From: Vicinamibacteria bacterium
Lineage (GTDB): Bacteria; Acidobacteriota; Vicinamibacteria; Marinacidobacterales; Marinacidobacteraceae
Reading direction: 5' to 3'
DNA length: 64,000 nt
Assembly: GCA_963668695.2 (NCBI GenBank)
Contig: CAXXLQ010000004.1
Span: 800,001 to 864,000, forward strand
Within the stretch, counting starts at the first letter, position 1. Every line of letters begins with the position of its first letter. This document shows, piece after piece, positions 1 through 64,000 of the stretch. A program made the translations under genes and the position numbers. The notes under the pieces are model-generated. The model had not been told where the DNA came from, searched no databases, and saw nothing but the letters and a program-made list of their open reading frames with translations.

Positions 1-194
1 GGGACGTAGTGGGAGCCCTCGGAATACGCGAGCCGGATGATGCGGGTGAGCCCGTGGGACGAGCCGAACGCGTTCGGAACCTCGAAACGCTCAAGCCCCA
101 GCACCCGCGCGCCGCTCTTCGCGAGGTGGTAGACGGCGGCGCTGCCCATCCCTCCGACGCCGATGACGATCGCGTCGTAGAAAGGCGAACTCAT
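1..194 (-). CDS. solA: N-methyltryptophan/monomeric sarcosine oxidase family FAD oxidoreductase, 5' part (runs off window)
   Basis: Manual translation [60 protein letters not shown]: GxGxxG plus the GSSHGxTRIIR motif. Not in the ORF track. Confidence 0.85.
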
Positions 195-302
195 GGGGCG
201 ATCAGGGGGAGCAGGCGACGGAGAGAGTGTCCGCCTATATGGTGTCCATCACGACTCAGCACCGTCCTAAAATATCCGTTTTATAGGCATTTGCCGTCCT
301 AG

Positions 303-1215
303 GAGTCTGCGCCGGAGGAGTCTTGCGGATTTCGAGTGGATGCGTTCGGGGGCAGGATGGTGTAGGGGTTCGGGTTTGATTTTGGGGGTAGTGAGAGATT
401 CGGAGTGATCGAAACGGCGCCAACGCGGGGTATTTCGGTTCGGAATCTGCGGCGAGCGGTCTGGGCGTGCGCCATCAGGCGGTTGTGAGCGCTCCGATCC
501 GCTTGATGTTCACAGCCAGGCACACCAGGTTCCACTCGGCTTGCACTTTCGCCAGCCCCCGGAAGCGGAAGCGGCGAAACCCCAGCACCTCCTTGATCCA
601 GCCGTTCGGCGCCTCGGATAGCCACTTCCGTCGGGCGTAGCGGGCCCGCCCCGCCTCCGTCTCCAATCTCTTTTTCATCCGACCGGTCGCCGGCCGTGTC
701 GCCGGGTCCACCGCCGCCTGCTTCTTCCCCTCCCGGCCCAGCGCCACATACCCGTCAATGTCTCGCTTCTCCAACTCCCGAAGGTTCGCCTCGCTGCAAT
801 ACCCCGCATCCGCCAGAACCTCCTGCGGCTTCTCTCCCAAGGTCTCCTCCACCGCGTCCAGCATCGGAAGCAACTGCTCCACATCGTTCGCCTTCGCTCC
901 CACGCTCGCCCCCACCACGATCTGGTGCGCGTCATCCACCGCCGTCTGCGCGTTGTAGCTCTGCTGGAATCCCTCCGTGCTCGTCTTCATGATCCGACTC
1001 TGCGGGTCCGTGAAGTTGCTCTGCGCCTTCGGCTCCGGCTCCCCATACTCCCGCTGGTAGGGCCTACCGCCTTTCGCCGGCCGATCCTGTTCCGGCTGCC
1101 GGCCACGCTCGTCGTCCGCCCGCCGCTGCGCCGCCTCCAACCGCTCACGCGCCGCCTCGATCGCCGCCAGCCGATCCGCCCGCCGCCGCAACTCCGCCGG
1201 CAACTCGTCGCCACG
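303..1215 (-). mobile_element. IS1182-family element remnant (C-terminal half of transposase, stop at 475; 5' part lost)
   Basis: NFTDPQSRIMK...QSYNAQTAVD...LADAGY...YARRKWLSEAPNGWIKEVLGFRRF motifs. Probable element end GGCGCAGACTC next to CTAG at 299-302. Confidence 0.85.
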
Positions 1216-1251
1216 CACTGCTCCCGTGGTGCCAGCAGAAGGGCTATCGCC

Positions 1252-2044
1252 GGCATTGTCAACTTGGCCTCCTGCTGGCAGAGTTACCGCATGCCCAGCT
1301 GCCGCGGATACCGGTTTCCCCCTGAAATCATCAGCCACGCGGTGTGGCTCTATCATCGCTTCGCGCTCAGCTTCCGAGACGTGGAGGACTTGCTGGCCCG
1401 CCGGGGTGTCGAAGTCACCTATGAGGCCATCCGGAAGTGGTGTCGGCGGTTCGGTCCTGAGTATGCGGGCCGATTGCGGCGCCGACGTGGCCGGCTCGGC
1501 GACCTCTGGCATCTCGACGAGTTGTTCGTCACGATCCAGGGTCGCCAGCAGTACTTGTGGCGCGCTGTGGATGAGGACGGTGACGTCCTCGACATCCTCG
1601 TGCAACCGCGACGGAATCGGCACGCCGCGGTGCGCTTCTTTCGCAAGTTGCTGAAAAACCAGCGGCAAGTGCCGCGACGCCTGATCACCGACAAGCTGCG
1701 CAGCTACTCGGCTGCCTGTCGCACGGTGATGCCGTCGGTGCCTCACTGCACCGATCAGTACGCGAACAACCGCGCGGAGGTCTCCCATCAACCGACCCGA
1801 CAGCGTGAGCGCCAGATGCGGCGTTTCACGTCGGCCGCTCAGCTCCAACGGTTCGCGTCGGTTCACGGTATCGTGCAGAATCTGTTTCGAGTCGGTCGAC
1901 ACCTCCTGCGATCGGCTCACCACCGTCTGCTCCGCACTCGCGCGTTCGTTGAATGGGATGCGGTGACGTGCGCCTGCTGAGAACGATCGGGGGCGTCGAG
2001 GTCACGGGGCAAGAGCGCGCTACCCCCAACAAGTTGACAATGCC
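1252..2044 (+). mobile_element. IS6-family insertion sequence
   Basis: Perfect 15-bp terminal inverted repeats GGCATTGTCAACTTG (1252-1266) / CAAGTTGACAATGCC (2030-2044). No target duplication visible. Confidence 0.95.
1291..1980 (+). CDS. IS6-family DDE transposase
   Basis: YRFPPEIISHAVWLY, WHLDELFV, YLWRAVD, ITDKLRSY, NNRAEVSH motifs. Confidence 0.95.
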   Translation: MPSCRGYRFPPEIISHAVWLYHRFALSFRDVEDLLARRGVEVTYEAIRKWCRRFGPEYAGRLRRRRGRLGDLWHLDELFVTIQGRQQYLWRAVDEDGDVLDILVQPRRNRHAAVRFFRKLLKNQRQVPRRLITDKLRSYSAACRTVMPSVPHCTDQYANNRAEVSHQPTRQRERQMRRFTSAAQLQRFASVHGIVQNLFRVGRHLLRSAHHRLLRTRAFVEWDAVTCAC

Positions 2045-2103
2045 CCGTGCAGGCCATTGAGCCGCCTACTCCACCGACCGGACACTATGACGGGATCGCC
2101 TTG

Positions 2104-3609
2104 ATGCCTTTCGACGTTCTGACTGCCGAAATATCTCATGAGACTAATTCCTTCAATCTTCAGGAGACCGACGAGGAGGCCTTCAGAAACCGCTACGTGT
2201 TGATGGGCTCCGAAGCGATCGGCGAGCGCGGCACAGCGAATACGGAGCTGGCTGGCTTCCTCACAGCCGGTCGAGCACATGGCTGGCAGGTCACGCATGT
2301 ACTCAGTGCGGCTGCCGGGCCAAGCGACAAAGTGACACGGGCGACGTTTGACTGGCTCTGTGACCCGATAATCTCCGCGATCACACAGCACTCATTCGAC
2401 GGACTTCTGCTCGGGCTGCATGGCGCGATGGACCTTGATTTCTGTGAAGATGGCGAGGGTGAGTTGCTTTCGCGCATTCGACGCGTGGTGGGCGAAACAA
2501 TCCCAATTGCCATCACGCTTGACCCACATGCGAATGTCAGCAGCCGGATGTGTGCTCTGGCCAACATCATCGTGTCGTTCAAGACCTACCCTCACATAGA
2601 TATGCACGACACAGGTCATCAGGCCGGTGATATCTTGCACCGAGCGATGGCTGGCGACATCACGCCGTCCACAGTGCGAGTGAGCCGCCCTATGCTGGAG
2701 AAAGTCAATGGCGGGCGTACCGATGTGGGCCCGATGATCGAGCGCATTGCGGCAGCGCGGGCGTATGAGGAACACCCGGATGCGTTCGCTGTGAGCATCA
2801 ACGCCGGTTTCGCCGGTGCTGACGTCACGGAGGTCGGTCCGACGGTGTTGGTGACCGGTCAAGGGGATCATGCGGCGCACACCGCCTTCGCCGAAACTAT
2901 CGCTGATGACATCTGGAACAGACGCCATGAAGTGCTGAACGACTATTTGAGTGTCGAAGAAGCCGCGGCGATTGCCGCCACATACCAGCCTGTCCACGGA
3001 CCACTGGTCATTGCGGACTAGGCAGACAATCCGGGTGCAGGCGGCTACGGCGATTCAACCGATCTGTTGCGAGCGCTGCTTGATGCTGGCGTGGCGGATG
3101 CCTGTTTTGGTCCGATGGTGGATGGTGACGTAGCGCGGCGATTGCATTCTGATGTCGTTGGCACACGCGTTCACATGACTCTGGGTGGCAAGACCGAGCC
3201 ACGCTTCGGTGGAGGGCCACTTGCCCTTGAGGCGGAACTCGTGTCTCTCAGCGAGGGCCGTTTCACTGGCGACGGGCCGATGATCGATGGGCTCACTGGC
3301 AGTTTCTGTCCGAGTGCGGTACTGCGCGTTGGCGGTATTGAGATCCTGGTCGTGACCATCGCCCGCCAAATACTCGACCTGCAGCAATTCAAGGCCTTCG
3401 GCATCGAGCCGGAGAAAAAGTCCGTCGTGGCGCTACGATCGATGCAGCACTTCTGCGCCGCATTCGAACCGATTGCTGGACAGGTGATCGTGTGCGACTG
3501 CGGCGCACTGTGCACCCCACGCTACGACCCGCTGCCCTATCGCAACGTGCCACGACCGATTTTTCCTCTAGATCGGGATATGACCCTCGGTTCTGGATCG
3601 GCTACGTGA
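2104..3609 (+). pseudogene. M81/MlrC-family metallopeptidase with in-frame TAG at 3019-3021
   Basis: SHETNSF, LHGAM, LDPHAN, TYPHID motifs. VIAD*ADNPGAG continues in the same frame into the MlrC C-terminal domain. Confidence 0.9.
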
Positions 3610-4692
3610 AGGCGCCTGCGGAACGCTTCGGGCCTTAACCGCCTTGGCGACGAATGGTGAGGTCATGGCGCGAACGAGCGCGCTGTAGTTGAGCTCGAAC
3701 GTAACTTCGCTGCCAACATGCAGGCGGTAGCCACTGGAGTCTGTGACGAGGTGGTCGCTGCTGGCCCCGAGAACCGTGATCCCGGGTGGCGGAAGGAGGC
3801 CGTATGGGTCTGTGTCCTGGTGCCCGATGGCCAGGATCGCTCGCGGGATGAAGCCCCGGTCGGTGGCGGGCGGCCTTTCCCCGAAGGCCGTCTGTTGTTC
3901 CACGGTGCCCCGTGGCTGAGATGGTTTGACCTTCAGCTCGATCACCTCGGCAACGAGCGTAACGGCATCGGTGTGCAGCCCGTCGAGTGGTGACCGGCGG
4001 AGTGACTCACGGCCAAGGAGAATCGACTCGCCCAGACGGAGATTGTTGATCCGCCCGGTGTCTGAGCAGCCGAGCGCCCACTCGAGGCTGCCGGAGTTGC
4101 CTCCGGAGACGATGCCGAGTGAAAGTCCGAAGCTCGCCTCGATCGAATCGGCCAGCGCCGACAGCTCCGCCATGTTCTTGGCGTCGGGCACCACCCCGCT
4201 GTGACAGGCGAGGTTCGTCCCTATTCCCCTGAGCGCGATGTTCGGGAAACGAAGCGTCTCGCGCACGGTGTTCTCAAGGTCGCCGGGCATGACACCTTCT
4301 CGGAGGTCGCCCAGCTCGACCATCAACACGACTCCGTGGGTCTTGCCGGCCTCTGTCGCAGCGGAGGACAGCGCGCTCAGGACGTCAAGCTCGGTGTTGA
4401 AGCTCGTGTCGCAGTGCCGTACAACCTGGTTCACCTGACTCAGCATCGGAGACCGAATAAGCATCATCGGCGCCGGTACTCGCGAGCAACGCATCGCCTG
4501 GATGTTCTCGATGCGGGAGTCGCCGACCGCGGTTGTGCCCGCGTCGAGCATTGTCTGGGCGATGTCGGGTGAGCCGAGCATCGCTTTCGTGACGCCCGTA
4601 ACTGAGATACTGCGCCGGGCGAGCGATTCAACCAGCGCGCAGGCGTTATGGTGGATCTTGTCGAGGTTGATCTCCAATCGCGGCGCGGTCAT
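3568..4692 (-). CDS. Alanine/ornithine racemase-family PLP-dependent enzyme
   Basis: GVTK (PLP lysine), DSRIENI, MVELGDLREG, SGGNS, NLRLGES, GASSDH motifs. Start overlaps the upstream gene's stop. Confidence 0.9.
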   Translation of the reverse strand: MTAPRLEINLDKIHHNACALVESLARRSISVTGVTKAMLGSPDIAQTMLDAGTTAVGDSRIENIQAMRCSRVPAPMMLIRSPMLSQVNQVVRHCDTSFNTELDVLSALSSAATEAGKTHGVVLMVELGDLREGVMPGDLENTVRETLRFPNIALRGIGTNLACHSGVVPDAKNMAELSALADSIEASFGLSLGIVSGGNSGSLEWALGCSDTGRINNLRLGESILLGRESLRRSPLDGLHTDAVTLVAEVIELKVKPSQPRGTVEQQTAFGERPPATDRGFIPRAILAIGHQDTDPYGLLPPPGITVLGASSDHLVTDSSGYRLHVGSEVTFELNYSALVRAMTSPFVAKAVKARSVPQAPSRSRSRTEGHIPI

Positions 4693-5918
4693 GAAACCAC
4701 GACGGTCATCTTCTCCTCGAGCTCTGGAAACCCCGAAAGTACCATCTCCACCAAGCGGCCGGGCGATCGGGTAAGCGCATCGGTGGCCGGGATGCCGAGC
4801 TCGCACTCATACTCCGCGATGGCAGTGTCAACCTCGGTGTCGGTCATGTTCTCGTGATTGATCGTGATGCCAATGACCTTTGTATCGGAGAAGGTCTCGA
4901 TGAGATTGATCTCGGAGATCGCCGTCGGCATCGGCATCTGTTCGAAGTCGCAGCGATGGGCTCGACCCGGTGCGTGCTGCAACACGACACCGTGTGGGTG
5001 GCTGCCCCGGAGAATCAGACTCGAGGTCGAGAAGGCCGGGTGACTCAACGCGCCTTGTCCTTCGATGACGATCACGTCTGGATTCTCGCCCTTGAACGCC
5101 TCAACGACGGCGGCTTCCATCTCACCCGAACAGAACTGTGACGGAACAGCATCGAGCGCGACACCGTAGCGGGCACCCTGAATCAATCCTGTCTGGCCGG
5201 TGCTCACCAGCACCGTCTTCAGGCCGTGAGCGTTGAGGGCGCGGGTCAGGACGTTGGCCGTCGTGCGCTTGCCGATGGCGCAGTCAGTGCCGAGCACGGC
5301 GATCCGGGGGCAGGTGACTTCGGCGATGCGGCCAGTGAATATCCGGAGGTCTTTCTGCGCCCGCGGCTTTCGCACGTCGAGGATTTCCACGTTCCCCGCT
5401 GCACTGGCCGCCGCGAACTCCGGATCGTCGTTCAAGAACTCATGCAAACCGTTTACGATGTTCATCCCGAGACGCATCGCCTCAAACACGATACCGCGGT
5501 CATGTTTCGACAATAAGCCTGTCGCCGGGGCGATGCCGAAGATGAAGTAGTCGGGTACAAAGCCCACGTGCGCGAGTACGTCCGCGAGGTCCCGACGGAT
5601 GGGGATGGCGTTCGGCTCCTCGCCGAGCACTGTGCCAGAATCAAGACCGGCCTTCTCACTGTCGACGACCGAGAGGATCTGATACCGCTCCGAGTGACGA
5701 ACGAGCCCGTTGGCGGTCTTTCCATCGATGGCGCCGAAGTTCGCTTCGCAATACACGACGGCCGTTGGGGGGGGCGACGCCTCGCGGAGGCGGCGGTTCA
5801 GGGCAGATGACCCCAGCCGGCTGCCGACCGTCTCGCGAATCAAGGACCGGTCGTCGGAGTACCCGGCGTCGCCAGTGGGGCGACGCGGGCTCAGTGGGAG
5901 CTGCGCCAGTTGCGTCAT
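4689..5918 (-). CDS. DUF1611 domain P-loop protein
   Basis: GKTANGL, GLHEFL, GTDCAIGKRTT, TGQTG, IEGQGALSHP motifs. Confidence 0.9.
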   Translation of the reverse strand: MTQLAQLPLSPRRPTGDAGYSDDRSLIRETVGSRLGSSALNRRLREASPPPTAVVYCEANFGAIDGKTANGLVRHSERYQILSVVDSEKAGLDSGTVLGEEPNAIPIRRDLADVLAHVGFVPDYFIFGIAPATGLLSKHDRGIVFEAMRLGMNIVNGLHEFLNDDPEFAAASAAGNVEILDVRKPRAQKDLRIFTGRIAEVTCPRIAVLGTDCAIGKRTTANVLTRALNAHGLKTVLVSTGQTGLIQGARYGVALDAVPSQFCSGEMEAAVVEAFKGENPDVIVIEGQGALSHPAFSTSSLILRGSHPHGVVLQHAPGRAHRCDFEQMPMPTAISEINLIETFSDTKVIGITINHENMTDTEVDTAIAEYECELGIPATDALTRSPGRLVEMVLSGFPELEEKMTVVVS

Positions 5919-6221
5919 TCTTCTGTTCGACCTTTCACCCAAGTGCAGGCACGTGCGTGTTGTACCGCACCCGGTTTCTTGGACACACGTTTGCGCTACG
6001 CGGAATGGCGTAGCTCGTATTCCTCGCGCGCTTCGAGCGGCGTGCGATACGCCAGCTTCTCGAGGCGCCAGCACTGGTTGTCGTGTTCGACGAACCAAGC
6101 GCGGACGAAAACCTCTAGCCGCATCAACCGTGATCGGTTAATTTGAGGTCTTAGGTTTTGAACTATACCACTAGAGGTCTATAAGGTTGTTGGTCGCTTG
6201 GATCCGAGCGAGATCGAGCGA

Positions 6222-6317
6222 TGGCGGAGAGGGTGGGATTCGAACCCACGTGCCCGGCTCTTCACCGGACAAAGCGCTTTCGAGGCGCTCCCGTTACGGC
6301 CACTTCGGTACCTCTCC
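6222..6317 (-). tRNA. tRNA-Ser(CGA)
   Basis: GGAGAGG acceptor stem, AGCGC-CTCGAAA-GCGCT anticodon arm, long variable arm, GGTTCGAATCC T-loop, encoded CCA. Confidence 0.97.
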
Positions 6318-6358
6318 GGGCCTGGATGAACTCAGGGTTGAGCAATGTACGCCGGAAG

Positions 6359-6847
6359 TCAGCCGGCGGGGCTGGGAGCCCGCCGCCGCTCCTGGAAGAA
6401 ACGCTGCAACAACGCGCGTCCCTCGTCGGCCAAGACTCCCGAAACCACCGTGAGGCGGTGCGGTAGTCCTAGGCCCTCCAGCGCGAGCTTGGATTCTACT
6501 CCACCGAATTTGGGCTCCGGAGGACCGTAGACGAGACGGCGGATCCGGGCGTGGATGATCGCGCCCGTACACATCAGGCACGGCTCCACCGTGGTGTAGA
6601 GGTCGCAGCCAACGAGTCGGTAGTTGCCGATGCGCTCGGCAGCGGCGCGGAGGGCAAGGATCTCCGCGTGGGCGGTGGGGTCACCGGTCTTGAGAACGCG
6701 GTTCGAAGCGGCGGCGATGATTTCGCCGTCTTTCGCGACCACCGCGCCGACGGGGACTTCGCCGCCTAGGGCGGCGTCCTCCGCCTCGGCGAGCGCGGCC
6801 CGCATGAGGGCGAGGTCGTGGGGGTCCGAGCCGGTGCCTTCGGTCAC
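6359..6847 (-). CDS. tadA: tRNA adenosine(34) deaminase
   Basis: GEVPVGAV, DPTAHAE, LYTTVEPCLMC motifs. Confidence 0.93.
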   Translation of the reverse strand: MTEGTGSDPHDLALMRAALAEAEDAALGGEVPVGAVVAKDGEIIAAASNRVLKTGDPTAHAEILALRAAAERIGNYRLVGCDLYTTVEPCLMCTGAIIHARIRRLVYGPPEPKFGGVESKLALEGLGLPHRLTVVSGVLADEGRALLQRFFQERRRAPSPAG

Positions 6848-6970
6848 GGCGGGATCGTAGTGGTCCGGGGCTTTGCCTGTCGTTTAACGCCGTGTGGGTG
6901 GCGTTGCGCCATCCTCGGTGCCTGCTGCGCCATGCGGGGACTGGCGACGGGAGTTTCGCGGCCTACGGCT

Positions 6971-7018
6971 GCGATGCCGGTCTGAAGGCCCCTACCGGGA
7001 GAACCGGCCAGCGTTCCC
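6971..7018. repeat. REP-like palindrome carrying the 19-nt micro-insert
   Basis: GCGATGCCGGTCTGAAGG[CCCCTACCGGGAGAACCGG]CCAGCGTTCCC. Confidence 0.8.
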
Positions 7019-7159
7019 GCTGTCGCGCGCCATCTACGCAGGGGGCGATACGCCGTTCGCCCCGCTGCGCGGGGCGGTGTCGACCGGAGGTCCGGCGTTC
7101 CAAGCCGTCCCCGCCCTTCTGCTCGATCGGCGGCGCGCGGTCTCGCGGCCCTGTGGGCC

Positions 7160-7188
7160 GCGGTACCGGTCTGAAGACCGGCGCTCCC
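7160..7188. repeat. REP-like palindrome (empty form)
   Basis: CCGGTCTGAAGACCGGCGCTCCC hairpin; same family as 16402, 19598, 37389, 56186 and 61155. Confidence 0.75.
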
Positions 7189-7204
7189 TGCCCGGTTCCT
7201 ATAC

Positions 7205-8548
7205 TTGGCCGTCTTGGCTCGGGGACTGCGACGGGAGTTGCGTCTCGGCGACGCACTCTTCGTCAACATCGGGACGATCCTCGCGTCGGCGGCCTTCGTG
7301 GTTCCGGCCTACGTCATCGCCTCAACGGGTTCGGCGGGCGGCGCCGCGCTGATCTGGGTGGGAGCCGGAGCGATATCGCTCTGCGGAGCGTTCGCGATCG
7401 CCGAGCTCGCGGCGCTCTATCCGCACACCGGCGGCGAGTACGTCTATCTGGAACGGGCCTACCACCCCCTGGTCGGGTTCCTCTACGGCTGGAGCCTCTT
7501 CGCGGTCATCCAGACCGCCTCGATCGCCGCGGTCGCGGTCGTCTTCGTCGAGTACGGCGCCGAGTTCGTGCCGCTCAGCCCCGTTGCCGCGAAGGCGGCG
7601 GTGGTGGTGCTCATCCTCGGGCTCTCGCTTTGGAACTGCCGGAGCATTCGCGCCTCGGCCAGCACCCAGAACCTGACCACCATCGCCAAGCTGGTGATGG
7701 CGGGGGCGATCGTGGTGCTTTGCGTTTCCTTGGGCGACCAGTCGGTCGAGACCATCTCGCGGGCGCGGCTTCCGGTCGAGGGCTCGTGGGCGGCCCGCTG
7801 GGGCGCCGCCATGGTGGGGGCGCTGTGGGCCTACGACGGCTGGATCAGCATCACCTTCGTGGGCGGGGAGGTAAAAAACCCCCAGCGCTTCCTGCCGCGC
7901 GCCATCTCGCTCAGCCTGTTTCTGCTGATCGGTATCTATCTGCTGCTCAACTTCGCCTATCTGAAGGCGCTGCCGCTTGGGAGCTTCGTCGGGACCGAAA
8001 CCGTCGCGGCTGACGCCGCCGGACAGGCCGGGGGCCGGATCGGGGGTCAACTCGTCTCGCTCGCGGTGATGGTGTCGTGCTTCGCAGCGGCGAACGGCTT
8101 CATCTTCACGGGCGCCCGGGTCTACTACGCGATGGCGCGGGACGGGGCCTTTCTCCGCTCCTTCGCCCGGCTGAATTCGAGGGCGGTCCCGACGAACGCG
8201 ACGCTCGCCCAGGGGCTCTGGGCCGCGGCCATCGCGCTCACCGGCAGCTACGACCAGCTCTTCACCTACGTCGTGGTCGTTTCCTGGCTCTTCTACGGAC
8301 TCGGAAGCGCCGCGGTCTTCGTGCTGCGCTGGAAAAAGCCCGATCTCGAGCGGCCCTACCGGGCCTTCGGGTATCCACTCCTTCCGGCGGTCTTCACGAT
8401 CTTCTCGGCCGTTTTGCTGGTAAACACCCTCATCACGGACCCGCGCGACGCCCTGATCGGTCTGGGAATCACCGCGGCGGGCATTCCCGTATACCTTTAC
8501 TTCCGCAGGCAAAACGCGGGGCGCCCGGAAACGGACACCGCCGCGTAG
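7205..8548 (+). CDS. APC-family amino acid permease
   Basis: About 12 hydrophobic segments; AELAALYPHTGGEYVYL, WAYDGW, EVKNPQR, ARVYYAMARDG. Confidence 0.93.
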   Translation: MAVLARGLRRELRLGDALFVNIGTILASAAFVVPAYVIASTGSAGGAALIWVGAGAISLCGAFAIAELAALYPHTGGEYVYLERAYHPLVGFLYGWSLFAVIQTASIAAVAVVFVEYGAEFVPLSPVAAKAAVVVLILGLSLWNCRSIRASASTQNLTTIAKLVMAGAIVVLCVSLGDQSVETISRARLPVEGSWAARWGAAMVGALWAYDGWISITFVGGEVKNPQRFLPRAISLSLFLLIGIYLLLNFAYLKALPLGSFVGTETVAADAAGQAGGRIGGQLVSLAVMVSCFAAANGFIFTGARVYYAMARDGAFLRSFARLNSRAVPTNATLAQGLWAAAIALTGSYDQLFTYVVVVSWLFYGLGSAAVFVLRWKKPDLERPYRAFGYPLLPAVFTIFSAVLLVNTLITDPRDALIGLGITAAGIPVYLYFRRQNAGRPETDTAA

Positions 8549-8582
8549 CCGCCGGAACCCGTCCGGCACGGAGGACCACCCC

Positions 8583-11500
8583 ATGCGCAACCCGATGCGG
8601 CTTCAGGCCGCTCTCGCCCTTTCTTTCGCCCTCGGGCTCCCCGCGGCCGCGCTGGCCCAGCCGGCGCCCGACGAGCTCGGCGGCCTCAAATTCCGCCACA
8701 TCGGGCCCGTGGGCAACCGAGCCCTCTCGGTCGCCGGCATCCCGGGCAACCCCGACATCTACTACGCCGGGGCGGCCACCGGAGGAATCTGGAAGACCGA
8801 AGACGGGGGCATCAAGTGGCGCCCGGTGTTCGACGACCAGGATGTCCACGCCATCGGCGCGCTGGCCGTCTCCGAGTCCGACCCCAACATCGTGTGGGCC
8901 GGGACCGGCGAGACCTTCATCCGGGCCAACGTCTCCATCGGCATCGGAGTGTTCAAGTCCACCGACGCCGGCGAGACCTGGAAGCACATGGGCCTCGACG
9001 CGACCGCGCGGATCGGCCGGATCATCATCCATCCGACGAACCCGGACATCGTTTACGCGGCGTCGCTGGGACACGCCTACACCCCCCAGCCGGAGCGCGG
9101 CATCTACCGGACCATGGACGGGGGCGAGACCTGGGAACACGTCCTGTTCGTGGACGAAAACACCGGCGCCTCGGACCTGGTGATGGACCCGAACAACCCC
9201 CGGATCCTGTACGCCGGGATGTGGCAGCTCGAGTTGAAGACCTGGACCCGGGTGAGCGGCGGACCCGGAAGCGGCCTCCATATGAGCCGGGACGGCGGCG
9301 GCACCTGGACGAAGCTCGAAGGCAACGGCCTTCCGGAGCTGGAGGTGGGCAAGATCGCGCTTTGCATGAGCAAGTCGGACTCCCGGCGGGTGTTTGCGTT
9401 GATCGAGACGGCGGACGGCGTCTCCTACGCCGGCGAAGAAGCCGAGAGCGGAGAGCTGTGGGCCACGAGCGACGGCGCCAAGACCTGGACGCTCCAGACC
9501 CACAACCGGGACCTCGCGGGCAGAAACGCCTACTACTCCCGCTGCGGGGCGGCGCCGGACGACAAGGACGAGGCCTACTTCCTCACTTCGTCCTTCGCCT
9601 CGACCCTGGATGCCGGCAAGTCGCACCGGGTGCACGGCCGCGATGAGGCGCCGGGCTGGGACCACCACGACATCTGGATCGACCACACCGACGGCGACCG
9701 GATGGCGGTGGCGCACGACGGCGGGGTGTCCATCTCGCGAAACCGGGGCGCCTCGTGGTTCAAGATCCAGTTGCCGCTCGCCCAGATGTACCACGTGACG
9801 GTGGACAACGACATCCCCTACAACGTGCTCGGGAACCGGCAGGACGGCCCCTCCACCCGGGGGCCGAGCCGGGCGTTCACCGGCGGGTTCTTCGGCAGCG
9901 GCATTCCCCGGGGGATGTGGCACGGGGTCGGCGGGGGCGAGAGCGGCTTCGCGACTCCCGATCCGGAGGATCCGAACATCGTCTGGTCGAGCGCTTCCGG
10001 CGCCGGCGCCGCCGGCGGGATCGTGGTCCGCTACGACGAGCGCACCCGGCAGTTCCGCCAGCTCGAGGTCTGGCCGGAAAGCACGATGGGCTGGCCGGCC
10101 CAGGACCTGCGGTACCGGTTCCAGTGGGTCTTCCCGCTACTGATCTCGCCGCACGACCGCAACACCGTCTATGTCGGCAGCCAGCACGTCCACCGGACCA
10201 CCAACGGGGGCCAGAGCTGGGAGGAAGTCAGCCCCGATCTGACCACCAACGACAAGTCCCGCCAGACCATCTCCGGCGGCCTCACCCCGGACAACATCGG
10301 GGTGGAGTTCTGCTGCGTGATCTACGCGATCGACGAGAGCCCGGTTACCGAGGGCGTGATCTGGGCCGGCACCAACGACGGGATGATCCACCTGACCCGG
10401 GACGGCGGCGCCAACTGGACCGATGTGACCGCGAACGTGCCCGACATGCCGGTGGACGGGGTGGTGCGCAACATTGACGCCTCGAAGTGGGAGGCCGGCA
10501 AGGCGTACATGACCGTCGAAGCCCACCAGGTGGGCAACTTCGAGCCGTACGTGTACCGGACCGAAGACTTCGGAGAGTCGTGGACCAGGATCGTCAACGG
10601 CGTGGCGGACAGCCCGCTCAGCTACACCCGGAACGTGCGGGAGGATCCGGTGCGGCCCGGGCTCCTCTACCTCGGGACCGAGAACTTTCTCTACGTGAGC
10701 TTCGACGACGGGGACAACTGGCAGCGGCTCACGGGCGGGCTGCCGCCGAGCCCGATGTACTGGATCACGGTGCAGGAGCACTTCGGCGATCTGGTGGTCG
10801 GGACCTACGGACGCGGCTTCTGGATCATGGACGACATCTCGCCGCTCCAGCAGTGGACCGACGAGGTGGAGGCCGCGAGCGTCCACCTGTTCCAGCCCCG
10901 GGGGGCCTATCGGTTCCATTCCATCACCGCGCCCTTCGCCCAGTTCGACGACTGGTCCGCCGGCGAGAACCCCCCCTACGGCGCCCCGATCAGCTTCTGG
11001 CTGGACGAGGCGACCGAAGATGTTTCCATCGAGATCAAGAGCGCCGGCGGGGAGACGATCCGCACCCTCGAGACGGAGGGAGAAGTCGGCCTGAACCGGA
11101 TGTACTGGGATCTTCGGGAGGAAGCCTCGACCAAGGCGGTACTGCGGACGCAACCCCGCTTCGCCGACTGGGTGGACCTCGACGAGGAGCGGACCCGCGA
11201 GGGGCAGATCGGCCGGATCTCGATCCTCGCTCCGCCCGGTCAGTACACCGTGGCGCTGAAGGTCGGGGACACCGAGCAGACGGCGCCCCTCGAGGTGCGG
11301 AAGGACCCGAAGAGCGAGGGCTCGATGGAGGACATCGCCGCCCAGACCGCGCTGCTCCGCCTGCTACGCGCCGACCTCGAAACGGTGACCGGGATGGTGA
11401 ACGAGATCGAGTGGCTGCGCCGCCAGGTGCTCGATTTGAAGATGGTGGCCGAGGAGGCCGGGCGGGTCGAATCCATCGCCTCGGTGGTGGACGGGCTCGA

Positions 11501-11813
11501 CGGCTCGCTGCTCGCGGTGGAGGAACAGTTGATCCAGCTCCTCGTGACCGGAACCGGCCAGGACCGGATCCGTTGGCCGACGCAGCTTGCGGGCCGGATC
11601 ACCTACCTGGCCGGCGCGGTGGCGAGCAACGACTTCCCCCCGACCGACCAGATGCGGGAGGTCTATGACCGGCTCCGCGAGCGGGTGGAGGCCCGCACCG
11701 CGGAATTCGCCGACATCGTGGAGTCCGGCCTGACCAGCGTGAACAGCACCCTCGACGCCGAGGGGATGCCCGGCATCGTGCGGGTGGAAGGGAAGGAACC
11801 CGGCTCGCGCTAA
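8583..11813 (+). CDS. Secreted VPS10/BNR-repeat (sortilin-like) glycosyl hydrolase-like protein
   Basis: Signal peptide; many S/TxDxGxTW Asp-box repeats; FRHIGP N-terminus; C-terminal coiled region. Confidence 0.9.
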   Translation: MRNPMRLQAALALSFALGLPAAALAQPAPDELGGLKFRHIGPVGNRALSVAGIPGNPDIYYAGAATGGIWKTEDGGIKWRPVFDDQDVHAIGALAVSESDPNIVWAGTGETFIRANVSIGIGVFKSTDAGETWKHMGLDATARIGRIIIHPTNPDIVYAASLGHAYTPQPERGIYRTMDGGETWEHVLFVDENTGASDLVMDPNNPRILYAGMWQLELKTWTRVSGGPGSGLHMSRDGGGTWTKLEGNGLPELEVGKIALCMSKSDSRRVFALIETADGVSYAGEEAESGELWATSDGAKTWTLQTHNRDLAGRNAYYSRCGAAPDDKDEAYFLTSSFASTLDAGKSHRVHGRDEAPGWDHHDIWIDHTDGDRMAVAHDGGVSISRNRGASWFKIQLPLAQMYHVTVDNDIPYNVLGNRQDGPSTRGPSRAFTGGFFGSGIPRGMWHGVGGGESGFATPDPEDPNIVWSSASGAGAAGGIVVRYDERTRQFRQLEVWPESTMGWPAQDLRYRFQWVFPLLISPHDRNTVYVGSQHVHRTTNGGQSWEEVSPDLTTNDKSRQTISGGLTPDNIGVEFCCVIYAIDESPVTEGVIWAGTNDGMIHLTRDGGANWTDVTANVPDMPVDGVVRNIDASKWEAGKAYMTVEAHQVGNFEPYVYRTEDFGESWTRIVNGVADSPLSYTRNVREDPVRPGLLYLGTENFLYVSFDDGDNWQRLTGGLPPSPMYWITVQEHFGDLVVGTYGRGFWIMDDISPLQQWTDEVEAASVHLFQPRGAYRFHSITAPFAQFDDWSAGENPPYGAPISFWLDEATEDVSIEIKSAGGETIRTLETEGEVGLNRMYWDLREEASTKAVLRTQPRFADWVDLDEERTREGQIGRISILAPPGQYTVALKVGDTEQTAPLEVRKDPKSEGSMEDIAAQTALLRLLRADLETVTGMVNEIEWLRRQVLDLKMVAEEAGRVESIASVVDGLDGSLLAVEEQLIQLLVTGTGQDRIRWPTQLAGRITYLAGAVASNDFPPTDQMREVYDRLRERVEARTAEFADIVESGLTSVNSTLDAEGMPGIVRVEGKEPGSR

Positions 11814-11961
11814 AGCGTTGGGGCCCCGCCGCCTTCGCCGGGCTTGTGGCCGGCGGCGGGTCCCCGCCCGCGGTGCCCGCGCCCGTCAATCCCGGTCGGA
11901 GGGTGGGCCGTCTCCTGTGATTGCGAAATACTGCTACTGCTAGTGATGGCAGAACGCAGTC

Positions 11962-12198
11962 ATGCCAGTCCAGATCACCGTCCGCAACGTCCCCGAGTGG
12001 GTGCGCGACGAACTCGCCGCGCGCGCGGCGCGGAAGCGGCAGTCCATGCAGGAATTCCTGCGTTGCGAGCTGGAACGGATTGCGTCCTTTCCGTCCATTG
12101 CCGATTGGCTGGAAGGGGTCCGGGAGCGCGCGGAAGCGGCTGAAAGCCGGGTTCCCCCATCGGTCATCCTCGCGGCCCGCGACCGGGATCGGAGCTGA
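11962..12198 (+). CDS. FitA-like ribbon-helix-helix antitoxin (orphan, no toxin downstream)
   Basis: QITVRNVPEWVRDELAARAARKRQSMQEFL...RDRDRS. Confidence 0.8.
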   Translation: MPVQITVRNVPEWVRDELAARAARKRQSMQEFLRCELERIASFPSIADWLEGVRERAEAAESRVPPSVILAARDRDRS

Positions 12199-12243
12199 CC
12201 ACCGCCCCCCGACCTAACCGACGGGGGCGGCAAAATTCCCCAA

Positions 12244-13407
12244 TCAAGCGAGGAGTTCGCCCTCCCAGAGGGACCCCAGGAAATCCATGATCGGAAGAAT
12301 CCTGATCCCGTCCACGATCCGTGGCGCGGGCTCGCGGCACACCACGATCTGGCGTCGTAGCGGGGTCTCCACCGCCAGCCGGCGTAAGCCGTTCAGATCA
12401 CGCGACGTAACCGAACTGCTGGCCTTCACTTCGATCGCCACCTCGTCGCCGACCACAAAATCCACCTCGGAGCCGTCCTCCGTCCTCCAATAACTGAGCG
12501 GCCGCGGGTCGCGAGCGTAGGCGAGCCAGGCGCTCAACTCGCAGAAGACGAGCTGCTCAAGAGCAGGGCCGAACATCGGGCTGCCAGGCTGGATCTTTTC
12601 GACGGACGCCAGCGCGTTGGCGACGCCAACATCGAAGAAGAAGAGCTTGCGGCGGGAAACCGGCTTGCGGCGCGCCTTGCGGGGTGAGAACGGCGGCAGC
12701 AACGTACCGAGCAAGGTGTCCTCGATCACCTGGAAGTATTCCCGGACGGTTCGCGCCGGGACGGCCGCGTCGGACGCCAACCGCTCAAACACGATGGACT
12801 GCGCGTAGCTCGCGCCGGCAACGGTCAAGAACCGCGAGAAGGGTTCGACTCCGCGCACCAGACCCTCCGCCTGGATCTCCAGCCGCAGGTAGTTCCCGCA
12901 GTAGGCGCGGAGATCCTCCATCGGCTCATCTGAGAAATAGACGGAGGGAATCCCGCCGAAGTTGATCGCCCGCAGCAGGTCCCAATCGGGCACCTCTGCG
13001 GAAACGAACGGATACATACGCCGGGTCCGTGCCCGGCCACCCAACAGGTTCACTCCGCCGCGCCGCAGTTTGGCGGGGCTGCTCGCCGCGAGGACGAACT
13101 GGAAACCGCGGCTCTCGATCAGGTCGTGCACCTCGTCGAGCAGGCTCGGCAGCTTCTGGATTTCGTCGATGACCACCGGACCGGATTCGGCATTGGTGCT
13201 TGCCAGCTCCTGACGCAGACGCCCGGGCTCGCGGGAAAGGCGCAGAAACACATCCCCGTGAAGCAGGTTGAACCACGGCGAATCGGGGTAGCGCTGGCGG
13301 AGCCAGGTGGTTTTGCCCGTCTGGCGCGGCCCGAACAGGAAGACCGAGCGGCGGGACAAATCGCGCGCGAGGTCGAGGCGGCGAGGTAAGAGGGCGGAGT
13401 TCTTCAC
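12244..13407 (-). CDS. AAA_14 ATPase with DUF4143 / PD-(D/E)XK-like C-terminus
   Basis: GPRQTGKT Walker A, IDEIQK Walker B, KLFFFDVG, YWRT..GSEVDFV, AIEVK. Confidence 0.9.
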   Translation of the reverse strand: MKNSALLPRRLDLARDLSRRSVFLFGPRQTGKTTWLRQRYPDSPWFNLLHGDVFLRLSREPGRLRQELASTNAESGPVVIDEIQKLPSLLDEVHDLIESRGFQFVLAASSPAKLRRGGVNLLGGRARTRRMYPFVSAEVPDWDLLRAINFGGIPSVYFSDEPMEDLRAYCGNYLRLEIQAEGLVRGVEPFSRFLTVAGASYAQSIVFERLASDAAVPARTVREYFQVIEDTLLGTLLPPFSPRKARRKPVSRRKLFFFDVGVANALASVEKIQPGSPMFGPALEQLVFCELSAWLAYARDPRPLSYWRTEDGSEVDFVVGDEVAIEVKASSSVTSRDLNGLRRLAVETPLRRQIVVCREPAPRIVDGIRILPIMDFLGSLWEGELLA

Positions 13408-13537
13408 GAGAGTACTATTTTCAGCATAACATCTGCGGAAAATCCTGGTTTTCCAGCATCAGCAATGCGGATTTCGGGGAATTTGCTCGCGAAGGAAGCA
13501 TCCCGGGACCGTCGAGGGGCAGGACTTCCCGGGTGGC

Positions 13538-14317
13538 TCAGTGACCTCGCCGGCGCGCCTGAAGCGCCGAAATCCCGGTGTCGGCCGATTTCCGATGCCG
13601 CTCCTCCTCGAGCCACCGAACCAGCATCTGCTCGGGAAGGCGAAGGACGTGCCCCTGTCCCGGGACCACCTCCAGCGTCACCTTCGCGCCTGCCGCCCGG
13701 AGGCGCGCGGCCGTGGACTCCGACCCGGCCACCCAGTTCCGATCGTGTTCCCCGACCATGAGCAGGACCGGCACCCCGGCCAGCGACTCCAGCGAGGCTT
13801 CCCCGGAGGTGCGCCCCGGCATCGCGAGGATCGCGGCCACCCGGCCCGGCATCGCCAGCGCCGCGTGAAAGACCCCGACGCCTCCCGCGGAGGCCCCCGT
13901 GAGGACAATTTCGTCGGCCGCCTCCGGCAGATTTTCCTCGATCCACTCCAGCAGCGCGGGCACGACGTCCGCAGCGCTCTCGGCGAGTCCCGGACCGTAG
14001 ATCTCGACGCCGACGACGGCGTAGCCGGCCGCGGGTGCTGCCTCGTCCCAGTAGGTTTCGACCAGCCCCGCGAGGAGGCCCGCGTCACCCGCGCCCCACG
14101 GGAACGCCACCACGACTCCCTTGGCGGGCCCCGGCGGCCGCACGACGAGCAGGTTCAGCCGGCCGCCGGCCGGGAGCGACAGCGAAACCCACCCCGGTGT
14201 CCCCGGTGGAGGCAGTCCGGGGACACCGCCCGCGGCACAGGAGAGCAGCGACGCAACGATGAGGGCCGTCGCGAGCAGCACGGATCCGGTTCGCGAGGCG
14301 CAGACAGACTCGGCCAT
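13538..14317 (-). CDS. Alpha/beta-hydrolase, probable lipoprotein
   Basis: GASAGG nucleophile elbow, VGEHD, GQGH; LLSC lipobox-like sequence. Confidence 0.7.
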   Translation of the reverse strand: MAESVCASRTGSVLLATALIVASLLSCAAGGVPGLPPPGTPGWVSLSLPAGGRLNLLVVRPPGPAKGVVVAFPWGAGDAGLLAGLVETYWDEAAPAAGYAVVGVEIYGPGLAESAADVVPALLEWIEENLPEAADEIVLTGASAGGVGVFHAALAMPGRVAAILAMPGRTSGEASLESLAGVPVLLMVGEHDRNWVAGSESTAARLRAAGAKVTLEVVPGQGHVLRLPEQMLVRWLEEERHRKSADTGISALQARRRGH

Positions 14318-14382
14318 GGCTCGGAAACGCTCGCAGCGAGTCTATGCGCGCGGGAGCTGAGGGCCCCTACCGGGAGAACCGG

Positions 14383-14485
14383 CCGGCGGTCCCTACCCGC
14401 CTACGCCTCTCCCAGGCGTTCCAGGATCAGCTGGTCGATCTGCCAGAGCTGGTCTTCGCGGTTCGAGTAGGGACCGGGGCGGTAG
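14383..14485 (-). repeat. Duplicate of the Rieske gene 3' tail plus its downstream REP half (matches 16420-16522)
   Basis: Encodes YRPGPYSNREDQLWQIDQLILERLGEA*. About 50 bp identical to the real gene end; most other differences are synonymous. Confidence 0.92.
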
Positions 14486-14597
14486 CGAAGTCTGTGTTTT
14501 CCGCAGGATCGTTGCGGAAAACACCCGTTTTCGGCATCTCCGCTGCGGAAATCGGCGACCACGACCGCAGAGGTCCCGCGTGGAGCGCCTGAGCGAA

Positions 14598-15035
14598 TTA
14601 GACGGGGCGAAGCGGATGCTGCCAACGCAGTCCAGTGAACCTACTGAAATCGGAGTCGGTTGAGACCATCGTGCACCCGTGCTCAATGGCGACCGCGGCG
14701 TGCTGAGCGTCGGCAACCAGTTTGCCCGTTGCTCCGGCAGCGCGGCAGAGCCTTTCAAGGATGGCGAGGTGATTCGGGCCGGGACCAACGATGCGGGCTG
14801 TGGGCCGCGCAACCAGTTCTGAAACGAAGGCGAGCGCTTCGTCCAGCGTAGAGGGCGGGCGGAAGATGCGCGGATTCGTCGCGATCCGAAGGAACCCCGT
14901 CAGCGCCAGAACCGAGAGTGCAAATGGTTCCGGGCCATTCGCCAGCCGAGTGAGCCACTCCGCATAGCGGGGATGTTCGGAAGTCGAATCCGAGCGATGC
15001 GCGTACAAGAGCACGTTGACGTCGGGGAGCAACAT
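14598..15035 (-). CDS. vapC: VapC-family PIN toxin
   Basis: PDVNVLLYA, FLRIATNPRIF, DAQHAAVAIEHG, STDSDF. Confidence 0.92.
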   Translation of the reverse strand: MLLPDVNVLLYAHRSDSTSEHPRYAEWLTRLANGPEPFALSVLALTGFLRIATNPRIFRPPSTLDEALAFVSELVARPTARIVGPGPNHLAILERLCRAAGATGKLVADAQHAAVAIEHGCTMVSTDSDFSRFTGLRWQHPLRPV

Positions 15036-15052
15036 CTCGCCGGGCGCTCCCG

Positions 15053-15298
15053 TCAGCCGTAGCGCGCCTCGTCGTCGCGGGTCTCGAGTACGCGCGGGCG
15101 GTCGAGGTCAACCCCCGGGCGCGGGCCTTCGCCGCCGACGGTGATCAATCGAAACGGCTTGATGTGGGTGGGTTCCGGGCGCTTCAGAGCGTCGTCCACG
15201 ATCCTCGCAATAAATGCGCTCACACTCAGGCCTTGAGTTGTGGCTTCCCGCCGCACTTCCTCCGCGAGCCGGTCTTCCATCGAGATCGTCGTTCGCAT
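15053..15298 (-). CDS. vapB: VapB-type RHH antitoxin
   Basis: MRTTISMEDRL...GPRPGVDLD; directly upstream of the PIN gene. Confidence 0.85.
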   Translation of the reverse strand: MRTTISMEDRLAEEVRREATTQGLSVSAFIARIVDDALKRPEPTHIKPFRLITVGGEGPRPGVDLDRPRVLETRDDEARYG

Positions 15299-15398
15299 GA
15301 TGCACATCATAACCAATAGGCATCACTACATCAGATCACGCTTCGAGGGCCAGTCCGAGCTCCTTGAGGACGGCGGAAACGCTCGTTCCGAGGAATCG

Positions 15399-16322
15399 CT
15401 ATCCGTTCGTGGCTCGAAATTGCGTGAAGCGGCGCTCCAGATGGGCAGGATCCGGCCAATCCTTCTCTCTCGAAGGTAGTCGGAGCGCGGTGTTCTCCAA
15501 GCCCTTGAGGGCCGTTAGCAGATCGCCGTCCCGGCGACTCTTGAGACGCGGAGCGACGTGAATCCGGAAGTTCTGATCCACTCCAATGAGATACGAATCG
15601 AAGGCTTCGTGATGCAACGTGGACATACAGATCCCGTTCTTGACCGAGGCAGGCCCTCCTTCGCTGTCGGGCACAATGTGGGCGCCTACCAGAAGTTCGC
15701 GTACCGGAAGGCCACTAAACGCGCAGCGATATGCGTAGGCGGCCTTGGTACGGGCGCTGAACCACCGCTGGTGGTTCCTCGTGCGCCTCTCCCCATAAGA
15801 GTACGAGCGCTCCCGGACTTGTTCGGCCAAGACCGGTACGGCCTGCGCGAAGTGATCGCTGGTGCTGAGCAGTGCCTCCGATCCCCGTATTTCCTCGATC
15901 CACACCGGAAACACCGGCTCGTACACCGCCGGCTCCACGCCCACGAAATAGATCAAGGGCGCGCGCCGTTCCATCGCCAATCGGAGTGAACGGTTGGTCG
16001 CTTCGTCAGGACCGCCACGCGCCAAGTCGTACCGCAACAGCCCAGTCTGAGCATCAAAGCGGTCTGACCCTAGTTCCTGGTCCTCGTACCACAGCGTCCT
16101 TCCCGATCTGGGAACAACCGTCTTGATGCTGAGCGCACCGCTCATCTGTCTGGGCTTGAAAATTCCCTTGGCACGGTTGGCGAAATGAACGGTCTCTCCC
16201 TGGGCCACGAACCCCGCGTGGATCTTGTCCCACGGAACACGACCGGCGTAGTCACGCGATAACTGCTCGATAGCGAGGAACGCTCTGGCGCGGATGTATT
16301 GGTCTGAATCCGTCAAGGGCAA
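15399..16322 (-). CDS. HNH endonuclease (restriction-like, with N-terminal putative DNA-recognition domain)
   Basis: YAYRCAFSG...GAHIVP...NGICMSTLHHEAFD. Confidence 0.88.
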   Translation of the reverse strand: MPLTDSDQYIRARAFLAIEQLSRDYAGRVPWDKIHAGFVAQGETVHFANRAKGIFKPRQMSGALSIKTVVPRSGRTLWYEDQELGSDRFDAQTGLLRYDLARGGPDEATNRSLRLAMERRAPLIYFVGVEPAVYEPVFPVWIEEIRGSEALLSTSDHFAQAVPVLAEQVRERSYSYGERRTRNHQRWFSARTKAAYAYRCAFSGLPVRELLVGAHIVPDSEGGPASVKNGICMSTLHHEAFDSYLIGVDQNFRIHVAPRLKSRRDGDLLTALKGLENTALRLPSREKDWPDPAHLERRFTQFRATNG

Positions 16323-16401
16323 TCAGGAAGTCTCCTCAAGGCTACCAACCTGGGCCGGAGCACCATTCGCCCGCCTGTCGGCGGTCTCTGACCTGCGCGC
16401 C

Positions 16402-16429
16402 GCGATGCCGGTGTGAACACCGGCGGCCC
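16402..16429. repeat. REP-like palindrome just after the Rieske gene stop
   Basis: GCGATGCCGGTGTGAACACCGGCGGCCC. Confidence 0.75.
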
Positions 16430-16437
16430 GTACCCGC

Positions 16438-17577
16438 CTAAGCCTCCCCGAGCCGTTCCAGAATCAGGCGGTCGATCTGCCAGAGCTGGTCTTCGCGGTT
16501 CGAGTAGGGACCGGGGCGGTAGGCGGAGGAGGCGATGCCCCGCTGGGCGAGTTCGGAGACGTGCCAATCCTGGAGGTTCGTGGTGTGCCAGAACTCGACG
16601 GCGCGGGCGGGGTCGAACTCTTCTCCCGCCAGCGTCTCCTCGCTGAACAGCCAGTCGCAGCGGATCGCGGTGCGGCCCACGCCAAGCGGCCGCATCAGGT
16701 AGCGGATCACGTAATCCGGATGCAGGCAGAGCATCACGTTCGGCAGCAGGATGTCGTAGGCGACCAGGCGCCGGTCCTTTTCAGACAGGTCCGGTAGAGG
16801 GGCCCCGACCAACCGACCATCCGTGGAAAGGGTCTCGATCCCGTCCGCGAGGTCCATCGCCGAGCCGATCGCGCCGGGGGTGACCGGATAGTTCTCGCCG
16901 CTCAGGTAGTGCGAAAAACGCTGGAGCTGCGGATGGATCACCGGGCAGTGGAGGCACTCGGAGAAGTTCTGGACCACCAGCTTCCAGTTCGCCTTCAGGT
17001 CGTAATGCTCGGTGTGGGCGGACCGCAGCGCAGCGATCCCCCACGGAACAAGCCGCAGGGCGGCCGGCCCGAGCTGCTCCACCAGGTCCGGGCCCTCACC
17101 CGCCACCCGCACGAAGACGATCCCGGCCCATTCCTCGCAGGCGGCGGAGGCCAGCGGGTAGTCCGAAACCGAAAACCCCTCCACGCGGTCCATGTGCGGC
17201 GCCCGCCGGAGCTGGCCGTCCAGCCCGTAGGTCCAGGCGTGGTACGGACACTGGATCGAGCCGGCAAGACACCCCGCCTCCGCCTCCACCATCCGGGTGC
17301 CGCGGTGCCGGCAGACGTTGTGGTGCGCGCGGATCACCCCGTCCTGGCCTCGCACCACGATCAGCGAATCGCCCGCGATCTCCACCAGCCGGTAGTCCCC
17401 CGGTTCCGGTAGATCCTCCGCCGGGCAGGCTGCGTTCCACATCGCCCGGTGGATCCGTTCTCCCTCGCGTTCGAAGACCGCCGGATCGCAGTAGTAGCGG
17501 GCGGGGAGCGTTTTCGCCCCGGCCGGAGCGGGCGGGCGGGCGTCGGCGTACGCCGCCTCGGACGCCACCTTCGTCAA
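16438..17577 (-). CDS. Rieske non-heme iron oxygenase alpha subunit (choline/betaine/carnitine oxygenase-like)
   Basis: NVCRHRG...CPYHAW Rieske motif; NWK..VQNFSECLHC..IHP; QDWHVSE. Start taken at the TTG overlapping the upstream stop. Confidence 0.9.
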   Translation of the reverse strand: MTKVASEAAYADARPPAPAGAKTLPARYYCDPAVFEREGERIHRAMWNAACPAEDLPEPGDYRLVEIAGDSLIVVRGQDGVIRAHHNVCRHRGTRMVEAEAGCLAGSIQCPYHAWTYGLDGQLRRAPHMDRVEGFSVSDYPLASAACEEWAGIVFVRVAGEGPDLVEQLGPAALRLVPWGIAALRSAHTEHYDLKANWKLVVQNFSECLHCPVIHPQLQRFSHYLSGENYPVTPGAIGSAMDLADGIETLSTDGRLVGAPLPDLSEKDRRLVAYDILLPNVMLCLHPDYVIRYLMRPLGVGRTAIRCDWLFSEETLAGEEFDPARAVEFWHTTNLQDWHVSELAQRGIASSAYRPGPYSNREDQLWQIDRLILERLGEA

Positions 17578-18776
17578 CCTTCGGCCGGAGTGGCCCGCTT
17601 CCTCGGCGGATCGAAGAAGGGCAGCGCCGCCACCCGCGAACACGCCCGCCGCCGGGTGTATTCCACGGTGACCTCGATATCGAGCGGAGTACCCGGCGCC
17701 TCGTATCCCCGGTGCACCGTGGCGAGCGCCAGTTGCCGCTTGAGGAGCGGCGACCAGCAGATGCTCGTCGCGCGGCCGACCTGCTGTCCTCCCGAATAGA
17801 CGGGAACGCCGTCCCGATTGACTTCCTCACCGACGTCGGGGGCGAGGTCATCCAAAGCAAAAAGGCGCTCGATTTCCATGATCGAGGTCTCGATCCCCAC
17901 GAAAAACCGCCCCGGCCCGCGGGCCCGTTCGGCCATGAGCGGTCCCTGGCCGATGAACGGTCCCTTCTTCGCGCTCACCGCCCAGCCGAGTCCCATCTCG
18001 TAGGGCGTGGATTTTTGCGCCTCGGTGAGCGCGAAGTCCGCGTTCCAGAAGTCCACCTCGATGAGGGGGAAGCCGGCCTCGACGCGGGCCCGGTCGAGCG
18101 CCAGCATTCCCGCGGGCACCAGGCCGCGGGGCTCGCCCGCTTCGAGCAGCAGGTCCCAGAGGGCGACCGCCGCCTCTCGGTCCACCCAGAGCTCGTAGCC
18201 CAGATCGCCGGTGTATCCGGTGCGGGTTACGACCACCGGGATCCCGCCGAGGCGCACCTCGCGGAGCCGGAAGAAGCCGAGGTCCGAAAGGTCCGCGTCC
18301 GCGAGCACGTTCAGGATCTGGCAGGACGTCGGCCCCTGGAGCGCGAGCGCTCCGAGTTCCTCCGATACCTCCTCGATCCGGACATCCATTCCCGCCGCCA
18401 CCCGTTCGAACCAGACGAGCGCCGGATCCACCGCGGTGGCGCGCACGAAGTCCGTCGCGAACCGTTGGAAGCAGCCGTCCTGCAGCAGCTTGCCGCGCTC
18501 GTCGCACCAGCCGGAATAGAGCACCTGCCCCACCCGCGATCGCGCCACGTTCCGGGTGATCAGCCGATCGGTGAGCGCGGTGGCGTCCGGCCCGACGAAG
18601 TTGTACTTGTAGAGCGGAGAGACGTCGATGAGCGCGGCGCCCGAGCGGACCGCGTGGTACTCGGGATCGTGGAACGTGTCGAAGGCGTTCACCACGAAGT
18701 ACCCGGCCCACTCCTTCCAGCGCAGGCTGGAGCAGAGCGCCTGGGTGCGGGGGTGAAAAGGGGTGCCGCGGGCCAT
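17574..18776 (-). CDS. GcvT-like aminomethyltransferase family protein
   Basis: DVSPLYK, LALQGP, TRTGYTGDLGYE, RVEAG, PFFDP. Confidence 0.92.
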   Translation of the reverse strand: MARGTPFHPRTQALCSSLRWKEWAGYFVVNAFDTFHDPEYHAVRSGAALIDVSPLYKYNFVGPDATALTDRLITRNVARSRVGQVLYSGWCDERGKLLQDGCFQRFATDFVRATAVDPALVWFERVAAGMDVRIEEVSEELGALALQGPTSCQILNVLADADLSDLGFFRLREVRLGGIPVVVTRTGYTGDLGYELWVDREAAVALWDLLLEAGEPRGLVPAGMLALDRARVEAGFPLIEVDFWNADFALTEAQKSTPYEMGLGWAVSAKKGPFIGQGPLMAERARGPGRFFVGIETSIMEIERLFALDDLAPDVGEEVNRDGVPVYSGGQQVGRATSICWSPLLKRQLALATVHRGYEAPGTPLDIEVTVEYTRRRACSRVAALPFFDPPRKRATPAEG

Positions 18777-18835
18777 CTCCGGTTCCGCCCGGGGGGGCGG
18801 GGGTGAAGATGTTAGTCAGAGGCGGATCTGAGTGG

Positions 18836-19243
18836 TCACGCCATCAGGAGAGTGTGCTCCAGCCCGGGGATACGCTCGAAGTCCCGGTCGAAGGTCAGGA
18901 GGTGCCCTCCGCACTCCATGGTGGCGGCCGCGATCCACATGTCGTTGGTCGAGGGGGCCGATCCCACACGGCGCGTGTCGGCGAAGATTCGGGCAAAGAA
19001 GCGGACGGATGCGCGGGTTGTATCCACGACCTGAACCCACGGCTCCTCAAGAAAGTCGGCAAGGGACTGTCGGTTCGCGGCCGCCCGTCGTCCGATTTCG
19101 AAGCCGGCTTCGAGTTCGCCCAAGACGACGGCCGGCACGGACACGATCTTCGCACGCCTGATCAGGCCAGCGATTTCGGTGTGGCCGCGGCGGAAATACG
19201 AATATGCGCTTGTATCGAGGACGATGCGGGAATTCAGGATCAT
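18836..19243 (-). CDS. vapC: VapC-family PIN toxin
   Basis: VLDTSAY, VLGELEAGF, TNDMWIAA, TFDRDF. Confidence 0.9.
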   Translation of the reverse strand: MILNSRIVLDTSAYSYFRRGHTEIAGLIRRAKIVSVPAVVLGELEAGFEIGRRAAANRQSLADFLEEPWVQVVDTTRASVRFFARIFADTRRVGSAPSTNDMWIAAATMECGGHLLTFDRDFERIPGLEHTLLMA

Positions 19244-19255
19244 CGGGGCTACCCA

Positions 19256-19507
19256 TCACGGCATGCGTGGATAGCCGGGATCCTTGCCTCGCATTTCTCG
19301 AAGTACGGCGTTGAACTCCTCCGCCTCTTCGTCGGTCCAGTCCATATAGCGGAGCAGTCGCTCGCGGCGGGCATCCACACCCACGGCGTCACGGAGAATG
19401 CGGAGGACCGTCGCGTTCAGGCTCTCCCCGGCCGCGGCGCTGATGGCGCGCAACCGTTCCGAGAGGTCTTCGTCCACATAGCGGATAGTGAGTTGACTGG
19501 AAGGCAT
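19256..19507 (-). CDS. FitA-like antitoxin
   Basis: QLTIRYVDEDL..RLR...GESLNATVLRIL...WTDEEAEEF. Confidence 0.82.
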   Translation of the reverse strand: MPSSQLTIRYVDEDLSERLRAISAAAGESLNATVLRILRDAVGVDARRERLLRYMDWTDEEAEEFNAVLREMRGKDPGYPRMP

Positions 19508-19671
19508 GATGTCAGAATTATGACTTCATGCCTGCATCCGGGCAATCGATCTGCTCCGGGGCAGGGAAACTGGCCGGCGTTCCCTGAACTGCGGGCCGCG
19601 ATGCCAGTCCGAAGACCGCCGCTTCTGCCGAAACCCTTGTTACAGTGCGCCACACCGGAGGACGGACAAAC

Positions 19672-20454
19672 ATGCGCAAAGAGGGACCCAGTCGGTTCGC
19701 GCTCCTCGCCACCTTGCTGCTCGCCGCACCGGCGGCCGCCCAACCGCTCGCCGACGCCAACCCCGAGGACGTTGTCCACGGGACACGCGTCTTCGAGGTT
19801 CATTGCGCCCGCTGCCACGGACTCGACGGCGCCGGGGGCGAGGGACCGAACCTGATGCGCGAGAACCTGCGGCGATCCACCGAAGACGACGCGCTCCTCG
19901 AGATCGTGGACAACGGCATCGCCGGCACCGACATGCCGGGCCACGGCTCGCTGAACACCAGGGAAATCCGGAACGTCGCCGCCTACGTCCGGTCGCTCGG
20001 CGTGGCGCCGCGCGAGGACCTGCCGGGCGACCCGGCGGCGGGCCGCGAGCTCTACGACATGACGCTCTGCTCGACCTGCCACATCGTGAACGGCGAGGGC
20101 ATGGCGCTGGGCCCGGATCTCTCCGATGTCGGTTTGCTGCGCGGCAGCGCCTACCTGCGCGAATCCGTCATGGATCCGCCGAAGGTCGTGAACCCCCGTT
20201 TCCGGACGGTGCTCATCGAGGACGCGAACAGCCGCACCGTCATGGGCGTGCGGGTGGCCGAGGACACCTTCACGGTCCAGGTCATTGACGAGGCCGGCCG
20301 GCACCGCTCTTTCCGCAAAAGCGAACTGCGGGAGTTCCAGTTGCTCCCCGAGGAAAGCATGATGATGAGTTACGCCGACTTTACGGACGAGGAGCTCGAC
20401 GATCTGGTCGCCTACCTCGCGACCCTCCGCGGCCCGGAAGGAGACCCCGAATGA
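19672..20454 (+). CDS. Di-heme c-type cytochrome
   Basis: Signal peptide; CARCH and CSTCH; GDPAAGRELY, GPDLSDVG; GGAGGA RBS before ATG 19672. Confidence 0.9.
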   Translation: MRKEGPSRFALLATLLLAAPAAAQPLADANPEDVVHGTRVFEVHCARCHGLDGAGGEGPNLMRENLRRSTEDDALLEIVDNGIAGTDMPGHGSLNTREIRNVAAYVRSLGVAPREDLPGDPAAGRELYDMTLCSTCHIVNGEGMALGPDLSDVGLLRGSAYLRESVMDPPKVVNPRFRTVLIEDANSRTVMGVRVAEDTFTVQVIDEAGRHRSFRKSELREFQLLPEESMMMSYADFTDEELDDLVAYLATLRGPEGDPE

Positions 20455-22079
20455 CCCGTCTGAGACTCTTGGGGACCCTTGCCCTCATCACTCTGATCGC
20501 GGCCCCGGCACTGGCGCAGGTGTCCTACTCGCGCCTCATGAACGCCGCCGACGAGCCCGACGCCTGGCTCATGTATTCCGGCAACTACCGCTCGGAGCGG
20601 TTTAGCCGGCTCGACCAGATCACCAAGGAGAACGTCTCCCGGCTGCGGCCGGCGTGGATCTACCAGACCGGGACTATTGGCCGGGTCGAGGTCACGCCGC
20701 TGGTGGCCGACGGCGTGATGTACATCGCCGAGCCCCCGAGCACGATCGCCGCGCTCGACGCCCACACCGGCCGGCGGCTGTGGCGCTACGACCCGATCAT
20801 CCCCGAAGAGACGCTGAACATCGGCTTCCCGCGGACGAACCGGGGGATCGCGATCCTCGGCGACACGGTGTTTTTCGGAACGCTCGACGCCCAGTTGATC
20901 GCGCTGGATCGAACGCACGGTGACGTCCGCTGGAAAGTCCCGATCGCCGACAACGCGGTCGGCTACGCGGTCACCGCGGCGCCGCTCGCGGTGGACGGCA
21001 AGGTCATCGTGGGGATCAGCGGCGGCGAGGCCGGCGTCCGCGGATTCCTCGACGCCTACGACGCGGAGACCGGCGAACGGGTCTGGCGTTGGTGGTCCGT
21101 CCCCGCCGAAGGGGAACCGGGCAACGACACCTGGGGCGGCGACAGCTGGAAGACGGGAGGAGGGGCTACCTGGTTGACCGGCTCCTATGACCCCGAACTC
21201 GGCCTCCTCTACTGGCCGACCGGGAATCCGGCCCCGGACTGGAACGGCGATTCCCGGCCCGGCGACAACCTCTATACCGACTCGCTGGTCGCACTCGACG
21301 TGAACACCGGCGAAATGCGCTGGTACTTCCAGTACACCCCGCACGACGTCCACGACTGGGACGCCAACCAGATCCCGGTGCTGGTGGACGCCGAGTGGGA
21401 CGGCACGATGCGGAAGCTGGTCATCCTCGCGAACCGCAACGCGTTCTACTACGTGCTCGACCGCGAGACGGGCCAGTTCCTGCGGGCGACCCAGTACGCG
21501 ACCCAGACCTGGGCGGAGCGGATCGACGAGAACGGCCGGCCCGTGCGCATTCCCGGGACGTCGCCGAGCGAGGAGGGGACGCTGGTGTGGCCGAGCCTTG
21601 CCGGCTCGACGAACTGGTACAGCCCTGCCTACGACCCGGACCGGATGTCGCTCTTCGTCCCGACCCGGGAGATGTCCTCCATCTACTTCAAGAGCGAGGC
21701 CGAGTACGAGCCCGGGACGGCTTTCGTCGGCGGCGGCGAGCGGAGGCCGGACTCGGATGAGACCTACGGAGCGGTCCGGGCGCTCGACGCCCTGACCGGA
21801 GAGCTGAAGTGGGAGTTCAAGCAGTTGACGCCCGCAGTGTCCGGGGTACTGGCCACCGCCGGCGGGCTCGTGATCTCCGGGACCCAGGAGGGCAACGTCT
21901 TCGCGGTGGATGCCGATACCGGCGAACCGCTCTGGGACTTCTACGTGGGCGGCGGCATCCGGGCGGCCCCGATGAGCTTCGCGCTTGACGGGCAGCAATA
22001 CATCTCGGTGGCGGCGGGCCAGTCCATCTTCACTTTCGCGCTCTCGCCGGGCGCGGACGCCGGCGGGAACGACGATTGA
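20451..22079 (+). CDS. PQQ-dependent dehydrogenase (methanol/ethanol family)
   Basis: W-motif repeats, GGEAGVRG, YWPTGNPAP, RPGDNLY, QYTPHDVHDWD, ANRNAFYY. Confidence 0.93.
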   Translation: MTRLRLLGTLALITLIAAPALAQVSYSRLMNAADEPDAWLMYSGNYRSERFSRLDQITKENVSRLRPAWIYQTGTIGRVEVTPLVADGVMYIAEPPSTIAALDAHTGRRLWRYDPIIPEETLNIGFPRTNRGIAILGDTVFFGTLDAQLIALDRTHGDVRWKVPIADNAVGYAVTAAPLAVDGKVIVGISGGEAGVRGFLDAYDAETGERVWRWWSVPAEGEPGNDTWGGDSWKTGGGATWLTGSYDPELGLLYWPTGNPAPDWNGDSRPGDNLYTDSLVALDVNTGEMRWYFQYTPHDVHDWDANQIPVLVDAEWDGTMRKLVILANRNAFYYVLDRETGQFLRATQYATQTWAERIDENGRPVRIPGTSPSEEGTLVWPSLAGSTNWYSPAYDPDRMSLFVPTREMSSIYFKSEAEYEPGTAFVGGGERRPDSDETYGAVRALDALTGELKWEFKQLTPAVSGVLATAGGLVISGTQEGNVFAVDADTGEPLWDFYVGGGIRAAPMSFALDGQQYISVAAGQSIFTFALSPGADAGGNDD

Positions 22080-23155
22080 TGCGGCGGGCCGCGCCCCTTT
22101 CCGCAGCGCTGCTGGGGATCTTCGTGGGGATCTTCGCGGCCGGCTGCGGAGGGTCGGGGGAGCCGGACCCCGCGGGAGCGGAGTCCGGGGCGTCCTCTGA
22201 CCCGGCCGCCGGCCCGCTCCTGCTCGTCACCAACGAAGACGCCGGGACCCTGAGCATCGTCGCGACGACGACCCACGAGGTGTTGGCCGAGATCGAGGTC
22301 GGGCGGCGCCCGCGCGGGGTGCGCGCTTCGCCCGACGGCGGGATGGCCTACGTGGCGGTTTCGGGTTCGCCCAAATGCCCGCCCTGGATGGAGGAAGAAG
22401 GCTGCGCCGAACCCGACAAGCGGTTCGACGGGATCGCCGAAGTGGACCTCCGCGAGCAGGTCCGGACGCGGATACTGCCCGGCGGCTCGGATCCCGAGAC
22501 CTTCGACATCACCCCCGACGGCGCCCGGATCGTCGTTTCGAACGAGGACACCGACGAGGCGAGCCTCGTGGATCTGGAATCCGGCGAGATCATCCGCACG
22601 GTCCCGGTGGGGGCCGAGCCCGAGGGGGTGCGGATCAGCCCCGACGGGACGCTTGCCTACGTGACCGGGGAGACCGATCACGACGTCACGGTGCTCGACA
22701 CTTCGACCGGGGACGAGATCGCCCGGATCACCGTGGGGCACCGGCCGCGGGATCTGGTGTTCACCCCGGACGGAACGTTCGCCTACGTGTCTTCCGAGAT
22801 TGACGGCACGGTTTCCGAGATCGTGGTCGCCGAGAACCGGGTGAGCCGCACCATCGCGCTCCCCGAGGGGTCCCGGAGCATGGGTGTTGCCCTCTCGCTG
22901 GATGCGCGGACCCTCTACGTCGCGAACGGCCGGTCAAAGACCGTTTCCGTGGTGGATCTCGGCTCGGGAGAGGTCACCGCCAACGTCGAGGTGGGGGAGC
23001 GGCCCTGGGGAATCGTGCTCTCCTTCGACGGGAGCCTCCTCTACACGGCGAACGGGCCTTCGAACGACGTGACGGTGCTGGATACGGAGACGCTGGAAGT
23101 GGTCGCGCGCATCCCGGTGGGAGCGTCGCCGTGGGGGCTGGCGCTGGTTCCGTAG
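22076..23155 (+). CDS. YVTN beta-propeller repeat lipoprotein
   Basis: AAGC lipobox; repeated VG..P.G...SPDG...YV units. Confidence 0.88.
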   Translation: MMRRAAPLSAALLGIFVGIFAAGCGGSGEPDPAGAESGASSDPAAGPLLLVTNEDAGTLSIVATTTHEVLAEIEVGRRPRGVRASPDGGMAYVAVSGSPKCPPWMEEEGCAEPDKRFDGIAEVDLREQVRTRILPGGSDPETFDITPDGARIVVSNEDTDEASLVDLESGEIIRTVPVGAEPEGVRISPDGTLAYVTGETDHDVTVLDTSTGDEIARITVGHRPRDLVFTPDGTFAYVSSEIDGTVSEIVVAENRVSRTIALPEGSRSMGVALSLDARTLYVANGRSKTVSVVDLGSGEVTANVEVGERPWGIVLSFDGSLLYTANGPSNDVTVLDTETLEVVARIPVGASPWGLALVP

Positions 23156-23255
23156 GCGGGCAGTCGAAGCGCACGCTGCGCCGGGCGAGCGGCCCGGCGG
23201 ACGGCAAACCGGATGACGTGCACCGTCACTCCGAAATCAACAGGGAACGTTGCTA

Positions 23256-23922
23256 ATGAAGATCGACATGATGGAGTCACTGGGTTACTCCTTCCTGCGT
23301 CACGTCCAAGGTTGCTGGGTCGTGCAGACGAACTGGAAATGGCCCGGGCGCGGCGTCACAGAGCGTCAAGGACAAATTGAGGAAGAGTTTGAGGAGATGC
23401 GGAAGAACTTTGGTCCCGATGTGTTCAAGAAGACAGAGGACGTGGAGCAACTCCTCAAGCACGCCGAACTGGATGCATTAGGAGTAACTAGGAACGGAGA
23501 GGTACATGCCCTGGAAGCAGCGTTCCATGAAGGAGGGCTGCAGTACGGGAGGACAATCGATGAGACCTTCCGCATCGTCCGGAAAAAGATGCTCCGCACG
23601 TACCTCGTGCTGAAAGACCTCGATTTCTCTGAGGCGCGCCAACACATCTGGTTCCTCTCACCGAAAGTGAGGGGCGAGCGCGCCAAGAAGCTGGAGGAAC
23701 TGTTCAAGGAACTGAAAAGGACTTTATCCGCGCGTCCACTGGCATCTGTGCATCAACCAGTCGGTGGAGACTGAGGTACTGCAACCGACTCTTGACAAGA
23801 CAGAGGGCATGTCCGATCTGTCGGAGTTGTTCTTGAGGGCTAGAACATTGCTGAAGGTCATCAAACCTGACCAGGCGGGTGGCGCCGCGCCAGCAACTGC
23901 GTCGCCAGTTCCCGGAGGCTGA
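23256..23922 (+). pseudogene. Hypothetical PD-(D/E)XK-like nuclease, frameshifted near 23716
   Basis: ESLGYSFLRHV..C..VQTNWK, ELDALG, LEAAFHEGGL. Removing one A from CTGAAAAGG gives the continuation GLYPRVHWHLCINQ...SDLSELFLRA. Visibly lower GC than the flanks. Confidence 0.6.
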
Positions 23923-24110
23923 TGGCCTCCACCGTATCCGTGACCGGATAGCGGTCGGGCCCCGTACCCACCAGGAAACAGCGGTCCGGCGCCAGGGCCT
24001 CCGGGGCCAGATGAAAGCCCTTGGTGGTCCGGGGGACGCGACTCCACTTGGCCTCCACGGCCCAGCGCTCGCCGCTCGGGAAATCCAGCACCAGGCCCAT
24101 CTCCGCACCA
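23861..24110 (-). pseudogene. C-terminal fragment of an AAA-DUF4143-type protein (copy 1)
   Basis: AEMGLVL..ERWAVEAK...TKGFHLA...RYPV...EAISL. Confidence 0.7.
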
Positions 24111-24168
24111 GCAGCGATGCTGGAGCGGCCAGTGCGGCTCCAGTCGGGCGCCTCGCTGAGAACCGCCA

Positions 24169-24651
24169 CTACTGGGATCGCGCCAATCCGCGGCGCGGCG
24201 CGCGTACTTTCCGTCTCACGCTGCGCGCTGCGTTCGTCGTCGGCGCGAACGAGGCTTGTTCGGCGAGCAGTTGTCCATGCTTCCTCGCCCGCGTCTTCCG
24301 CTCTTCGTCGGTTCCCGGGACGCCAGGCAGATCAATGTCGGCGTGGAACGGATTGTCCGGCCGCGGGGTGGCCCGCACGGTGCGGCCGTGCAGTCGCGCC
24401 GCCGCGACCACAATCGCAAGCCAGCCATAGAACGCTCTCGCGCCCTCCCGGCTCTCCGCCGCGCGTGTCCCAAGCTCCACCAATCGGGCGAGCGCGGCGC
24501 GGTCAAGACAGTCAACGGAGAGCGAACGGGCCTTCCAGTCGTAGAAGGCCCTCCAGCGAAGCCGCCGGTCCCCTTGTTGGCGCCGGGAGAATACGCGTCG
24601 TCCGAGACGCTCGTCGTCGCGAAGGTCAGCCGCGGACTTCGAGTTCGCCAC
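24169..24651 (-). CDS. Hypothetical protein, putative ADP-ribosyltransferase-like toxin
   Basis: DDERLGRRVF...SLSVD...DNPFHADI (R / SxS / H pattern). GTG start overlaps the upstream gene. Confidence 0.5.
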   Translation of the reverse strand: MANSKSAADLRDDERLGRRVFSRRQQGDRRLRWRAFYDWKARSLSVDCLDRAALARLVELGTRAAESREGARAFYGWLAIVVAAARLHGRTVRATPRPDNPFHADIDLPGVPGTDEERKTRARKHGQLLAEQASFAPTTNAARSVRRKVRAPRRGLARSQ

Positions 24652-25180
24652 GGACCGGAACCCCCACTCGCCGCAAAGCAGGACGGCCGAACGCTTCAAG
24701 AAGCTGGCGCCAGGTCGCGAATCTCTCCGTGACCACCTCGCCGGCGACGAGTTCCTGATAGATGGCGGAACCGTCCGATTCCACAATCAGGAGCAATCGG
24801 CACCCCTTCCGACCATAGAACTCGACGCTGACGCCTCCGTCCGCATCGTCGTCCACTGCAGGAGCGTCGTCCGCCCATCTGGCCAGTTGGCGGAGCAACG
24901 AGCGAGCCTCGGCGACCACCTCGCCGGAGGGGGTCGGCCCATCCACTTCCACGCCCTCTCCGACCTCTTCGAGTTCCCGGAGCGCTTGCGGAAGCCAGCG
25001 CGCTTCAGGCGGATCCGGAGTTGGAACCCGTGGCAACGATCGGTTCCGGCGCCGGGAAGTTTCGGAGCCCTCGGAAACAGCTCGCGCCATTCCGCTGCCG
25101 CCCGCTACCGGGAGGCCCCCGGGCGTCCGCTGCGCCTGCATTCGACCCCTGCCACGGGGCGGGTTCGGATCCGTCCCCAT
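24626..25180 (-). CDS. Hypothetical acidic protein, probable partner of the downstream toxin-like gene
   Basis: AAGGAG RBS before ATG 25180; PTPSGEVVAEARSLL...PAVDDDADGGVSVEF...LIVESDG. Confidence 0.6.
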   Translation of the reverse strand: MGTDPNPPRGRGRMQAQRTPGGLPVAGGSGMARAVSEGSETSRRRNRSLPRVPTPDPPEARWLPQALRELEEVGEGVEVDGPTPSGEVVAEARSLLRQLARWADDAPAVDDDADGGVSVEFYGRKGCRLLLIVESDGSAIYQELVAGEVVTERFATWRQLLEAFGRPALRRVGVPVRGELEVRG

Positions 25181-25401
25181 CGCTCTCTCTCCTTCGAGTC
25201 TAGCGCCCGCCCGCAGCCTGGCGCAGGGCGCCGTGAGACGCAGAGCCCTTTGTGGAGGGTTGGTCCATGGGCTTCCGACATGTCCCACTTTTTCGGCGTG
25301 ATTTGGTGTCGCCGAAGGGGTGGGTTAAGTGGATCCGGAGGGGTTTCGGTCGGATAGGCGGCGGGGGTGAGTTCCGGACTGGGCGCGGCGCTACCCGTGC
25401 G

Positions 25402-25525
25402 TCACCTCCGATCCTTTCGCAGCCGCTCCGGCACCCCATGAGGTGGTAGCTCTCGCGTAGCCACTCCTGAACCTCGCCGTCCAACGCCTCGGGCGCCATC
25501 ACGGCGAGGGTGTGGACGAACCACT
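25402..25525 (-). pseudogene. C-terminal gene fragment, DUF5655-like
   Basis: WFVHTLAVMAPEALDGEVQEWLRESYHLMG resembles the H...D.E...WL.E.Y tail. Confidence 0.4.
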
Positions 25526-25635
25526 CCGGGACAACCTCCCAGACACGCGCGAAACGCGACGAAATGAGTTACCCCGGGAAGCGCGGAGAGGGCTGGAACG
25601 CCGACCTCCAAGCTCGGCGGGCGCATCGCGAAGGC

Positions 25636-25845
25636 TTACCGGGCGCGCACACAACGGCGGGCCAGCGGCTCCGCCGCCCGTTCCCGGAGCCCGATGGCCT
25701 CGACCTCATCGCTCACCGGGTAGCGGTCCGGGCCCGCGCCGACCAGGAAGCACCGATCGGGCGCCAGCGCCTCGCGCGCGAAGTGGAAGCCCTTGGTGGG
25801 CCGGGGAACGCGGCTCCCCTTGATCTTGACGGCCCAGCGCCTGAC
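25636..25845 (-). pseudogene. C-terminal fragment of an AAA-DUF4143-type protein (copy 2)
   Basis: RWAVKIKGSRVPRPTKGFHFAREALAPDRCFLVGAGPDRYPV; direct repeat of ~23880-24070. Confidence 0.7.
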
Positions 25846-25998
25846 ACCCGTCCGTGACCGGGCGCCCCTCAGTCGTCCTTGCAAATTGCGCGTCACAGGC
25901 CGGATATACAAGGACAAACGCCAGCGAGCCGAACAGGCGGAGGGATTGCGACCGACGTTGTTCCTGCGTTATGTTCCTACATACAGGGACCACAAACG

Positions 25999-26364
25999 AT
26001 GAAGGCATTCAGTGTTCGAGAACTCAAGAACAACCCATCGGCTGCCCTGCGGGAGGCTCGGAAGGAGCCCGTCATGGTGCTCAAACGGAACCACCCGGAG
26101 GCGTTGCTCGTACACCTCAGCGACGACTCGCTGCTGGCCGAACCGGGCATCCGGGAAGCGGTCGCTACGGCGCTCTTCCGGAGCCGCAGCTTGTCTCTGG
26201 GCCGGGCGGCGGAGATCTCCGGGCGGCCAATCGCGGAATTCATGCAGCATGTCTCCCGCTTGGGGATTCCGGTCGTGGACGGTAGCGCCGCGAGCCTGCG
26301 CGAGGACGTCGAGGCGATCTCGCAGTGGATGAACGAATCGTCGCGGCCGACGCCAGCCCGCTGA
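25999..26364 (+). CDS. Phd-like/UPF0175 antitoxin
   Basis: FSVRELKNNPS...PVMV (Phd-like) fused to LSLGRAAEISG...FMQHVSRLGIPV (UPF0175). Confidence 0.82.
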   Translation: MKAFSVRELKNNPSAALREARKEPVMVLKRNHPEALLVHLSDDSLLAEPGIREAVATALFRSRSLSLGRAAEISGRPIAEFMQHVSRLGIPVVDGSAASLREDVEAISQWMNESSRPTPAR

Positions 26365-26837
26365 TCACCCTGGCTTCGGCCGGCGCGTTCGATCTGCTGC
26401 GCAAACTGTTCGGCCGCATTCTTGTGACCACCGCGGTCCGGAACGAGGTGTTGGCCGGCGGAACAAGGCCGGGAGTCCGGGAACTGAACGCCGCAGTCGA
26501 AGAAGGGTGGGCCGTCATCGTAGAGACCGCACCGACCGGGGCCATCTTTCGGGGCCTCGGCGCCGGAGAGGCCAGCGTCCTCGCGCTCGTACGGGACCAG
26601 AGCGAGCCGTCCTTGCTGCTGTTGGACGACCCGCTGGCCCGCTCTCACGCCCACGCACTGGGCAAGCCCGTCACCGGAGTGGTGGGAGTTCTTCTGATGG
26701 CGAAGCGGCAGCGGCTGATCCCGGCGGTTGGCCCGTTGCTGCCACGTCTCACGAGCAGCGGATTCCGGCTGTCGGACCAGGTGCTCCGTGGCGCGCTCGC
26801 GGAAGCCGGGGAGAGCCCGTTGGGGGTGGAATCCTGA
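26325..26837 (+). CDS. DUF3368 PIN-domain protein
   Basis: DASPLI, LGAGEASVLALV, LLLDD..AR, GVVGVLL.AK, GFRLS...AGE. Confidence 0.88.
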   Translation: MDERIVAADASPLITLASAGAFDLLRKLFGRILVTTAVRNEVLAGGTRPGVRELNAAVEEGWAVIVETAPTGAIFRGLGAGEASVLALVRDQSEPSLLLLDDPLARSHAHALGKPVTGVVGVLLMAKRQRLIPAVGPLLPRLTSSGFRLSDQVLRGALAEAGESPLGVES

Positions 26838-26888
26838 CCGGACGGGCGACCCGGACGGGCGACCCGGAGGCCGATGGTGTCTGCCGTC

Positions 26889-28277
26889 CTACCGGAGGGC
26901 CGCCAGCACGGTCTCGGCGCTCACTTCACAAACTTCTGGCTGCCGGAAGCGTGGGCCGGCAGGATCCGGGACGAAGCGGACATGGATCACTTCGGCGTCG
27001 CGCGCGCCGGGGAGATGCGCTGTTTCGGGCTTCTCCGCCGGACGCCGGGGCCGCGATTCGGCCGCCCATTTCACCTCACCGACCAGCAGGCGCTTCCCGT
27101 CCACCGAGCGCGCAACGACGTCCACCTCGGGCTCGTTCCGCCGCCAGTAGCGCTGCGCGGGTTCCCAGGGGCCGAGCGCACCGAGCGGTGAATCGGTCCG
27201 GTGGAGCGTGGGAGTCGCCATCCGGCAGAGTTCCTCCCACGCTTGGGATTCGAGACCGGGCCGGGCGCGCTTCCAATAGGCAAGGCGCGTCTCCCGGGGG
27301 GCCGCAGCGAGGACCGCGCGGTGGGGCGCGACAACCCGGAACCAGAGCCGAAGGAACGGATCCTCGATCCGGTAGAGACTGCGCTTTCCGGAACGAGGCG
27401 GACTCCCGAACGGGATCTCCCGGCGGAGAAACCGCATCTCGCACAGGGTCGCGAGCGATCCCGAAAGGCTCGAAGCGGGTTTTCCGAGGCGCCCGGCGAT
27501 TTCGCTGATCCGGTGGGCGCCCGCGCCGATCACGTCCAGCAACGGCCGCAAGGAGGTCGCCGCCGGGGTTTCCTCGCGGAGCAAACGGTCCGGTTCGTCG
27601 TGCAGCGGCCCGGCGGGATCGAGCACCAGGGAATCCACCGCGTCATCGAGATCGATACCGAAGCGCTCCGCGAGTTCCCAGGTACGCGGCGTGCCGCCCC
27701 AGAGCGCGTAGAGGGCCACCTGTTCGGGGGACCTGGACGCTGGGAAGGCGTCGGCGAGATATCCGGGTCGGAGCGGCTGCACCGCGAACGCCTCCACCGC
27801 ACGACCGTAGAGGGGCGCGGCCGCGCCGAGGAGGGCCCCGTGCATCATGCGCCAACTGGAGCCGCTCACGACGAGCGACGGACGCGGACCCGGACGATCG
27901 AGCCAGTTCTGCAACACACTGGCGAACGAAGGATCGGTCGCGAGCAGGTAGGGCAGTTCGTCGAGGATGAAGGGCCCCGGCCAACCCGCCGCGGCCGCTT
28001 CGCCCCGCAGACGATCGAGGAAGGAGCGCCAGTCCGGATACTCGACTGAGGCGAACCCCGGGAACCGCCCCGCGACGGCGGCGGCCAGATACCGGCGCTG
28101 CACCGGCGGCGCCGAGAGGTCGGCCACCGTATAAAGGCCGTCGTGGCGCGATGACCATTCGAGGAGCAGCCGTGATTTCCCGACCCGGCGGCGCCCCCAG
28201 ATGGCCGTGAGGCTTCCCGGATACTGAAGAGCGGCGTCGAGGCGGCCGAGTTCGTCGGTGCGGTTGAGGAAGCGCAT
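26889..28277 (-). CDS. ATPase_2 (archaeal-type) ATPase with DUF234/nuclease-like C-terminus
   Basis: FLNRTDEL, GRRRVGKS, LDELPYL, WGGTP, DPFLRLWFR, EVDVVA...GEVKW. Confidence 0.9.
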   Translation of the reverse strand: MRFLNRTDELGRLDAALQYPGSLTAIWGRRRVGKSRLLLEWSSRHDGLYTVADLSAPPVQRRYLAAAVAGRFPGFASVEYPDWRSFLDRLRGEAAAAGWPGPFILDELPYLLATDPSFASVLQNWLDRPGPRPSLVVSGSSWRMMHGALLGAAAPLYGRAVEAFAVQPLRPGYLADAFPASRSPEQVALYALWGGTPRTWELAERFGIDLDDAVDSLVLDPAGPLHDEPDRLLREETPAATSLRPLLDVIGAGAHRISEIAGRLGKPASSLSGSLATLCEMRFLRREIPFGSPPRSGKRSLYRIEDPFLRLWFRVVAPHRAVLAAAPRETRLAYWKRARPGLESQAWEELCRMATPTLHRTDSPLGALGPWEPAQRYWRRNEPEVDVVARSVDGKRLLVGEVKWAAESRPRRPAEKPETAHLPGARDAEVIHVRFVPDPAGPRFRQPEVCEVSAETVLAALR

Positions 28278-28281
28278 ACAG

Positions 28282-28318
28282 GATTATGTGTATTGAGATT
28301 ATATTTATGGACATAATC
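28282..28318 (-). promoter_or_regulatory. AT-rich promoter/operator with inverted repeat
   Basis: GATTATGT-N21-ACATAATC; CATAAT -10-like hexamer just upstream of the ATG. Confidence 0.5.
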
Positions 28319-28562
28319 ATTGCGCCATCGGAATCGCGAGAAGCGGGGCGCTGCGCGGGCGCGCTGCATGGCGCGTTCGGCGGCCTTCGGGGGTGATGCG
28401 GACGGGAGGCCGGCCCGGTTCTCCGGTGGCGGCTCCCCGGGGATCTCTCTGACCTGCGCGCCGTGACATCGGCCGCGCGTTCCCTTCTCCGGCGCCCTCC
28501 GGAACGGGAAATCCGGGATAGGATCGCGCGGCTTTCGCGCCCGTGGCGCCCGAACTTCCAAG

Positions 28563-28612
28563 CCCCCAGTCCACCCCCCAGGTCCATCCCCCAGGTCTCC
28601 CCCCAGGTCCAT
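28563..28612 (+). repeat. Short tandem repeat, ~12 bp x4
   Basis: CCCCCAG(G)TC(C/T)(A/C) repeated just before the TTG start. Confidence 0.6.
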
Positions 28613-28614
28613 CC

Positions 28615-30204
28615 TTGAACCGCTACGACGCCGTCGTCATCGGGGGCGGCCACAACGGCCTGATCGCGGCCGGTTACCTGGCGCGGGCCGGACAGCGGGT
28701 GCTGCTCGTCGAAAAAAACGACCGGGTGGGAGGCGCCACCTTCAGCGAGGAGATCCTGCCGGGGTTCACGGTCTCGGTGTTCTCGTATGTGGTCAGCCTG
28801 CTGCGGCCGCAGATCATCGACGACCTCGACCTCGCGCGGCACGGCCTGCAGTTGCAGGCGCTCGACGGCACCTTCACCCCGCTCCGGGACGGGAGGGCGC
28901 TGACCCGCTGGCACGACCCCGCGAAGACCCGCGAGTCGCTCCTCCAGTTCTCGCGCCGGGACGCCGACAACTACCCGGTCTTCGGCCTCCGGATGCACCA
29001 CCTGAGCCGGGCGATCCGGGACCTGCTCATGATGCGTCCGCCGCGGGTGGGCTCGGTCCGTCCCCGGGAACTGCGCAGTCTGGTCGGGTTGGCCTCGCAC
29101 TTCGCGGGGCTCGGGGACCGGCGCTTGCACGAACTCGCGCGCCTCATGACCGCGAGCGCGAGCGACTACCTCGATCGCTGGTTCGAAACCGATGTCCTCA
29201 AGGCGACCATGTCCGCGAGCGGCATCATCGGAACCTTCCTCGGCATCTCCTCGCCGGGCACGGCCTACGTTCTGCTGCACCACTACATGGGCGAGATCGA
29301 CGGTGCGTCGCGGTCGTGGGGTTTCCAGCGCGGCGGCATGGGCGCGGTCGCGGACGCGCTGGCGAACGCCGCCCGCAGCTTCGGCGCCGAGATCCGCACG
29401 AACGCCGGAGTCCAGCGGATCCTGACCAGCGGCGGACGGGTGGCCGGGGTCGTCCTCGAGGGCGGCGAGGAAGTCTTCGCCGACCAGGTCGGCTCGAGCC
29501 TCGACCCCCACCGCACCTTTTTGCGACTGCTCGACGCCGAGGAACTGCCGGGGGACTTCGTCCGGGACATCCGGCGCTACCGGCTCCGCGGCTCCTCCGG
29601 AAAGGTCAACCTGGCGCTCGACGCGCTCCCGGATTTCACCGCCCTGCCAGGGGTCGGGCCGCACCTTCGGGGCGCGATCTCGATCAGCCCCGACCGGGAG
29701 ACGATGGAACGCGCCTACGACGACGCGAAGTACGGCCGCTTCTCGCGGAGCCCTTACCTGGATGTCCTCATCCCCTCGATGATCGACCCCTCGATGGCGC
29801 CCCCGGGGAAGCACGTCATGTCCATCTTCGTGCAGTACGCGCCGTACCACCTGAACGGCGAGGAGGGAGACTGGGACGCCCAGCGGGACGCCTTCGGCGA
29901 CACGGTGATCCGAACGCTCGCCGAATACGCCCCGAACCTCCCGAACATCATCCTGGAGCGGCAGGTGCTGACCCCGCTGGACATCGAGCGCCGCACCGGG
30001 CTCACCGAAGGCAACATCTTCCAGGGCGAACTCGGGCTCGAACAGCTCTTCTTCCTGCGTCCGGCGGCGGGCTGGGCCCAGTTCCACACCCCGATTCGCG
30101 GTCTCTTCCTCTGCGGCTCCGGCGCCCACCCCGGCGGCGGGGTCATGGGCGCGCCCGGGAAACTCGGCGCCGACGCGATGCTCCAGGCCGCCGGAGTGGT
30201 CTGA
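28615..30204 (+). CDS. Phytoene dehydrogenase-like (PYROXD2-like) FAD oxidoreductase
   Basis: IGGGHNGL, GGMGAV, TPLDIER..GLTEGNIFQGEL, GAHPGGGV. Confidence 0.9.
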   Translation: MNRYDAVVIGGGHNGLIAAGYLARAGQRVLLVEKNDRVGGATFSEEILPGFTVSVFSYVVSLLRPQIIDDLDLARHGLQLQALDGTFTPLRDGRALTRWHDPAKTRESLLQFSRRDADNYPVFGLRMHHLSRAIRDLLMMRPPRVGSVRPRELRSLVGLASHFAGLGDRRLHELARLMTASASDYLDRWFETDVLKATMSASGIIGTFLGISSPGTAYVLLHHYMGEIDGASRSWGFQRGGMGAVADALANAARSFGAEIRTNAGVQRILTSGGRVAGVVLEGGEEVFADQVGSSLDPHRTFLRLLDAEELPGDFVRDIRRYRLRGSSGKVNLALDALPDFTALPGVGPHLRGAISISPDRETMERAYDDAKYGRFSRSPYLDVLIPSMIDPSMAPPGKHVMSIFVQYAPYHLNGEEGDWDAQRDAFGDTVIRTLAEYAPNLPNIILERQVLTPLDIERRTGLTEGNIFQGELGLEQLFFLRPAAGWAQFHTPIRGLFLCGSGAHPGGGVMGAPGKLGADAMLQAAGVV

Positions 30205-30222
30205 TCCGACTGGTCTGATCCG

Positions 30223-31788
30223 ATGCGGGACTCCTACGACGTCTGCGCGATCGGCGGGGGACCGGACGCCCTCGTCGCCGCGGCGTATCTCGCGAGCGCC
30301 GGGCATTCGGTGCTCGCGGTCGGCGAGGCGGGGCGTCCCGGAGGCGTCGCCGCGAACGTCGAGATCGCACCGGGATTTCAGTTCCCGGTGTTTCCGGAGA
30401 CCCTGCCCTCGGTCGACCCCGCGGTGGCCCGGGATCTTGATCTCGAGCGCCACGGGCTGGATCTGGTCGCTCCGGACCCGGTACTGACCGTCTGGGGATG
30501 GGACGGCGGATCTTTCGCGCTCCCCCGGGACCCCGAGCACGCACGGCTCGCGGTGGCCGGGCTTTCCGCGAGCGACGCGGCGCGCTTTCCGGGGTTCGTG
30601 GCCGAGGTGGGCGCGTTCGCCGGCTTCCTCCGGAAGTTGCTGGAGCAGCCACCGCTCCAGCTCGATTCCACGCTTCCCGATGCGATCCCCGCCGCCTTCG
30701 CGGCGCTCGGGCTCGGGGCGAAACGGGTCAATGGGCTCCTGCGCACGCTCCCCATGGCGCTCGCGGATTTCCTCGACGATTGGTTCGAAAGCGGACCACT
30801 CAAGGCGGCGCTCGCCGGCCCGATCCTCACCGGCACCCGTCTCGGCCCGCGGGCTCCCGGGACGGCCGGCCTCTTCCTCCATTTCCACGCGTTCGGGCAT
30901 GAGGAGCCGCTCGCCTGGATCCGTCCGGCCCGCGGCGGCTCGTCGGCGGTCGGCCGGGCGCTGCGGGCGGCGGCACAGGCCGCCGGGGTCCACTTCGAGT
31001 CCGAGTCCGGCGGCGTGCGCCGGATCGCGACCGGTCGGGGGGGCGTCACCGCAGTGGAGCTGACCGACGGCCGGGAAGTGCGGTGCGACATGGTCGTCTC
31101 TGACGCCGCCCCGGGAACCACCCTCCTCGGCTGGGTCGGGGCGCGGAGCCTGGCGCCGGACTTCGCCCACGACGTCTCAAAGATCCGCTACCGGGGAACG
31201 GCGGCGCGCGTCGGGCTCGCGCTGTCCGCGCTTCCCCGTCTCGGAGACGGAGCGACGGCCCCGGAGAACGATCCGCGGATGGGCGGCGTCGTGCAGATCG
31301 GAGCCCGGATGGACGATCTGGAGCGGGCGGCCGACGCCGCGAAGTACGGCGAGGTCGCTTCCGAGCCGCTGGTGTTCGCTTCCTTTCCGTCGGTTCACGA
31401 CCAGGAGCTGACGCCGGGGGGAAGCGCGGTGCTGGCGGCGACCGTCCAGTCGGTTCCTCAGGGCGCGGACGGCGGACGGGTGCTGGAGGCGACCCTCGGG
31501 GCGCTGGAACGCGCTTTCCCGGGCGTGTCGGACCTCGTGACCGCGTCCCGGGTGCTCACTCCCCGGACGCTCGAGCGTGGCTTCGGGCTGATCGAAGGGA
31601 GCTTCCACCAGGGCGAACCCACCCTCGACCAGTTCTACTCGCTCCGCCCGGTCCCGGGCTTTGCCCGGCACCGGATGCCGATCGCCGGGCTCTACCTCGC
31701 CGGGCCGGGGACATACCCTTATGGTGGACTGCACGGTGTCTCCGGGCGAAATGCCGCCCGCGCCATGCAGCAAGACCTCTCCAGCTAG
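30223..31788 (+). CDS. Second, diverged phytoene dehydrogenase-like FAD oxidoreductase
   Basis: IGGGPDAL, DLERAADAAKYG, TP..LERGFGL..GSFHQGE, GTYPYGG. Confidence 0.88.
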   Translation: MRDSYDVCAIGGGPDALVAAAYLASAGHSVLAVGEAGRPGGVAANVEIAPGFQFPVFPETLPSVDPAVARDLDLERHGLDLVAPDPVLTVWGWDGGSFALPRDPEHARLAVAGLSASDAARFPGFVAEVGAFAGFLRKLLEQPPLQLDSTLPDAIPAAFAALGLGAKRVNGLLRTLPMALADFLDDWFESGPLKAALAGPILTGTRLGPRAPGTAGLFLHFHAFGHEEPLAWIRPARGGSSAVGRALRAAAQAAGVHFESESGGVRRIATGRGGVTAVELTDGREVRCDMVVSDAAPGTTLLGWVGARSLAPDFAHDVSKIRYRGTAARVGLALSALPRLGDGATAPENDPRMGGVVQIGARMDDLERAADAAKYGEVASEPLVFASFPSVHDQELTPGGSAVLAATVQSVPQGADGGRVLEATLGALERAFPGVSDLVTASRVLTPRTLERGFGLIEGSFHQGEPTLDQFYSLRPVPGFARHRMPIAGLYLAGPGTYPYGGLHGVSGRNAARAMQQDLSS

Positions 31789-31807
31789 GGGTCGCAGGGG
31801 ATAACAA

Positions 31808-33025
31808 ATGCGCCGCTTCAAACCCGGACCGGGCTTCCTGGTCGCCGCCGCCTTCATCGGGCCGGGAACGGTCGTGACGGCCAGCCGCGCAGGCGCCGGC
31901 TACGGAATGACCCTCCTCTGGGCGGTGCTGTTTTCGGTGATCGCCACGGCGGTCCTCCAGACCATGGCGGCGCGGGTCGGTCTCGCCAGCCGGCGCGGCC
32001 TCGCCGAGGCGATCCGCGACAGTCTCCGGAACCCGGTCATCCGGGTGGCCGCCCTGGGCCTCATCGCGTTCACCATCCTGATCGGGAACGCCGCCTTCCA
32101 GACCGGCAACCTGCTCGGCGCCTCGCTGGGCCTCAGCCTGCTCACCGGGTTGCCGGCGGGCCTCCTGGTCCTGATCGTCGGGTCCCTCGCGGGCGCCCTG
32201 CTGATGACGGGCGTTTACAAGGTCATCCAGAACGCGCTGGTGTTCCTCGTGGGGCTGATGAGCGTGGTGTTCTTCCTGATCGCGATCCTGACCGCGCCGA
32301 GCCTCGGCGAAGTGCTGAGCGGCCTCTTCGTGCCGCGGATCCCGCCGGGAGCCCTGCTGACCGTGATGGCGCTGATCGGCACCACCGTCGTTTCCTACAA
32401 CCTCTTCCTCCACACCAGCGCCAGCCTCGAACGCTGGCCGGATGCGGAACGGAATGACGAGAACATCCGGGAGAGCCGAAACGACACCCTGTTTGCGGTG
32501 GCGCTCGGAGGGCTCATCACCGCGGCGGTGGTAGTGGCCGCCTCCCCGCTACTCGGGCAGGGCGCCGACGCCGCGGATGCCGCCACGGTCGCGGCGCGGC
32601 TCGAACCGCTCCTCGGACGGGCCGCGCCCGTGTTCTTCGGCATCGGGCTGTTTGCCGCCGGACTCACCTCGGCGATCACCGCGCCCCTCGCCGCGGCCTA
32701 CGCCGCGGGCGGCGCGCTGGGCTGGGGAGCCGACCTGAAGAGCGGCCGGATCCGCCTGCTGTGGGGCTTCGTCCTGCTGACCGGGATGTTCTGCGGCATC
32801 TTCCTCGGCGCCTCCCCCTACCAGATCATCCTGCTCGCGCAGGCCGGCAACGGGGTGGTCCTTCCGCTCGCCCTGATCCTGCTGCTCGTCGTGGTGAACC
32901 GGACCGCGATCATGGGCAAGTACCGGAACTCGCTCGTCGCGAACGTCCTCGGAACCCTGGTGGTGGCGGTGATCTCGGGGCTCGCGCTGGTCCAGCTCGC
33001 CCGGGTCCTCGGGTTGGCCGGATAG
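31808..33025 (+). CDS. Nramp-family (YcsG-like) transporter
   Basis: GPGFLVAAAFIGPGTV, ALIGTTVVSYNLFLH, AAGLTSAITAP. Confidence 0.9.
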   Translation: MRRFKPGPGFLVAAAFIGPGTVVTASRAGAGYGMTLLWAVLFSVIATAVLQTMAARVGLASRRGLAEAIRDSLRNPVIRVAALGLIAFTILIGNAAFQTGNLLGASLGLSLLTGLPAGLLVLIVGSLAGALLMTGVYKVIQNALVFLVGLMSVVFFLIAILTAPSLGEVLSGLFVPRIPPGALLTVMALIGTTVVSYNLFLHTSASLERWPDAERNDENIRESRNDTLFAVALGGLITAAVVVAASPLLGQGADAADAATVAARLEPLLGRAAPVFFGIGLFAAGLTSAITAPLAAAYAAGGALGWGADLKSGRIRLLWGFVLLTGMFCGIFLGASPYQIILLAQAGNGVVLPLALILLLVVVNRTAIMGKYRNSLVANVLGTLVVAVISGLALVQLARVLGLAG

Positions 33026-33035
33026 CACCCCGACA

Positions 33036-33085
33036 GGGGACCGCCGGCCAGTCCTCCCGGTGGGGGCCTTCAGGTCGGCATCGCG
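33036..33085. repeat. REP-like palindrome carrying the 19-nt micro-insert
   Basis: GGGACCGCCGG[CCAGTCCTCCCGGTGGGGG]CCTTCAGGTCGGCATCGC. Confidence 0.8.
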
Positions 33086-33112
33086 GCCGGAGGCCGCGAA
33101 ACGCACTGCGCC

Positions 33113-33349
33113 ATCGCACCCAGTTCACGACAGCAGATCCGGCTATCGCACCCAGTTCACGACAGCAGGGGCCTTCAGGTCGGCACCCAGTTCACGACAG
33201 CAGATCCGGTTATCGCACCCAGTTCACGACAGCAGATCCGGTTATCGCACCCAGTTCACGACAGCGATCCGGTTATCGCACCCAGTTCACGACAGATCCG
33301 GTTATCGCACCCAGTTCACGACAGCAGATCCGGTTATCGCACCCAGTTC
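33113..33349 (+). repeat. 32-bp tandem repeat, 8 units (last one partial)
   Basis: Unit ATCGCACCCAGTTCACGACAGCAGATCCGGTT; two units have short deletions; one junction is replaced by REP-derived sequence. Confidence 0.95.
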
Positions 33350-33553
33350 GATCCAACCGGCGCACCTATCGCCCCCAGCTCCGATCAAGCTCGATCCACT
33401 CGAATCCTGTATGAACGCGAGCTGCCGGCAACCGAATCGCCATTACAATCGTAAGTGACACTGTAATATCGACTTAGGTCGACAATGCTCTTCCGATTCG
33501 ATGCCAAAATCGTTGAGAATTCCCGCGCCGCTCCCCGGTAGGCTCGCCTCCCT

Positions 33554-34590
33554 TTGCCGATTCTCGACCTCCGCTCCGAGGAACCTGTTTCCGCACCGAC
33601 GGATCACGACCCGCTGGACGAGACCCCGCCGGGCCTCGACGCGATCCGCGCCTGGATCCGGAAACCGCGCCCGTGGCTGCGAGGCGTGCGGCTCTGGGTG
33701 CGCTGGATCCTTTCCGGGTTTGCAGAGACATACCGGTTCCTGAAACAGCACGCGGGGCCAGCCGCGAAGAAACTGCGCCGGATCGCGACCAGGGAGAGCG
33801 GGCGGGCCGGGCGGCGACCCTGGCCGGCAACGCGGGCCGCGAGATCGGCGGAGCGGTTACCCGAGGAGCGCGCGCCCTCCGGACGTCCGACGGACGGATC
33901 GGAAGCGCCGGCAGGAAGCTCGGGAAACTGGGCGGCGCGGTGCGTCGGTTCGGCGGGCAGTTGAACGAGGGTGGAAACGCGGCCGCCGAAATTTTCGCTG
34001 GGGTGGGCCGCCTGACCCGCGCTCTTCGCGGGAACGACCAAACCGGGCTCGGCCTGCTGGATCCACCCGAGGAACCGGAGCCGAAGGCACCGCGACCGGC
34101 CCCACGAACCCTCCGGCAATCCCCGGCGCGGAGGCTGCCGAGGCCGGCGAAGGAGGAGCAGACACCGCGCCCGCCTGCCCCGGAAGCCGCCCCGGAGGCA
34201 CTCGACGAGGCTCCCGCGCCGTCCCCGAGCCTCAGCCCCCCGCCCACCGCCGCTCCTGTGTGGGAAGAGCGTCTGGTCGGACTGCCCCGGGTCTTCATTC
34301 CCCAGATCAAAGCGCTCGGGGAACGGCCCCGAAGCGATGTTCTCTGGCCCCTCATCTTCGAAATCTGCGGCTGGCGCGAATGGACCACCCCCGCCGAACT
34401 CGCGCGCTGGTTCTCCATGCACCACCGAAGCCTCGTCAAGCGCCACCTCGGCCCGATGACGAAGGAAGGCCTGCTGGAGCGCCGCTTTCCGGATCGCCCG
34501 AACAGTCCCAGGCAGGCGTACCGCGCCCGCCGGGACGGTGCGCCGACCGCGGATTCGGAGAAATCCCGAACCCCAGGCTCCGGCCCGTAG
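33554..34590 (+). CDS. Hypothetical protein: amphipathic/Gly-rich helices, Pro-rich linker, C-terminal wHTH (Fic-C-terminal-like); apparent frameshift ~33792
   Basis: Adding one G to ACCAGGGAGAG joins ORF 33554 to ORF 33673-34590. C-terminus TTPAELARWF...KRHLGPMTKEGLLERRFPDRPNSPRQAY. Confidence 0.6.
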
Positions 34591-34636
34591 CCGTCGCCCG
34601 AAATCTTTGGCAACCCTGAGCGTGGTGACCTGACAG

Positions 34637-35572
34637 GTGCCGCTGCTTCCGTCCCGTCACCTCGACACGGTGGTCCTCTTCGAGGGGTATCGGGAAGGAC
34701 GGTTCCGCTACGCGGCAACCGGTTTCTTCTGCCGCCATCGCTTCGGTGGGGAGGAGCCGCACGAAGAACTGTTCCTGGTGACCAGCGCGCGGAACGTCCG
34801 GGAGGCACTTGGCCACACCCTCCTGGTGAGTCGCCGCCGCCGAACCCAGCGCGTCCTGTTGAACGACGCGACCGGCCAGGGCGGCCTCGGGCGGGGGCCC
34901 TGGATTTCCGACCCCGAAAGCGACCTCGCGGCACTACCGCTGAACCCGGAGCACCTCGCTGCGACGAAGTTGCGCTTCCGAGCCCTGGGCACCAGCGCCA
35001 GTGCTCTGACCATGGCCGCGATGAGGAAACGACGCATCGGCGAGGGCGACGACGTGGTGGTGATTGGATTCGCACCCGAGTTGGCGGGCTTGCACCCGGT
35101 GCCGCTGGTCCGCCGGGGGATCGTTGCGCGCATTCAGGACTGCTACCGCGGACTGTCCAAAACGTTCTTGGTGGAGGCCACCACGTTTGCCGGCAATCGG
35201 GGCAGCCCCGTGGTGATGAAGCCGGACCGCGGGGCGGATGACCGGGCCTGGAACGATCCCGCAGGAAAGTTGATCGGGATCGTCAGCGAATCCGTGCCGA
35301 ATCCGTTGGGACCGCTCGAACACGGGACCGATGGCCGAACGGTGCTGATCCAGGTGAACACCGGACTCGTCCGCGTGGTTCCGGTGGACGCGCTCCTGGA
35401 TCTTCTGGAGAAGGCCGATCCCCAACGCCACGCCTCACCCCAAGGCGCCTCGTTCCGACGCACCCCTCCCACTGACGCGCTTCTGGATCTTCTGGAGAAG
35501 GCCGATCCCCAACGTCACGCCTCACCCCAAGGCGCCTCGTCCCGACGCACCCCTCCCACTACCGAAGACTGA
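34637..35572 (+). CDS. Trypsin-like serine protease homolog, catalytic His and Ser substituted
   Basis: ATGFF, LFLVTSARNV, SDLA, TFAGNRGSPV, KLIGIV. Confidence 0.82.
   Translation: MPLLPSRHLDTVVLFEGYREGRFRYAATGFFCRHRFGGEEPHEELFLVTSARNVREALGHTLLVSRRRRTQRVLLNDATGQGGLGRGPWISDPESDLAALPLNPEHLAATKLRFRALGTSASALTMAAMRKRRIGEGDDVVVIGFAPELAGLHPVPLVRRGIVARIQDCYRGLSKTFLVEATTFAGNRGSPVVMKPDRGADDRAWNDPAGKLIGIVSESVPNPLGPLEHGTDGRTVLIQVNTGLVRVVPVDALLDLLEKADPQRHASPQGASFRRTPPTDALLDLLEKADPQRHASPQGASSRRTPPTTED
35387..35560 (+). repeat. 87-bp in-frame tandem duplication
   Basis: DALLDLLEKADPQRHASPQGAS(F/S)RRTPPT x2. Confidence 0.95.
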
Positions 35573-35577
35573 ACGTC

Positions 35578-36429
35578 GTGCCGCGGACTTGCCGGCTCTA
35601 CCTCGACACGGTGGTCACCCTCCGAGGCGTCGAGCAGAACGGCCGAAGTCGCTGGATAGGTACCGGTTTCTTCTGCCGGGCTTTCCGGTCGTACTGGCCA
35701 ACGCGCGAACTGCTCTTCCTGGTCACGAATGCCCATGTGGTCTGCCAGGGCTTCGAGCACATCAACGTCGTGGTCCCTCCCCGGGAGGGAGATCGGGCGG
35801 TGACGTACTCGGTGACCGGCAAGATCGGTCTTGGACCGAGCAAGTGGGAGGTGGACGGGCACCATGACCTCGCCGTCTTGCTACTGGACCCCGAGCACCT
35901 CCCGGAAGACGAAATTCGCGACCGCACCTTCCAGGTCGAGGCCGACGCGCTCACGATCCGGGAGCTCCGGCGGCTCCGGATCGGAGAGGGCGATGAGGCG
36001 CTTCTCGTCGGATTCGCCTTTCCCCAACACGACCCCGTCGAGGACTACCCGGCAGTCCGCCTGGCGACGATCGTCCGCGTGCCGAAGCGGGCGAGCTGCC
36101 GGAGATCCTTCCTGCTGGAGGGCACCACGTTTCCCGGAAACAGCGGTAGCCCGGTCATCGTGAGGCCGGGCCGGGACGCTTGCGGCGACGACCGTGCCGA
36201 CGGTAGCGGGAAGTTGATCGGCATCATCCGCGCGGGGGGAAACGCGGCGACGACGATCCGATCCGACAAGCAAGGCGTTCCCGTTGAAGTCCGCGAGGGC
36301 GTGGGACAGATCCACATCGTCCCGGTGGATGTGCTGCGACGCAGCATCAACGTGATCATCCGCAACGTTTTGCTCGCAGAAACCTTCGGCCCGATGTTCC
36401 GGAAGGTGAGAAGATGGGTGAAATCATGA
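35578..36429 (+). CDS. Trypsin-like serine protease (intact triad)
   Basis: GTGFF, LVTNAHVV, HDLAVL, TFPGNSGSPV. Confidence 0.9.
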   Translation: MPRTCRLYLDTVVTLRGVEQNGRSRWIGTGFFCRAFRSYWPTRELLFLVTNAHVVCQGFEHINVVVPPREGDRAVTYSVTGKIGLGPSKWEVDGHHDLAVLLLDPEHLPEDEIRDRTFQVEADALTIRELRRLRIGEGDEALLVGFAFPQHDPVEDYPAVRLATIVRVPKRASCRRSFLLEGTTFPGNSGSPVIVRPGRDACGDDRADGSGKLIGIIRAGGNAATTIRSDKQGVPVEVREGVGQIHIVPVDVLRRSINVIIRNVLLAETFGPMFRKVRRWVKS

Positions 36430-36662
36430 CGCGCTCAGTCCAAGCCGTCCTCGCCGAGGCCCTGCGGCTCGATCTCCAGGCTCGCGCCGAATTGGCGGCA
36501 GAGTTGCTCGGAAGTATCGAGGGGCCGTCCGATCCGGGCGCTGGGGCGGCCTGGGACGCTGAAGTCAGACGCCGCGTCGCGGCGATCGAAGCTGGAACCG
36601 AGAATCTTGAGCCTTGGGAGGAAGTGCGGCGCCGGATTGAGCGCGAGATCCTCAACCGGTGA
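36426..36662 (+). CDS. Addiction-module antitoxin (TIGR02574-like)
   Basis: EALRL..ARAELAAELLGSI...AWDAEVRRR...PWEEV; ATGA overlap with the protease stop. Confidence 0.88.
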   Translation: MTRSVQAVLAEALRLDLQARAELAAELLGSIEGPSDPGAGAAWDAEVRRRVAAIEAGTENLEPWEEVRRRIEREILNR

Positions 36663-36954
36663 AGGTCCGCATCGCGGCATCCGCAACCGCGGAGTTCGGT
36701 GAGGCCGTCAGGTGGTACGAGGACACAAGGCAGGGGCTGGGAGCCGCTTTCCTCGATGCCGTCAGTGCGGTCCTTTCCCGCATTGAAGAACACCCCAACA
36801 TCGGGGCGCCGTTCGCGGAGGGGCATCCCATCCGTAGAGTCCTGGTCGTCGGTTTCCCTACCAGGTCGTCCATGCGGTCAGGCCCACGGAACTAGTCGTG
36901 GTGGAGATCGCGCACCTGAGGCGGCGACCGAAGTACTGGGTGGGTCGGGACTAG
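36659..36954 (+). pseudogene. RelE/ParE-family toxin, frameshift ~36857
   Basis: EAVRWYE..GLG..F; one extra C in TTCCCTAC restores FPYQVVHAV...IAHLRRRPKYW*. Confidence 0.85.
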
Positions 36955-37033
36955 TCCTCGCCCCGGTCGTCTCTCGCTCAGCGCCCCGCGTCGCTCAGGT
37001 CGCGGAACGGAAGACGACACGATCGGGGCCTAG

Positions 37034-37247
37034 CAGCCTGTGGATAAAGTGGTGTGAGCGCCGAGAGCGGCCAGTCCTCCCGGTGGGGGCGAGGCGCCCG
37101 GCTGACAAGGCGCGCGAGGGAGGAGCCCCCACCGGGAGAACTGGCCCGTGTATTTCGACCGAAGCGCAACGATGAGCGACGCGAAGCGGAGTGTTTCAGC
37201 CGGGATGCATCGCCGGTCGAACGCCGCATGACTTTGTCCACAGGCTG
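37034..37247 (+). mobile_element. MITE copy 1
   Basis: TIRs CAGCCTGTGGATAAAGT / ACTTTGTCCACAGGCTG; CTAG on both sides. Confidence 0.9.
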
Positions 37248-37279
37248 CTAGCGATCCCTGTTGAGGATGCGACCCTCAT

Positions 37280-37318
37280 TGCTGCCGTTTCGGTAGTCGT
37301 TCTACCGAAACGGCAGCA
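37280..37318. other. Perfect 17-bp hairpin
   Basis: TGCTGCCGTTTCGGTAG-TCGTT-CTACCGAAACGGCAGCA between convergent genes; possibly a terminator. Confidence 0.7.
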
Positions 37319-37388
37319 GAAATGGCTTTTGTGATTCAGCAAGCGCCTTGCTCATCGTTCACCCCAAGTTCTACTGGCCTCCGGCGGA

Positions 37389-37414
37389 ATGCCGGTCTGA
37401 AGACCGGCGGTCCC
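37389..37414. repeat. REP-like palindrome (empty form)
   Basis: ATGCCGGTCTGAAGACCGGCGGTCCC. Confidence 0.75.
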
Positions 37415-37453
37415 TTGCCAGGCCCCCGCAGCGGCAGCTCGCCGCGCAGTCCC

Positions 37454-38422
37454 CTACGGCAGTTCGCCGTTCAGCTCCATGTACACCCGGCGGAGCGCCA
37501 TCCCCCGCTGACTTTCCCGTAGCGACCAGGTCTCGAGGTCCCCGAAGTCGGCCTGGGCATCGGCTTCCTCCGCACTCAACCCCAGGTGGTGGAGGCGGGT
37601 GGACTCGGAGATCACCGTCTCGAGCGCCTCGATGGCGACTCCCAGTTCCTCCCGCAGCATCTCCGGGCTGTCCACGAAGCCGTGCCCCGGAATGTTCACC
37701 CGGGCGTTCAGCTCCTGCGCCCGCCGCAGCATGTCCACCCACTCGGTCGGATACGCCGAACGCATCGCCGGGTACACCCGGTGGAGATATGCCTCGGTCA
37801 GGAAGAGCACGCTCTCCTCCGGCAGATGGACCACCAGGTCGCCGCCGGTGTGGGCTCTCCCCAGGAAGAGCACCTCGATCGCGCGCCCACCGAGCGTGAG
37901 ATCCAAGCGGTCGGAGATCACCGTTTGGGGCATCGGGATCTCCGGAATCCGCTCGCGGATCCCCTCCATCGCCGCCACCGAGTTCTCATGCACGATGAAC
38001 TCGACCCCCTCCGGAAACGCCGCGTTCCCCGCCGTGTGGTCCCCGTGGTCCGAAGAGATCACGACGTGGGTGATGGGCTGGTCGGTGATCTTCCCGATCT
38101 CCTCCACCATCCGGGCGGTCTCCTCGAAGCTGCCCTGCCCGTCGGCGACCAGCACACCCTCGTCGGTGATCACGAACATGCTCACGGTGGTGAAGAACTC
38201 TTCGCCGGCGGCCCGGAGCTGCTCGTAGGAATACACGCCGGGCGCGAGTTCCTGGACCCGGGGGAAATCCGCTTCGGTGAGCCCGCGCTTGAAGGGGTCG
38301 GCGGTGCGGGCCGGAACCTCGGATCCCTCGGGTTCGGGGTCCGGCGCCGGGGCGGGTTCCGGGGCGCCGCAGTTGGCGAGCCCGAAAGCCAACAACGAGA
38401 CCTTGAGCAGGTTCCGGAACAT
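37454..38422 (-). CDS. MBL-fold metallo-hydrolase, probable lipoprotein
   Basis: SSDHGDHTAGN, GRAHTGGD, IPGHG; LANC lipobox-like sequence. Confidence 0.87.
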   Translation of the reverse strand: MFRNLLKVSLLAFGLANCGAPEPAPAPDPEPEGSEVPARTADPFKRGLTEADFPRVQELAPGVYSYEQLRAAGEEFFTTVSMFVITDEGVLVADGQGSFEETARMVEEIGKITDQPITHVVISSDHGDHTAGNAAFPEGVEFIVHENSVAAMEGIRERIPEIPMPQTVISDRLDLTLGGRAIEVLFLGRAHTGGDLVVHLPEESVLFLTEAYLHRVYPAMRSAYPTEWVDMLRRAQELNARVNIPGHGFVDSPEMLREELGVAIEALETVISESTRLHHLGLSAEEADAQADFGDLETWSLRESQRGMALRRVYMELNGELP

Positions 38423-38516
38423 GAGCAGCCTCCCTCGCCCCACCGAGCAGACCATCGGACGCGGGCGAACGGATCGTACCGTTCCCTGAGAGTGGCCAAG
38501 ATGACACAATGGCGTA

Positions 38517-39413
38517 ATGGACGGACCGACAATGACTTACCGGCGGCGGCCACCCGGATTGCTCGCCCGGATCGCCCACGTTCCGCCCATTCGGATCGTC
38601 CTCTTCGCGGCCGCCATCGGCGGGGCTCTCTGGCTCCAGCGGGTGGTTGCCGGCGGTTTGGCCCAAATTTTGGGCGGGTGGTGGCCCAGCGCAGCAGTCG
38701 GTGCGGTGCTGGCGATTCTCGCCGTCAACTTCGCATACCGAGGCATGACCTGGTTGCTCGAAGAGCGGCCTGCCGACGAACTGGCGCTGGAGGGCGCCCC
38801 CCGTGAAACGGCGGCGGGGATCGTGGTCGGCGCCACCTGCCTGACGCTGACCGTGCTGCTCGTCGCTGGTCTTGGCTTCTACCACGTCGAGAGCGTCGGC
38901 GCCTGGACCGCGCTGCTCACCGCATTCGGCATCGCCGCGACGTCCAGTTACATCGAGGAGATCGTCTTCCGGGGGGTGCTCTTCCGGATCGTGGAAGAAT
39001 GGCTCGGCACCTGGTTCGCGTTCGCGATCTCGGTGGGGTTCTTCGGATTCGCGCATCTGAGCAACCCGAACGCGACGCTCTACGGCGCCGCCGCGATCGG
39101 GATCGAAGCCGGGGTGCTGCTCGGCGCCGCCTACATCCTCACCCGGCGGCTATGGCTGGCCATCGGCATCCATTTCGGGTGGAACTTCATGCAGGCGGGC
39201 GTCTTCGGCCCCAACCTCTCGGGGCACGAGGTGGGAAGCCTCCTCGAGTCCCGCCTGAGCGGCCCCGACCTGCTCTCCGGGGGCGCTCTCGGCGTCGAAG
39301 GTTCCGTGTTCGCCGTCCTCGTCTGCGGCGCGCTCAGCGCCCTGCTCCTGATGAAGGCTCGGCGAAGGGGCCTGTTCGTCCCACCGTTCTGGCGCCGCAA
39401 ACGGACTTCCTGA
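38517..39413 (+). CDS. CPBP-family (CAAX protease-like) intramembrane metalloprotease
   Basis: EEIVFRG, FGFAH, HFGWN, GG..G.EGS. Confidence 0.92.
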   Translation: MDGPTMTYRRRPPGLLARIAHVPPIRIVLFAAAIGGALWLQRVVAGGLAQILGGWWPSAAVGAVLAILAVNFAYRGMTWLLEERPADELALEGAPRETAAGIVVGATCLTLTVLLVAGLGFYHVESVGAWTALLTAFGIAATSSYIEEIVFRGVLFRIVEEWLGTWFAFAISVGFFGFAHLSNPNATLYGAAAIGIEAGVLLGAAYILTRRLWLAIGIHFGWNFMQAGVFGPNLSGHEVGSLLESRLSGPDLLSGGALGVEGSVFAVLVCGALSALLLMKARRRGLFVPPFWRRKRTS

Positions 39414-39482
39414 CGGCAAACCCTCCTCGCCCAAGCCTCGCGTAAGATGGGGGGTTCCCCCGACCGGGGAGGAGGGACCGTC

Positions 39483-41930
39483 ATGCGGCTTCCGTTTCAT
39501 CGTCTGCTGATCGTTCCGGCCGTCGCGCTGGCCGCTGCCGCCGCCGCGCAGGAGGGCTACCAGACGCCGCCCGACGCGATCGTCCGGATCGCCGAGGCGC
39601 CGCCGACGCCGGGAATTTCCGTGTCTCCCGACAAGGTGCACGCGGTGCTGACGCACCGCTCCAGCCTGCTCCCGCTCGCCGAGCTGTCACGGGCCGAACT
39701 GCGGATCGCCGGGCTCCGGATCGATCCGGCAGCGAACGCGGCGAGCCGGCGCCGGATGTTCCGGGAACTCACCCTGCAGCGCGTTGACGGCGGCGCGGCG
39801 GCCGCGATCACCGGCCTGCCCGACCCGCTCCGCGGCGACCACCTGAGCTGGTCGCCCGACGGGGCGCGGTTCGCCTTCACCCACACCGGGGACGACGGCG
39901 TGGAGCTGTGGACCGTGGACGCCGGCAGCGGCGCCGCGACCCGCGGCGCCTCCGGAGTGAACGCGATCTTCCGCGGCGCCCCGTTCCGCTGGCTCGGCGA
40001 CAGCGCGCACCTCGCCGTCAAGGTCGTGGACCCGGGCCGCGGCATGCCGCCGGAAGCTCCGGCGGTTCCGGAGACGCCCGTGATCCAGGAAACCACCGGC
40101 CGGGTGGCCCCGGTGCGGACCTACCAGGACCTGCTGACCAGCCCGCACGACAACGCGCTCTTCAGCTACTACGGCGCGGCCCGCGCGGTCGTCGCGGATC
40201 TGTCCGGAAACACCACCGAGATCGCCGGACCGGGCATCATCGAGGGCTTCGCGCCTTCGCCGGACGGCAGCTACCTGCTCGTCACCACCATCCACGAACC
40301 GTTCTCCTGGCTCGTTCCGTACTCGCGGTTCCCGCACCGGATCGAGATCCGGGACCGGAGCGGCGCGGTGGTGCATGAGGTCGCGGACCTTCCGCTCCAC
40401 GAGGAGATCCCGATCGGCCGCGACTCGGCCCCCACCGGGCCGCGGTCGGTGAATTGGCGGGGCGACCACGACGCCACCCTGGTCTGGACCGAGGCCCGGG
40501 ACGGCGGCGACCCGCATGCCGAGGCGTCGGTCCGCGACGTGCTGGTGCAGCTCGCCGCCCCGTTCGAGGGCGATCCCGAAGTGCTGCTCCAGGTACCCCT
40601 CCGCATGATGGGAGCGACCTTCGGCGGCGGGCGCGGGGTGGCGATCACCCGTTGGTGGATCAACCGGGCCGAGCAGATCTGGGCCATCCCGACCGCCGGG
40701 AGCGGCGAACCCACCCTGGCCTTCGATACCTCCTACGAAGACCGCTACGCCGCGCCGGGAACGCCGCTGACCACGATGAACGAACGGGGTGCGCGGGTGC
40801 TGCTCACCTCGTCCGACGGATCGAAGGCGTACCTCACCGCGGAAGGCGCCTCCCCGCAGGGGAACCGGCCCTTCGTGGACGAATGGGATCTCGAAACGGG
40901 CGAGACCCGGCGGCTGTTCCAATCGGACGCCGACTCCTTCGAAACCCCGCTGGCGCTCCTTGATCCCGAGGCCGGGATGCTGCTCACCCGGAAGGAAACC
41001 CGGACGACGCCTCCCAACTACTACGTCCGCGACCTCGGCGGTGGCGAAGCCCGGGCCATCACCGACTTCGCCCACCCGTACCCCGGTCTTCAGGGCGCGG
41101 AACGCGAACTCATCCGCTACCAGCGCAGCGACGGCGTCGAACTGAACGCCCTGCTCCACACCCCACCGGGCTACGACGCGGCCCGCGACGGACGTCTGCC
41201 GCTCATCGTGTGGGCCTATCCGCGCGAGTACAAGAGCGCCGCGGCCGCCGCCCAGGTCCGGGATTCGCCGCAGCGGTTCAGCTTCGTCAGTTGGGGTTCG
41301 GCGCTCTACTGGCTGACCGAGGGATACGCGGTCATGGAAAACGCCACCATTCCGATCATCGGCGAGGGGGACCAGGAGCCGAACGACAGTTACGTCGAGC
41401 AACTCGTCGGGAGCGCGCAGGCCGCGGTGGACGAGGCGGTTCGGCGCGGGGTGGCCGATCCGGACCGGACGGCGATCGCCGGACATTCGTACGGCGCGTT
41501 CATGACCGCGAACCTGCTCGCGCACTCGGACATCTTCCGGGCGGGGATCGCGCGGAGCGGCGCGTACAACCGCACCCTCACCCCGTTCGGCTTCCAGAGC
41601 GAGCCGCGGACCTTCTGGGAGGCGCCGGAGATCTACTTCCGGATGTCCCCGTTCATGCACGCGCACCAGGTGAACGAGCCGATCCTGCTCATCCACGGCA
41701 TCCTGGACAACAACTCCGGCACCTTCCCGATCCAGAGCCGCCGCTTTTACCACGCGCTCAAGGGCCACGGGGCGGTCGCGCGCCTCGTGATGCTGCCCCA
41801 CGAGAGCCACGGTTACGCCGCCCGCGAATCGGTGATGCACACCCTCTGGGAGCAGCACCAGTGGCTCGAGCGCCACGTGAAGAACGCGGCGCCGCGGATG
41901 GAGACGACCCAGGAGGTCGGCCGCCGGTAG
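39483..41930 (+). CDS. S9 prolyl oligopeptidase-family serine peptidase (secreted)
   Basis: WAYPREY, GHSYGAFMTANL, HG..DNNSGT, ESHGY; signal peptide. Confidence 0.93.
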   Translation: MRLPFHRLLIVPAVALAAAAAAQEGYQTPPDAIVRIAEAPPTPGISVSPDKVHAVLTHRSSLLPLAELSRAELRIAGLRIDPAANAASRRRMFRELTLQRVDGGAAAAITGLPDPLRGDHLSWSPDGARFAFTHTGDDGVELWTVDAGSGAATRGASGVNAIFRGAPFRWLGDSAHLAVKVVDPGRGMPPEAPAVPETPVIQETTGRVAPVRTYQDLLTSPHDNALFSYYGAARAVVADLSGNTTEIAGPGIIEGFAPSPDGSYLLVTTIHEPFSWLVPYSRFPHRIEIRDRSGAVVHEVADLPLHEEIPIGRDSAPTGPRSVNWRGDHDATLVWTEARDGGDPHAEASVRDVLVQLAAPFEGDPEVLLQVPLRMMGATFGGGRGVAITRWWINRAEQIWAIPTAGSGEPTLAFDTSYEDRYAAPGTPLTTMNERGARVLLTSSDGSKAYLTAEGASPQGNRPFVDEWDLETGETRRLFQSDADSFETPLALLDPEAGMLLTRKETRTTPPNYYVRDLGGGEARAITDFAHPYPGLQGAERELIRYQRSDGVELNALLHTPPGYDAARDGRLPLIVWAYPREYKSAAAAAQVRDSPQRFSFVSWGSALYWLTEGYAVMENATIPIIGEGDQEPNDSYVEQLVGSAQAAVDEAVRRGVADPDRTAIAGHSYGAFMTANLLAHSDIFRAGIARSGAYNRTLTPFGFQSEPRTFWEAPEIYFRMSPFMHAHQVNEPILLIHGILDNNSGTFPIQSRRFYHALKGHGAVARLVMLPHESHGYAARESVMHTLWEQHQWLERHVKNAAPRMETTQEVGRR

Positions 41931-42002
41931 TTCGGCCGCCGCGATCCGGGTTCAGCGCCTGGCGGAACTGAGGTCCGTCGGGCGGCGGCGGGACGCTGTT
42001 AA

Positions 42003-42400
42003 CAGCCGGTGGTGGAACCCGCGTGAGCGCCGAGGCCGGGGAGGCGCCCGGCTGACAAGGCGCGTGAGGGAGGAGCCCCCACCGGGAGAACTGGCCCGGG
42101 TGTATTTCGACCGAAACGCAACGATGAGCGGCGCGCAGCGACGCGGGCAACAGCCTGTGGGGGAACCCGGGTGAGCGACGAGGTCGGTGAGGCGCCCGGC
42201 TGGCGAGGCGCGTGAGGGAGGAATACCGGGTGTATTTCGACCGAAACGCAACGACGAGCGGCGCGCAGCGACGCGGTTCAGCCGGGATGGATCGCCGGCC
42301 GAACGCCGCCCGGGTTTCCTTACAGGCTGTTTGGCCGGGATGGATCGCCGGCCGAGCCCCCACCGGGAGAACTGGGCCGCGTGGGTTTCGCTACCGGTTG
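42003..42400 (+). mobile_element. MITE copy 2, containing nested copy 3 (42151-42329)
   Basis: Outer CAGCCGGTGG...CTACCGGTTG flanked by TTAA/TTAA. Inner CAGCCTGTGGGGGAACCCGGG...CCCGGGTTTCCTTACAGGCTG repeats the same internal body. Confidence 0.85.
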
Positions 42401-43303
42401 TTAACTCCGGCAGCCCGCCTCGCCGGGGAACAGCGCGCGCGCCAGGAGTTCGAATCGCTGCTCTCCAAGAAACCACAGAGTCGTCTCATGAGCCGTGGCG
42501 AAGGTTTCGAACAACCCGGCGGCCTCGGCGCCCTCGAAGACCCGGCACGAGAAGCGCGTGTCGTCGTCGCGTTCCGGCGCGTTTGACAGCGGCCACGGAC
42601 GCTCGTCCCGGTCCGGCGGCTCGTACGGCGGGACATCGAAGACCGTGATCACCTGCAGCCGGTCTCCCAGGTAGGGGGTGAAATCCAGGGTGGCCTCTTC
42701 GAACACCTCCAGCAGGGCCAAGAGGTGCGGAACGCGCGGGTCCGGGTGGGCGTCCATCCCGGCAAAGAGACCCTCCACCCGGATCACATGGTCGCCCGCC
42801 GTGTCCCGGAAGATCAGTTCGGTGGTCAGGATTTCAGGTACCAGGTCGGACGGCGCGGAAATGTGCTCCTCCCCGGCCTCCGGCAAGCCCGAGGCGGCGA
42901 TCTCGTCGAGGGCCGCCTCGAGTTGGGCGGCGGCCAACTCGGTTTCGTTGAGGGACGCCAGCAGCGGCGGGGGCGAGATCGGCGGCGGCGACCCCTCGGA
43001 ATACAGCGTCCCTCCGGCAGTCAGCCAGTAGATCGGCGGAAGGTCGAGGCTGTATTCGGGCGGCAGGAGGCCGCCGCTGACCCACACCTCCAAGACGACG
43101 GCCGACGGATCGTCCGGCAGGAGCAGGTCCGGGGGTGCGGGGTCCGGGGCGGGTGCGGGATCCGGTGTCGGCGCGGGGGCCGGTGCCGGCGTGGGAACCG
43201 GGGGCACGGTGGGCGACCCGGAATCGCCGCCGCAAGCAGCGGCCGCCAGCGACGCCGCCAGGCCGGCGACCCGCCACCACCCCGGATACAGCCGCCGGTT
43301 CAT
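42401..43303 (-). CDS. Hypothetical lipoprotein with Pro-rich linker
   Basis: AAAC lipobox, PAPAP repeats; its TAA stop lies in the MITE target site. Confidence 0.7.
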   Translation of the reverse strand: MNRRLYPGWWRVAGLAASLAAAACGGDSGSPTVPPVPTPAPAPAPTPDPAPAPDPAPPDLLLPDDPSAVVLEVWVSGGLLPPEYSLDLPPIYWLTAGGTLYSEGSPPPISPPPLLASLNETELAAAQLEAALDEIAASGLPEAGEEHISAPSDLVPEILTTELIFRDTAGDHVIRVEGLFAGMDAHPDPRVPHLLALLEVFEEATLDFTPYLGDRLQVITVFDVPPYEPPDRDERPWPLSNAPERDDDTRFSCRVFEGAEAAGLFETFATAHETTLWFLGEQRFELLARALFPGEAGCRS

Positions 43304-43427
43304 GACGGGCTCAGTCTAGGTCCTTTCGTGAGGGCACCTCCAGCGAGGCGGAAGCATCCCGAGCTTTTTTCCCACGGGACACCGCGCGTTCAAACACGGG
43401 CCGCGGGCGCTCCTTACACTTGCCGGC

Positions 43428-44990
43428 ATGACCATGAACCGGCGGCTTTTCCTCGGAACCTCCGCGCGGGCGGGACTCGTCCTCCCCTTCGCGCGGGCAC
43501 TCCCCGTCCTCGGGCAGGAACGGGTCTTCGCCCACGGGGTGGCGAGCGGCGATCCGCTCACCGACCGGGTGCTGCTCTGGACCCGCGTTTCGGGTTCAGC
43601 GGCCGACCGGGTGCCGGTCCGCTGGGCGGTGGCGCGCGATCCCGGAATGCAGGAGGTGGTCTCGGAAGGTGAAGCGACAACCGGACCCGAGCGCGACTAC
43701 ACCTTCAAGGCGACCGCTTCCGGCCTGAAGCCGGGCATGACGTACCACTACCGCTTCGAGGCGCTCGGGGAGCGGTCCCCGGTGGGCCGGACGAAGACCC
43801 TGCCGCGGGATCCCCAGCATGTCCGGCTGGCCTTCGTATGCTGCTCCAACCTGCCCTTCGGGTACTTCAACGTGTACCGGCGGGTCGCCGAGCGGGACGA
43901 TCTCGACGCCGTCCTCCACCTCGGGGACTACCTCTACGAGTACCCGAACCGCGACTACGGTGACGGGACGCGGTTCGGGCGGGTGCCCCAGCCGAACAAG
44001 GAGATCACCACCCTCTCGGACTACCGGACCCGGCACGCGCAGTACAAGTCGGATCCCGACCTCCAGGAGGTCCATCGGCTCCACCCCTTCGTCTGCATCT
44101 GGGACGACCACGAGATCACGAACAACGCCTACACGGACGGCGCCGAGAACCACCAGGTCGCGGAGGAAGAGGGCGACTGGTTCGTACGCCGCACGGCCGC
44201 CGTCAAGGCCTACTTCGAGTGGATGCCGATCCGCGAGCCCGAGCCCTGGCCCAGCCAGCGCACCTACCGGACTTTCCGCTTCGGGAAGCTGCTCGACCTC
44301 ATCATGCTGGACACCCGGCTGATCGGCCGCTCCCGGCAGGCCGAAAGGGGCGACGTCGAGGGAATGGCCCATCCGGACCGCACCCTGCTCGGCGAACGGC
44401 AGGAGCGCTGGCTCTACGGGGAGCTCGCTGCCGCCAAGTCTGCGGGGATCCGCTGGCCGGTGCTCGGGCAGCAGGTGATGATGGGACCGATGCTGGACGC
44501 CGACCGGAACCCCCGAAACCCCGACCAGTGGGACGGCTACGACGCGAGCCGCAACCGGCTCTTCGACTTCCTTGAGCGCGAACGGATCGGCAACCTGGTG
44601 GTGCTCACCGGCGACGTGCACCAATCGTGGGGGATGGACGTGCCGCGGAGTTCCCTGGCCGGCTACGACCCGGACACGGGCGCCGGATCCTACGGAGTGG
44701 ACTTCGTGGCCACCGCCGTGTCATCCCCAAGTTCGAGGCTCCGCCGGCTGGGGACCGAGGACGCCATCGCCGCCGAGGTGAAGGAGGTCCTGGCCGCCAA
44801 CCCGCACCAGAAGTTCGGGGAAGCATTCCACCGCGGCTATTGCGTGCTGGACCTCAAACCCGACCGCATCCAGAACGACTGGTACTTCGTGCCGACCGTC
44901 GAGGAGAAGACCGACGAGCAACACTGGGCGGCAGGGATCCGGGTGGCGTCCGGGACCCAGCACGGGGTCCGGGCGGACGGGCCGGCGTAG
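43428..44990 (+). CDS. phoD: Alkaline phosphatase D family protein (Tat signal)
   Basis: NRRLFL, FAHGVASGDP, HLGDYLYE, WDDHE, LDTR, DQWDGY, TGDVH. Confidence 0.95.
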   Translation: MTMNRRLFLGTSARAGLVLPFARALPVLGQERVFAHGVASGDPLTDRVLLWTRVSGSAADRVPVRWAVARDPGMQEVVSEGEATTGPERDYTFKATASGLKPGMTYHYRFEALGERSPVGRTKTLPRDPQHVRLAFVCCSNLPFGYFNVYRRVAERDDLDAVLHLGDYLYEYPNRDYGDGTRFGRVPQPNKEITTLSDYRTRHAQYKSDPDLQEVHRLHPFVCIWDDHEITNNAYTDGAENHQVAEEEGDWFVRRTAAVKAYFEWMPIREPEPWPSQRTYRTFRFGKLLDLIMLDTRLIGRSRQAERGDVEGMAHPDRTLLGERQERWLYGELAAAKSAGIRWPVLGQQVMMGPMLDADRNPRNPDQWDGYDASRNRLFDFLERERIGNLVVLTGDVHQSWGMDVPRSSLAGYDPDTGAGSYGVDFVATAVSSPSSRLRRLGTEDAIAAEVKEVLAANPHQKFGEAFHRGYCVLDLKPDRIQNDWYFVPTVEEKTDEQHWAAGIRVASGTQHGVRADGPA

Positions 44991-45022
44991 ACGAAGGCAG
45001 CAGACTCAAGGGAGTGGATGGG

Positions 45023-45367
45023 GTGCCTACTGGAAAAAAGCACGACCTCGTTCTCGTCACCTTGGATAGAGAGCAGATCGCCAAAGCCAAGCATGTGAAT
45101 GGCAGACGAAAGCGAATCACACACGCACTCATTTGTGGACCCTATGGGCAGATTTTCGGAACCAAGCAGCAATGCCTGAAGTACTTCGCCGCATGGGATC
45201 CACGGCGCCGTTGGGAAGTCGCTCCAAGTCAGTGGAGAGCGGGAATGTTCCCGAATCTGTTTGCTGCCGCCGTAGAGACAGATCAATACGAGATTCTTGA
45301 CTACAAGACGACCTTCAATCTGGTCATCAAACTGATCGCGCTCGACGAGGCTTGCGAAGGGAACTAG
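45023..45367 (+). CDS. Hypothetical protein (lower GC)
   Basis: AAGGGAG RBS then GTG; protein-like sequence ITHALICGPYGQIFGTKQQCLKYF. Confidence 0.55.
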   Translation: MPTGKKHDLVLVTLDREQIAKAKHVNGRRKRITHALICGPYGQIFGTKQQCLKYFAAWDPRRRWEVAPSQWRAGMFPNLFAAAVETDQYEILDYKTTFNLVIKLIALDEACEGN

Positions 45368-45459
45368 GTTCGCCAGCTAGTGACGCCTAGGTGGTAGGTG
45401 CCGTTCCGGTGTTCGCTAGCAGTACGCCGCAGGCTCACGATCAGAGAACATCAAGATGT

Positions 45460-45993
45460 GTGAAGTACTTCGCGTACGGCTCCAACCTGCTGACCAGGCG
45501 CCTGGCGGATCCGTCGCGCGCTCCCTCGGCCGTCGCACGCGGGATTGCAACGGTGTCCGGTTTCGTCGTCCGGTTTCACAAGATCGGGACGGACGGCTCC
45601 GGCAAATGCACGCTCATCGCGACCGGGGACGATGCGGACGTGGTGTACGGGGTCCTCTACGAGTTCGCGGACTCCGACGTCGCCGGGCTGGACAGGGCGG
45701 AAGGCGTGCACCTCGGCGCTTACCACCGGCATCCCATCCGGCTTGGCTTCCTCGACGGGAGCACCACCGAGGCCGTGACCTATGTCGCCAGTGACCGGTA
45801 TGTAGACGCAGCGTGTGTTCCGTTCGATTGGTACCGGGATCTCTGCGTGGCGGGCGCGATGGAACACGAGTTGCCGCTCCCGTACGTGCAGGAGTTGGCG
45901 CGGACTCCGGCGGCGCCCGACCCGGACGGCGCGCGGGCGGCGCGGGCGCGGCGGCTACTCGAGGGTTCTTGCATTCCAGAGGCTCGGCGGTGA
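45460..45993 (+). CDS. Gamma-glutamylcyclotransferase family protein
   Basis: YFAYGSNL, VYGVLYE, LDRAEG...Y. Confidence 0.88.
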   Translation: MKYFAYGSNLLTRRLADPSRAPSAVARGIATVSGFVVRFHKIGTDGSGKCTLIATGDDADVVYGVLYEFADSDVAGLDRAEGVHLGAYHRHPIRLGFLDGSTTEAVTYVASDRYVDAACVPFDWYRDLCVAGAMEHELPLPYVQELARTPAAPDPDGARAARARRLLEGSCIPEARR

Positions 45994-46106
45994 TCCGGCG
46001 GCAGTTGCAGACAGGAACCGGGGAACACCTCACGAGCGCTGCCGCACGGGATGGTTGTGACGGTCTCGCCCGCCTGCGCCCGGGCGATGCCGGTCAGAGA
46101 CGGCTC

Positions 46107-46535
46107 TCACGCGAGCTCGGCGAGGGGCGCAATCGAATCCGACAGATAGGGGTGGCTCCCGACCCGGTCGCAAAACCGCCGGTCCGCGGTGATGAGCGGG
46201 GCCTTCTCCTGAATCGCGAGCGCGAGATAGAAGCAGTCGTAGACCGGATGACCGAGATCCGCGGCGAGCCGCGATGCCGCCGGAGTGAGTTGCAGGAGCG
46301 TGCTCGGCACCAGCACCGGAGCCGCCCGCAGCGTCTGCACGGCTTCCTCCAACTGGTGGTCCTGCAGGTCCCCACGCTGTCTCATCGCCCACAGAGCGTT
46401 CGCCGCCTCCGCGAACAGCAGATCGGGAGCCATGAGCGAAATCCCTTTGGTCAGCAGCAGCGCTGCCTGGTCGGATAGTGGTTCCCGGACCAGCCATTTG
46501 ACGGCGACGCTGGCGTCGACGACGTAGCGGGTCAT
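46107..46535 (-). CDS. vapC: VapC-family PIN toxin
   Basis: VVDASVAVKW, EAANALW, VYDCFYLALA, ITAD. Confidence 0.92.
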   Translation of the reverse strand: MTRYVVDASVAVKWLVREPLSDQAALLLTKGISLMAPDLLFAEAANALWAMRQRGDLQDHQLEEAVQTLRAAPVLVPSTLLQLTPAASRLAADLGHPVYDCFYLALAIQEKAPLITADRRFCDRVGSHPYLSDSIAPLAELA

Positions 46536-46768
46536 CCGCGGAAGTCCCGATCCCGGTCGGCGCGAATGACATCCGTGCTGTCCACCGTGGAGACGAGGCG
46601 CTCACGCAACCTGGCGGCACGCGCCGCGAAGTCTTCGGACTCAGCGAGCAGGGCCCGACGGAGGATCTCGCGGTGTTCCGCTTCCGCAGAACGGCCATTC
46701 GCCACGGCCCGCCGCTTCAATTCCCGCACCACCTGGTCCGTCACCCGACGAACCGTCAACTGAGCCAT
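46532..46768 (-). CDS. FitA-like antitoxin
   Basis: MAQLTVRRV...LKRRA..NGRSAEAEHREIL; ATGA overlap with the PIN gene. Confidence 0.9.
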   Translation of the reverse strand: MAQLTVRRVTDQVVRELKRRAVANGRSAEAEHREILRRALLAESEDFAARAARLRERLVSTVDSTDVIRADRDRDFRG

Positions 46769-46890
46769 GGTCGTTCCTGCAATGAAGGCGCTGTCATTGA
46801 CAGCATTCTATCGAACGACGGTCAGTCAGGATAGGGGCGTGCGACAGGCCGGCGTTTCAGGTTGGACCAGCCGGACAGATGGTGCGCCCG

Positions 46891-47595
46891 CTACTCCGCG
46901 CGGCGGGCGCCGAGAATTCGTACCGGCTCGTTCAGGATCTGTCCCTGGACCATTTCCGAGGCCGCGGGCGCGTCCGTCGGGAGTCCGTGGATCTCTTCGA
47001 GCACTTCCATCCCCCCGACCACGCGGCCGAAGGTGGCGTAGCCGTAGCCGTCCCGGGTCGGATCCCCGGCGTCGGTGTCGAGCACGAAGTTGTCCCCCAC
47101 GTTGAAGAAGATCTCCGAGTTCGCGGTGCCGGGCTCACTCCGGGCGTAAGCGAGGGTGCCCCGTCCGTTCCGGATCCCGGTGTCATGGGTGGTCTCATGA
47201 GGGATGGGCGGGAACGGCGGCTCCTCCTCCGCCTCCCCGCCGTCGCGGACGAGCATCGGCAGGCTCCGAAGCCCGCCCTGCACCACGTCGTGCGCGTCTC
47301 CCCCGGCCGTGTGGGTCGCGCGGTAGAACGCCGCGCCCTCGTAGTGGCCGCCGTCCACGTAGCGGAGGAACTGCGCGACCGACAAGGGAGCGCGCTCCGG
47401 ATAAAGCTCCACCTCGATCTCGCCGAGGGCGGTCTCGAGGACCACATCGACGGTCTCTTCCGCGGTCTCAGCCGGCGGCGCCTCGGCCGGTTCCTCGCCG
47501 GCGTCCGGTCCGCACGCGACCGGCAAGAACGCCAGCGCGGCCAGCGCCAGTACGGTCCCCAGTACGGTCAATCGAAGGTTGGTGAGTTTCAACAT
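46891..47595 (-). CDS. Cyclophilin-type peptidylprolyl isomerase, lipoprotein
   Basis: APLSVAQFLRYV, FYR, VQGG, SEIFFN, GYATFGRVV.GM; PVAC lipobox. Confidence 0.9.
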   Translation of the reverse strand: MLKLTNLRLTVLGTVLALAALAFLPVACGPDAGEEPAEAPPAETAEETVDVVLETALGEIEVELYPERAPLSVAQFLRYVDGGHYEGAAFYRATHTAGGDAHDVVQGGLRSLPMLVRDGGEAEEEPPFPPIPHETTHDTGIRNGRGTLAYARSEPGTANSEIFFNVGDNFVLDTDAGDPTRDGYGYATFGRVVGGMEVLEEIHGLPTDAPAASEMVQGQILNEPVRILGARRAE

Positions 47596-47697
47596 GGGGT
47601 GCTCCAACGGGAAACGAAGTCGGGCCGGAGAATATCCGGCGCCTACCGAACCGGACCGAATCGAGGACGTAGTGAAGAAGTGCCGATCACGTTCATG

Positions 47698-47769
47698 GAC
47701 CATCCACCCCTCACCTGGTCGCCCGGGTGCGAGGTCGAGGTGCACGAGATGGTTGGAGCCTCCCGGTGA
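47698..47769 (+). pseudogene. 3' tail duplicate of the YciI-like gene at 50136-50471
   Basis: DHPPLTWSPGCEVEVHEMVGASR* versus DHPHLAWSPDCEVEVHEMAGGSG*. Confidence 0.85.
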
Positions 47770-49985
47770 ACCGTCCGTCCCGCACCCCGCCGGGTGCCTT
47801 GGCCGGCTTCCTCCTGACCAGTCTCCTGGGCGGCTTCGGTCTCGGATCGCCGGCGTCCGCTCAGGACCGCGAAGCGCGGGCGGTCCGCATCGAGACCCCG
47901 CCCCATGTGGACGGCGTGCTCGACGAGCCGTTCTGGGCCGGGATCCCCCCGGTCACCGGCTTCCGGCAGCGCGACCCGGTGGACGGCGCGCCGGCCAGCG
48001 AGCGGACCGAGGTGCGGATCGCCTACGACCAGGACGCGCTCTACTTCGGGTTCACGTTCTTCGATTCCGAGCCCGACCGCATCCGCCGGGCCATCCTCGA
48101 CCGCGGCGGCCGGATCAGCAAGGACGACCGGGTGGTCATCGCCCTCGACACCTACCTCGACCGCCGGAACGGCTACATCTTCGAGGTCGGCGCGCTCGGC
48201 ACCCAGGACGACGCCCTCTTCTCGGACGAAAGCCTCGACCGCCCCGACTGGAACTGGGACGGGGTCTTCACCACCGACACCACGGTGAACGCCGAGGGCT
48301 GGGTGCTCGAGATGGCGATCCCGTTCACCACGATCCGCTTCGCCGACGTGGAGGAACCGGTCATGGGGATCGCCTTCCAGCGCTCCATCCGGCGAAAGAA
48401 CGAGACGGTCGTCTGGCCCCACATCGGACAGGATTTCGTGGGGGGAATCGCCCAGGCCTCCCAATACGCGACGCTCACCGGGCTGAAGGACGTCCGCCGG
48501 GGCCACCGCCTCGAAGTGAAGCCGTTCGCCACCCTCGGCGGCCAGCAACTCGCCGGCGAGCCCGACTTCGAACGCCAGTCGAAGACTGGTCTCGATCTGA
48601 AGTACGGGCTGACCTCGAATCTGACGCTCGATCTGACCTGGAACACCGATTTCGCCCAGGTCGAGACGGACAACGTCCAGATCAACCTCACGCGGTTCGA
48701 CCTCTTCTTCCCGGAAAAGCGGGAGTTCTTCCTCGAGCGCGCCGGATTGTTCGAGTTCGGAACCCGGGGGGAAACCGGAGTCTTCTTCAGCCGCCGGGTG
48801 GGCCTCGACAGCGACATCCGCGGCGGCGCCCGGCTCACCGGGCAGGCGGGGCCGATCTCCATCGGGGCGCTCGCGCTCAGAACCGGGGGGAAGCTGCCGG
48901 ACTCCGGCGCCGGGACCGGGGACGGCGAAGTTCCGGCCGCCTGGAACTCGGTCCTCCGCCTGCGGGCCAACCTCCGCGAGCGCACCACGGCCGGGGTGAT
49001 TGCGACGAGTCTCGACCGCGCCGACGGGCGTTCGAGCCGCGCGGCCGGCGCCGACTTTCAGACGAGGTTCTGGAGCAGCTCCGGCTTTCGGGTGTGGGGG
49101 GCCAGCTTGTGGGATTCCGCGACGGGCGGATCGGGCCCTGGACAGCAGGCTGGTCGCGCTCAACTGGATCTGGAGAACGACCGCTACGCCCTGACCCTGG
49201 GCCGCATCCGCGTCGGGAAGAACTTCGACCCCGCGCTCGGGTTTGTCCGCCGCCGGGATATGGACGAGTGGGCCCTCTGGGGCGGCTTCCGGCCCCGATT
49301 CGAATCCAGCGGGTGGGCACGGCGGTTTTCCGTGTGGGGAGGCGGGGCCCGCACCCGCGGGACCGGCGGAGAGCTTCAGTCGGAGAGGCTCTCGTCGAAT
49401 GCGAGCCTCCTGTCCGAGTCCGGAGAATCGGTTTCCGTCGTCGTGGACGACCGTTTCGAGCGCCTCCACGGGCCGGCTTCCATCAGTGGACGAACGCTCC
49501 CTCCCGGGGACTACCGCTTCCGTTTCTGGGAAGCCTTGGTCCGGACCAACGAGAGCCGGATGTTGTCGATGTCGCTGGAGGGGTCCCGGGGCGGCTTCTG
49601 GAGCGGGCGCCGCACCCGCGTCGCCGGGAGCGTGGTCCTCAAGACGGGGCCGCACCTCACGATCGGGAGCCGAATCTCGCGCAACCAGATCTCCCTGCCG
49701 GTGGCTGACGGCGACTTCACCACCACCCTGGTCGCGTTCGACGTCCTGGGCGCGGTCAGCCGCAAGCTCTTCGCCAGCGCCCTCGTGCAGTGGGACAGCC
49801 TTTCGCGGGAACTCCAGGCGAACATCCGGGTGGACTGGATCCACACTCCCGGGAGCGACCTCTTCCTCGTCCTCGACACGGGGTACATCACCGACGACGC
49901 GCTCGACCCCCGCTTCGACCCCCAGTTCGACCCCTGGACACGGCGTACCGCAGTCGCCAAGCTGACCTGGCTGAAGGCGTTCTGA
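47766..49985 (+). CDS. DUF5916 / CBM9-like secreted or outer-membrane protein, copy A
   Basis: DGVLDEPFW, TEVRIAYD, NTDFAQVETD, FPEKREFFLE, FFSRRVG; terminal Phe. Confidence 0.9.
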   Translation: MNRPSRTPPGALAGFLLTSLLGGFGLGSPASAQDREARAVRIETPPHVDGVLDEPFWAGIPPVTGFRQRDPVDGAPASERTEVRIAYDQDALYFGFTFFDSEPDRIRRAILDRGGRISKDDRVVIALDTYLDRRNGYIFEVGALGTQDDALFSDESLDRPDWNWDGVFTTDTTVNAEGWVLEMAIPFTTIRFADVEEPVMGIAFQRSIRRKNETVVWPHIGQDFVGGIAQASQYATLTGLKDVRRGHRLEVKPFATLGGQQLAGEPDFERQSKTGLDLKYGLTSNLTLDLTWNTDFAQVETDNVQINLTRFDLFFPEKREFFLERAGLFEFGTRGETGVFFSRRVGLDSDIRGGARLTGQAGPISIGALALRTGGKLPDSGAGTGDGEVPAAWNSVLRLRANLRERTTAGVIATSLDRADGRSSRAAGADFQTRFWSSSGFRVWGASLWDSATGGSGPGQQAGRAQLDLENDRYALTLGRIRVGKNFDPALGFVRRRDMDEWALWGGFRPRFESSGWARRFSVWGGGARTRGTGGELQSERLSSNASLLSESGESVSVVVDDRFERLHGPASISGRTLPPGDYRFRFWEALVRTNESRMLSMSLEGSRGGFWSGRRTRVAGSVVLKTGPHLTIGSRISRNQISLPVADGDFTTTLVAFDVLGAVSRKLFASALVQWDSLSRELQANIRVDWIHTPGSDLFLVLDTGYITDDALDPRFDPQFDPWTRRTAVAKLTWLKAF

Positions 49986-50135
49986 CCGCCAAGCAGCTCC
50001 GGCTGTCCGTCCTCCCCCGGAACATGCCATGCCCGGCCGGGAGGTTCGACCGCGCCGTTCCACCCGTTGACGCGCCCGCCGCTCCCGCCTATCGTCGCGC
50101 GCTCCGGACCAACCGCAGCGAATCGAGGAACACGG

Positions 50136-50471
50136 ATGAAGAAGTACCTGGTGATCTACCACCTGCCCATGTCGTTCCTGCAGATGGCGAAGGATGCCGA
50201 CCCGGCGGAAATGAAGGCCGGGATGGAAGCCTGGATGGCGTGGTTCGGACGCTGCGGGGAGGCTCTCGTGGACATGGGAACGCAGCTCGGCGGCGGACAG
50301 CGGCTGACCGCCTCCGGGAACTCGCCGAGCGAGCGGAACGTAGTGGGCTACTCGATCCTCGAGGCAGAGAACATGAAAACGGCCCAGGCCCTGCTCGCCG
50401 ACCACCCGCACCTCGCGTGGTCGCCGGACTGCGAGGTCGAGGTGCACGAGATGGCCGGAGGGTCCGGCTGA
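50136..50471 (+). CDS. YciI-like protein
   Basis: MKKYLVIY, WMAWF...LVD.G, GYSILEA, HPHL...EVEVHE. Confidence 0.75.
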   Translation: MKKYLVIYHLPMSFLQMAKDADPAEMKAGMEAWMAWFGRCGEALVDMGTQLGGGQRLTASGNSPSERNVVGYSILEAENMKTAQALLADHPHLAWSPDCEVEVHEMAGGSG

Positions 50472-52648
50472 TCCGTCCACTCCTCACCCTTCGGGGCGCG
50501 GCGGGAGTCGTGCTCCTTTCCGGACTCGTATTCGCCTCGGCGGCGGAAGCTCAAGACCGCGAAGCGCGGCCGGTGGCGCGGGCCGTGCGGATCGAGACGC
50601 CCCCGCAAGTGGACGGAGTGCTGGATGAACCGTTCTGGGCGGACATCCCGCCGGTCACGGGTTTCAAGCAGCGCGACCCGGTGGACGGCGCCCCGGCCAG
50701 CGAGCGGACCGAGGTGCGGATCGCCTTCGACGAGAACGCGCTCTATTTCGGGTTCACGTTCTTCGATTCGGAGCCCGACCGGATCCGCCGGGCCATCCTG
50801 GACCGGGGCGGCCGCATCGACAAGGACGACCGGGTCATCATCGGGCTCGACACCTACTTCGACCGCCGGAACGGCTACATCTTCGAGGTCGGCGCGCTCG
50901 GCACCCAGGACGACGCCCTTTTCTCCGACGAGAGCCTCGACCGGCCGGACTGGAACTGGGACGGCGTCTTCACCACCGAGACGACCGTGAACGAGGACGG
51001 CTGGGTGCTCGAGATGGAAATCCCGTTCACCACGATCCGCTTCGCCGACGTGGAAGAGCCGGTCATGGGGATCGCGTTCTCCCGCGCCATCCGGCGGAAG
51101 AACGAAATCGTCGTCTGGCCGCACATCGGCCAGGACTACAAGGGGGGAGTCGCCCAGGCTTCTCAATACGCGAGGCTCACGGGCCTGAAGGACGTGCGCC
51201 GGGGCCACCGCCTCGAAGTGAAGCCCTTCGCCAACCTCGGCACCCAGCGACTCGGGGGGCAGACCGGGTTCGCAGGCGAGTCCACGGCCGGCCTCGACCT
51301 GAAGTACGGCCTGACGTCCAACCTGACGCTGGATCTCACCTGGAACACCGACTTCGCCCAGGTGGAGACGGACAACGCCCAGATCAACCTGAGCCGATTC
51401 GACCTCTTCTTCCCGGAGAAACGCGAGTTCTTCCTGGAACGGGCCGGCCTCTTCGAGTTCGGAACGACCCAGGAGACCGAGGTCTTCTTCAGCCGGCGGA
51501 TCGGCCTCGAAGACGACATCCTGGGAGGCGGCAGGCTGACCGGCCAGGCCGGCCCCATCTCGGTCGGGGCGCTCGGGCTCCGCACCGAGAGCCGGATGCC
51601 CGAAGAAGAAGGCGGTGCGTGGAACTCGGTGGTGCGGCTCCAGGCGAATCTGCACGAACGCACCACCGTGGGAGCGATCGCCACCAGTCTCGACAGCGAG
51701 GGAGGAGCCAGCCGCACCGCCGGCGCGGACTTCGTCACCCGGTTCTGGAGCAGCTCCCAGTTCCGGATGTGGGGGGCCAGGGTGTGGGACTCGGAGGAAG
51801 CCGGAACGGACGAAGGAAGGTCCGCTGCCCGGGCCGAGCTGGAGCTGCAGAACGACCGCTACGCCTTCCGGGTGCGCCGCACGCACGTGGGCAAGGCCTT
51901 CGACCCGGCGCTCGGCTTCGTTCGCCGCCGAGACCAGGACCAGTGGTACGTCTGGGGCGCCTTCACGCCGCGCTTCGAGACGAGCGACTGGGCGCGCCGG
52001 TCCTGGCTCTGGCTGGGCGGGGAGCGTGTCCTCGGTACCGAAGGTGAGCTGCAATCGCGCCAGGCGGGCTCTCACGCGGGGCTCGAGTTCGAGTCCGGAG
52101 AGTCCGTGGAGTTCAACCTGGACAGCCGCTTCGAGCGGTTGCACGGGCCGGCATCGATCAGCGGGCGGGTGCTCTCGCCGGGCGACTACCAGTTCACTTC
52201 CTACGAACTGGGGGCCAAGACGAACGACAGTCGGATGTTCTCCGCTTTTCTCTACGGTTCCACCGGGAGTTTCTGGGGCGGCGATCGGAGCCGGGTGCGG
52301 ACCGGAGTCAGCCTCAAGACCGGTCCCCATCTCACCATCGGGACTCAGGTTTCGCGCAACGCAGTCTCCCTGCCGGTGCCCGATGGCGACTTCACCACCA
52401 CCCTCGTCGCGCTCGACGTTCAGGGCGCGGTCAGCCGCAAACTCTTCGCCGGCGCGCTCGTGCAGTGGGACAACCTCTCAAAGGAACTCCAGGCAAACAT
52501 CCGGGTGGACTGGATCCACACCCCGGGGAGCGACCTCTTCCTGGTCCTGGACACGGGCTACATCACCGACGACACCCTCGACCCGCGGCTCGATCCCTGG
52601 ACCCGCCGGACGGCGGTCGCCAAGCTGACCTGGCTGAAGGCGTTCTGA
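50468..52648 (+). CDS. DUF5916 / CBM9-like protein, copy B (start uncertain, possibly CTG)
   Basis: Close paralog of copy A. The signal peptide ending AEA-QDRE begins at the CTGA overlap. Confidence 0.88.
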   Translation: MIRPLLTLRGAAGVVLLSGLVFASAAEAQDREARPVARAVRIETPPQVDGVLDEPFWADIPPVTGFKQRDPVDGAPASERTEVRIAFDENALYFGFTFFDSEPDRIRRAILDRGGRIDKDDRVIIGLDTYFDRRNGYIFEVGALGTQDDALFSDESLDRPDWNWDGVFTTETTVNEDGWVLEMEIPFTTIRFADVEEPVMGIAFSRAIRRKNEIVVWPHIGQDYKGGVAQASQYARLTGLKDVRRGHRLEVKPFANLGTQRLGGQTGFAGESTAGLDLKYGLTSNLTLDLTWNTDFAQVETDNAQINLSRFDLFFPEKREFFLERAGLFEFGTTQETEVFFSRRIGLEDDILGGGRLTGQAGPISVGALGLRTESRMPEEEGGAWNSVVRLQANLHERTTVGAIATSLDSEGGASRTAGADFVTRFWSSSQFRMWGARVWDSEEAGTDEGRSAARAELELQNDRYAFRVRRTHVGKAFDPALGFVRRRDQDQWYVWGAFTPRFETSDWARRSWLWLGGERVLGTEGELQSRQAGSHAGLEFESGESVEFNLDSRFERLHGPASISGRVLSPGDYQFTSYELGAKTNDSRMFSAFLYGSTGSFWGGDRSRVRTGVSLKTGPHLTIGTQVSRNAVSLPVPDGDFTTTLVALDVQGAVSRKLFAGALVQWDNLSKELQANIRVDWIHTPGSDLFLVLDTGYITDDTLDPRLDPWTRRTAVAKLTWLKAF

Positions 52649-52672
52649 GCCACGCGCCGTGGCGCGAAGGTC

Positions 52673-52720
52673 AGGGACCGCCGGCCAGTTCTCCCGGTGG
52701 GGGCTTCACACCGGCATCGC
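52673..52720. repeat. REP-like palindrome carrying the 19-nt micro-insert
   Basis: GGGACCGCCGG[CCAGTTCTCCCGGTGGGGG]CTTCACACCGGCATCGC. Confidence 0.8.
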
Positions 52721-52791
52721 CCGCCGGAGGCGGGCGAAACGCGGGATGCTCACCACTCCAATGTCGCCTCCCGCGAAGGCGGTGAGAGAGA

Positions 52792-53037
52792 TCAGGGCAC
52801 CTCGTTCATCAAGTCGAGCAGCGCGGCCGATGCATCCAGATCGACTCCTGGGCGAAGTCCCCGACCCCCGACCGTCTTCGGCCGAACACGCGCTCGCGGT
52901 CCGGCCGTGCCCGCCGTGCGCGCGAGCCGTTCGCGCAGCGCCTCCTCGATGAACTCGGTGAGCGTCATGCCCGATCGGACGGCTTCCTGCTTCGCCTCCC
53001 GAAGCAGGGCGTCATCAAGCGGGATCGTCGTTCGCAT
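52792..53037 (-). CDS. VapB-type RHH antitoxin (orphan)
   Basis: MRTTIPLDDALLREAK...GLRPGVDLD; similar to 15053-15298; no PIN gene follows. Confidence 0.82.
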   Translation of the reverse strand: MRTTIPLDDALLREAKQEAVRSGMTLTEFIEEALRERLARTAGTAGPRARVRPKTVGGRGLRPGVDLDASAALLDLMNEVP

Positions 53038-53137
53038 ACCGCCCAAACCTCTGTCTCTGTGGTCCGGAATTCGACATCGTTCGACGGCGCTTCCGTGCCC
53101 CGGGGCGACCGGAAATCAGTGCGTATAATACACACTG

Positions 53138-53321
53138 TTGAGCAGTGCCGAAGTGATCCGGAGACTCAAGCGAAACGGTCCGCAACACGCGCGGCAGCCA
53201 TCATCACTTTGTTCACCCTGATAACTGTGGAAGGGTCACGGTCCCGCATCCCGTCAAGCGAATTCCGACCGGCACCCTCCCGAGCATCTTCCGTCAAGCC
53301 AGGTGGCAATGGAGACCCTGA
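53138..53321 (+). pseudogene. hicA: HicA toxin with internal deletion/frameshift
   Basis: MSSAEVIRRLKRNG / RNTRGSHHHFVHP..GRVTVPHP..IPTGTL.SIFRQA in two frames. TATAAT at 53124-53129. Confidence 0.85.
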
Positions 53322-53728
53322 TGCAACTTCCCATCGTGATCCACAAGGACGAAGACAGCGACTACGGCGTGACCGTGCCGGATCTGCCCGGGTGCTTTTC
53401 CGGTGGCGAGACCCTGGTGGAAGCCATTCAGGCGGCCGGCGAGGCGGTGCTGTCCCATATCGAAGGACTGCTCCTGGCCGGCGAACCGATTCCGGAGGCG
53501 AAGCCGCTCGAAGAACACCGGGCGGCCCCGGAATACCAGGATGGACTCTGGGCGCTGGTTACGGTGGACCTTTCCCGGCTTTCGAGCAAAGCCCGACGGA
53601 TCAACATCACGGTGCCCGCCCGCGTGTTGGCCATCATCGACGAGGCGGCCGCCCGCCAGGGGGAAACACGGTCCGGATTCCTCACTCGGGCTGCGCTCCG
53701 GTATATCGAGCAGGAAGTGAATGCCTGA
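53321..53728 (+). CDS. hicB: HicB antitoxin
   Basis: YGVTVPDLPGCFSGG, RINITVP, ETRSGFL. Confidence 0.93.
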   Translation: MQLPIVIHKDEDSDYGVTVPDLPGCFSGGETLVEAIQAAGEAVLSHIEGLLLAGEPIPEAKPLEEHRAAPEYQDGLWALVTVDLSRLSSKARRINITVPARVLAIIDEAAARQGETRSGFLTRAALRYIEQEVNA

Positions 53729-53755
53729 CGTCCCCCTCGCCGCGCGCCCACCCGC

Positions 53756-53913
53756 CAGGCGAACATCCGGGTGGACTGGTTCCACACCCCGGGGAGCGAC
53801 CTCTTCCTGGTGATCGACACGGGCTACGTCACCGGCGACATCCTCGACCCGCGGCTCGATCCCTCGACCCGCCGGACCGCGGTCGCCAAGCTGGCCTGGC
53901 TCAAGGCTTTCTG
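53756..53913 (+). repeat. 3' tail duplicate of DUF5916 copy B (52490-52648)
   Basis: QANIRVDWFHTPGSDLFLVIDTGY...AVAKLAWLKAF*; roughly 90% identical by eye. Confidence 0.93.
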
Positions 53914-53946
53914 ATTGAATTACGGGTCCCGCCCGGAGGTCCACCC

Positions 53947-54483
53947 ATGTCCCATTCCCCTCGCACGCTCGCTTCCCGCCTCTCTGCCGTCGCAGGGCTC
54001 GCTCTTTTGCTCGGCTCGGTGGCGCCTCCCGCGACCGCGGGTCCCGGCGATGTCGCCGACGTCGCGTCGCTGCAGGCCACCTTCGAGACTGCGGTGACAG
54101 CGCTCAACTCGGGCGACCTGGGGGGCTTTCTGGACACCGTCCACGAGGAAGCGCTCTCCTTCTACGCCTGCGGGCCCACCTCCGGGAAGCAGGGCCGGGA
54201 AGCGTGCGCCATCGACTGGAACCTCTTCTTCAACAACGCGACGGGCGCCGAGTTCCGGACGAGCAACGAGCAGTACCGGGTCATCGGCGGCACCGGGATC
54301 GCCTACGGCGAATACGCGCTCTCCGTCCTCTACGACGGGAAGGAGCGGATGACGGTCCATGAGGGCCGCTACACGATGACCTACATCCGCTCCGGCGACC
54401 GCTGGCAGATCATCATGCAGCACAACACCCCGGCCGGCGACGATCCGCAGCCGGTGAAGAACCTGCGCCCGCCGGGCCGTTAA
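53947..54483 (+). CDS. Secreted NTF2-like (SnoaL/DUF4440) protein
   Basis: Signal peptide; ALNSGDL..FL, GRYTMTY...WQIIMQH. Confidence 0.8.
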   Translation: MSHSPRTLASRLSAVAGLALLLGSVAPPATAGPGDVADVASLQATFETAVTALNSGDLGGFLDTVHEEALSFYACGPTSGKQGREACAIDWNLFFNNATGAEFRTSNEQYRVIGGTGIAYGEYALSVLYDGKERMTVHEGRYTMTYIRSGDRWQIIMQHNTPAGDDPQPVKNLRPPGR

Positions 54484-54717
54484 CAGCCTGTGGATAAAGT
54501 GGTGTGAGCGCCGAGAACGGCCAGTCCTCCCGGTGGGGGCGAGGCGCCCGGCTGACAAGGCGCGCGAGGGAGGAGCCCCCACCGGGAGAACTGGCCCGAG
54601 TGTATTTCGACCGAAGCGCAACGATGAGCGACGCGAAGCGGAGTGTTTCAGCCGGGATGCATCGCCGGTCGAGCCCCCACCGGGAGAACTGGGCCGCATG
54701 ACTTTGTCCACAGGCTG
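54484..54717 (+). mobile_element. MITE copy 4
   Basis: Same TIRs; flanks TTAA (upstream stop codon) / TTGA; three 19-nt inserts. Confidence 0.9.
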
Positions 54718-54838
54718 TTGAGCGCCCACCGCGGCCCCCGGTTCCTCGAGGAAATCTGCAGCGCGCGCCGGGCCGAGTCCCTCCAGATAGCCCTCCAGTT
54801 CCTCCCGGCTCAAGCCGGAATCCGGCGCGCAGTCCGGG
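54718..54838 (-). repeat. 3' tail duplicate of the gene at 56238-56621
   Basis: APDSGLSREELEGYLEGLGPARAADFLEE; 41 bp identical (54758-54798 vs 56281-56321). Confidence 0.9.
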
Positions 54839-54960
54839 ATCAACTACGTTAGTCGACAATGTCTGCAAATCACAAAAACCGTGAAGTTGAGCATTTATAC
54901 TATACTTGCCGTGCATCGCTTATGATGCTCTGAATTCGCTTTTTCCGTGATTTATAGGCA

Positions 54961-55773
54961 ATGCGACATACCACCACTGCACTGGACCCCGTAGTCCCCG
55001 GCCCGCGCCGCCGCCTCGTCGCCGTTCTACGCGAGGCCGGCGACGTCGTTCGCATCGACGACGTCGTGAAGGCGCTTGATATCTCCCGTGCGGACGCCGC
55101 CAAACTGCTCTCGCGGTGGGTGAAGCAGGCGTGGCTCCGGCGGGTCGGTCGCGGCGCCTACCTTCCGGCCTCACTCACCACGCTCGGCAACGTCCACGTT
55201 TTGGACGATCCGTGGATCCTGGTGCCGGCACTGTTCGATCCTGCCTACATCGGCGGTCGCACCGCCGCCGAGCACTGGGATCTCACCAAGCAGATCTTCC
55301 GGGACATTGTGGTCATGACGACGCAGACCGTCCGGGCGAAAACGCAGCATCGGCACGGCGCCATTTTGAGCCTCACCCACATCAGCCCGCAGAAAATCTT
55401 CGGCACCACGACCGTGTGGCGCGGCAGGAGCAGGATCGCCGTCTCCGACGTTCACCGGACCATTGTGGACATCGTGGCGGATCCGGCACTCGGTGGGGGA
55501 ATCCAACAGGTAGCGGATTGCCTGTCGGTGTATCTGAAGTCGAGCGCCCGTAACGACGACCTCCTTCTCGACTACGCGGCACGGCTCGGGAACGGTGCGA
55601 TCTTCAAGCGGCTGGGCTTTCTGGCCGAACGCGATCCGGCGGGTTCGGCGCTCGTAACACCCTGTCGAGAGCGGCTCACGATGGGGTACGCCCGGCTCGA
55701 CTCCGCACTCGAAACTCCACGCCTCATCACTCGGTGGCGGCTGTGGGTCCCTAGCAGCCTGTGGATAAAGTGA
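54961..55773 (+). CDS. Type IV TA AbiEi-family antitoxin; last codons displaced by a MITE
   Basis: N-terminal wHTH (LSRWVKQAWLRRVGRGAY), AYIGGRTAAEHWDLT, SDVHRTIVD, KRLGFL, WRLWVP. Confidence 0.87.
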   Translation: MRHTTTALDPVVPGPRRRLVAVLREAGDVVRIDDVVKALDISRADAAKLLSRWVKQAWLRRVGRGAYLPASLTTLGNVHVLDDPWILVPALFDPAYIGGRTAAEHWDLTKQIFRDIVVMTTQTVRAKTQHRHGAILSLTHISPQKIFGTTTVWRGRSRIAVSDVHRTIVDIVADPALGGGIQQVADCLSVYLKSSARNDDLLLDYAARLGNGAIFKRLGFLAERDPAGSALVTPCRERLTMGYARLDSALETPRLITRWRLWVPSSLWIK

Positions 55774-56059
55774 CGTGAGCACCGAGGCCGGTGAGGCGCC
55801 CGGCTGACAAGGCGCGCGAGGGAGGAGCCCCCACCGGGAGAACTGGCCCGAGTGTATTTCGACCGATGTGCAACGCAGAGCGTCGCGAAGCGCCAGTTCT
55901 CCCGGTGGGGGGGCGGTTCAGCCGGGATGCATCGCCGGTCGCTTCCGGAGCGGGGCGCCAGCACCGCGGAGACCCCGGAGCGGAAGGGACGGGGGGCGGG
56001 GCTACCCGACCCCCATCCCTTCCGGCTCGGGAATGCCGCGTGACTTTGTCCACGGGCTG
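55755..56059 (+). mobile_element. MITE copy 5, with an extra ~90-bp internal hairpin insert
   Basis: TIRs with CTAG/CTAA flanks; extra segment 55941-56031. Confidence 0.88.
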
Positions 56060-56087
56060 CTAAGAGCTGGACTCGCGGGACGGACCC

Positions 56088-56140
56088 ATGATCGACCGCC
56101 GCGAGATCCTGGACAGCGCGACCACGGCATCGCTGTCGCA
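56088..56140 (+). pseudogene. 5' stub of an AbiEii nucleotidyltransferase toxin
   Basis: MIDRREILDSATTASLS; ATGA-coupled to the reconstructed AbiEi stop; remainder missing. Confidence 0.6.
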
Positions 56141-56185
56141 GGCCACGTTCTGCAGCACCACGCCGCTTTCGCCCGCCTCCGGCGG

Positions 56186-56214
56186 GCGATGCCGACCTGG
56201 AGGTCGGCGGTCCC
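56186..56214. repeat. REP-like palindrome (empty form)
   Basis: GCGATGCCGACCTGGAGGTCGGCGGTCCC. Confidence 0.75.
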
Positions 56215-56237
56215 TGGCCAGCTCGACGTGACGCTGG

Positions 56238-56621
56238 TCAGACCTGGGTGATCGCCGTCGCCAGTTCTTCCAGAAAGTCCGCAGCGCGCGCCGGGCCGAG
56301 TCCCTCCAGATAGCCCTCCAGGTCCTCGCGGCTCCACCCCGAGTCCGGGGCGTGGTCCGCGACCATCTCCGCGGCCAGGCTGATGAGCGGGGCCGCCGCC
56401 GACCGGGCGCCGTCGGTCAGGCGCAGGGCCACCTGAATCCCTCCGACCAGCGGGTGGTCCTGCGAGAAACCGCTGATCTCCTCGCTGAGCCGGTGAAGCT
56501 CTTCTGCGAGTTCGGGTGCCTCCGGCAGAACGGACAGGCTCCGGGAAAGCGCGTCGAAGACGTCCCCGAAACGGCGGCGGGCCTTCACGGTCGCGCGGTG
56601 GCCGTCGAGAGGTCGAGTCAC
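56238..56621 (-). CDS. Hypothetical helical protein
   Basis: Host-like codon usage; its tail duplicate conserves the amino-acid sequence. Confidence 0.65.
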   Translation of the reverse strand: MTRPLDGHRATVKARRRFGDVFDALSRSLSVLPEAPELAEELHRLSEEISGFSQDHPLVGGIQVALRLTDGARSAAAPLISLAAEMVADHAPDSGWSREDLEGYLEGLGPARAADFLEELATAITQV

Positions 56622-56715
56622 GGACGATCAGTCTAGGGCAGCCGCAGGCTTCCACCTGACATCTGTAACGGACACTCGTGCGGTATCGTCGCGCGCGGCG
56701 ACGCGGCACACTCAG

Positions 56716-56912
56716 CAGCCGGTGAACAAAGTCACGCGGTATTCGCCCGGCGATGCATCCCGGCTGAAACGCGCTGCTTCGCATCGCTCATCGTTGCGCT
56801 TCGGTCGAAATACACTCGGGCCAGTTCTCCCGGTGGGGGCTCCTCCCTCGCGCGCCTTGTCAGCCGGGCGCCTCACCGGCCTCGGTACTCACGTCACTTT
56901 ATCCACAGGCTG
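56716..56912 (-). mobile_element. MITE copy 6
   Basis: CAGCCGGTGAACAAAGT...ACTTTATCCACAGGCTG; flanks TCAG/CTAA. Confidence 0.88.
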
Positions 56913-56926
56913 CTAAGGAGGGGCTC

Positions 56927-58036
56927 GTGACACCGGACGATTCACCCTACGTGGAGTTCGAGGGGGTCACGAAGACCTACGACGGGGTCACGCCGGTCGT
57001 GGACGGGCTCGACCTCCAGGTCCGGAAGGGCGAGTTCCTGACCCTGCTCGGACCCTCGGGGTCCGGCAAGACCACCTGCCTGATGATGCTGGCCGGGTTC
57101 GAAGCGCCAACCTCCGGCGCCATCCGGATCCGGGGCCGCCCGATCGGCGATCTGCCGCCGCGGAAGCGCGGCATCGGGATGGTGTTCCAGAACTACGCCC
57201 TCTTCCCGCACCTGACGGTGGGGCAGAACCTGTCCTTCCCTCTCGAAGTACGCGGGGTGGACCCGGAGGTCCGCCGCCAGCGGGTGGCGCGCGCCCTTGC
57301 CCTGGTTCGCCTCGAGGGGTACGAGAACCGCAAGACCACCCAGCTCTCCGGGGGTCAGCAGCAGCGGGTGGCCATCGCCCGCGCCCTCGTCTTCGAGCCG
57401 AACCTCGTGCTCATGGACGAGCCGCTCGGCGCCCTCGACCGGCGGCTCCGCGAGGAAATGCAGTACGAAATCCGGCGCATCCAGCGCACCCTCGGGATCA
57501 CCTGCATCTACGTCACCCACGACCAGCAGGAGGCGATGGTGCTCTCGGACCGGGTGGCGGTGTTCCACGACGGCCGCCTGCAGCAGATCGCCAGCCCGGA
57601 GGGGCTCTACGAGGAACCGATGCGGAACTTCGTGGCGCGCTTCATCGGCGAGAACAACCGCCTCTCCGGGCGGATTGAGAGCATCGACGGTGCGGTCTGC
57701 GAAGTCCGGGTAGGAGACGCGCTGATCCAGGCCCTCCGGGTGATTCCCGCCGAAGTGGGGGAGTACACCACCCTGTCCATCCGTCCCGAACGGGTGGGGC
57801 TGGCGCCCGAACCCGGGCTCTACCACAACGAGTTCGAAGCCCGGATACAGGACATCACCTTCCTCGGGGATCACCTGCGAGTCGTGCTCAGCCTGCTCGG
57901 AACGGACGACTTCATCGTAAAGATCCCGAACATCGTGGGCCACGGGGCGGTGATCCCCGGCGACCGGATCCGCGTCGGCTGGACGCCCACCGACTGCCGC
58001 GCGCTCGATCACGAGCCCGAGTCTTCCGAACCATGA
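56927..58036 (+). CDS. Polyamine-type ABC transporter ATP-binding protein (PotA-like)
   Basis: GPSGSGKT, LSGGQQQR, MDEP, TOBE-like tail. Confidence 0.95.
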   Translation: MTPDDSPYVEFEGVTKTYDGVTPVVDGLDLQVRKGEFLTLLGPSGSGKTTCLMMLAGFEAPTSGAIRIRGRPIGDLPPRKRGIGMVFQNYALFPHLTVGQNLSFPLEVRGVDPEVRRQRVARALALVRLEGYENRKTTQLSGGQQQRVAIARALVFEPNLVLMDEPLGALDRRLREEMQYEIRRIQRTLGITCIYVTHDQQEAMVLSDRVAVFHDGRLQQIASPEGLYEEPMRNFVARFIGENNRLSGRIESIDGAVCEVRVGDALIQALRVIPAEVGEYTTLSIRPERVGLAPEPGLYHNEFEARIQDITFLGDHLRVVLSLLGTDDFIVKIPNIVGHGAVIPGDRIRVGWTPTDCRALDHEPESSEP

Positions 58037-59136
58037 GCGGCCGGAAGCCGCGCCGATGGCTGGCGGCCGCCTGCGCGACCGTGGCGCTGGCGGCGGGAGG
58101 GTGCGGCGGGGATCCCTCATCCGGGTCCCTGACCGTCGTCTCCTGGGGCGGGGCCTACGCGCGGGCCGTCACCAAGGCGCACTACGAACCGTTCGAAGCC
58201 GCCACCGGGATGACTCTCGGCCGGGAGGACTACAACGGCGGGCTCGCCGAGATCCGCACCCAGGTGGATACCGGGAACGTCCACTGGGACGTCGTGGACC
58301 TCGAGATGTTCGACGCCGTCCGCGGATGCGACGAGGGGCTCCTCGAGCTGATTCCGGATGACCTGACGGCGCCCGGCGCCGACGGCTCCCCCGCCGCCGA
58401 GGACTTCCGGCCCGAAACACTCACCGACTGCGGGGTCGGCACGGCCTTCTATTCCACGGTCGTCGCCTACCACCCGGACCGCTTCTCCGGCGAGAAGCCG
58501 GCGACGATCGGGGACTTCTTCGATCTGGAACGGTTTCCGGGACGCCGCGGCATGCGCCGCAGCCCCCTCGTGAACCTGGAGTTCGCGCTGATGGCCGACG
58601 GGGTCGCGACGGACGAGGTGTACGCCGTGCTCGACACCGATGAAGGCATGAACCGGGCGCTCAGGAAGCTGGACACGATCAAGGACGAAGTCGTCTGGTG
58701 GGAGGCCGGCGCCCAGCCGCCGCAAATGCTGGCCGACGCCGAGGTGGTGATGTCCACTGCCTACAACGGGCGGATCTTCAACGCCCAGGTCCTCGAGGAC
58801 CAGCCATTCGTCATCATCTGGGACGGACAGGTGCTCGAGATCGGCCAGACCGGAATCGTCGCCGGGACCCCCAACCTGACGGAGGCGCTCGCGTTCCTCC
58901 GGTTCTCGACGTCGGCGGAGTCCATGGCAAAGCTCACCGGGGAGATCGCCTACAGCCCCACCCGGCGGTCGGCGCAACCGCTCGTAACCACCCACCGCGA
59001 AACCGGGGTCCCGATGCTGCCCCATCTGCCCACCAGCCCGCAGAACGTCGGACGGGTCCTGACGAGCGACACGCTCTGGTGGAGCGACAACCTCGACGAG
59101 GTGAACGAGCGCTTCAGCGCCTGGCTGGCGCGATGA
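58033..59136 (+). CDS. Polyamine-type ABC substrate-binding lipoprotein
   Basis: AGGC lipobox, VVSWGGAY, WDVVD, LEFALMADGV, AYNGRIF. Confidence 0.92.
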   Translation: MSGRKPRRWLAAACATVALAAGGCGGDPSSGSLTVVSWGGAYARAVTKAHYEPFEAATGMTLGREDYNGGLAEIRTQVDTGNVHWDVVDLEMFDAVRGCDEGLLELIPDDLTAPGADGSPAAEDFRPETLTDCGVGTAFYSTVVAYHPDRFSGEKPATIGDFFDLERFPGRRGMRRSPLVNLEFALMADGVATDEVYAVLDTDEGMNRALRKLDTIKDEVVWWEAGAQPPQMLADAEVVMSTAYNGRIFNAQVLEDQPFVIIWDGQVLEIGQTGIVAGTPNLTEALAFLRFSTSAESMAKLTGEIAYSPTRRSAQPLVTTHRETGVPMLPHLPTSPQNVGRVLTSDTLWWSDNLDEVNERFSAWLAR

Positions 59137-60344
59137 CGGGAAAACCGGGAGTGGCGCCGCCGGCGCGAGCCCGGCTGCGGGCGGCGGGACTCGCCCTGCC
59201 GCTCGTCGCCTTCGTGGGCATCTCCTTCCTCTTCCCGCTCGGGACGATGCTCGCCCGCAGCGTCCATGACCCGGTGGTCGCCGACGCCCTCCCGGAAACA
59301 CTCGCTCTCCTCGAGGAATGGGACGGGGAGACCCTGCCCGGGGAACCGGTGTTCGCGACCGCCGCCCGGGAACTCGAAAGCGCGCTCGAAGGCCGGATGG
59401 CGGGCAGGCTGGGCGGACGGGTGAACCGGGTCGCGAGCGGGATGCGGAGCGTGATCATGCGCGGCGCCCGGGCAGCGGCGGAGGCGCCGGCAGCCACCTC
59501 TCGGGACACCCTCATCGGCGGGCACCCGGCGTGGGGCGAGCCGGCGACCTGGCGGGCCGTACGCACCGCCGGCGAGCGCTTCACCCTCCGCCACTACCTG
59601 CGGGCCCTCGATCTCGGGCGGGGTCCCGACGGGAGCATCGTCCGGCAACCGGAGGAACTCCGCATCTACGTCCCGTTGCTCCTCCGGACGCTGATGGTCA
59701 GCGGCGCGGTCACCCTGCTCTGCCTGCTGCTCGGCTACCCGATCGCCCATCTCATCGCGAGCTCCCCGCCGCGGCGCGCCCGCTGGCTGCTGCTCCTGGT
59801 GCTGGTGCCGTTTTGGACCTCGCTGCTGATCCGCACCACCGCCTGGATCGTCCTGCTCCAGACCCACGGGGTCCTGAACAGCCTGTTGGTGGCCCTCGGC
59901 CTGGTCGCCGACGACGGCCGGATCGCGATGATCTACAACATGACCGGCACGCTGGTCGCGATGACCCACGTGCTGCTGCCGTTCATGGTGTTGCCGCTCT
60001 ATTCGGTGATGCGCACCATCCCGCCGCACTTCCTGCGGGCGGCCACCTCGCTCGGCGCGAACCGCCGTCAGGCTTTCTTCCGTGTCTACTGGCCGCTCAC
60101 CCTGCCCGGCACCGCGGCGGGCGCCTTGCTGGTGTTCATCCTGTCGATCGGCTACTACATCACCCCGGCGCTCGTGGGCGGGGCGAGCGGCCAGTTGTTC
60201 TCCAACATGATCGCCTTCCACATGCAGACCTCCCTCAACTGGGGGCTCGCCGCGGCGCTCGGCGGCATCCTGTTCGTGGTGGTGGGCGCGCTCTACGTGG
60301 TCTACGACCGGCTGGTGGGCGCCTCCAGCCTGCGGCTCGGGTAG
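59133..60344 (+). CDS. ABC permease (PotB-like)
   Basis: LLLGYPIA, PFWTSLLIR, AATSLGA, YYITPALVGG. Confidence 0.93.
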   Translation: MTGKPGVAPPARARLRAAGLALPLVAFVGISFLFPLGTMLARSVHDPVVADALPETLALLEEWDGETLPGEPVFATAARELESALEGRMAGRLGGRVNRVASGMRSVIMRGARAAAEAPAATSRDTLIGGHPAWGEPATWRAVRTAGERFTLRHYLRALDLGRGPDGSIVRQPEELRIYVPLLLRTLMVSGAVTLLCLLLGYPIAHLIASSPPRRARWLLLLVLVPFWTSLLIRTTAWIVLLQTHGVLNSLLVALGLVADDGRIAMIYNMTGTLVAMTHVLLPFMVLPLYSVMRTIPPHFLRAATSLGANRRQAFFRVYWPLTLPGTAAGALLVFILSIGYYITPALVGGASGQLFSNMIAFHMQTSLNWGLAAALGGILFVVVGALYVVYDRLVGASSLRLG

Positions 60345-60348
60345 CGAA

Positions 60349-61155
60349 ATGCGGGACGGCGCGGCCTCCCGGGTGGTCTACCTGGCGTTTTGCGTCTTCG
60401 TCTTCGTCTTCCTGGTCGCCCCGATCCTGGTGATCATTCCGCTCAGCTTCAACGCCGAGCCCTATTTCACCTTCACGGAGGGCATGCTCCGGCTGGACCC
60501 CGACGCCTGGTCCCTCCGCTGGTACGAGGCTCTGGTGGAAGACGCCCGCTGGAGCCGGGCGCTCGCCAACAGCCTGGGGATCGGGTTCGCCGCCGCCCTG
60601 CTGGCGACGGTGCTGGGAACCGTCGCGGCGCTCGGGCTCTCGAGCCCGGCGATGCCCGCGCGCCGCCTCGTGACCGGGATCCTGATCTCGCCGATGGTGA
60701 TCCCGGTAATCATCGCGGCGGCGGGGATGTTCTTCTTCTACTCGGACCTCCGCCTCACCCAGTCGCACCTGGGGCTGATCCTCGCCCACGCGGCGCTCGG
60801 CACCCCGTTCGTGGTGATCACGGTGACCGCGACACTTTCCGGATTCGACCGCAACCTGGTCCGCGCCTCCCAGAGCCTCGGTGCGGGCCCCCTCACCACC
60901 TTTCGCCGGGTGCAGTTGCCGCTGATCGCGCCGGGGGTCCTTTCGGGGGCCCTCTTCGCCTTCGCCGCCTCGTTCGACGAGGTGGTCGTGGTGCTTTTCA
61001 TGGGCGGGCTGAACCAGCGGACCATTCCCCGCCAGATGTGGTCGGGGATCCGCGAGGAGATCAGCCCCACCATCCTGGCGGCGGCGACCTTCCTGATCGC
61101 GTTCGCGCTGCTCTTCCTGTTCGCGGTGGAGCGGCTCCGCAGCCGGACTCGCTAG
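60349..61155 (+). CDS. ABC permease (PotC-like)
   Basis: SLRWY, ASQSLGA, SFDEVVV. Confidence 0.93.
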   Translation: MRDGAASRVVYLAFCVFVFVFLVAPILVIIPLSFNAEPYFTFTEGMLRLDPDAWSLRWYEALVEDARWSRALANSLGIGFAAALLATVLGTVAALGLSSPAMPARRLVTGILISPMVIPVIIAAAGMFFFYSDLRLTQSHLGLILAHAALGTPFVVITVTATLSGFDRNLVRASQSLGAGPLTTFRRVQLPLIAPGVLSGALFAFAASFDEVVVVLFMGGLNQRTIPRQMWSGIREEISPTILAAATFLIAFALLFLFAVERLRSRTR

Positions 61156-61242
61156 GAGCGCCGGCCTTCAGGCCGGCATCGCGGCCCACCGGCTAGGAAC
61201 GCTGGCCAGTTCTCCCGGTGGGGGCCTTCAGGCCGGCATCGC
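61155..61242. repeat. Two tandem REP-like palindromes: one empty, one with the 19-nt insert
   Basis: GGAGCGCCGG^CCTTCAGGCCGGCATCGC versus GGAACGCTGG[CCAGTTCTCCCGGTGGGGG]CCTTCAGGCCGGCATCGC. Confidence 0.9.
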
Positions 61243-61367
61243 TCCGCGAAGCGACACTCCCATAGCTGCTTACCCTGGATGGCACCGTCCGAAGGGGAAC
61301 GCCGGCCGCTGGCGTGCATCGCGAGGCAGCGCGAAACCGAGGCCGATGATGCTGCGCCCTGTCCAAG

Positions 61368-61757
61368 TTAGTGCGAGCGTCTCAGCTCGAAGCCCCGGGC
61401 GAGCACGTAGGCGATCAGCGCCACCACGAAGACCACCAGCAGCATCCAGGCGATCCCCTGGAGCGTCTCGATGACGGTCCGATAGACCTCGAGCGTCCAG
61501 CGCTCCGCGTTGAGAACCAGGATCTCGTCGTCCTTGCCGGGGGCCGAGATGTAGCGCTCCAGCTCGCGGATGCGAACGCCCGCCGAGATGCCGACCACGT
61601 ACGCCGCGAACTTGACGTAACGATGCCAGGCCCCGCTCAACTCCTCCGCCACGATCCGCTGCAGGATGGAGGCGATGGGACGGTCGAAGAGCCGCACCGC
61701 CCCGAAGGACACCGCCAGCGCGATGAGGAACGTGACGATCAGCAGCGTGAAGAACAT
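61368..61757 (-). CDS. Hypothetical membrane protein (3 TM)
   Basis: Three hydrophobic segments; host-like codon usage. Confidence 0.75.
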   Translation of the reverse strand: MFFTLLIVTFLIALAVSFGAVRLFDRPIASILQRIVAEELSGAWHRYVKFAAYVVGISAGVRIRELERYISAPGKDDEILVLNAERWTLEVYRTVIETLQGIAWMLLVVFVVALIAYVLARGFELRRSH

Positions 61758-61796
61758 GGCAACTCGAACCTGGCGACGCGGACTCGATTGGACCGC

Positions 61797-63053
61797 CTAA
61801 TCGCCGGGGTTGTGGATGCGGCCACCCTTCATGACCATCCGCACCCGCTGGAGGGCTCCGATATCGCTCGCCGGATCGCCGTCCACCACCACCAGATCGG
61901 CGGCGTAACCCTCGGCAACCGTCCCGATCTCATCCCCAAGTCCCAGCGACGCGGCAGCCATCGAGGTCAGCCCGACGACGGCCTGTCCCGGGTCCTGACC
62001 GCCCTGCTCGACCCGGGCGACCGCCTCGCGGGCGTTCTGCCCGTGGGCGCCGGCCACCGCGTCGGTCCCGAAGACGATCTTCAGTCCCTCGGTGGCGAGC
62101 GCCATGCCGAAGGTCTCCATCGCCCGCACCCGTCCGGACTCCATGGCGGTGAAGCCTTCCTCGGTGTAGTTCCCGATCCCCAGGTAGCGGTCCTTGTTCT
62201 CGAAGTAGTTGGCGAAGATGAGGTAGGTGTTCGGGTCGTAAAGGGTGCCGTTCGCGGCCATCAGGTCGAGCGTTTCCTGATCGAGCAGCGCGCCGTGCTC
62301 GATCGTGGTGCAGCCCGCCCGGGATGCCCGGCTCGCGCTCTCCGGCCCGTGGGCGTGGACGAGCGTCCTGAGTCCGCGCTCCGTGGCCGCCCCGCAGGCG
62401 GCGTCGAGTTCTTCCTGTGAAAGCGTGGGGCCGCCCCCCACCCGGATGCTCTCCGAGGCGAAGATCTTGATGGCGTCCGCCCCGGCGTCGGCCAGGCGGT
62501 GCACTTCGGCGGTCAGTTCCTCCGCGCCACCGGTGCGGGCGGAGAGCTGGCCGAGCGAGGTGACGATCCGGGGACCGGGGACCGTTCCGCGCGCCACCGC
62601 ATCGCGCACCGGACCATCCACCGCCGAACCGAGGCTCTGGACGGTGGTGAAGCCGGCCTCGAGCATCCGGATGCCGTTTTCCACCGCGTGCAGGGCGGCG
62701 GTCTCGGGCGCGGCGCCCCGGGCCAGCTTGCCGTCCTCGCCGAAGTGCCAGTCCAGGTGGACATGGGTGTCAATCAGGCCGGGGAGGATCGTGCCGCCGG
62801 GGAAGTCGAGGCGCTGGCCGGCGGGAAGGTCGGAAGCCGCGGCCACCGCGACGATCCGCCCGTCCCGGACCACCACCCCGTGGTTCTCGAGGACACCGCC
62901 GCGTCCGTCGAGCACCCGGTCCGCCGTGAGCACCACGGTCCCGTCGTCGTTCATCTCGGGACCCGCGCCACCACCCCCGCCGCAGGCCGCAAAGAGCACT
63001 GCCACAGCGGCCGTCAGGAAATAAGACGAACGAAAAAGGGAATGCCCATTCAT
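61797..63053 (-). CDS. Amidohydrolase family protein (Xaa-Pro dipeptidase-like), lipoprotein
   Basis: PGLIDTHVH, AGFTTV, IKIFAS, HAH, IEHG, FGTD, ADLVVVDGDP. Confidence 0.92.
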   Translation of the reverse strand: MNGHSLFRSSYFLTAAVAVLFAACGGGGGAGPEMNDDGTVVLTADRVLDGRGGVLENHGVVVRDGRIVAVAAASDLPAGQRLDFPGGTILPGLIDTHVHLDWHFGEDGKLARGAAPETAALHAVENGIRMLEAGFTTVQSLGSAVDGPVRDAVARGTVPGPRIVTSLGQLSARTGGAEELTAEVHRLADAGADAIKIFASESIRVGGGPTLSQEELDAACGAATERGLRTLVHAHGPESASRASRAGCTTIEHGALLDQETLDLMAANGTLYDPNTYLIFANYFENKDRYLGIGNYTEEGFTAMESGRVRAMETFGMALATEGLKIVFGTDAVAGAHGQNAREAVARVEQGGQDPGQAVVGLTSMAAASLGLGDEIGTVAEGYAADLVVVDGDPASDIGALQRVRMVMKGGRIHNPGD

Positions 63054-63171
63054 GAGCAAGAGTGTATGTTCGGGCCTTCCTCACTCCTGGAAGGAACCGG
63101 GATCCCAAGTCTCCCGCAGGGAATCGGTCACGAGAACGCTATCCGGTTCTAGCGGACGGTGTTCGAGCCAT

Positions 63172-64000
63172 CTATGCCGCCTGGTTGCGGATGCCGCTGC
63201 GGCGGCTCGCCCGGTTCAACCGCTGCGCGAAATAACGGACGAATACGCTGTTCTCTGGATAAGCGCCGGGATCAGCCCAGAACGCTCCGAGACGCCCTAC
63301 AAGCCCGCAGATCCAATCGGCGGCCTGCACGGTCTGCTAGCCAGCCTGTGGTGAAACCCAGGCGGCGTTCGAGCGGCGATGCATCCCGCCTGAACCGCCC
63401 CCCCACCGGGAGAACTGGCGCTTTGCGGCGCTCTGCGTTGCGTTTCGGTCGAAATACACCCGGGCCAGTTCTCCCGGTGGGGGCTCCTCCCTCACGCGCC
63501 TTGTCAGCCGGACCCCCACCGGGAGAACTGGGCCTCGCCCCCACCGGGAGAACTGGCCGCTCTCGGCGCTCACCCGGGTTCCACCACAGGCTGCTAGCGG
63601 TGGCTTTCCGCCTGGAGCGGGGGCTCGATGAGCTGACGGCGGGGCTCGTCTCCCCCATACATCCTTTGGGACGCCGCTGTGAGCAGGGCTGAACGCTGGT
63701 CATGCTCATCAAGAACGAGAAGAAAGTTGCGCGTAGGTTCACTTCCCTCGGTGCAGAATTCGTCCAGACGCTTGATCGCCTCGACGAAAACCGCGGTGTA
63801 GAGCGCGTTGGCGTTGTGTTGATCCGGTGAGTGGGTCTTCTTGGTCCCAACATAGAACACGAAACCGCCGATCGTGGTGATCTTGTTCAGGAAGCGGTTC
63901 GTGAACGTCCTGAGTTCGCGGTAGCGGCCTACGTTGGTCACCGTGTAGAGGCTCGAGCCCTTCTTTTCCCAAACTGCTGCATCTCGAATGACAGAAGTTC
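63172..64000 (-). pseudogene. DUF3800-family protein split by a MITE (5' end off window)
   Basis: WEKKGSSLYT...LVLDEH...IEPPLQAESHR* | QTVQAADWICGLVGRLG...SGIRNQAA*; QxAD motif. Confidence 0.8.
63342..63593 (-). mobile_element. MITE copy 7 with four 19-nt inserts
   Basis: CAGCCTGTGGTGAAACCC...GGGTTCCACCACAGGCTG; CTAG on both sides. Confidence 0.9.

What the first reader, a model, noticed from the sequence alone, without database searches (positions are those of the whole stretch)
6988..63556. A 19-nt 'micro-insert' (CCCCCACCGGGAGAACTGG) that colonises other repeats
Seen: 19 copies by manual count, at about 6989, 14364, 33048, 37071, 37126, 42076, 42357, 52685, 54521, 54576, 54674, 55828, 55893, 56821, 61206, 63400, 63465, 63513 and 63538. 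They occur on both strands with 0-2 mismatches. None is inside an intact CDS; all are inside a REP or MITE. Filled and empty sites sit side by side: at 61155-61242 one REP reads GG^CC and its neighbour has exactly the 19-mer at that point. In the MITE family it occupies at least five different positions in both orientations, each absent from some sibling copy, with 0-1 nt junction change and no clear target duplication. Copying of the host repeats alone cannot produce multiple independent positions. It is too short for normal TIR-based transposition. Established knowledge: 21-27-nt small dispersed repeats with insertion behaviour are known from cyanobacteria. Inference: an independently mobile ultra-short element that prefers hairpin DNA, perhaps written by a REP-acting HUH/RAYT enzyme, a recombinase or an RT encoded elsewhere.
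Basis: partly seen in the sequence, partly recalled or inferred. Interest (0 to 1): 0.85.

Follow-up and report, generated by a model that had tools for sequence, protein, structure and literature searches.

The report
Nineteen-base repeat that IS110 elements target
A sharply bounded 19-base sequence sits about 1,600 times inside other small repeats of this sponge-associated acidobacterial genome, is present or absent at matching sites in related species, and is the programmed landing site of RNA-guided IS110 insertion sequences.

Summary
All 19 copies lie at the stated coordinates, where chance expects 0. The genome holds 1,613 copies with up to 2 mismatches, 1,123 of them exact, with sharp edges.

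The motif occurs in 20 of 24 other genomes of the same Vicinamibacteria family. It was found in none of 16 genomes from two sister families.

It sits in REP stems at GR^CC and at nine positions of one MITE family. Filled and empty alleles occur among paralogs and at orthologous loci.

Most copies are not independent insertions:
- 1,168 of 1,462 blocks ride on the MITE family.
- Filled alleles carry fixed junction changes: ATA, AC or A replaced, with a G brought in.
- The MITE family is a short-patch mosaic.

My reading is a few primary insertions, followed by hitch-hiking and homology-driven transfer.

New here: IS110-family elements in three relatives sit at one fixed point inside the 19-mer, and their bridge-RNA guide segments match it. 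A second, 150-380-nt element splits the 19-mer at another point.

No reverse transcriptase, Y1/RAYT or resolvase gene was found. The enzyme that makes primary insertions remains unknown.

The parts
6989..7007 (+). 19-mer copy (2 mismatches, CCCCTACC..AACCGG variant) in a REP stem
14364..14382 (+). 19-mer copy (same 2-mismatch variant) in a REP. The orthologous site in relative G004 is filled with the same variant, so this is an old inherited copy.
33048..33066 (-). 19-mer copy (GAGGACTGG variant) in a REP. The orthologous REP is filled in G004 and empty in G008.
37034..37247 (+). MITE copy (approximate ends, terminal repeat CAGCCTGTGGATAAAG..) carrying 19-mers at 37071-37089 (-) and 37126-37144 (+). 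Its third site (consensus position 153) is empty and reads CGAACGCC.
42003..42400 (+). Composite of nested or truncated MITE copies with 19-mers at 42076-42094 (+) and 42357-42375 (+). Empty sites (GGAATACC, CGAACGCC) lie in the inner copy. The whole block is absent from the orthologous spot in G001 and G008.
52685..52703 (-). 19-mer copy in a REP stem. Short-read contigs of four runs end inside it.
54484..54717 (+). MITE copy with three 19-mers: 54521-54539 (-), 54576-54594 (+) and 54674-54692 (+). Within the MITE (54484-54717) the orthologous copy in G001 matches at every aligned column except that the last two sites are empty.
55755..55945 (+). Truncated MITE copy (approximate ends) with 19-mers at 55828-55846 (+) and 55893-55911 (-)
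56716..56912 (-). MITE copy (reverse orientation) with one 19-mer at 56821-56839 (-)
61146..61180 (.). Empty REP hairpin (GCCGGCC TGAA GGCCGGC). The GG^CC point is unoccupied.
61206..61224 (-). 19-mer copy splitting the stem of the neighbouring REP at the same GG^CC point
63342..63593 (-). MITE copy with four 19-mers: 63400-63418 (+), 63465-63483 (-), 63513-63531 (+) and 63538-63556 (+)

Best explanation
The 19-mer (effectively G + CCCCCACCGGGAGAACTGG + SCC) is a real, family-wide dispersed micro-repeat. It is of the kind described as 'small dispersed repeats' in Nostocaceae.

Inferred history:
1. The block entered a limited number of host repeats by a non-homologous, sequence-directed event, without target duplication. 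The hosts were REP stems at GR^CC and about nine points of one MITE family.
2. It then reached about 1,600 copies mainly by riding on the transposition of its hosts.
3. It also spread by short-patch homologous transfer (gene conversion) between host copies, which carries the adjacent bases along.

Shown here: the 19-mer is the programmed landing site of a group of IS110-family (bridge-RNA) insertion sequences. These enter at CCCCC^(C)ACCGGG. A separate 150-380-nt non-coding element enters at GAGAA^CTGG.

The enzyme that makes the primary insertions is not identified.
For: Real and bounded:
- 1,613 copies, 1,123 of them exact.
- Information content drops sharply outside -1..+21.
- Fewer than one chance hit is expected (plus my own estimate).
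- 67 of 1,613 lie fully inside a crude coding mask, against 636 expected at random.

Family-wide:
- Found in 21 of 41 genomes, including all 15 other genomes of the genus, with 7 to about 1,526 copies each.
- Found in 5 of 16 genera. A reversed-pattern control gave 0 everywhere.
- In other genera it lies in their own REP types.

Several primary entries:
- 144 flank-context clusters.
- Nine MITE positions in both orientations.
- Target consensus from 133 context representatives is RGG^CCSG.

Change at orthologous loci:
- Within the MITE (window 54484-54717) every aligned column matches between G000 and G001 except the two filled/empty sites.
- REPs filled in G001 are empty in G008 or G004, with conserved unique flanks.

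Secondary spread by hosts and homology:
- 1,168 of 1,462 blocks lie in MITE-family DNA.
- Filled and empty alleles are two fixed states. Site 73 has 299 filled (AG[19]CC) against 267 empty (AATAC). Site 153 has 264 filled against 176 empty (AACGC).
- 67 of 74 filled REPs have T opposite G. Among 1,265 empties only 60 do, while 265 are T-A and 151 are C-G.
- MITE SNPs have mean r2 of about 0.03 beyond 15 nt, while junction bases are tied to occupancy at r2 0.9-0.97 at the three sites that carry a fixed junction change (43-, 73+, 153+).

Landing site for IS110:
- 13 of 15 IS110 copies examined in G014, G009 and G004 have both junctions inside a 19-mer..(C/G)CCCC | IS | CACCGGGAGAACTGG. 14 of 15 have the right junction. 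Host flanks differ between copies.
- Uninterrupted sibling sites exist in the same genomes: 9, 17 and 136.
- In an alignment of five IS110 left ends, the variable segment after the conserved ATCCGCCGGGAG equals each element's own left target flank. The segments are GAGCCCC, GGCCCC, CCGGAGG and TGGAGCGC.
- A second variable segment is the reverse complement of each element's right flank.
- This is the LTG/RTG logic described for IS621 (PMC11208160, passages read).
Against: - No enzyme for the primary insertion was found.
- Primary events are inferred from distinct contexts, not observed.
- Nearly all sites are inside repeats. It therefore cannot be excluded that even the cross-family jumps happened only a handful of times in the deep past.
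- Gene conversion between 35-60-nt REPs is assumed, not shown.
- The fixed junction replacements could instead be a deterministic product of an unknown insertion enzyme.
- The read data could not test present-day activity, because contigs break at the repeats.
- The coding mask is crude and flags only 39% of the genome.
Confidence: 0.55

Rival explanations
1. Fully independent mobility. Hundreds of separate insertions of the 19-mer are made by a trans-acting enzyme that recognises hairpins, and each event deterministically replaces 0-3 loop or stem bases.
For: - Occupancy of six MITE sites is nearly independent. 35 of 64 combinations occur, and 13 of 15 site pairs show all four gametes.
- Two sites differ in an orthologous MITE whose other MITE columns all match.
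- There are 76 singleton contexts.
- Copies average 99.3% identity per position, while MITE copies differ pairwise by 16%. This comparison is biased, because copies were selected at up to 2 mismatches.
Against: - MITE SNPs are equally unlinked, so independence of sites does not require insertion.
- Filled alleles are uniform in their flanking changes.
- Almost no copies lie in unique DNA.
- No candidate HUH, RT or serine recombinase was found.
Confidence: 0.2
2. The 19-mer is itself a minimal non-autonomous IS110-type element: a CC core plus 17 nt. It would be moved as a single strand or small single-stranded circle by a bridge recombinase. Alternatively it is planted at new GG^CC sites together with a nested IS that later leaves.
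For: - Both outer junctions recreate GG|CC.
- The 19-mer-targeting IS110s appear to use a C/CC core.
- IS110 genes occur in every closed genome with 78 or more copies, and in no closed genome with a known count of 0 or 1. These genomes are related, so they are not independent observations.
- Recent preprints report single-strand excision, single-stranded circles, top-strand insertion and hairpin-gated targets for IS110 elements (abstracts read).
Against: - None of the five bridge-RNA regions examined has a donor segment matching the 19-mer ends. Their donor segments match their own IS ends.
- G019, a single-contig genome, has 58 copies and no IS110 hit.
- G000 has the most copies but only one IS110, and that one is aimed at a different REP site.
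- The net 18-nt gains with replaced bases do not fit a simple core exchange.
Confidence: 0.12
3. The 19-mer is a scar or extreme deletion derivative (left end 15 nt plus right end 4 nt) of the 150-380-nt element that shares its outer ends.
For: - About 29 copies in G000 begin CCCCCACCGGGAGAA-ACCC.. and end ..CAGCAACTGG at the same host sites. AAC microhomology is present at both ends.
Against: - The long form was found only in genus g1, in 10 of 15 genomes. It was absent from 12 genomes of other genera.
- Further patterns gave nothing in G018, G019, G023, G016 and G043, although G018 has 255 19-mers.
- The expected product would carry GAGAAACTGG, which was seen once.
- Identical deletions at many independent sites are unparsimonious.
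Confidence: 0.05
4. The 19-mer is a functional sequence motif, such as an uptake signal or a protein-binding site, that multiplies by selection on point mutations rather than by insertion.
For: High sequence conservation across genera.
Against: - Alleles differ by 18-19 nt in length.
- Copy number ranges from 0 to about 1,500 within one family.
- The motif is strongly depleted from coding DNA.
Confidence: 0.03

Closest known systems
Small dispersed repeats (SDR4-6) of Nostocaceae cyanobacteria (Elhai et al. 2008, Genome Res 18:1484). The paper is not held in the library. I rely on recall plus passages citing it in PMC5861425, PMC3116915 and PMC2884548.
   Same: - Very short (about 20 nt) and high in copy number.
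- Sharply bounded.
- Found inside other repeats.
- Filled and empty sites occur.
- No target duplication.
- Entry at a short palindrome: HIP1 for SDR5, GR^CC here.
- No encoded enzyme, and mechanism unknown.
   Different: - 19 nt against 21-27 nt.
- A different phylum. PMC5861425 states that no SDR-like repeat was found outside Nostocaceae among cyanobacteria.
- Not a hairpin itself.
- Most copies here are explained by hitch-hiking and homologous transfer.
- Here it is also the target of IS110 elements.
- Sequence relatedness to SDRs could not be tested.
Natural target sites of IS110-family bridge recombinases, for example the REP target of IS621 (PMC11208160, passages read) and the hairpin-gated REP target of ISPpu10 (preprint 10.64898/2026.03.19.712850, abstract read)
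   Same: - A multi-copy intergenic sequence is used as the landing site.
- Insertion point and orientation are fixed.
- A short core is repeated at both junctions.
- Guide segments in the left-end ncRNA match the left flank and complement the right flank.
   Different: - The target is not a REP hairpin. It is a 19-nt block that is itself inserted into REPs and MITEs.
- The core appears to be C/CC rather than CT.
- The guide includes 2-3 nt of whatever host flank precedes the block (GAG in G014 and G009, GG in G004).
REP/REPIN elements with RAYT transposases (PMC3116915)
   Same: Short, intergenic, very abundant and associated with hairpins.
   Different: - The 19-mer does not fold.
- It splits REP stems rather than being one.
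- No Y1/RAYT gene was found.

Membership tests
Cyanobacterial small dispersed repeats (SDR) | Unit length 21-27 nt | tested here: not met
   The conserved block is 19 nt, or 20-22 nt with semi-conserved flank bases. The tandem period is 18 nt.
Cyanobacterial small dispersed repeats (SDR) | Dispersed, high copy, sharply bounded, nested in other repeats | tested here: met
Cyanobacterial small dispersed repeats (SDR) | Presence or absence at orthologous sites, without target duplication | tested here: met
Cyanobacterial small dispersed repeats (SDR) | Sequence relatedness to SDR1-8, and occurrence in Nostocaceae | not testable with these tools
The host here is Acidobacteriota (Vicinamibacteria) by record titles.
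REP / REPIN-RAYT | The unit is an imperfect palindrome forming a hairpin | tested here: not met
   The 19-mer alone folds at -1.4 kcal/mol, z +0.41.
REP / REPIN-RAYT | Cognate Y1 (RAYT) transposase gene in the genome | tested here: not met
   PF01797 gave 0 hits at E<=0.001 in G000 (91.7% complete); the control genomes gave hits.
MITE | Terminal inverted repeats, target-site duplication, length of 50 nt or more | tested here: not met
   No inverted ends, no duplication, 19 nt.
IS110 (bridge-RNA) target site | IS110-family recombinase elements inserted at one fixed position and orientation in the sequence | tested here: met
   13 of 15 copies have both junctions and 14 of 15 the right junction, across three genomes. 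Both Pfam domains were checked only for G000's own IS; the others were found by PF01548 alone.
IS110 (bridge-RNA) target site | Guide segments of the left-end ncRNA co-vary with the target flanks | tested here: met
   Five elements with three different targets. The variable segment equals the left flank, and a second segment is the reverse complement of the right flank. The RNA itself and its fold were not verified experimentally.
IS110 (bridge-RNA) target site | Recombination shown to depend on the recombinase and bridge RNA | not testable with these tools
   Needs an assay.
Minimal non-autonomous IS110-type element | A bridge RNA whose donor loop matches the element's joined ends | tested here: not met
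   In the five left ends aligned, the donor-side segments match their own IS ends (GTGGAAAGT, GTATAGG), not AACTGG/CCCACC. Other genomes were not searched.
DNA uptake sequence | Arises by point mutation in place, is common in genes, and has equal-length alleles | tested here: not met
   Alleles differ by 18-19 nt in length. 67 of 1,613 copies lie in the coding mask against 636 expected.

The most novel reading that the evidence does not exclude
The 19-mer is the smallest known RNA-guided mobile unit. It would be a CC core plus 17 nt, transferred as a single strand (or as a 19-nt single-stranded circle) by an IS110-type bridge recombinase into GR^CC sites of extruded hairpins. On this reading, IS110 elements in this family both create and then occupy their own landing pads.
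Probability: 0.12. Interest if true: 0.9.

Novelty: new variant of a known kind. Interest (0 to 1): 0.62.

Why it matters
Very short 'mobile' repeats have been known since 2008 only from one cyanobacterial family, and no mechanism has been found for them. This is a second, unrelated case, in uncultured sponge-associated Acidobacteriota.

This case has features that make the question testable:
- Many related genomes, with copy numbers from 0 to about 1,500.
- Clean orthologous filled and empty sites.
- A direct tie to IS110 bridge recombinases, whose guide RNAs are visibly programmed for the 19-mer.

It also gives a natural example of bridge RNAs that have retargeted among three different repeats within one bacterial family.

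It carries a caution as well. Apparent independent insertions inside repeat families can be produced by short-patch exchange between copies.

Tried and rejected
Replichore strand bias. The listing for G018 looked one-stranded. The reverse-complement query showed this was an artefact of listing order. G000 shows no bias, either overall or for non-MITE copies.

Autonomous parent of the 150-380-nt element. A search with its 37-aa reading frame across the genus gave only chance open frames. No Rfam family matched nine copies of it or the G000 IS110 region at E<=1 beyond two weak chance hits.

Plasmid collection. No match to a MITE copy.

Read evidence for present-day insertion or loss. Four runs holding 83-84% of the sampled words were laid, but their contigs stop at the repeats, so no indels could be scored. 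This says nothing for or against activity.

TnpB. One hit, below the curated cut-off.

G000's own IS110. It is aimed at a different REP site (ccggaggtc^ggcg), and its ends are unrelated to the 19-mer.

HaeIII-like 'restriction fragment' idea (a CC..GG block between two GG^CC cuts). Considered and dropped, because it gives no reason why only this fragment would move.

Literature. The 19-mer, its complement and its 15-nt right part occur in no held paper, apart from one unrelated zebrafish paper that contains the 15-mer. 'Marinacidobacterium' occurs in none. The Elhai 2008 paper could not be read. Supplements were not consulted.

Full report
**Observation**

The pattern CCCCCACCGGGAGAACTGG, with up to 2 mismatches, occurs 19 times in the window at exactly the coordinates given. 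No shuffle produced any match.

The window is G000:C4:800001-864000. The assembly is 4.10 Mb in 4 contigs with 67.5% G+C.

Genome-wide there are 1,613 copies, 1,123 of them exact. The main variants are GCCCC.. (161 copies) and ..GAGGACTGG (149 copies).

Aligning all copies shows sharp edges. Positions 1-19 are 87-100% conserved. Position -1 is G in 88% of copies, +20 is S, +21 is C in 92% and +22 is C in 73%. Beyond that, only host-repeat signal remains.

A crude GC3 mask that flags 39% of the genome as coding contains 67 copies fully. Random placement would give 636.

**Hosts and alleles**

Window contexts are REP hairpins and copies of one roughly 190-nt MITE.

Clustering 20+20-nt flanks gives 144 contexts, 76 of them singletons. 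Almost all the singletons are again REP-like or MITE-like.

After computationally removing the 19-mers, 1,168 of 1,462 blocks fall in MITE-family BLAST hits.

In 303 near-full-length MITE copies (of 551 loci) the block occupies nine consensus positions in fixed orientations.

Tandem blocks with an 18-nt period exist: 140 dimers, 2 trimers, 1 tetramer and 1 pentamer.

Scanning for both flanks at any spacing shows two-state alleles:
- At MITE position 73, 299 copies read AG[19]CC and 267 read AATAC.
- At position 153, 264 copies read AG[19]GC and 176 read AACGC.
- In REPs the spacing is 0 or 19, and empties mostly read GA^CC while filled sites read GG[19]CC.

The event therefore looks like a patch replacement (ATA, AC or A swapped for G+19), with no target duplication.

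The empty REP folds as a hairpin. The filled REP does not, and the 19-mer alone does not fold.

**Distribution**

With up to 1 mismatch the motif is present in 21 of 41 genomes searched. This includes all 15 other genomes of the genus (7 to about 740 copies; G000 has 1,526) and 20 of 24 other genomes of the family. It was found in none of 16 genomes from two other families of the order. A reversed-pattern control gave 0.

Two stray single hits fell elsewhere.

In other genera the block lies in the same MITE family or in those genera's own REP types. In G018 it is part of a 44-nt tandem unit.

**Orthologous change**

Three relatives are syntenic with the window at 86-95% identity.

The MITE at window 54484-54717 and its ortholog in G001 match at every aligned column of the MITE except at positions 73 and 153. 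There G000 is filled and G001 shows the canonical empty states. The unique flanks carry several substitutions.

REPs filled in G001 are empty in G008 or G004, with conserved flanks. Some are clean gccgg^ccgg sites. Others read gccgA^cc against gccgG[19]cc, with the pairing T kept on the other arm.

The REP at 33048 is filled in G000 and G004 and empty in G008. The 2-mismatch copy at 14364 is shared with G004.

**How much is independent insertion?**

Occupancy at six MITE sites is almost independent. 35 of 64 patterns occur, and 13 of 15 site pairs show all four gametes.

That alone would suggest recurrent insertion. However, common SNPs in the same alignment are equally unlinked beyond about 15 nt (mean r2 about 0.03). 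Junction bases are tied to occupancy at r2 0.9-0.97 at the three sites with a fixed junction change (43-, 73+, 153+). The family is therefore a short-patch mosaic, and exchange between copies can shuffle the block.

In REPs of the CCGG-x..x'-CCGG type, 67 of 74 filled sites have T opposite G. Among 1,265 empties only 60 have this state, against 265 T-A and 151 C-G.

Filled REPs are therefore not a sample of pre-existing G^CC sites. Either the G arrives with the block each time, or the filled alleles share one origin and spread by homology or by REP multiplication.

I take the second option as more economical. It still requires a set of primary, non-homologous entries: different REP families, nine MITE points and other genera's REPs. 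The common target of these entries is RGG^CCSG.

**Enzymes**

In G000 I found:
- no Y1/RAYT hit;
- no RVT_1 hit;
- no Resolvase hit;
- one TnpB-like hit, below the cut-off;
- one IS110-family gene with both Pfam domains.

That IS sits in a REP at ccggaggtc^ggcg, with ends unrelated to the 19-mer.

**IS110 link**

Across the family, IS110 genes occur in 11 of 28 genomes.

I examined 15 copies from G014, G009, G004 and G001:
- 13 have both junctions inside a 19-mer. The left flank ends (C/G)CCCC, the IS begins TATA(C/G)GATC.., the IS ends ..TGGA(A/G)AGTC, and the right flank begins CACCGGGAGAACTGG followed by differing REP or MITE flanks.
- One further copy shows the right junction only, because my left-end match failed.
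- The G001 copy has other ends.

One host 19-mer also carries the long element (L170). Uninterrupted sites of the same kind exist in those genomes: 9, 17 and 136.

G000 keeps only right-end remnants of such an IS, at C4:311977, C4:793864 and a duplicate on C1.

I aligned the left ends of five IS110s (G014, G009, G004, G000 and G018). They share a scaffold, and directly after ATCCGCCGGGAG comes a variable segment that equals each element's own left target flank:
- GAGCCCC for G014 and G009;
- GGCCCC for G004;
- CCGGAGG for G000;
- TGGAGCGC for G018.

A second variable segment is the reverse complement of the right flank: CGGTGG for the 19-mer group, CGCCGG for G000 and GTCCGG for G018 (with flanks).

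This is the guide logic reported for IS621 (PMC11208160, passages read). IS110 copies of this group in the three relatives examined (G004, G009 and G014) are therefore aimed at the 19-mer plus 2-3 bases of its usual left neighbour.

**A second tenant**

About 29-30 copies of a 150-380-nt non-coding element in G000 start with the first 15 nt of the 19-mer and end with its last bases. They lie at the usual host sites and often hold an internal REP that itself carries a 19-mer.

This element occurs in 10 of 15 genomes of the genus. It was not found in 12 genomes of other genera or with looser patterns in five of them, although G018 has 255 19-mers.

I therefore read it as an element that inserts into the 19-mer at GAGAA^CTGG, not as the 19-mer's parent.

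**Comparison with known systems**

The closest known kind is the small dispersed repeats of Nostocaceae. Like those, the block is tiny, bounded and nested, shows filled and empty sites, lacks a target duplication and enters at a short palindrome. A later paper states that no SDR-like repeat was seen outside Nostocaceae among cyanobacteria (PMC5861425, passage read). The original paper could not be read.

The block is not a REP, a MITE or an uptake sequence (see the membership table).

Recent preprints report that IS110 elements excise one strand as a circle, insert mainly the top strand, and may need a target hairpin (abstracts read). This keeps open the bold reading that the 19-mer is a minimal IS110-type unit. 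However, none of the five bridge-RNA regions examined has a donor segment that matches the 19-mer's ends.

**Verdict**

- The idea of a unit that colonises other repeats is partly right.
- Most copies owe their existence to host repeats and to homologous exchange.
- The writer of the primary insertions is unknown.
- The role of the 19-mer as a programmed IS110 landing site is new and well supported at the sequence level.

**Limits**

- Kin are not independent observations.
- The coding mask is crude.
- Contig C1 largely duplicates part of C4.
- No experiment or read-level test of activity was possible.

Noticed in passing
G000:C4, e.g. 2362062-2362290, 125229-125458, 413399-413626, 2157839-2158065, 716611-716900 (outside the window): A 150-380-nt non-coding element, about 29-30 copies, splits the 19-mer at GAGAA^CTGG. 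It often contains a REP that itself holds a 19-mer. It is found only in the window's genus. No Rfam match and no autonomous copy was found.
   Followed up: partly
G000:C4:482107-483880 (outside the window): This is the genome's only IS110-family element, inserted in a REP at ccggaggtc^ggcg. Its left-end RNA region carries CCGGAGG, which matches that target.
   Followed up: yes
G000:C4:793864-793902 and C4:311977-312015: Solo right-end remnants (about 35 nt) of the 19-mer-targeting IS110 abut a MITE end. The first lies 6 kb upstream of the window.
   Followed up: partly
G000 contig C1 (144 kb) versus C4:~311-414 kb: Every element found on C1 has an identical twin in C4 in inverted order, which suggests a duplicated assembly segment or haplotig. 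The genome's contamination estimate is 9.3%.
   Followed up: no
MITE family genome-wide (303 aligned copies): 49 of about 180 alignment columns are common two-state polymorphisms in near linkage equilibrium beyond about 15 nt. This mosaic structure is unusual for a MITE family.
   Followed up: partly
L139 (G018:C1:~62,050-62,400): In another genus the 19-mer is embedded in a 44-nt unit (part of a REP plus linker plus the 19-mer) that forms a three-unit tandem array.
   Followed up: no
L044 and L069: Single exact 19-mer hits occur in a 6-kb contig binned as Gammaproteobacteria and in a 253-kb Acidimicrobiaceae contig. These could be mis-binning, transfer or chance.
   Followed up: no
window 42003-42400: A roughly 400-nt nest of MITE copies is inserted at a TTAA. 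It is wholly absent from the orthologous site in G001 and G008, and replaced by a different MITE-containing insert in G004.
   Followed up: partly

What the first reader, a model, noticed from the sequence alone, without database searches (positions are those of the whole stretch)
33554..36954. Candidate new system: wHTH protein + dead trypsin + active trypsin + coupled ParE TA
Seen: five co-directional genes with gaps of 46 and 5 nt, then two 4-nt overlaps. The two proteases are paralogs without signal peptides. The first lacks both catalytic His (TSARNV vs TNAHVV) and Ser (GNRGSP vs GNSGSP; CGG is two changes from any Ser codon) yet keeps an open full-length frame, which argues for a maintained pseudoprotease. 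The first gene has Trp/Arg amphipathic and Gly-rich helices, a long Pro-rich linker and a wHTH, suiting a membrane-associated cleavable substrate. Established: cytoplasmic trypsin-like domains occur in prokaryotic conflict systems, where proteolysis can release effectors. Inference: sensor pseudoprotease plus protease cleave the linker protein or the antitoxin.
Basis: partly seen in the sequence, partly recalled or inferred. Interest (0 to 1): 0.75.

Follow-up and report, generated by a model that had tools for sequence, protein, structure and literature searches.

The report
Dead-plus-active protease pair with DNA-binding partner
An accessory gene cassette found in one genus of marine Acidobacteriota pairs an active HtrA-like protease with a conserved, catalytically dead copy and a repeat-associated DNA-binding protein, and it looks like an untested conflict or defence module; the neighbouring toxin-antitoxin pair is a separate, decaying add-on.

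Summary
The coordinates, gaps and motifs are right. However, two of the five "genes" are broken in this window. G1 lacks one G after 33790 and ParE lacks one G after 36850.

The core observation holds. G2 is a maintained pseudoprotease: the nucleophile Ser is present in 0 of 48 relatives and His in 2 of 48, with dN/dS 0.21-0.63. G3 keeps His and Ser in 51 of 51 relatives.

G1-G2-G3 lie together in 7 of 15 other same-genus genomes. They always sit in a variable hotspot between an Nramp gene and an MBL-fold gene, and empty sites exist.

Both proteases belong to the PADLOC candidate family PDC-S45, which is untested and otherwise single-gene and active. They have a PDZ-less HtrA-like fold. A G2-G3 complex gets only weak support: score 0.60, best control 0.00.

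G1 is not protease-specific. It is a multicopy, family-restricted protein with a coiled coil, a linker and a wHTH domain. It usually sits behind its own ~32-bp tandem array in defence or mobile islands without proteases.

The toxin-antitoxin pair is not part of the system; it is found in only 2 of 7 orthologous loci and is degenerate.

Verdict: a new variant of a candidate defence family. Its function is inferred, not shown.

The parts
33113..33349 (.). Tandem array, 32-bp period, 7.4 copies (core TATCGCACCCAGTTC), upstream of G1
   Evidence: family D1. The same kind of array lies upstream of 19 of 24 G1-family genes examined.
33441..33469 (+). Palindrome-containing element (CATTACAATCGTAAGTGACACTGTAATAT) between the array and G1. 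It is a candidate operator or promoter.
   Evidence: Read. Related elements sit upstream of most orthologs and several paralogs. Not detected by the sigma-70 consensus scan.
33554..34590 (+). G1: coiled-coil-like N-terminal helices, Pro-rich disordered linker, C-terminal wHTH. Broken here by a 1-nt deletion after 33790 (frame A 33554-33790, frame B 33793-34587).
   Evidence: Pfam Fic-like_C, 27.2 bits. Model of the intact G001 ortholog.
34637..35572 (+). G2: catalytically dead trypsin-like (PDC-S45-family) paralog, 311 aa
35387..35560 (+). 87-bp tandem duplication (2 copies, 97% alike) inside the 3' end of G2. It adds a repeated 29-aa tail.
   Evidence: D2. Also present in G001. Other orthologs are about 266 aa.
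35578..36429 (+). G3: active HtrA-like serine protease without a PDZ domain and with a 33-residue C-terminal helix, 283 aa
36426..36662 (+). Antitoxin (Unstab_antitox / TIGR02574). A separate module, not part of the protease cassette.
   Evidence: (45.7 bits). Found in 2 of 7 orthologous loci.
36659..36954 (+). ParE-like toxin gene, frameshifted after 36850 (frame 1 is 36659-36850, frame 2 is 36853-36951)
   Evidence: Pfam ParE_toxin scores only 15.8 bits on the first piece. An extra G behind 36850 occurs in one X8 contig only.
37030..37251 (.). Nested inverted repeats built of REP-like units (37069-37090 with 37125-37146, and 37030-37050 with 37231-37251). Flanking repeat DNA, not part of the cassette.
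   Evidence: (I3, I5).

Best explanation
The real unit is an accessory cassette of three genes plus an upstream repeat array. It is not a five-gene system.

Its parts:
- A 32-bp tandem array and a palindromic element precede G1.
- G1 is a DNA-binding protein with N-terminal coiled-coil-like helices, a disordered Pro-rich linker and a C-terminal wHTH. It belongs to a multicopy, family-restricted group of proteins.
- G2 and G3 are a lineage-specific duplication of a cytoplasmic, PDZ-less, HtrA-like serine protease of the PADLOC candidate family PDC-S45. G3 is active. G2 lost the triad once, before the family diversified, and is kept by selection.

Proposed mechanism (inferred): G2 and G3 assemble into a hetero-oligomer in which the dead subunit regulates or targets the active one. 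The cassette acts as a conflict module, against phages or mobile elements. G1 serves as its DNA-bound regulator and possibly as a substrate.

Shown here: gene order, conserved loss of the triad, purifying selection, accessory and fast-diverging character, and family membership.

Inferred only: complex formation, defence function, and any cleavage event.

In this strain G1 is truncated by a 1-nt deletion, so the cassette may be deregulated or inactive. The ParE/antitoxin pair is an independently acquired, decaying neighbour.
For: Triad and selection:
- G2 family: Ser 0 of 48, His 2 of 48, Asp 25 of 48. G3 family: His 51 of 51, Ser 51 of 51, Asp 50 of 51.
- Pairwise dN/dS: G2 0.21-0.63, G3 0.28-0.97, G1 0.20-0.60.

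Synteny:
- G2 and G3 are adjacent in 7 of 15 other same-genus genomes. G1 lies directly upstream in all 7.
- By my arithmetic on the coordinates, all intergenic gaps are 55 nt or less.

Accessory character:
- G011 has Nramp directly next to the MBL gene. G009 and G010 have only RecQ between them. G006 keeps a G1 remnant (aa 25-133) with no G2 or G3.
- Other strains carry RecQ, AAA_14-DUF4143, HsdM or IS21 genes at the site.
- Cassette proteins are 44-66% identical where the flanking Nramp is 86-99% identical. G004, for example, has Nramp 98.8% but G2 48.7% and G3 55%.
- G3's closest relative differs from that of G1 and G2. L027-L029 dN is 0.26 in G3 against 0.49 in G2. This points to recombination inside the cassette.

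Family:
- G2 and G3 hit PADLOC PDC-S45 at E about 3e-12.
- 142 of 143 members of alignment A9 (the two window proteins plus 141 distant relatives) hit it. 137 of those 141 distant relatives keep His-Asp-Ser.
- The G3 model has pLDDT 86.3. It is closest to Deg1, DegS and DegP protease domains, E 4e-9.

G2-G3 complex: weak support. Score 0.60, best control 0.00. This mark was reached by 116 of 157 solved complexes and 2 of 215 mismatched pairs, but a score of 0.60 or under by only 18 of those 157 and by both mismatches. The runs agree in at least 77% of contacts, and the partner's pLDDT is at least 73.

G1: wHTH pLDDT above 94. An upstream array is present in 19 of 24 family genes.
Against: - No experiment or expression data bears on function.
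- PDC-S45 is itself an untested candidate, predicted by guilt-by-embedding (passages seen in bioRxiv 10.1101/2024.01.29.577857).
- All eight loci are orthologous, at the same chromosomal site in one genus. Conserved gene order is therefore not independent evidence of functional linkage.
- G1 paralogs (5 loci in this genome, 4-10 matches in others) have no protease beside them.
- 8 of 15 genus genomes have G1 paralogs but no G2 or G3.
- G1 is broken in this strain and in G014, while G2 and G3 stay intact. G1 may therefore be dispensable to the proteases.
- The complex prediction is only 'weak support'.
- G3 has no phage-borne relative in the phage collection.
Confidence: 0.5

Rival explanations
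1. Regulator-processing module. G2/G3 is an anti-repressor-type protease whose job is to cut the disordered linker of G1, and perhaps of its paralogs. This would release the wHTH from its oligomerising N-terminal part and switch array- or operator-bound repression. It would work like ImmR/ImmA or LexA-type regulated proteolysis rather than as an immune effector.
For: - G1 lies directly upstream of G2/G3 in all 8 loci.
- G1 has a roughly 75-residue disordered Pro-rich linker between the helices and the wHTH.
- A palindromic element and an array precede G1.
- G1 and G2 share nearest relatives in pairwise dN.
Against: - Most G1 paralogs lack any nearby protease. 8 of 15 genus genomes have G1 genes but no G2 or G3.
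- G1 is broken in 2 of 8 loci while the proteases remain intact.
- No cleavage site or interaction was tested.
Confidence: 0.2
2. The proteases are functionally coupled to the ParE toxin-antitoxin pair, for example by cleaving the antitoxin to release the toxin.
For: A 4-nt overlap joins G3 to the antitoxin, and another joins the antitoxin to ParE, in this window.
Against: - An antitoxin relative is present in only 2 of 7 orthologous loci. ParE is present in only 1 of 7, as a 31-aa stub.
- ParE is frameshifted here and in X4.
- The main strain of X8 and part of X1 diverge at about 36410-36420, so close strains lack the TA.
- In G003 the antitoxin remnant is fused in frame behind G3.
Confidence: 0.04
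3. A decaying remnant with no current function. On this view the cassette is a relic of a duplicated protease gene, drifting in a recombination hotspot.
For: - G1 and ParE are frameshifted here.
- G006 shows a deletion remnant.
- Window against G001 gives G3 dN/dS of 0.97.
- There is an 87-bp duplication in the G2 tail.
Against: - G2 and G3 have open full-length frames in all 8 genomes and in 44-47 database clusters.
- dN/dS is below 1 in all other pairs.
- Many non-catalytic positions of G2 are invariant across 48 sequences.
Confidence: 0.1
4. An ordinary cytoplasmic quality-control or housekeeping protease pair with no role in genetic conflict.
For: HtrA-like fold.
Against: - Present in only 7 of 15 genus genomes, with empty sites.
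- No close relative in 400 other genomes of the phylum.
- Island context and fast divergence.
Confidence: 0.06

Closest known systems
PADLOC PDC-S45 (single-gene 'phage defence candidate', untested)
   Same: G2 and G3 match the PDC-S45 model (E 2.7e-12 and 3.6e-12). 142 of 143 members of alignment A9 (G2, G3 and 141 wider relatives) match it, best 7e-36. Those relatives are stand-alone proteins of about 280 aa with the same conserved N-terminus and no signal peptide.
   Different: PDC-S45 relatives are single and active: 137 of 141 keep His-Asp-Ser. Here the gene is duplicated, one copy is dead in the whole sub-family, and a wHTH gene precedes the pair. The PDC set is predicted only by guilt-by-embedding (passages). 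The only paper found that names PDC-S45 lists it as a hypothetical system in prophages (PMC12429752, passages).
HtrA/DegS/DegP (S1C) proteases
   Same: They are the best structural matches of the G3 model: Deg1 3qo6, DegS 4rqz/1soz, DegP 8f0a, E 4e-9 to 1e-8, TM about 0.5. HtrA proteases are allosterically regulated oligomers (recalled).
   Different: G3 has no PDZ domain (Pfam finds only Trypsin_2 and Trypsin) and no signal peptide or TM segment. It has a 33-residue C-terminal helix instead. Sequence similarity to solved HtrA proteins is negligible (E 0.08 or worse).
ImmR/ImmA-type repressor plus anti-repressor protease modules of mobile elements (recalled, not tested)
   Same: A DNA-binding regulator gene sits directly beside a protease gene in an accessory island. 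The regulator has a cleavable-looking linker.
   Different: ImmA is a metalloprotease (recalled), whereas these are serine-protease folds. No homology was detected. Most G1 paralogs have no protease.
Retron type XI RT-protease fusions (PADLOC RT-Protease_XI)
   Same: The protease domain is weakly similar: G3 E 3.3e-4, and 87 of 143 A9 members match.
   Different: No reverse transcriptase is present. No Rfam ncRNA is found in 32900-37500.
H-NS/Lsr2/MvaT/Rok-type nucleoid proteins (architecture only, recalled)
   Same: G1 has an N-terminal helical part that is probably oligomerising, a flexible linker and a C-terminal DNA-binding domain. Its copies lie in horizontally acquired islands.
   Different: There is no sequence match to those families; Pfam finds only Fic-like_C. 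G1 genes are tied to specific tandem arrays rather than to AT-rich DNA in general.

Membership tests
Trypsin-like serine protease (Pfam Trypsin_2 PF13365, PA clan) | Pfam score at or above the gathering cut-off (27.6 bits) | tested here: met
   G3 scores 30.2 bits and meets it. G2 scores 25.0 bits, below the cut-off. G2 is placed in the family through its 42% identity to G3.
Trypsin-like serine protease (Pfam Trypsin_2 PF13365, PA clan) | Double beta-barrel chymotrypsin fold | tested here: met
   G3 model has pLDDT 86.3 and pTM 0.86. At least 500 PDB matches at E 0.001 or better, led by HtrA-family protease domains. G2 was not modelled alone.
Trypsin-like serine protease (Pfam Trypsin_2 PF13365, PA clan) | Catalytic His-Asp-Ser triad | tested here: not met
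   Not met by G2: Arg, Asp, Arg in the window; family-wide Ser 0 of 48 and His 2 of 48. Met by G3: His, Asp, Ser; 50 of 51 relatives have all three.
PADLOC PDC-S45 | Match to the PDC-S45 profile | tested here: met
   E 2.7e-12 (G2) and 3.6e-12 (G3), over most of the profile. This library has no curated cut-off.
PADLOC PDC-S45 | Single-gene system | tested here: not met
   A tandem pair plus G1 is conserved in 8 of 8 loci.
PADLOC PDC-S45 | Anti-phage activity | not testable with these tools
   The candidates are described as untested (passages).
HtrA (S1C) | C-terminal PDZ domain(s) | tested here: not met
   No PDZ hit in Pfam at E up to 1. The C-terminus is a single long helix.
HtrA (S1C) | Export signal or periplasmic location | tested here: not met
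   No hydrophobic N-terminal stretch; KD10 in the first 35 residues is 1.04 or less. This is hydropathy only, with no dedicated predictor.
ParE/antitoxin type II TA | Antitoxin domain | tested here: met
   Unstab_antitox 45.7 bits against a cut-off of 23.3. TIGR02574 31.8 bits against 31.9.
ParE/antitoxin type II TA | Intact toxin reading frame matching ParE_toxin | tested here: not met
   The span is 296 nt and the frame changes after 36850. The first piece scores 15.8 bits against a cut-off of 23, and the second piece has no hit.
Type III toxin-antitoxin (repeat array followed by a toxin gene), considered for array plus G1 | Short array of about 34-45-nt repeats transcribed with a downstream endoribonuclease toxin (recalled definition) | tested here: inconclusive
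   An array precedes G1. But G1 is a wHTH protein and not a ToxN-like fold. Arrays reach 34 copies and also lie beside unrelated genes. There is no Rfam match. Transcription was not testable.
G1 family (unnamed, coiled coil + linker + wHTH) | Full-length match including the N-terminal PPGL-AIRAW motif and helices | tested here: met
   Found in 15 of 15 genus genomes, 5 of 9 genomes of other genera in the same family, 0 of 16 in the rest of the order, and 0 of 400 in the phylum sample, where only the wHTH part matched in 5 genomes.

The most novel reading that the evidence does not exclude
A cytoplasmic, PDZ-less HtrA-like protease works as an obligate hetero-oligomer with a dedicated pseudoprotease. 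It is wired to a new class of array-bound DNA-binding proteins. On this reading, G1-type proteins (coiled coil, linker, wHTH) polymerise on their cognate ~32-bp satellite arrays. The G2/G3 complex senses an invader or a stress and cuts the G1 linker, switching the state of the island. Both the pseudoprotease-guided protease and the multicopy 'wHTH plus cognate tandem array' pairs would be previously undescribed kinds of system.
Probability: 0.15. Interest if true: 0.8.

Novelty: new variant of a known kind. Interest (0 to 1): 0.55.

Why it matters
Pseudoenzymes that partner their active paralogs are well known in eukaryotic signalling (recalled). I did not search the literature for a bacterial pseudoprotease-protease pair, so I cannot say whether one is in print. 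Here the dead copy is conserved across 48 diverged sequences beside an always-active copy. This gives a clean natural test case for what a dead HtrA-like subunit contributes.

It also gives the untested PADLOC family PDC-S45 a variant with built-in controls: an active copy, a dead copy, and natural G1-null strains.

Separately, G1-family genes are tied to clade-specific 32-bp tandem arrays. That link points to an unstudied DNA-binding/repeat system in an uncultured marine acidobacterial lineage.

Tried and rejected
- Flanking 23-nt direct repeat as an attachment site: rejected. It is a REP-like element with 1241 matches in the genome.
- My first tblastn used a G1 C-terminal piece translated in the wrong frame. 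This was corrected, and the G1b identities are not used.
- The search for related loci with the 17-row alignment found no stretch conserved enough. A 6-row alignment returned only 3 loci, all already known. The patterns were narrow, so this is a weak negative.
- No close G3 relative in 400 other genomes of the phylum; best E 3.7e-23, single copies.
- No full-length G1 in that sample.
- G3 against phage records: no match. G1 against plasmid records: no match.
- ESM Atlas on the G1 N-terminal part: no usable hit.
- Foldseek on the G1 model: no match at E 0.001 or better, only generic wHTH matches.
- Sigma-70 and terminator consensus scan of 33000-37500: 0 promoters, and terminators at chance level.
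- Rfam on 32900-37500: no match.
- No RNA holder was listed among public runs, so nothing can be said on expression.
- No ParE or antitoxin paralog in the own genome.
- ParE was not read through its break, so the C-terminal piece is called ParE-like from recall only.
As a result, the gene neighbourhoods of the roughly 45 metagenomic G2 and G3 relatives could not be seen. Co-occurrence there rests only on 12 equal 'longest contig' lengths between the G1 and G3 hit lists and on one pair of consecutive locus tags for G2 and G3.


Full report
**What is in the window.** The gaps are 46 and 5 nt, and there are two 4-nt overlaps.

Two of the five are not intact. The span 33554-34590 is 1037 nt. The N-terminal 79 codons are in one frame (33554-33790) and the rest (33793-34587) is in another. 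Both parts have the high third-position G+C of coding DNA. A DNA alignment shows that the window lacks one G present in G001, G008 and G012.

The ParE span 36659-36954 is 296 nt. The frame changes after 36850.

I laid contigs of four public runs on 33400-37000. An extra G behind 33790 is present in X4, X8 and X11. It is absent in X1, which has depth 187 and may be the source sample. An extra G behind 36850 is seen only in one minor X8 contig, and X1 and X4 lack it. Both breaks are therefore strain-level mutations. Near-identical strains carry an intact G1.

**The protease pair.** G2 (34637-35572) and G3 (35578-36429) are 42% identical. Both match Pfam Trypsin_2: G3 at 30.2 bits, G2 at 25.0 bits, just under the 27.6 cut-off.

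I aligned 8 orthologous pairs. I then aligned 48 G2-type and 51 G3-type sequences from the protein collection and counted the catalytic columns:
- G3 type: His 51 of 51, Ser 51 of 51, Asp 50 of 51.
- G2 type, Ser column: 0 of 48 are Ser. The residues are Arg 26, Thr 15, Lys 2, Gly 2 and one each of Leu, Pro and Asn.
- G2 type, His column: 2 of 48.
- G2 type, Asp column: 25 of 48.

Pairwise Nei-Gojobori dN/dS is 0.21-0.63 for G2 and 0.28-0.97 for G3. Codon bias in this G+C-rich genome probably inflates these values.

**Synteny and accessory nature.** G2 and G3 occur as an adjacent pair in 7 of 15 other same-genus genomes. They occur in none of 9 genomes of other genera in the family and none of 16 from the rest of the order. 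No close G3 relative was found in 400 other genomes sampled from the phylum.

In all 7 genomes, G1 lies directly upstream. The site is always the same, between an Nramp gene and an MBL-fold gene. G1 is one intact ORF of about 335-357 aa in 6 of the 7 and is broken in G014.

Genomes without the cassette show the following:
- G011 has an empty site, with Nramp next to MBL.
- G009 and G010 have only a RecQ gene there.
- G006 has RecQ plus a G1 remnant (aa 25-133).

Other occupants of the site in other strains are AAA_14-DUF4143, HsdM and IS21 genes.

The cassette diverges much faster than its flanks. In G004, Nramp is 98.8% identical and the antitoxin 93.6%, but G2 is 48.7% and G3 55%. G3's nearest relative also differs from that of G1 and G2. 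This suggests recombination within the cassette.

Because all loci are orthologous, conserved order alone does not prove functional linkage. Support from metagenomes is indirect. Twelve 'longest contig' lengths are shared between the G1 and G3 hit lists. One G2 and G3 pair has consecutive locus tags.

**Family and fold.** G2 and G3 hit the PADLOC model PDC-S45 at E about 3e-12, and more weakly the protease part of retron type XI fusions.

An exhaustive profile search found 4109 representatives at E 0.001 or better, 637 at 1e-10 or better, and 23 at 1e-30 or better. I aligned 141 of the 150 listed representatives with the window's G3 and G2 to make alignment A9 (143 rows). The 9 rows left out were 4 G3-type hits, 3 G2-type hits and 2 short fragments already seen in earlier calls. 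Of the 141, 137 keep His-Asp-Ser. Of the 143 A9 rows, 142 match PDC-S45. The usual family member is therefore a single, active, stand-alone protein of about 280 aa.

PDC systems are 145 untested candidates chosen by 'guilt-by-embedding' (bioRxiv 10.1101/2024.01.29.577857, passages). The only paper found that names PDC-S45 lists it as a hypothetical system in prophages (PMC12429752, passages).

The G3 model (pLDDT 86.3) has two beta-barrels plus a 33-residue C-terminal helix. It is closest to the protease domains of Deg1, DegS and DegP, at E 4e-9 and TM about 0.5. It has no PDZ domain and no export signal by hydropathy.

A G3+G2 complex prediction gave 'weak support': score 0.60, best control 0.00. 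The mark was reached by 116 of 157 solved complexes and 2 of 215 mismatches. A score of 0.60 or under was reached by only 18 of those 157 and by both mismatches. The runs agree in at least 77% of contacts, and the partner's pLDDT is at least 73.

**G1 is not protease-specific.** The model of the intact G001 ortholog has these parts:
- Helices at 28-36, 40-79, 82-110 and 119-159, at low to moderate confidence.
- A disordered stretch at about 160-235.
- A wHTH at 236-337 with pLDDT above 94.

The wHTH matches Fic-like_C in Pfam (27 bits). It also matches the C-terminus of a Fic protein and MarR-type folds, but only at E 0.008 or worse. The helical part resembles chemoreceptor and designed antiparallel coiled coils (E 8e-6). 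There is no TM segment; maximum KD19 is 0.51.

G1 is multicopy. The own genome has five loci, and five other genus genomes have 7-12 matches each. The family is found in 15 of 15 genus genomes, 5 of 9 genomes of other genera in the family, and 0 of 16 in the rest of the order.

The paralogs sit among MmeI-type restriction enzymes, PIN/Phd and HepT/MNT pairs, a DUF4007-cysteine desulfurase pair, Cas_GSU0053, Mrr, RmuC, Uma2, transposases and recombinases. None has a trypsin-like gene beside it.

**Arrays.** Of 24 G1-family genes examined, 19 have a tandem array with a period of about 32 bp, or a multiple of it, 9-631 bp upstream. In 18 of the 19 the distance is 350 bp or less. Copy number ranges from 1.9 to 34. 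In the window this is the array at 33113-33349.

The 14-16-nt core differs between G1 clades and is shared within them. Clade members are orthologous loci, so this may be co-inheritance.

In other genera of the family, 4 of 8 G1 genes have a core-repeat array upstream, 3 have one just downstream, and 1 has one only far downstream.

A palindrome-containing element lies between the array and G1 in most copies.

The own genome holds 29 such arrays at about 21 loci. Most lie next to ordinary genes. The arrays are therefore a genome-wide satellite family. G1 genes are preferentially placed behind them.

**The toxin-antitoxin pair.** The antitoxin is a clear Unstab_antitox / TIGR02574 member. A relative occurs in only 2 of 7 orthologous loci, and in one of them it is fused behind G3. 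ParE occurs in only 1 of 7, as a 31-aa stub. The main X8 strain and part of X1 diverge at about 36410-36420. The TA is a separate, decaying insertion.

**Reading.** The evidence shows an accessory, fast-diverging cassette of G1, a conserved pseudoprotease and an active PDZ-less HtrA-like protease of a defence-candidate family.

That the two proteases form a hetero-oligomer and act in genetic conflict is inference (confidence 0.5). Whether G1 is regulator, substrate or merely neighbour is open. In this strain G1 is truncated, so the cassette may be deregulated or inactive.

Noticed in passing
window 33113-33349; also G000:C4 122070, 172393, 309449, 422916-424748, 574312-576026, 975840-979026, 1173358-1174469, 2553692-2555870, 3551688, 3734722 and others: A genome-wide family of about 32-bp-period tandem arrays: 29 arrays at about 21 loci, up to 2.9 kb long, with at least 5 core types. 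19 of 24 G1-family wHTH genes sit just downstream of one, and the core differs by G1 clade. They may be cognate binding-site arrays.
   Followed up: partly
window 33045-33067, 37068-37090, 37125-37146: A REP-like 23-nt unit (CGGCCAGTCCTCCCGGTGGGGGC) with 617 forward and 624 reverse matches at up to 3 mismatches in the 4.1-Mb genome. It often forms composite repeats with periods of 53, 71, 90, 148, 167 and 185 bp.
   Followed up: partly
window 35387-35560: An 87-bp in-frame tandem duplication (97% alike) lengthens the C-terminal tail of G2 by 29 aa. It is shared with G001 only. Contig depth doubles there in public runs.
   Followed up: partly
L075 (G000:C4:3497000-3513000), about 8126-10950: An MmeI-type restriction-modification gene next to G1 paralog D is split into at least three pieces by frame changes. 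Its G008 ortholog is one 939-aa ORF. Island genes in this genome seem prone to inactivation.
   Followed up: no
G000 C1:138550-139137 and C4:309449-310036: Identical array size and an identical downstream 444-aa ORF on contigs C1 and C4. C1 may be a duplicate or haplotype of part of C4, which could explain the 9.3% 'contamination' figure.
   Followed up: no
L025 (G003:C97) 2619-3722: In G003 the G3 reading frame runs on without a stop into a degraded antitoxin-like sequence, giving 367 codons.
   Followed up: no
G000:C4 3280994-3283455: A run of repeats with unit GGTCCATCCCCGCGCGTGCGGGGGAAGC at about 61-bp spacing. It looks like a CRISPR array. Not examined.
   Followed up: no
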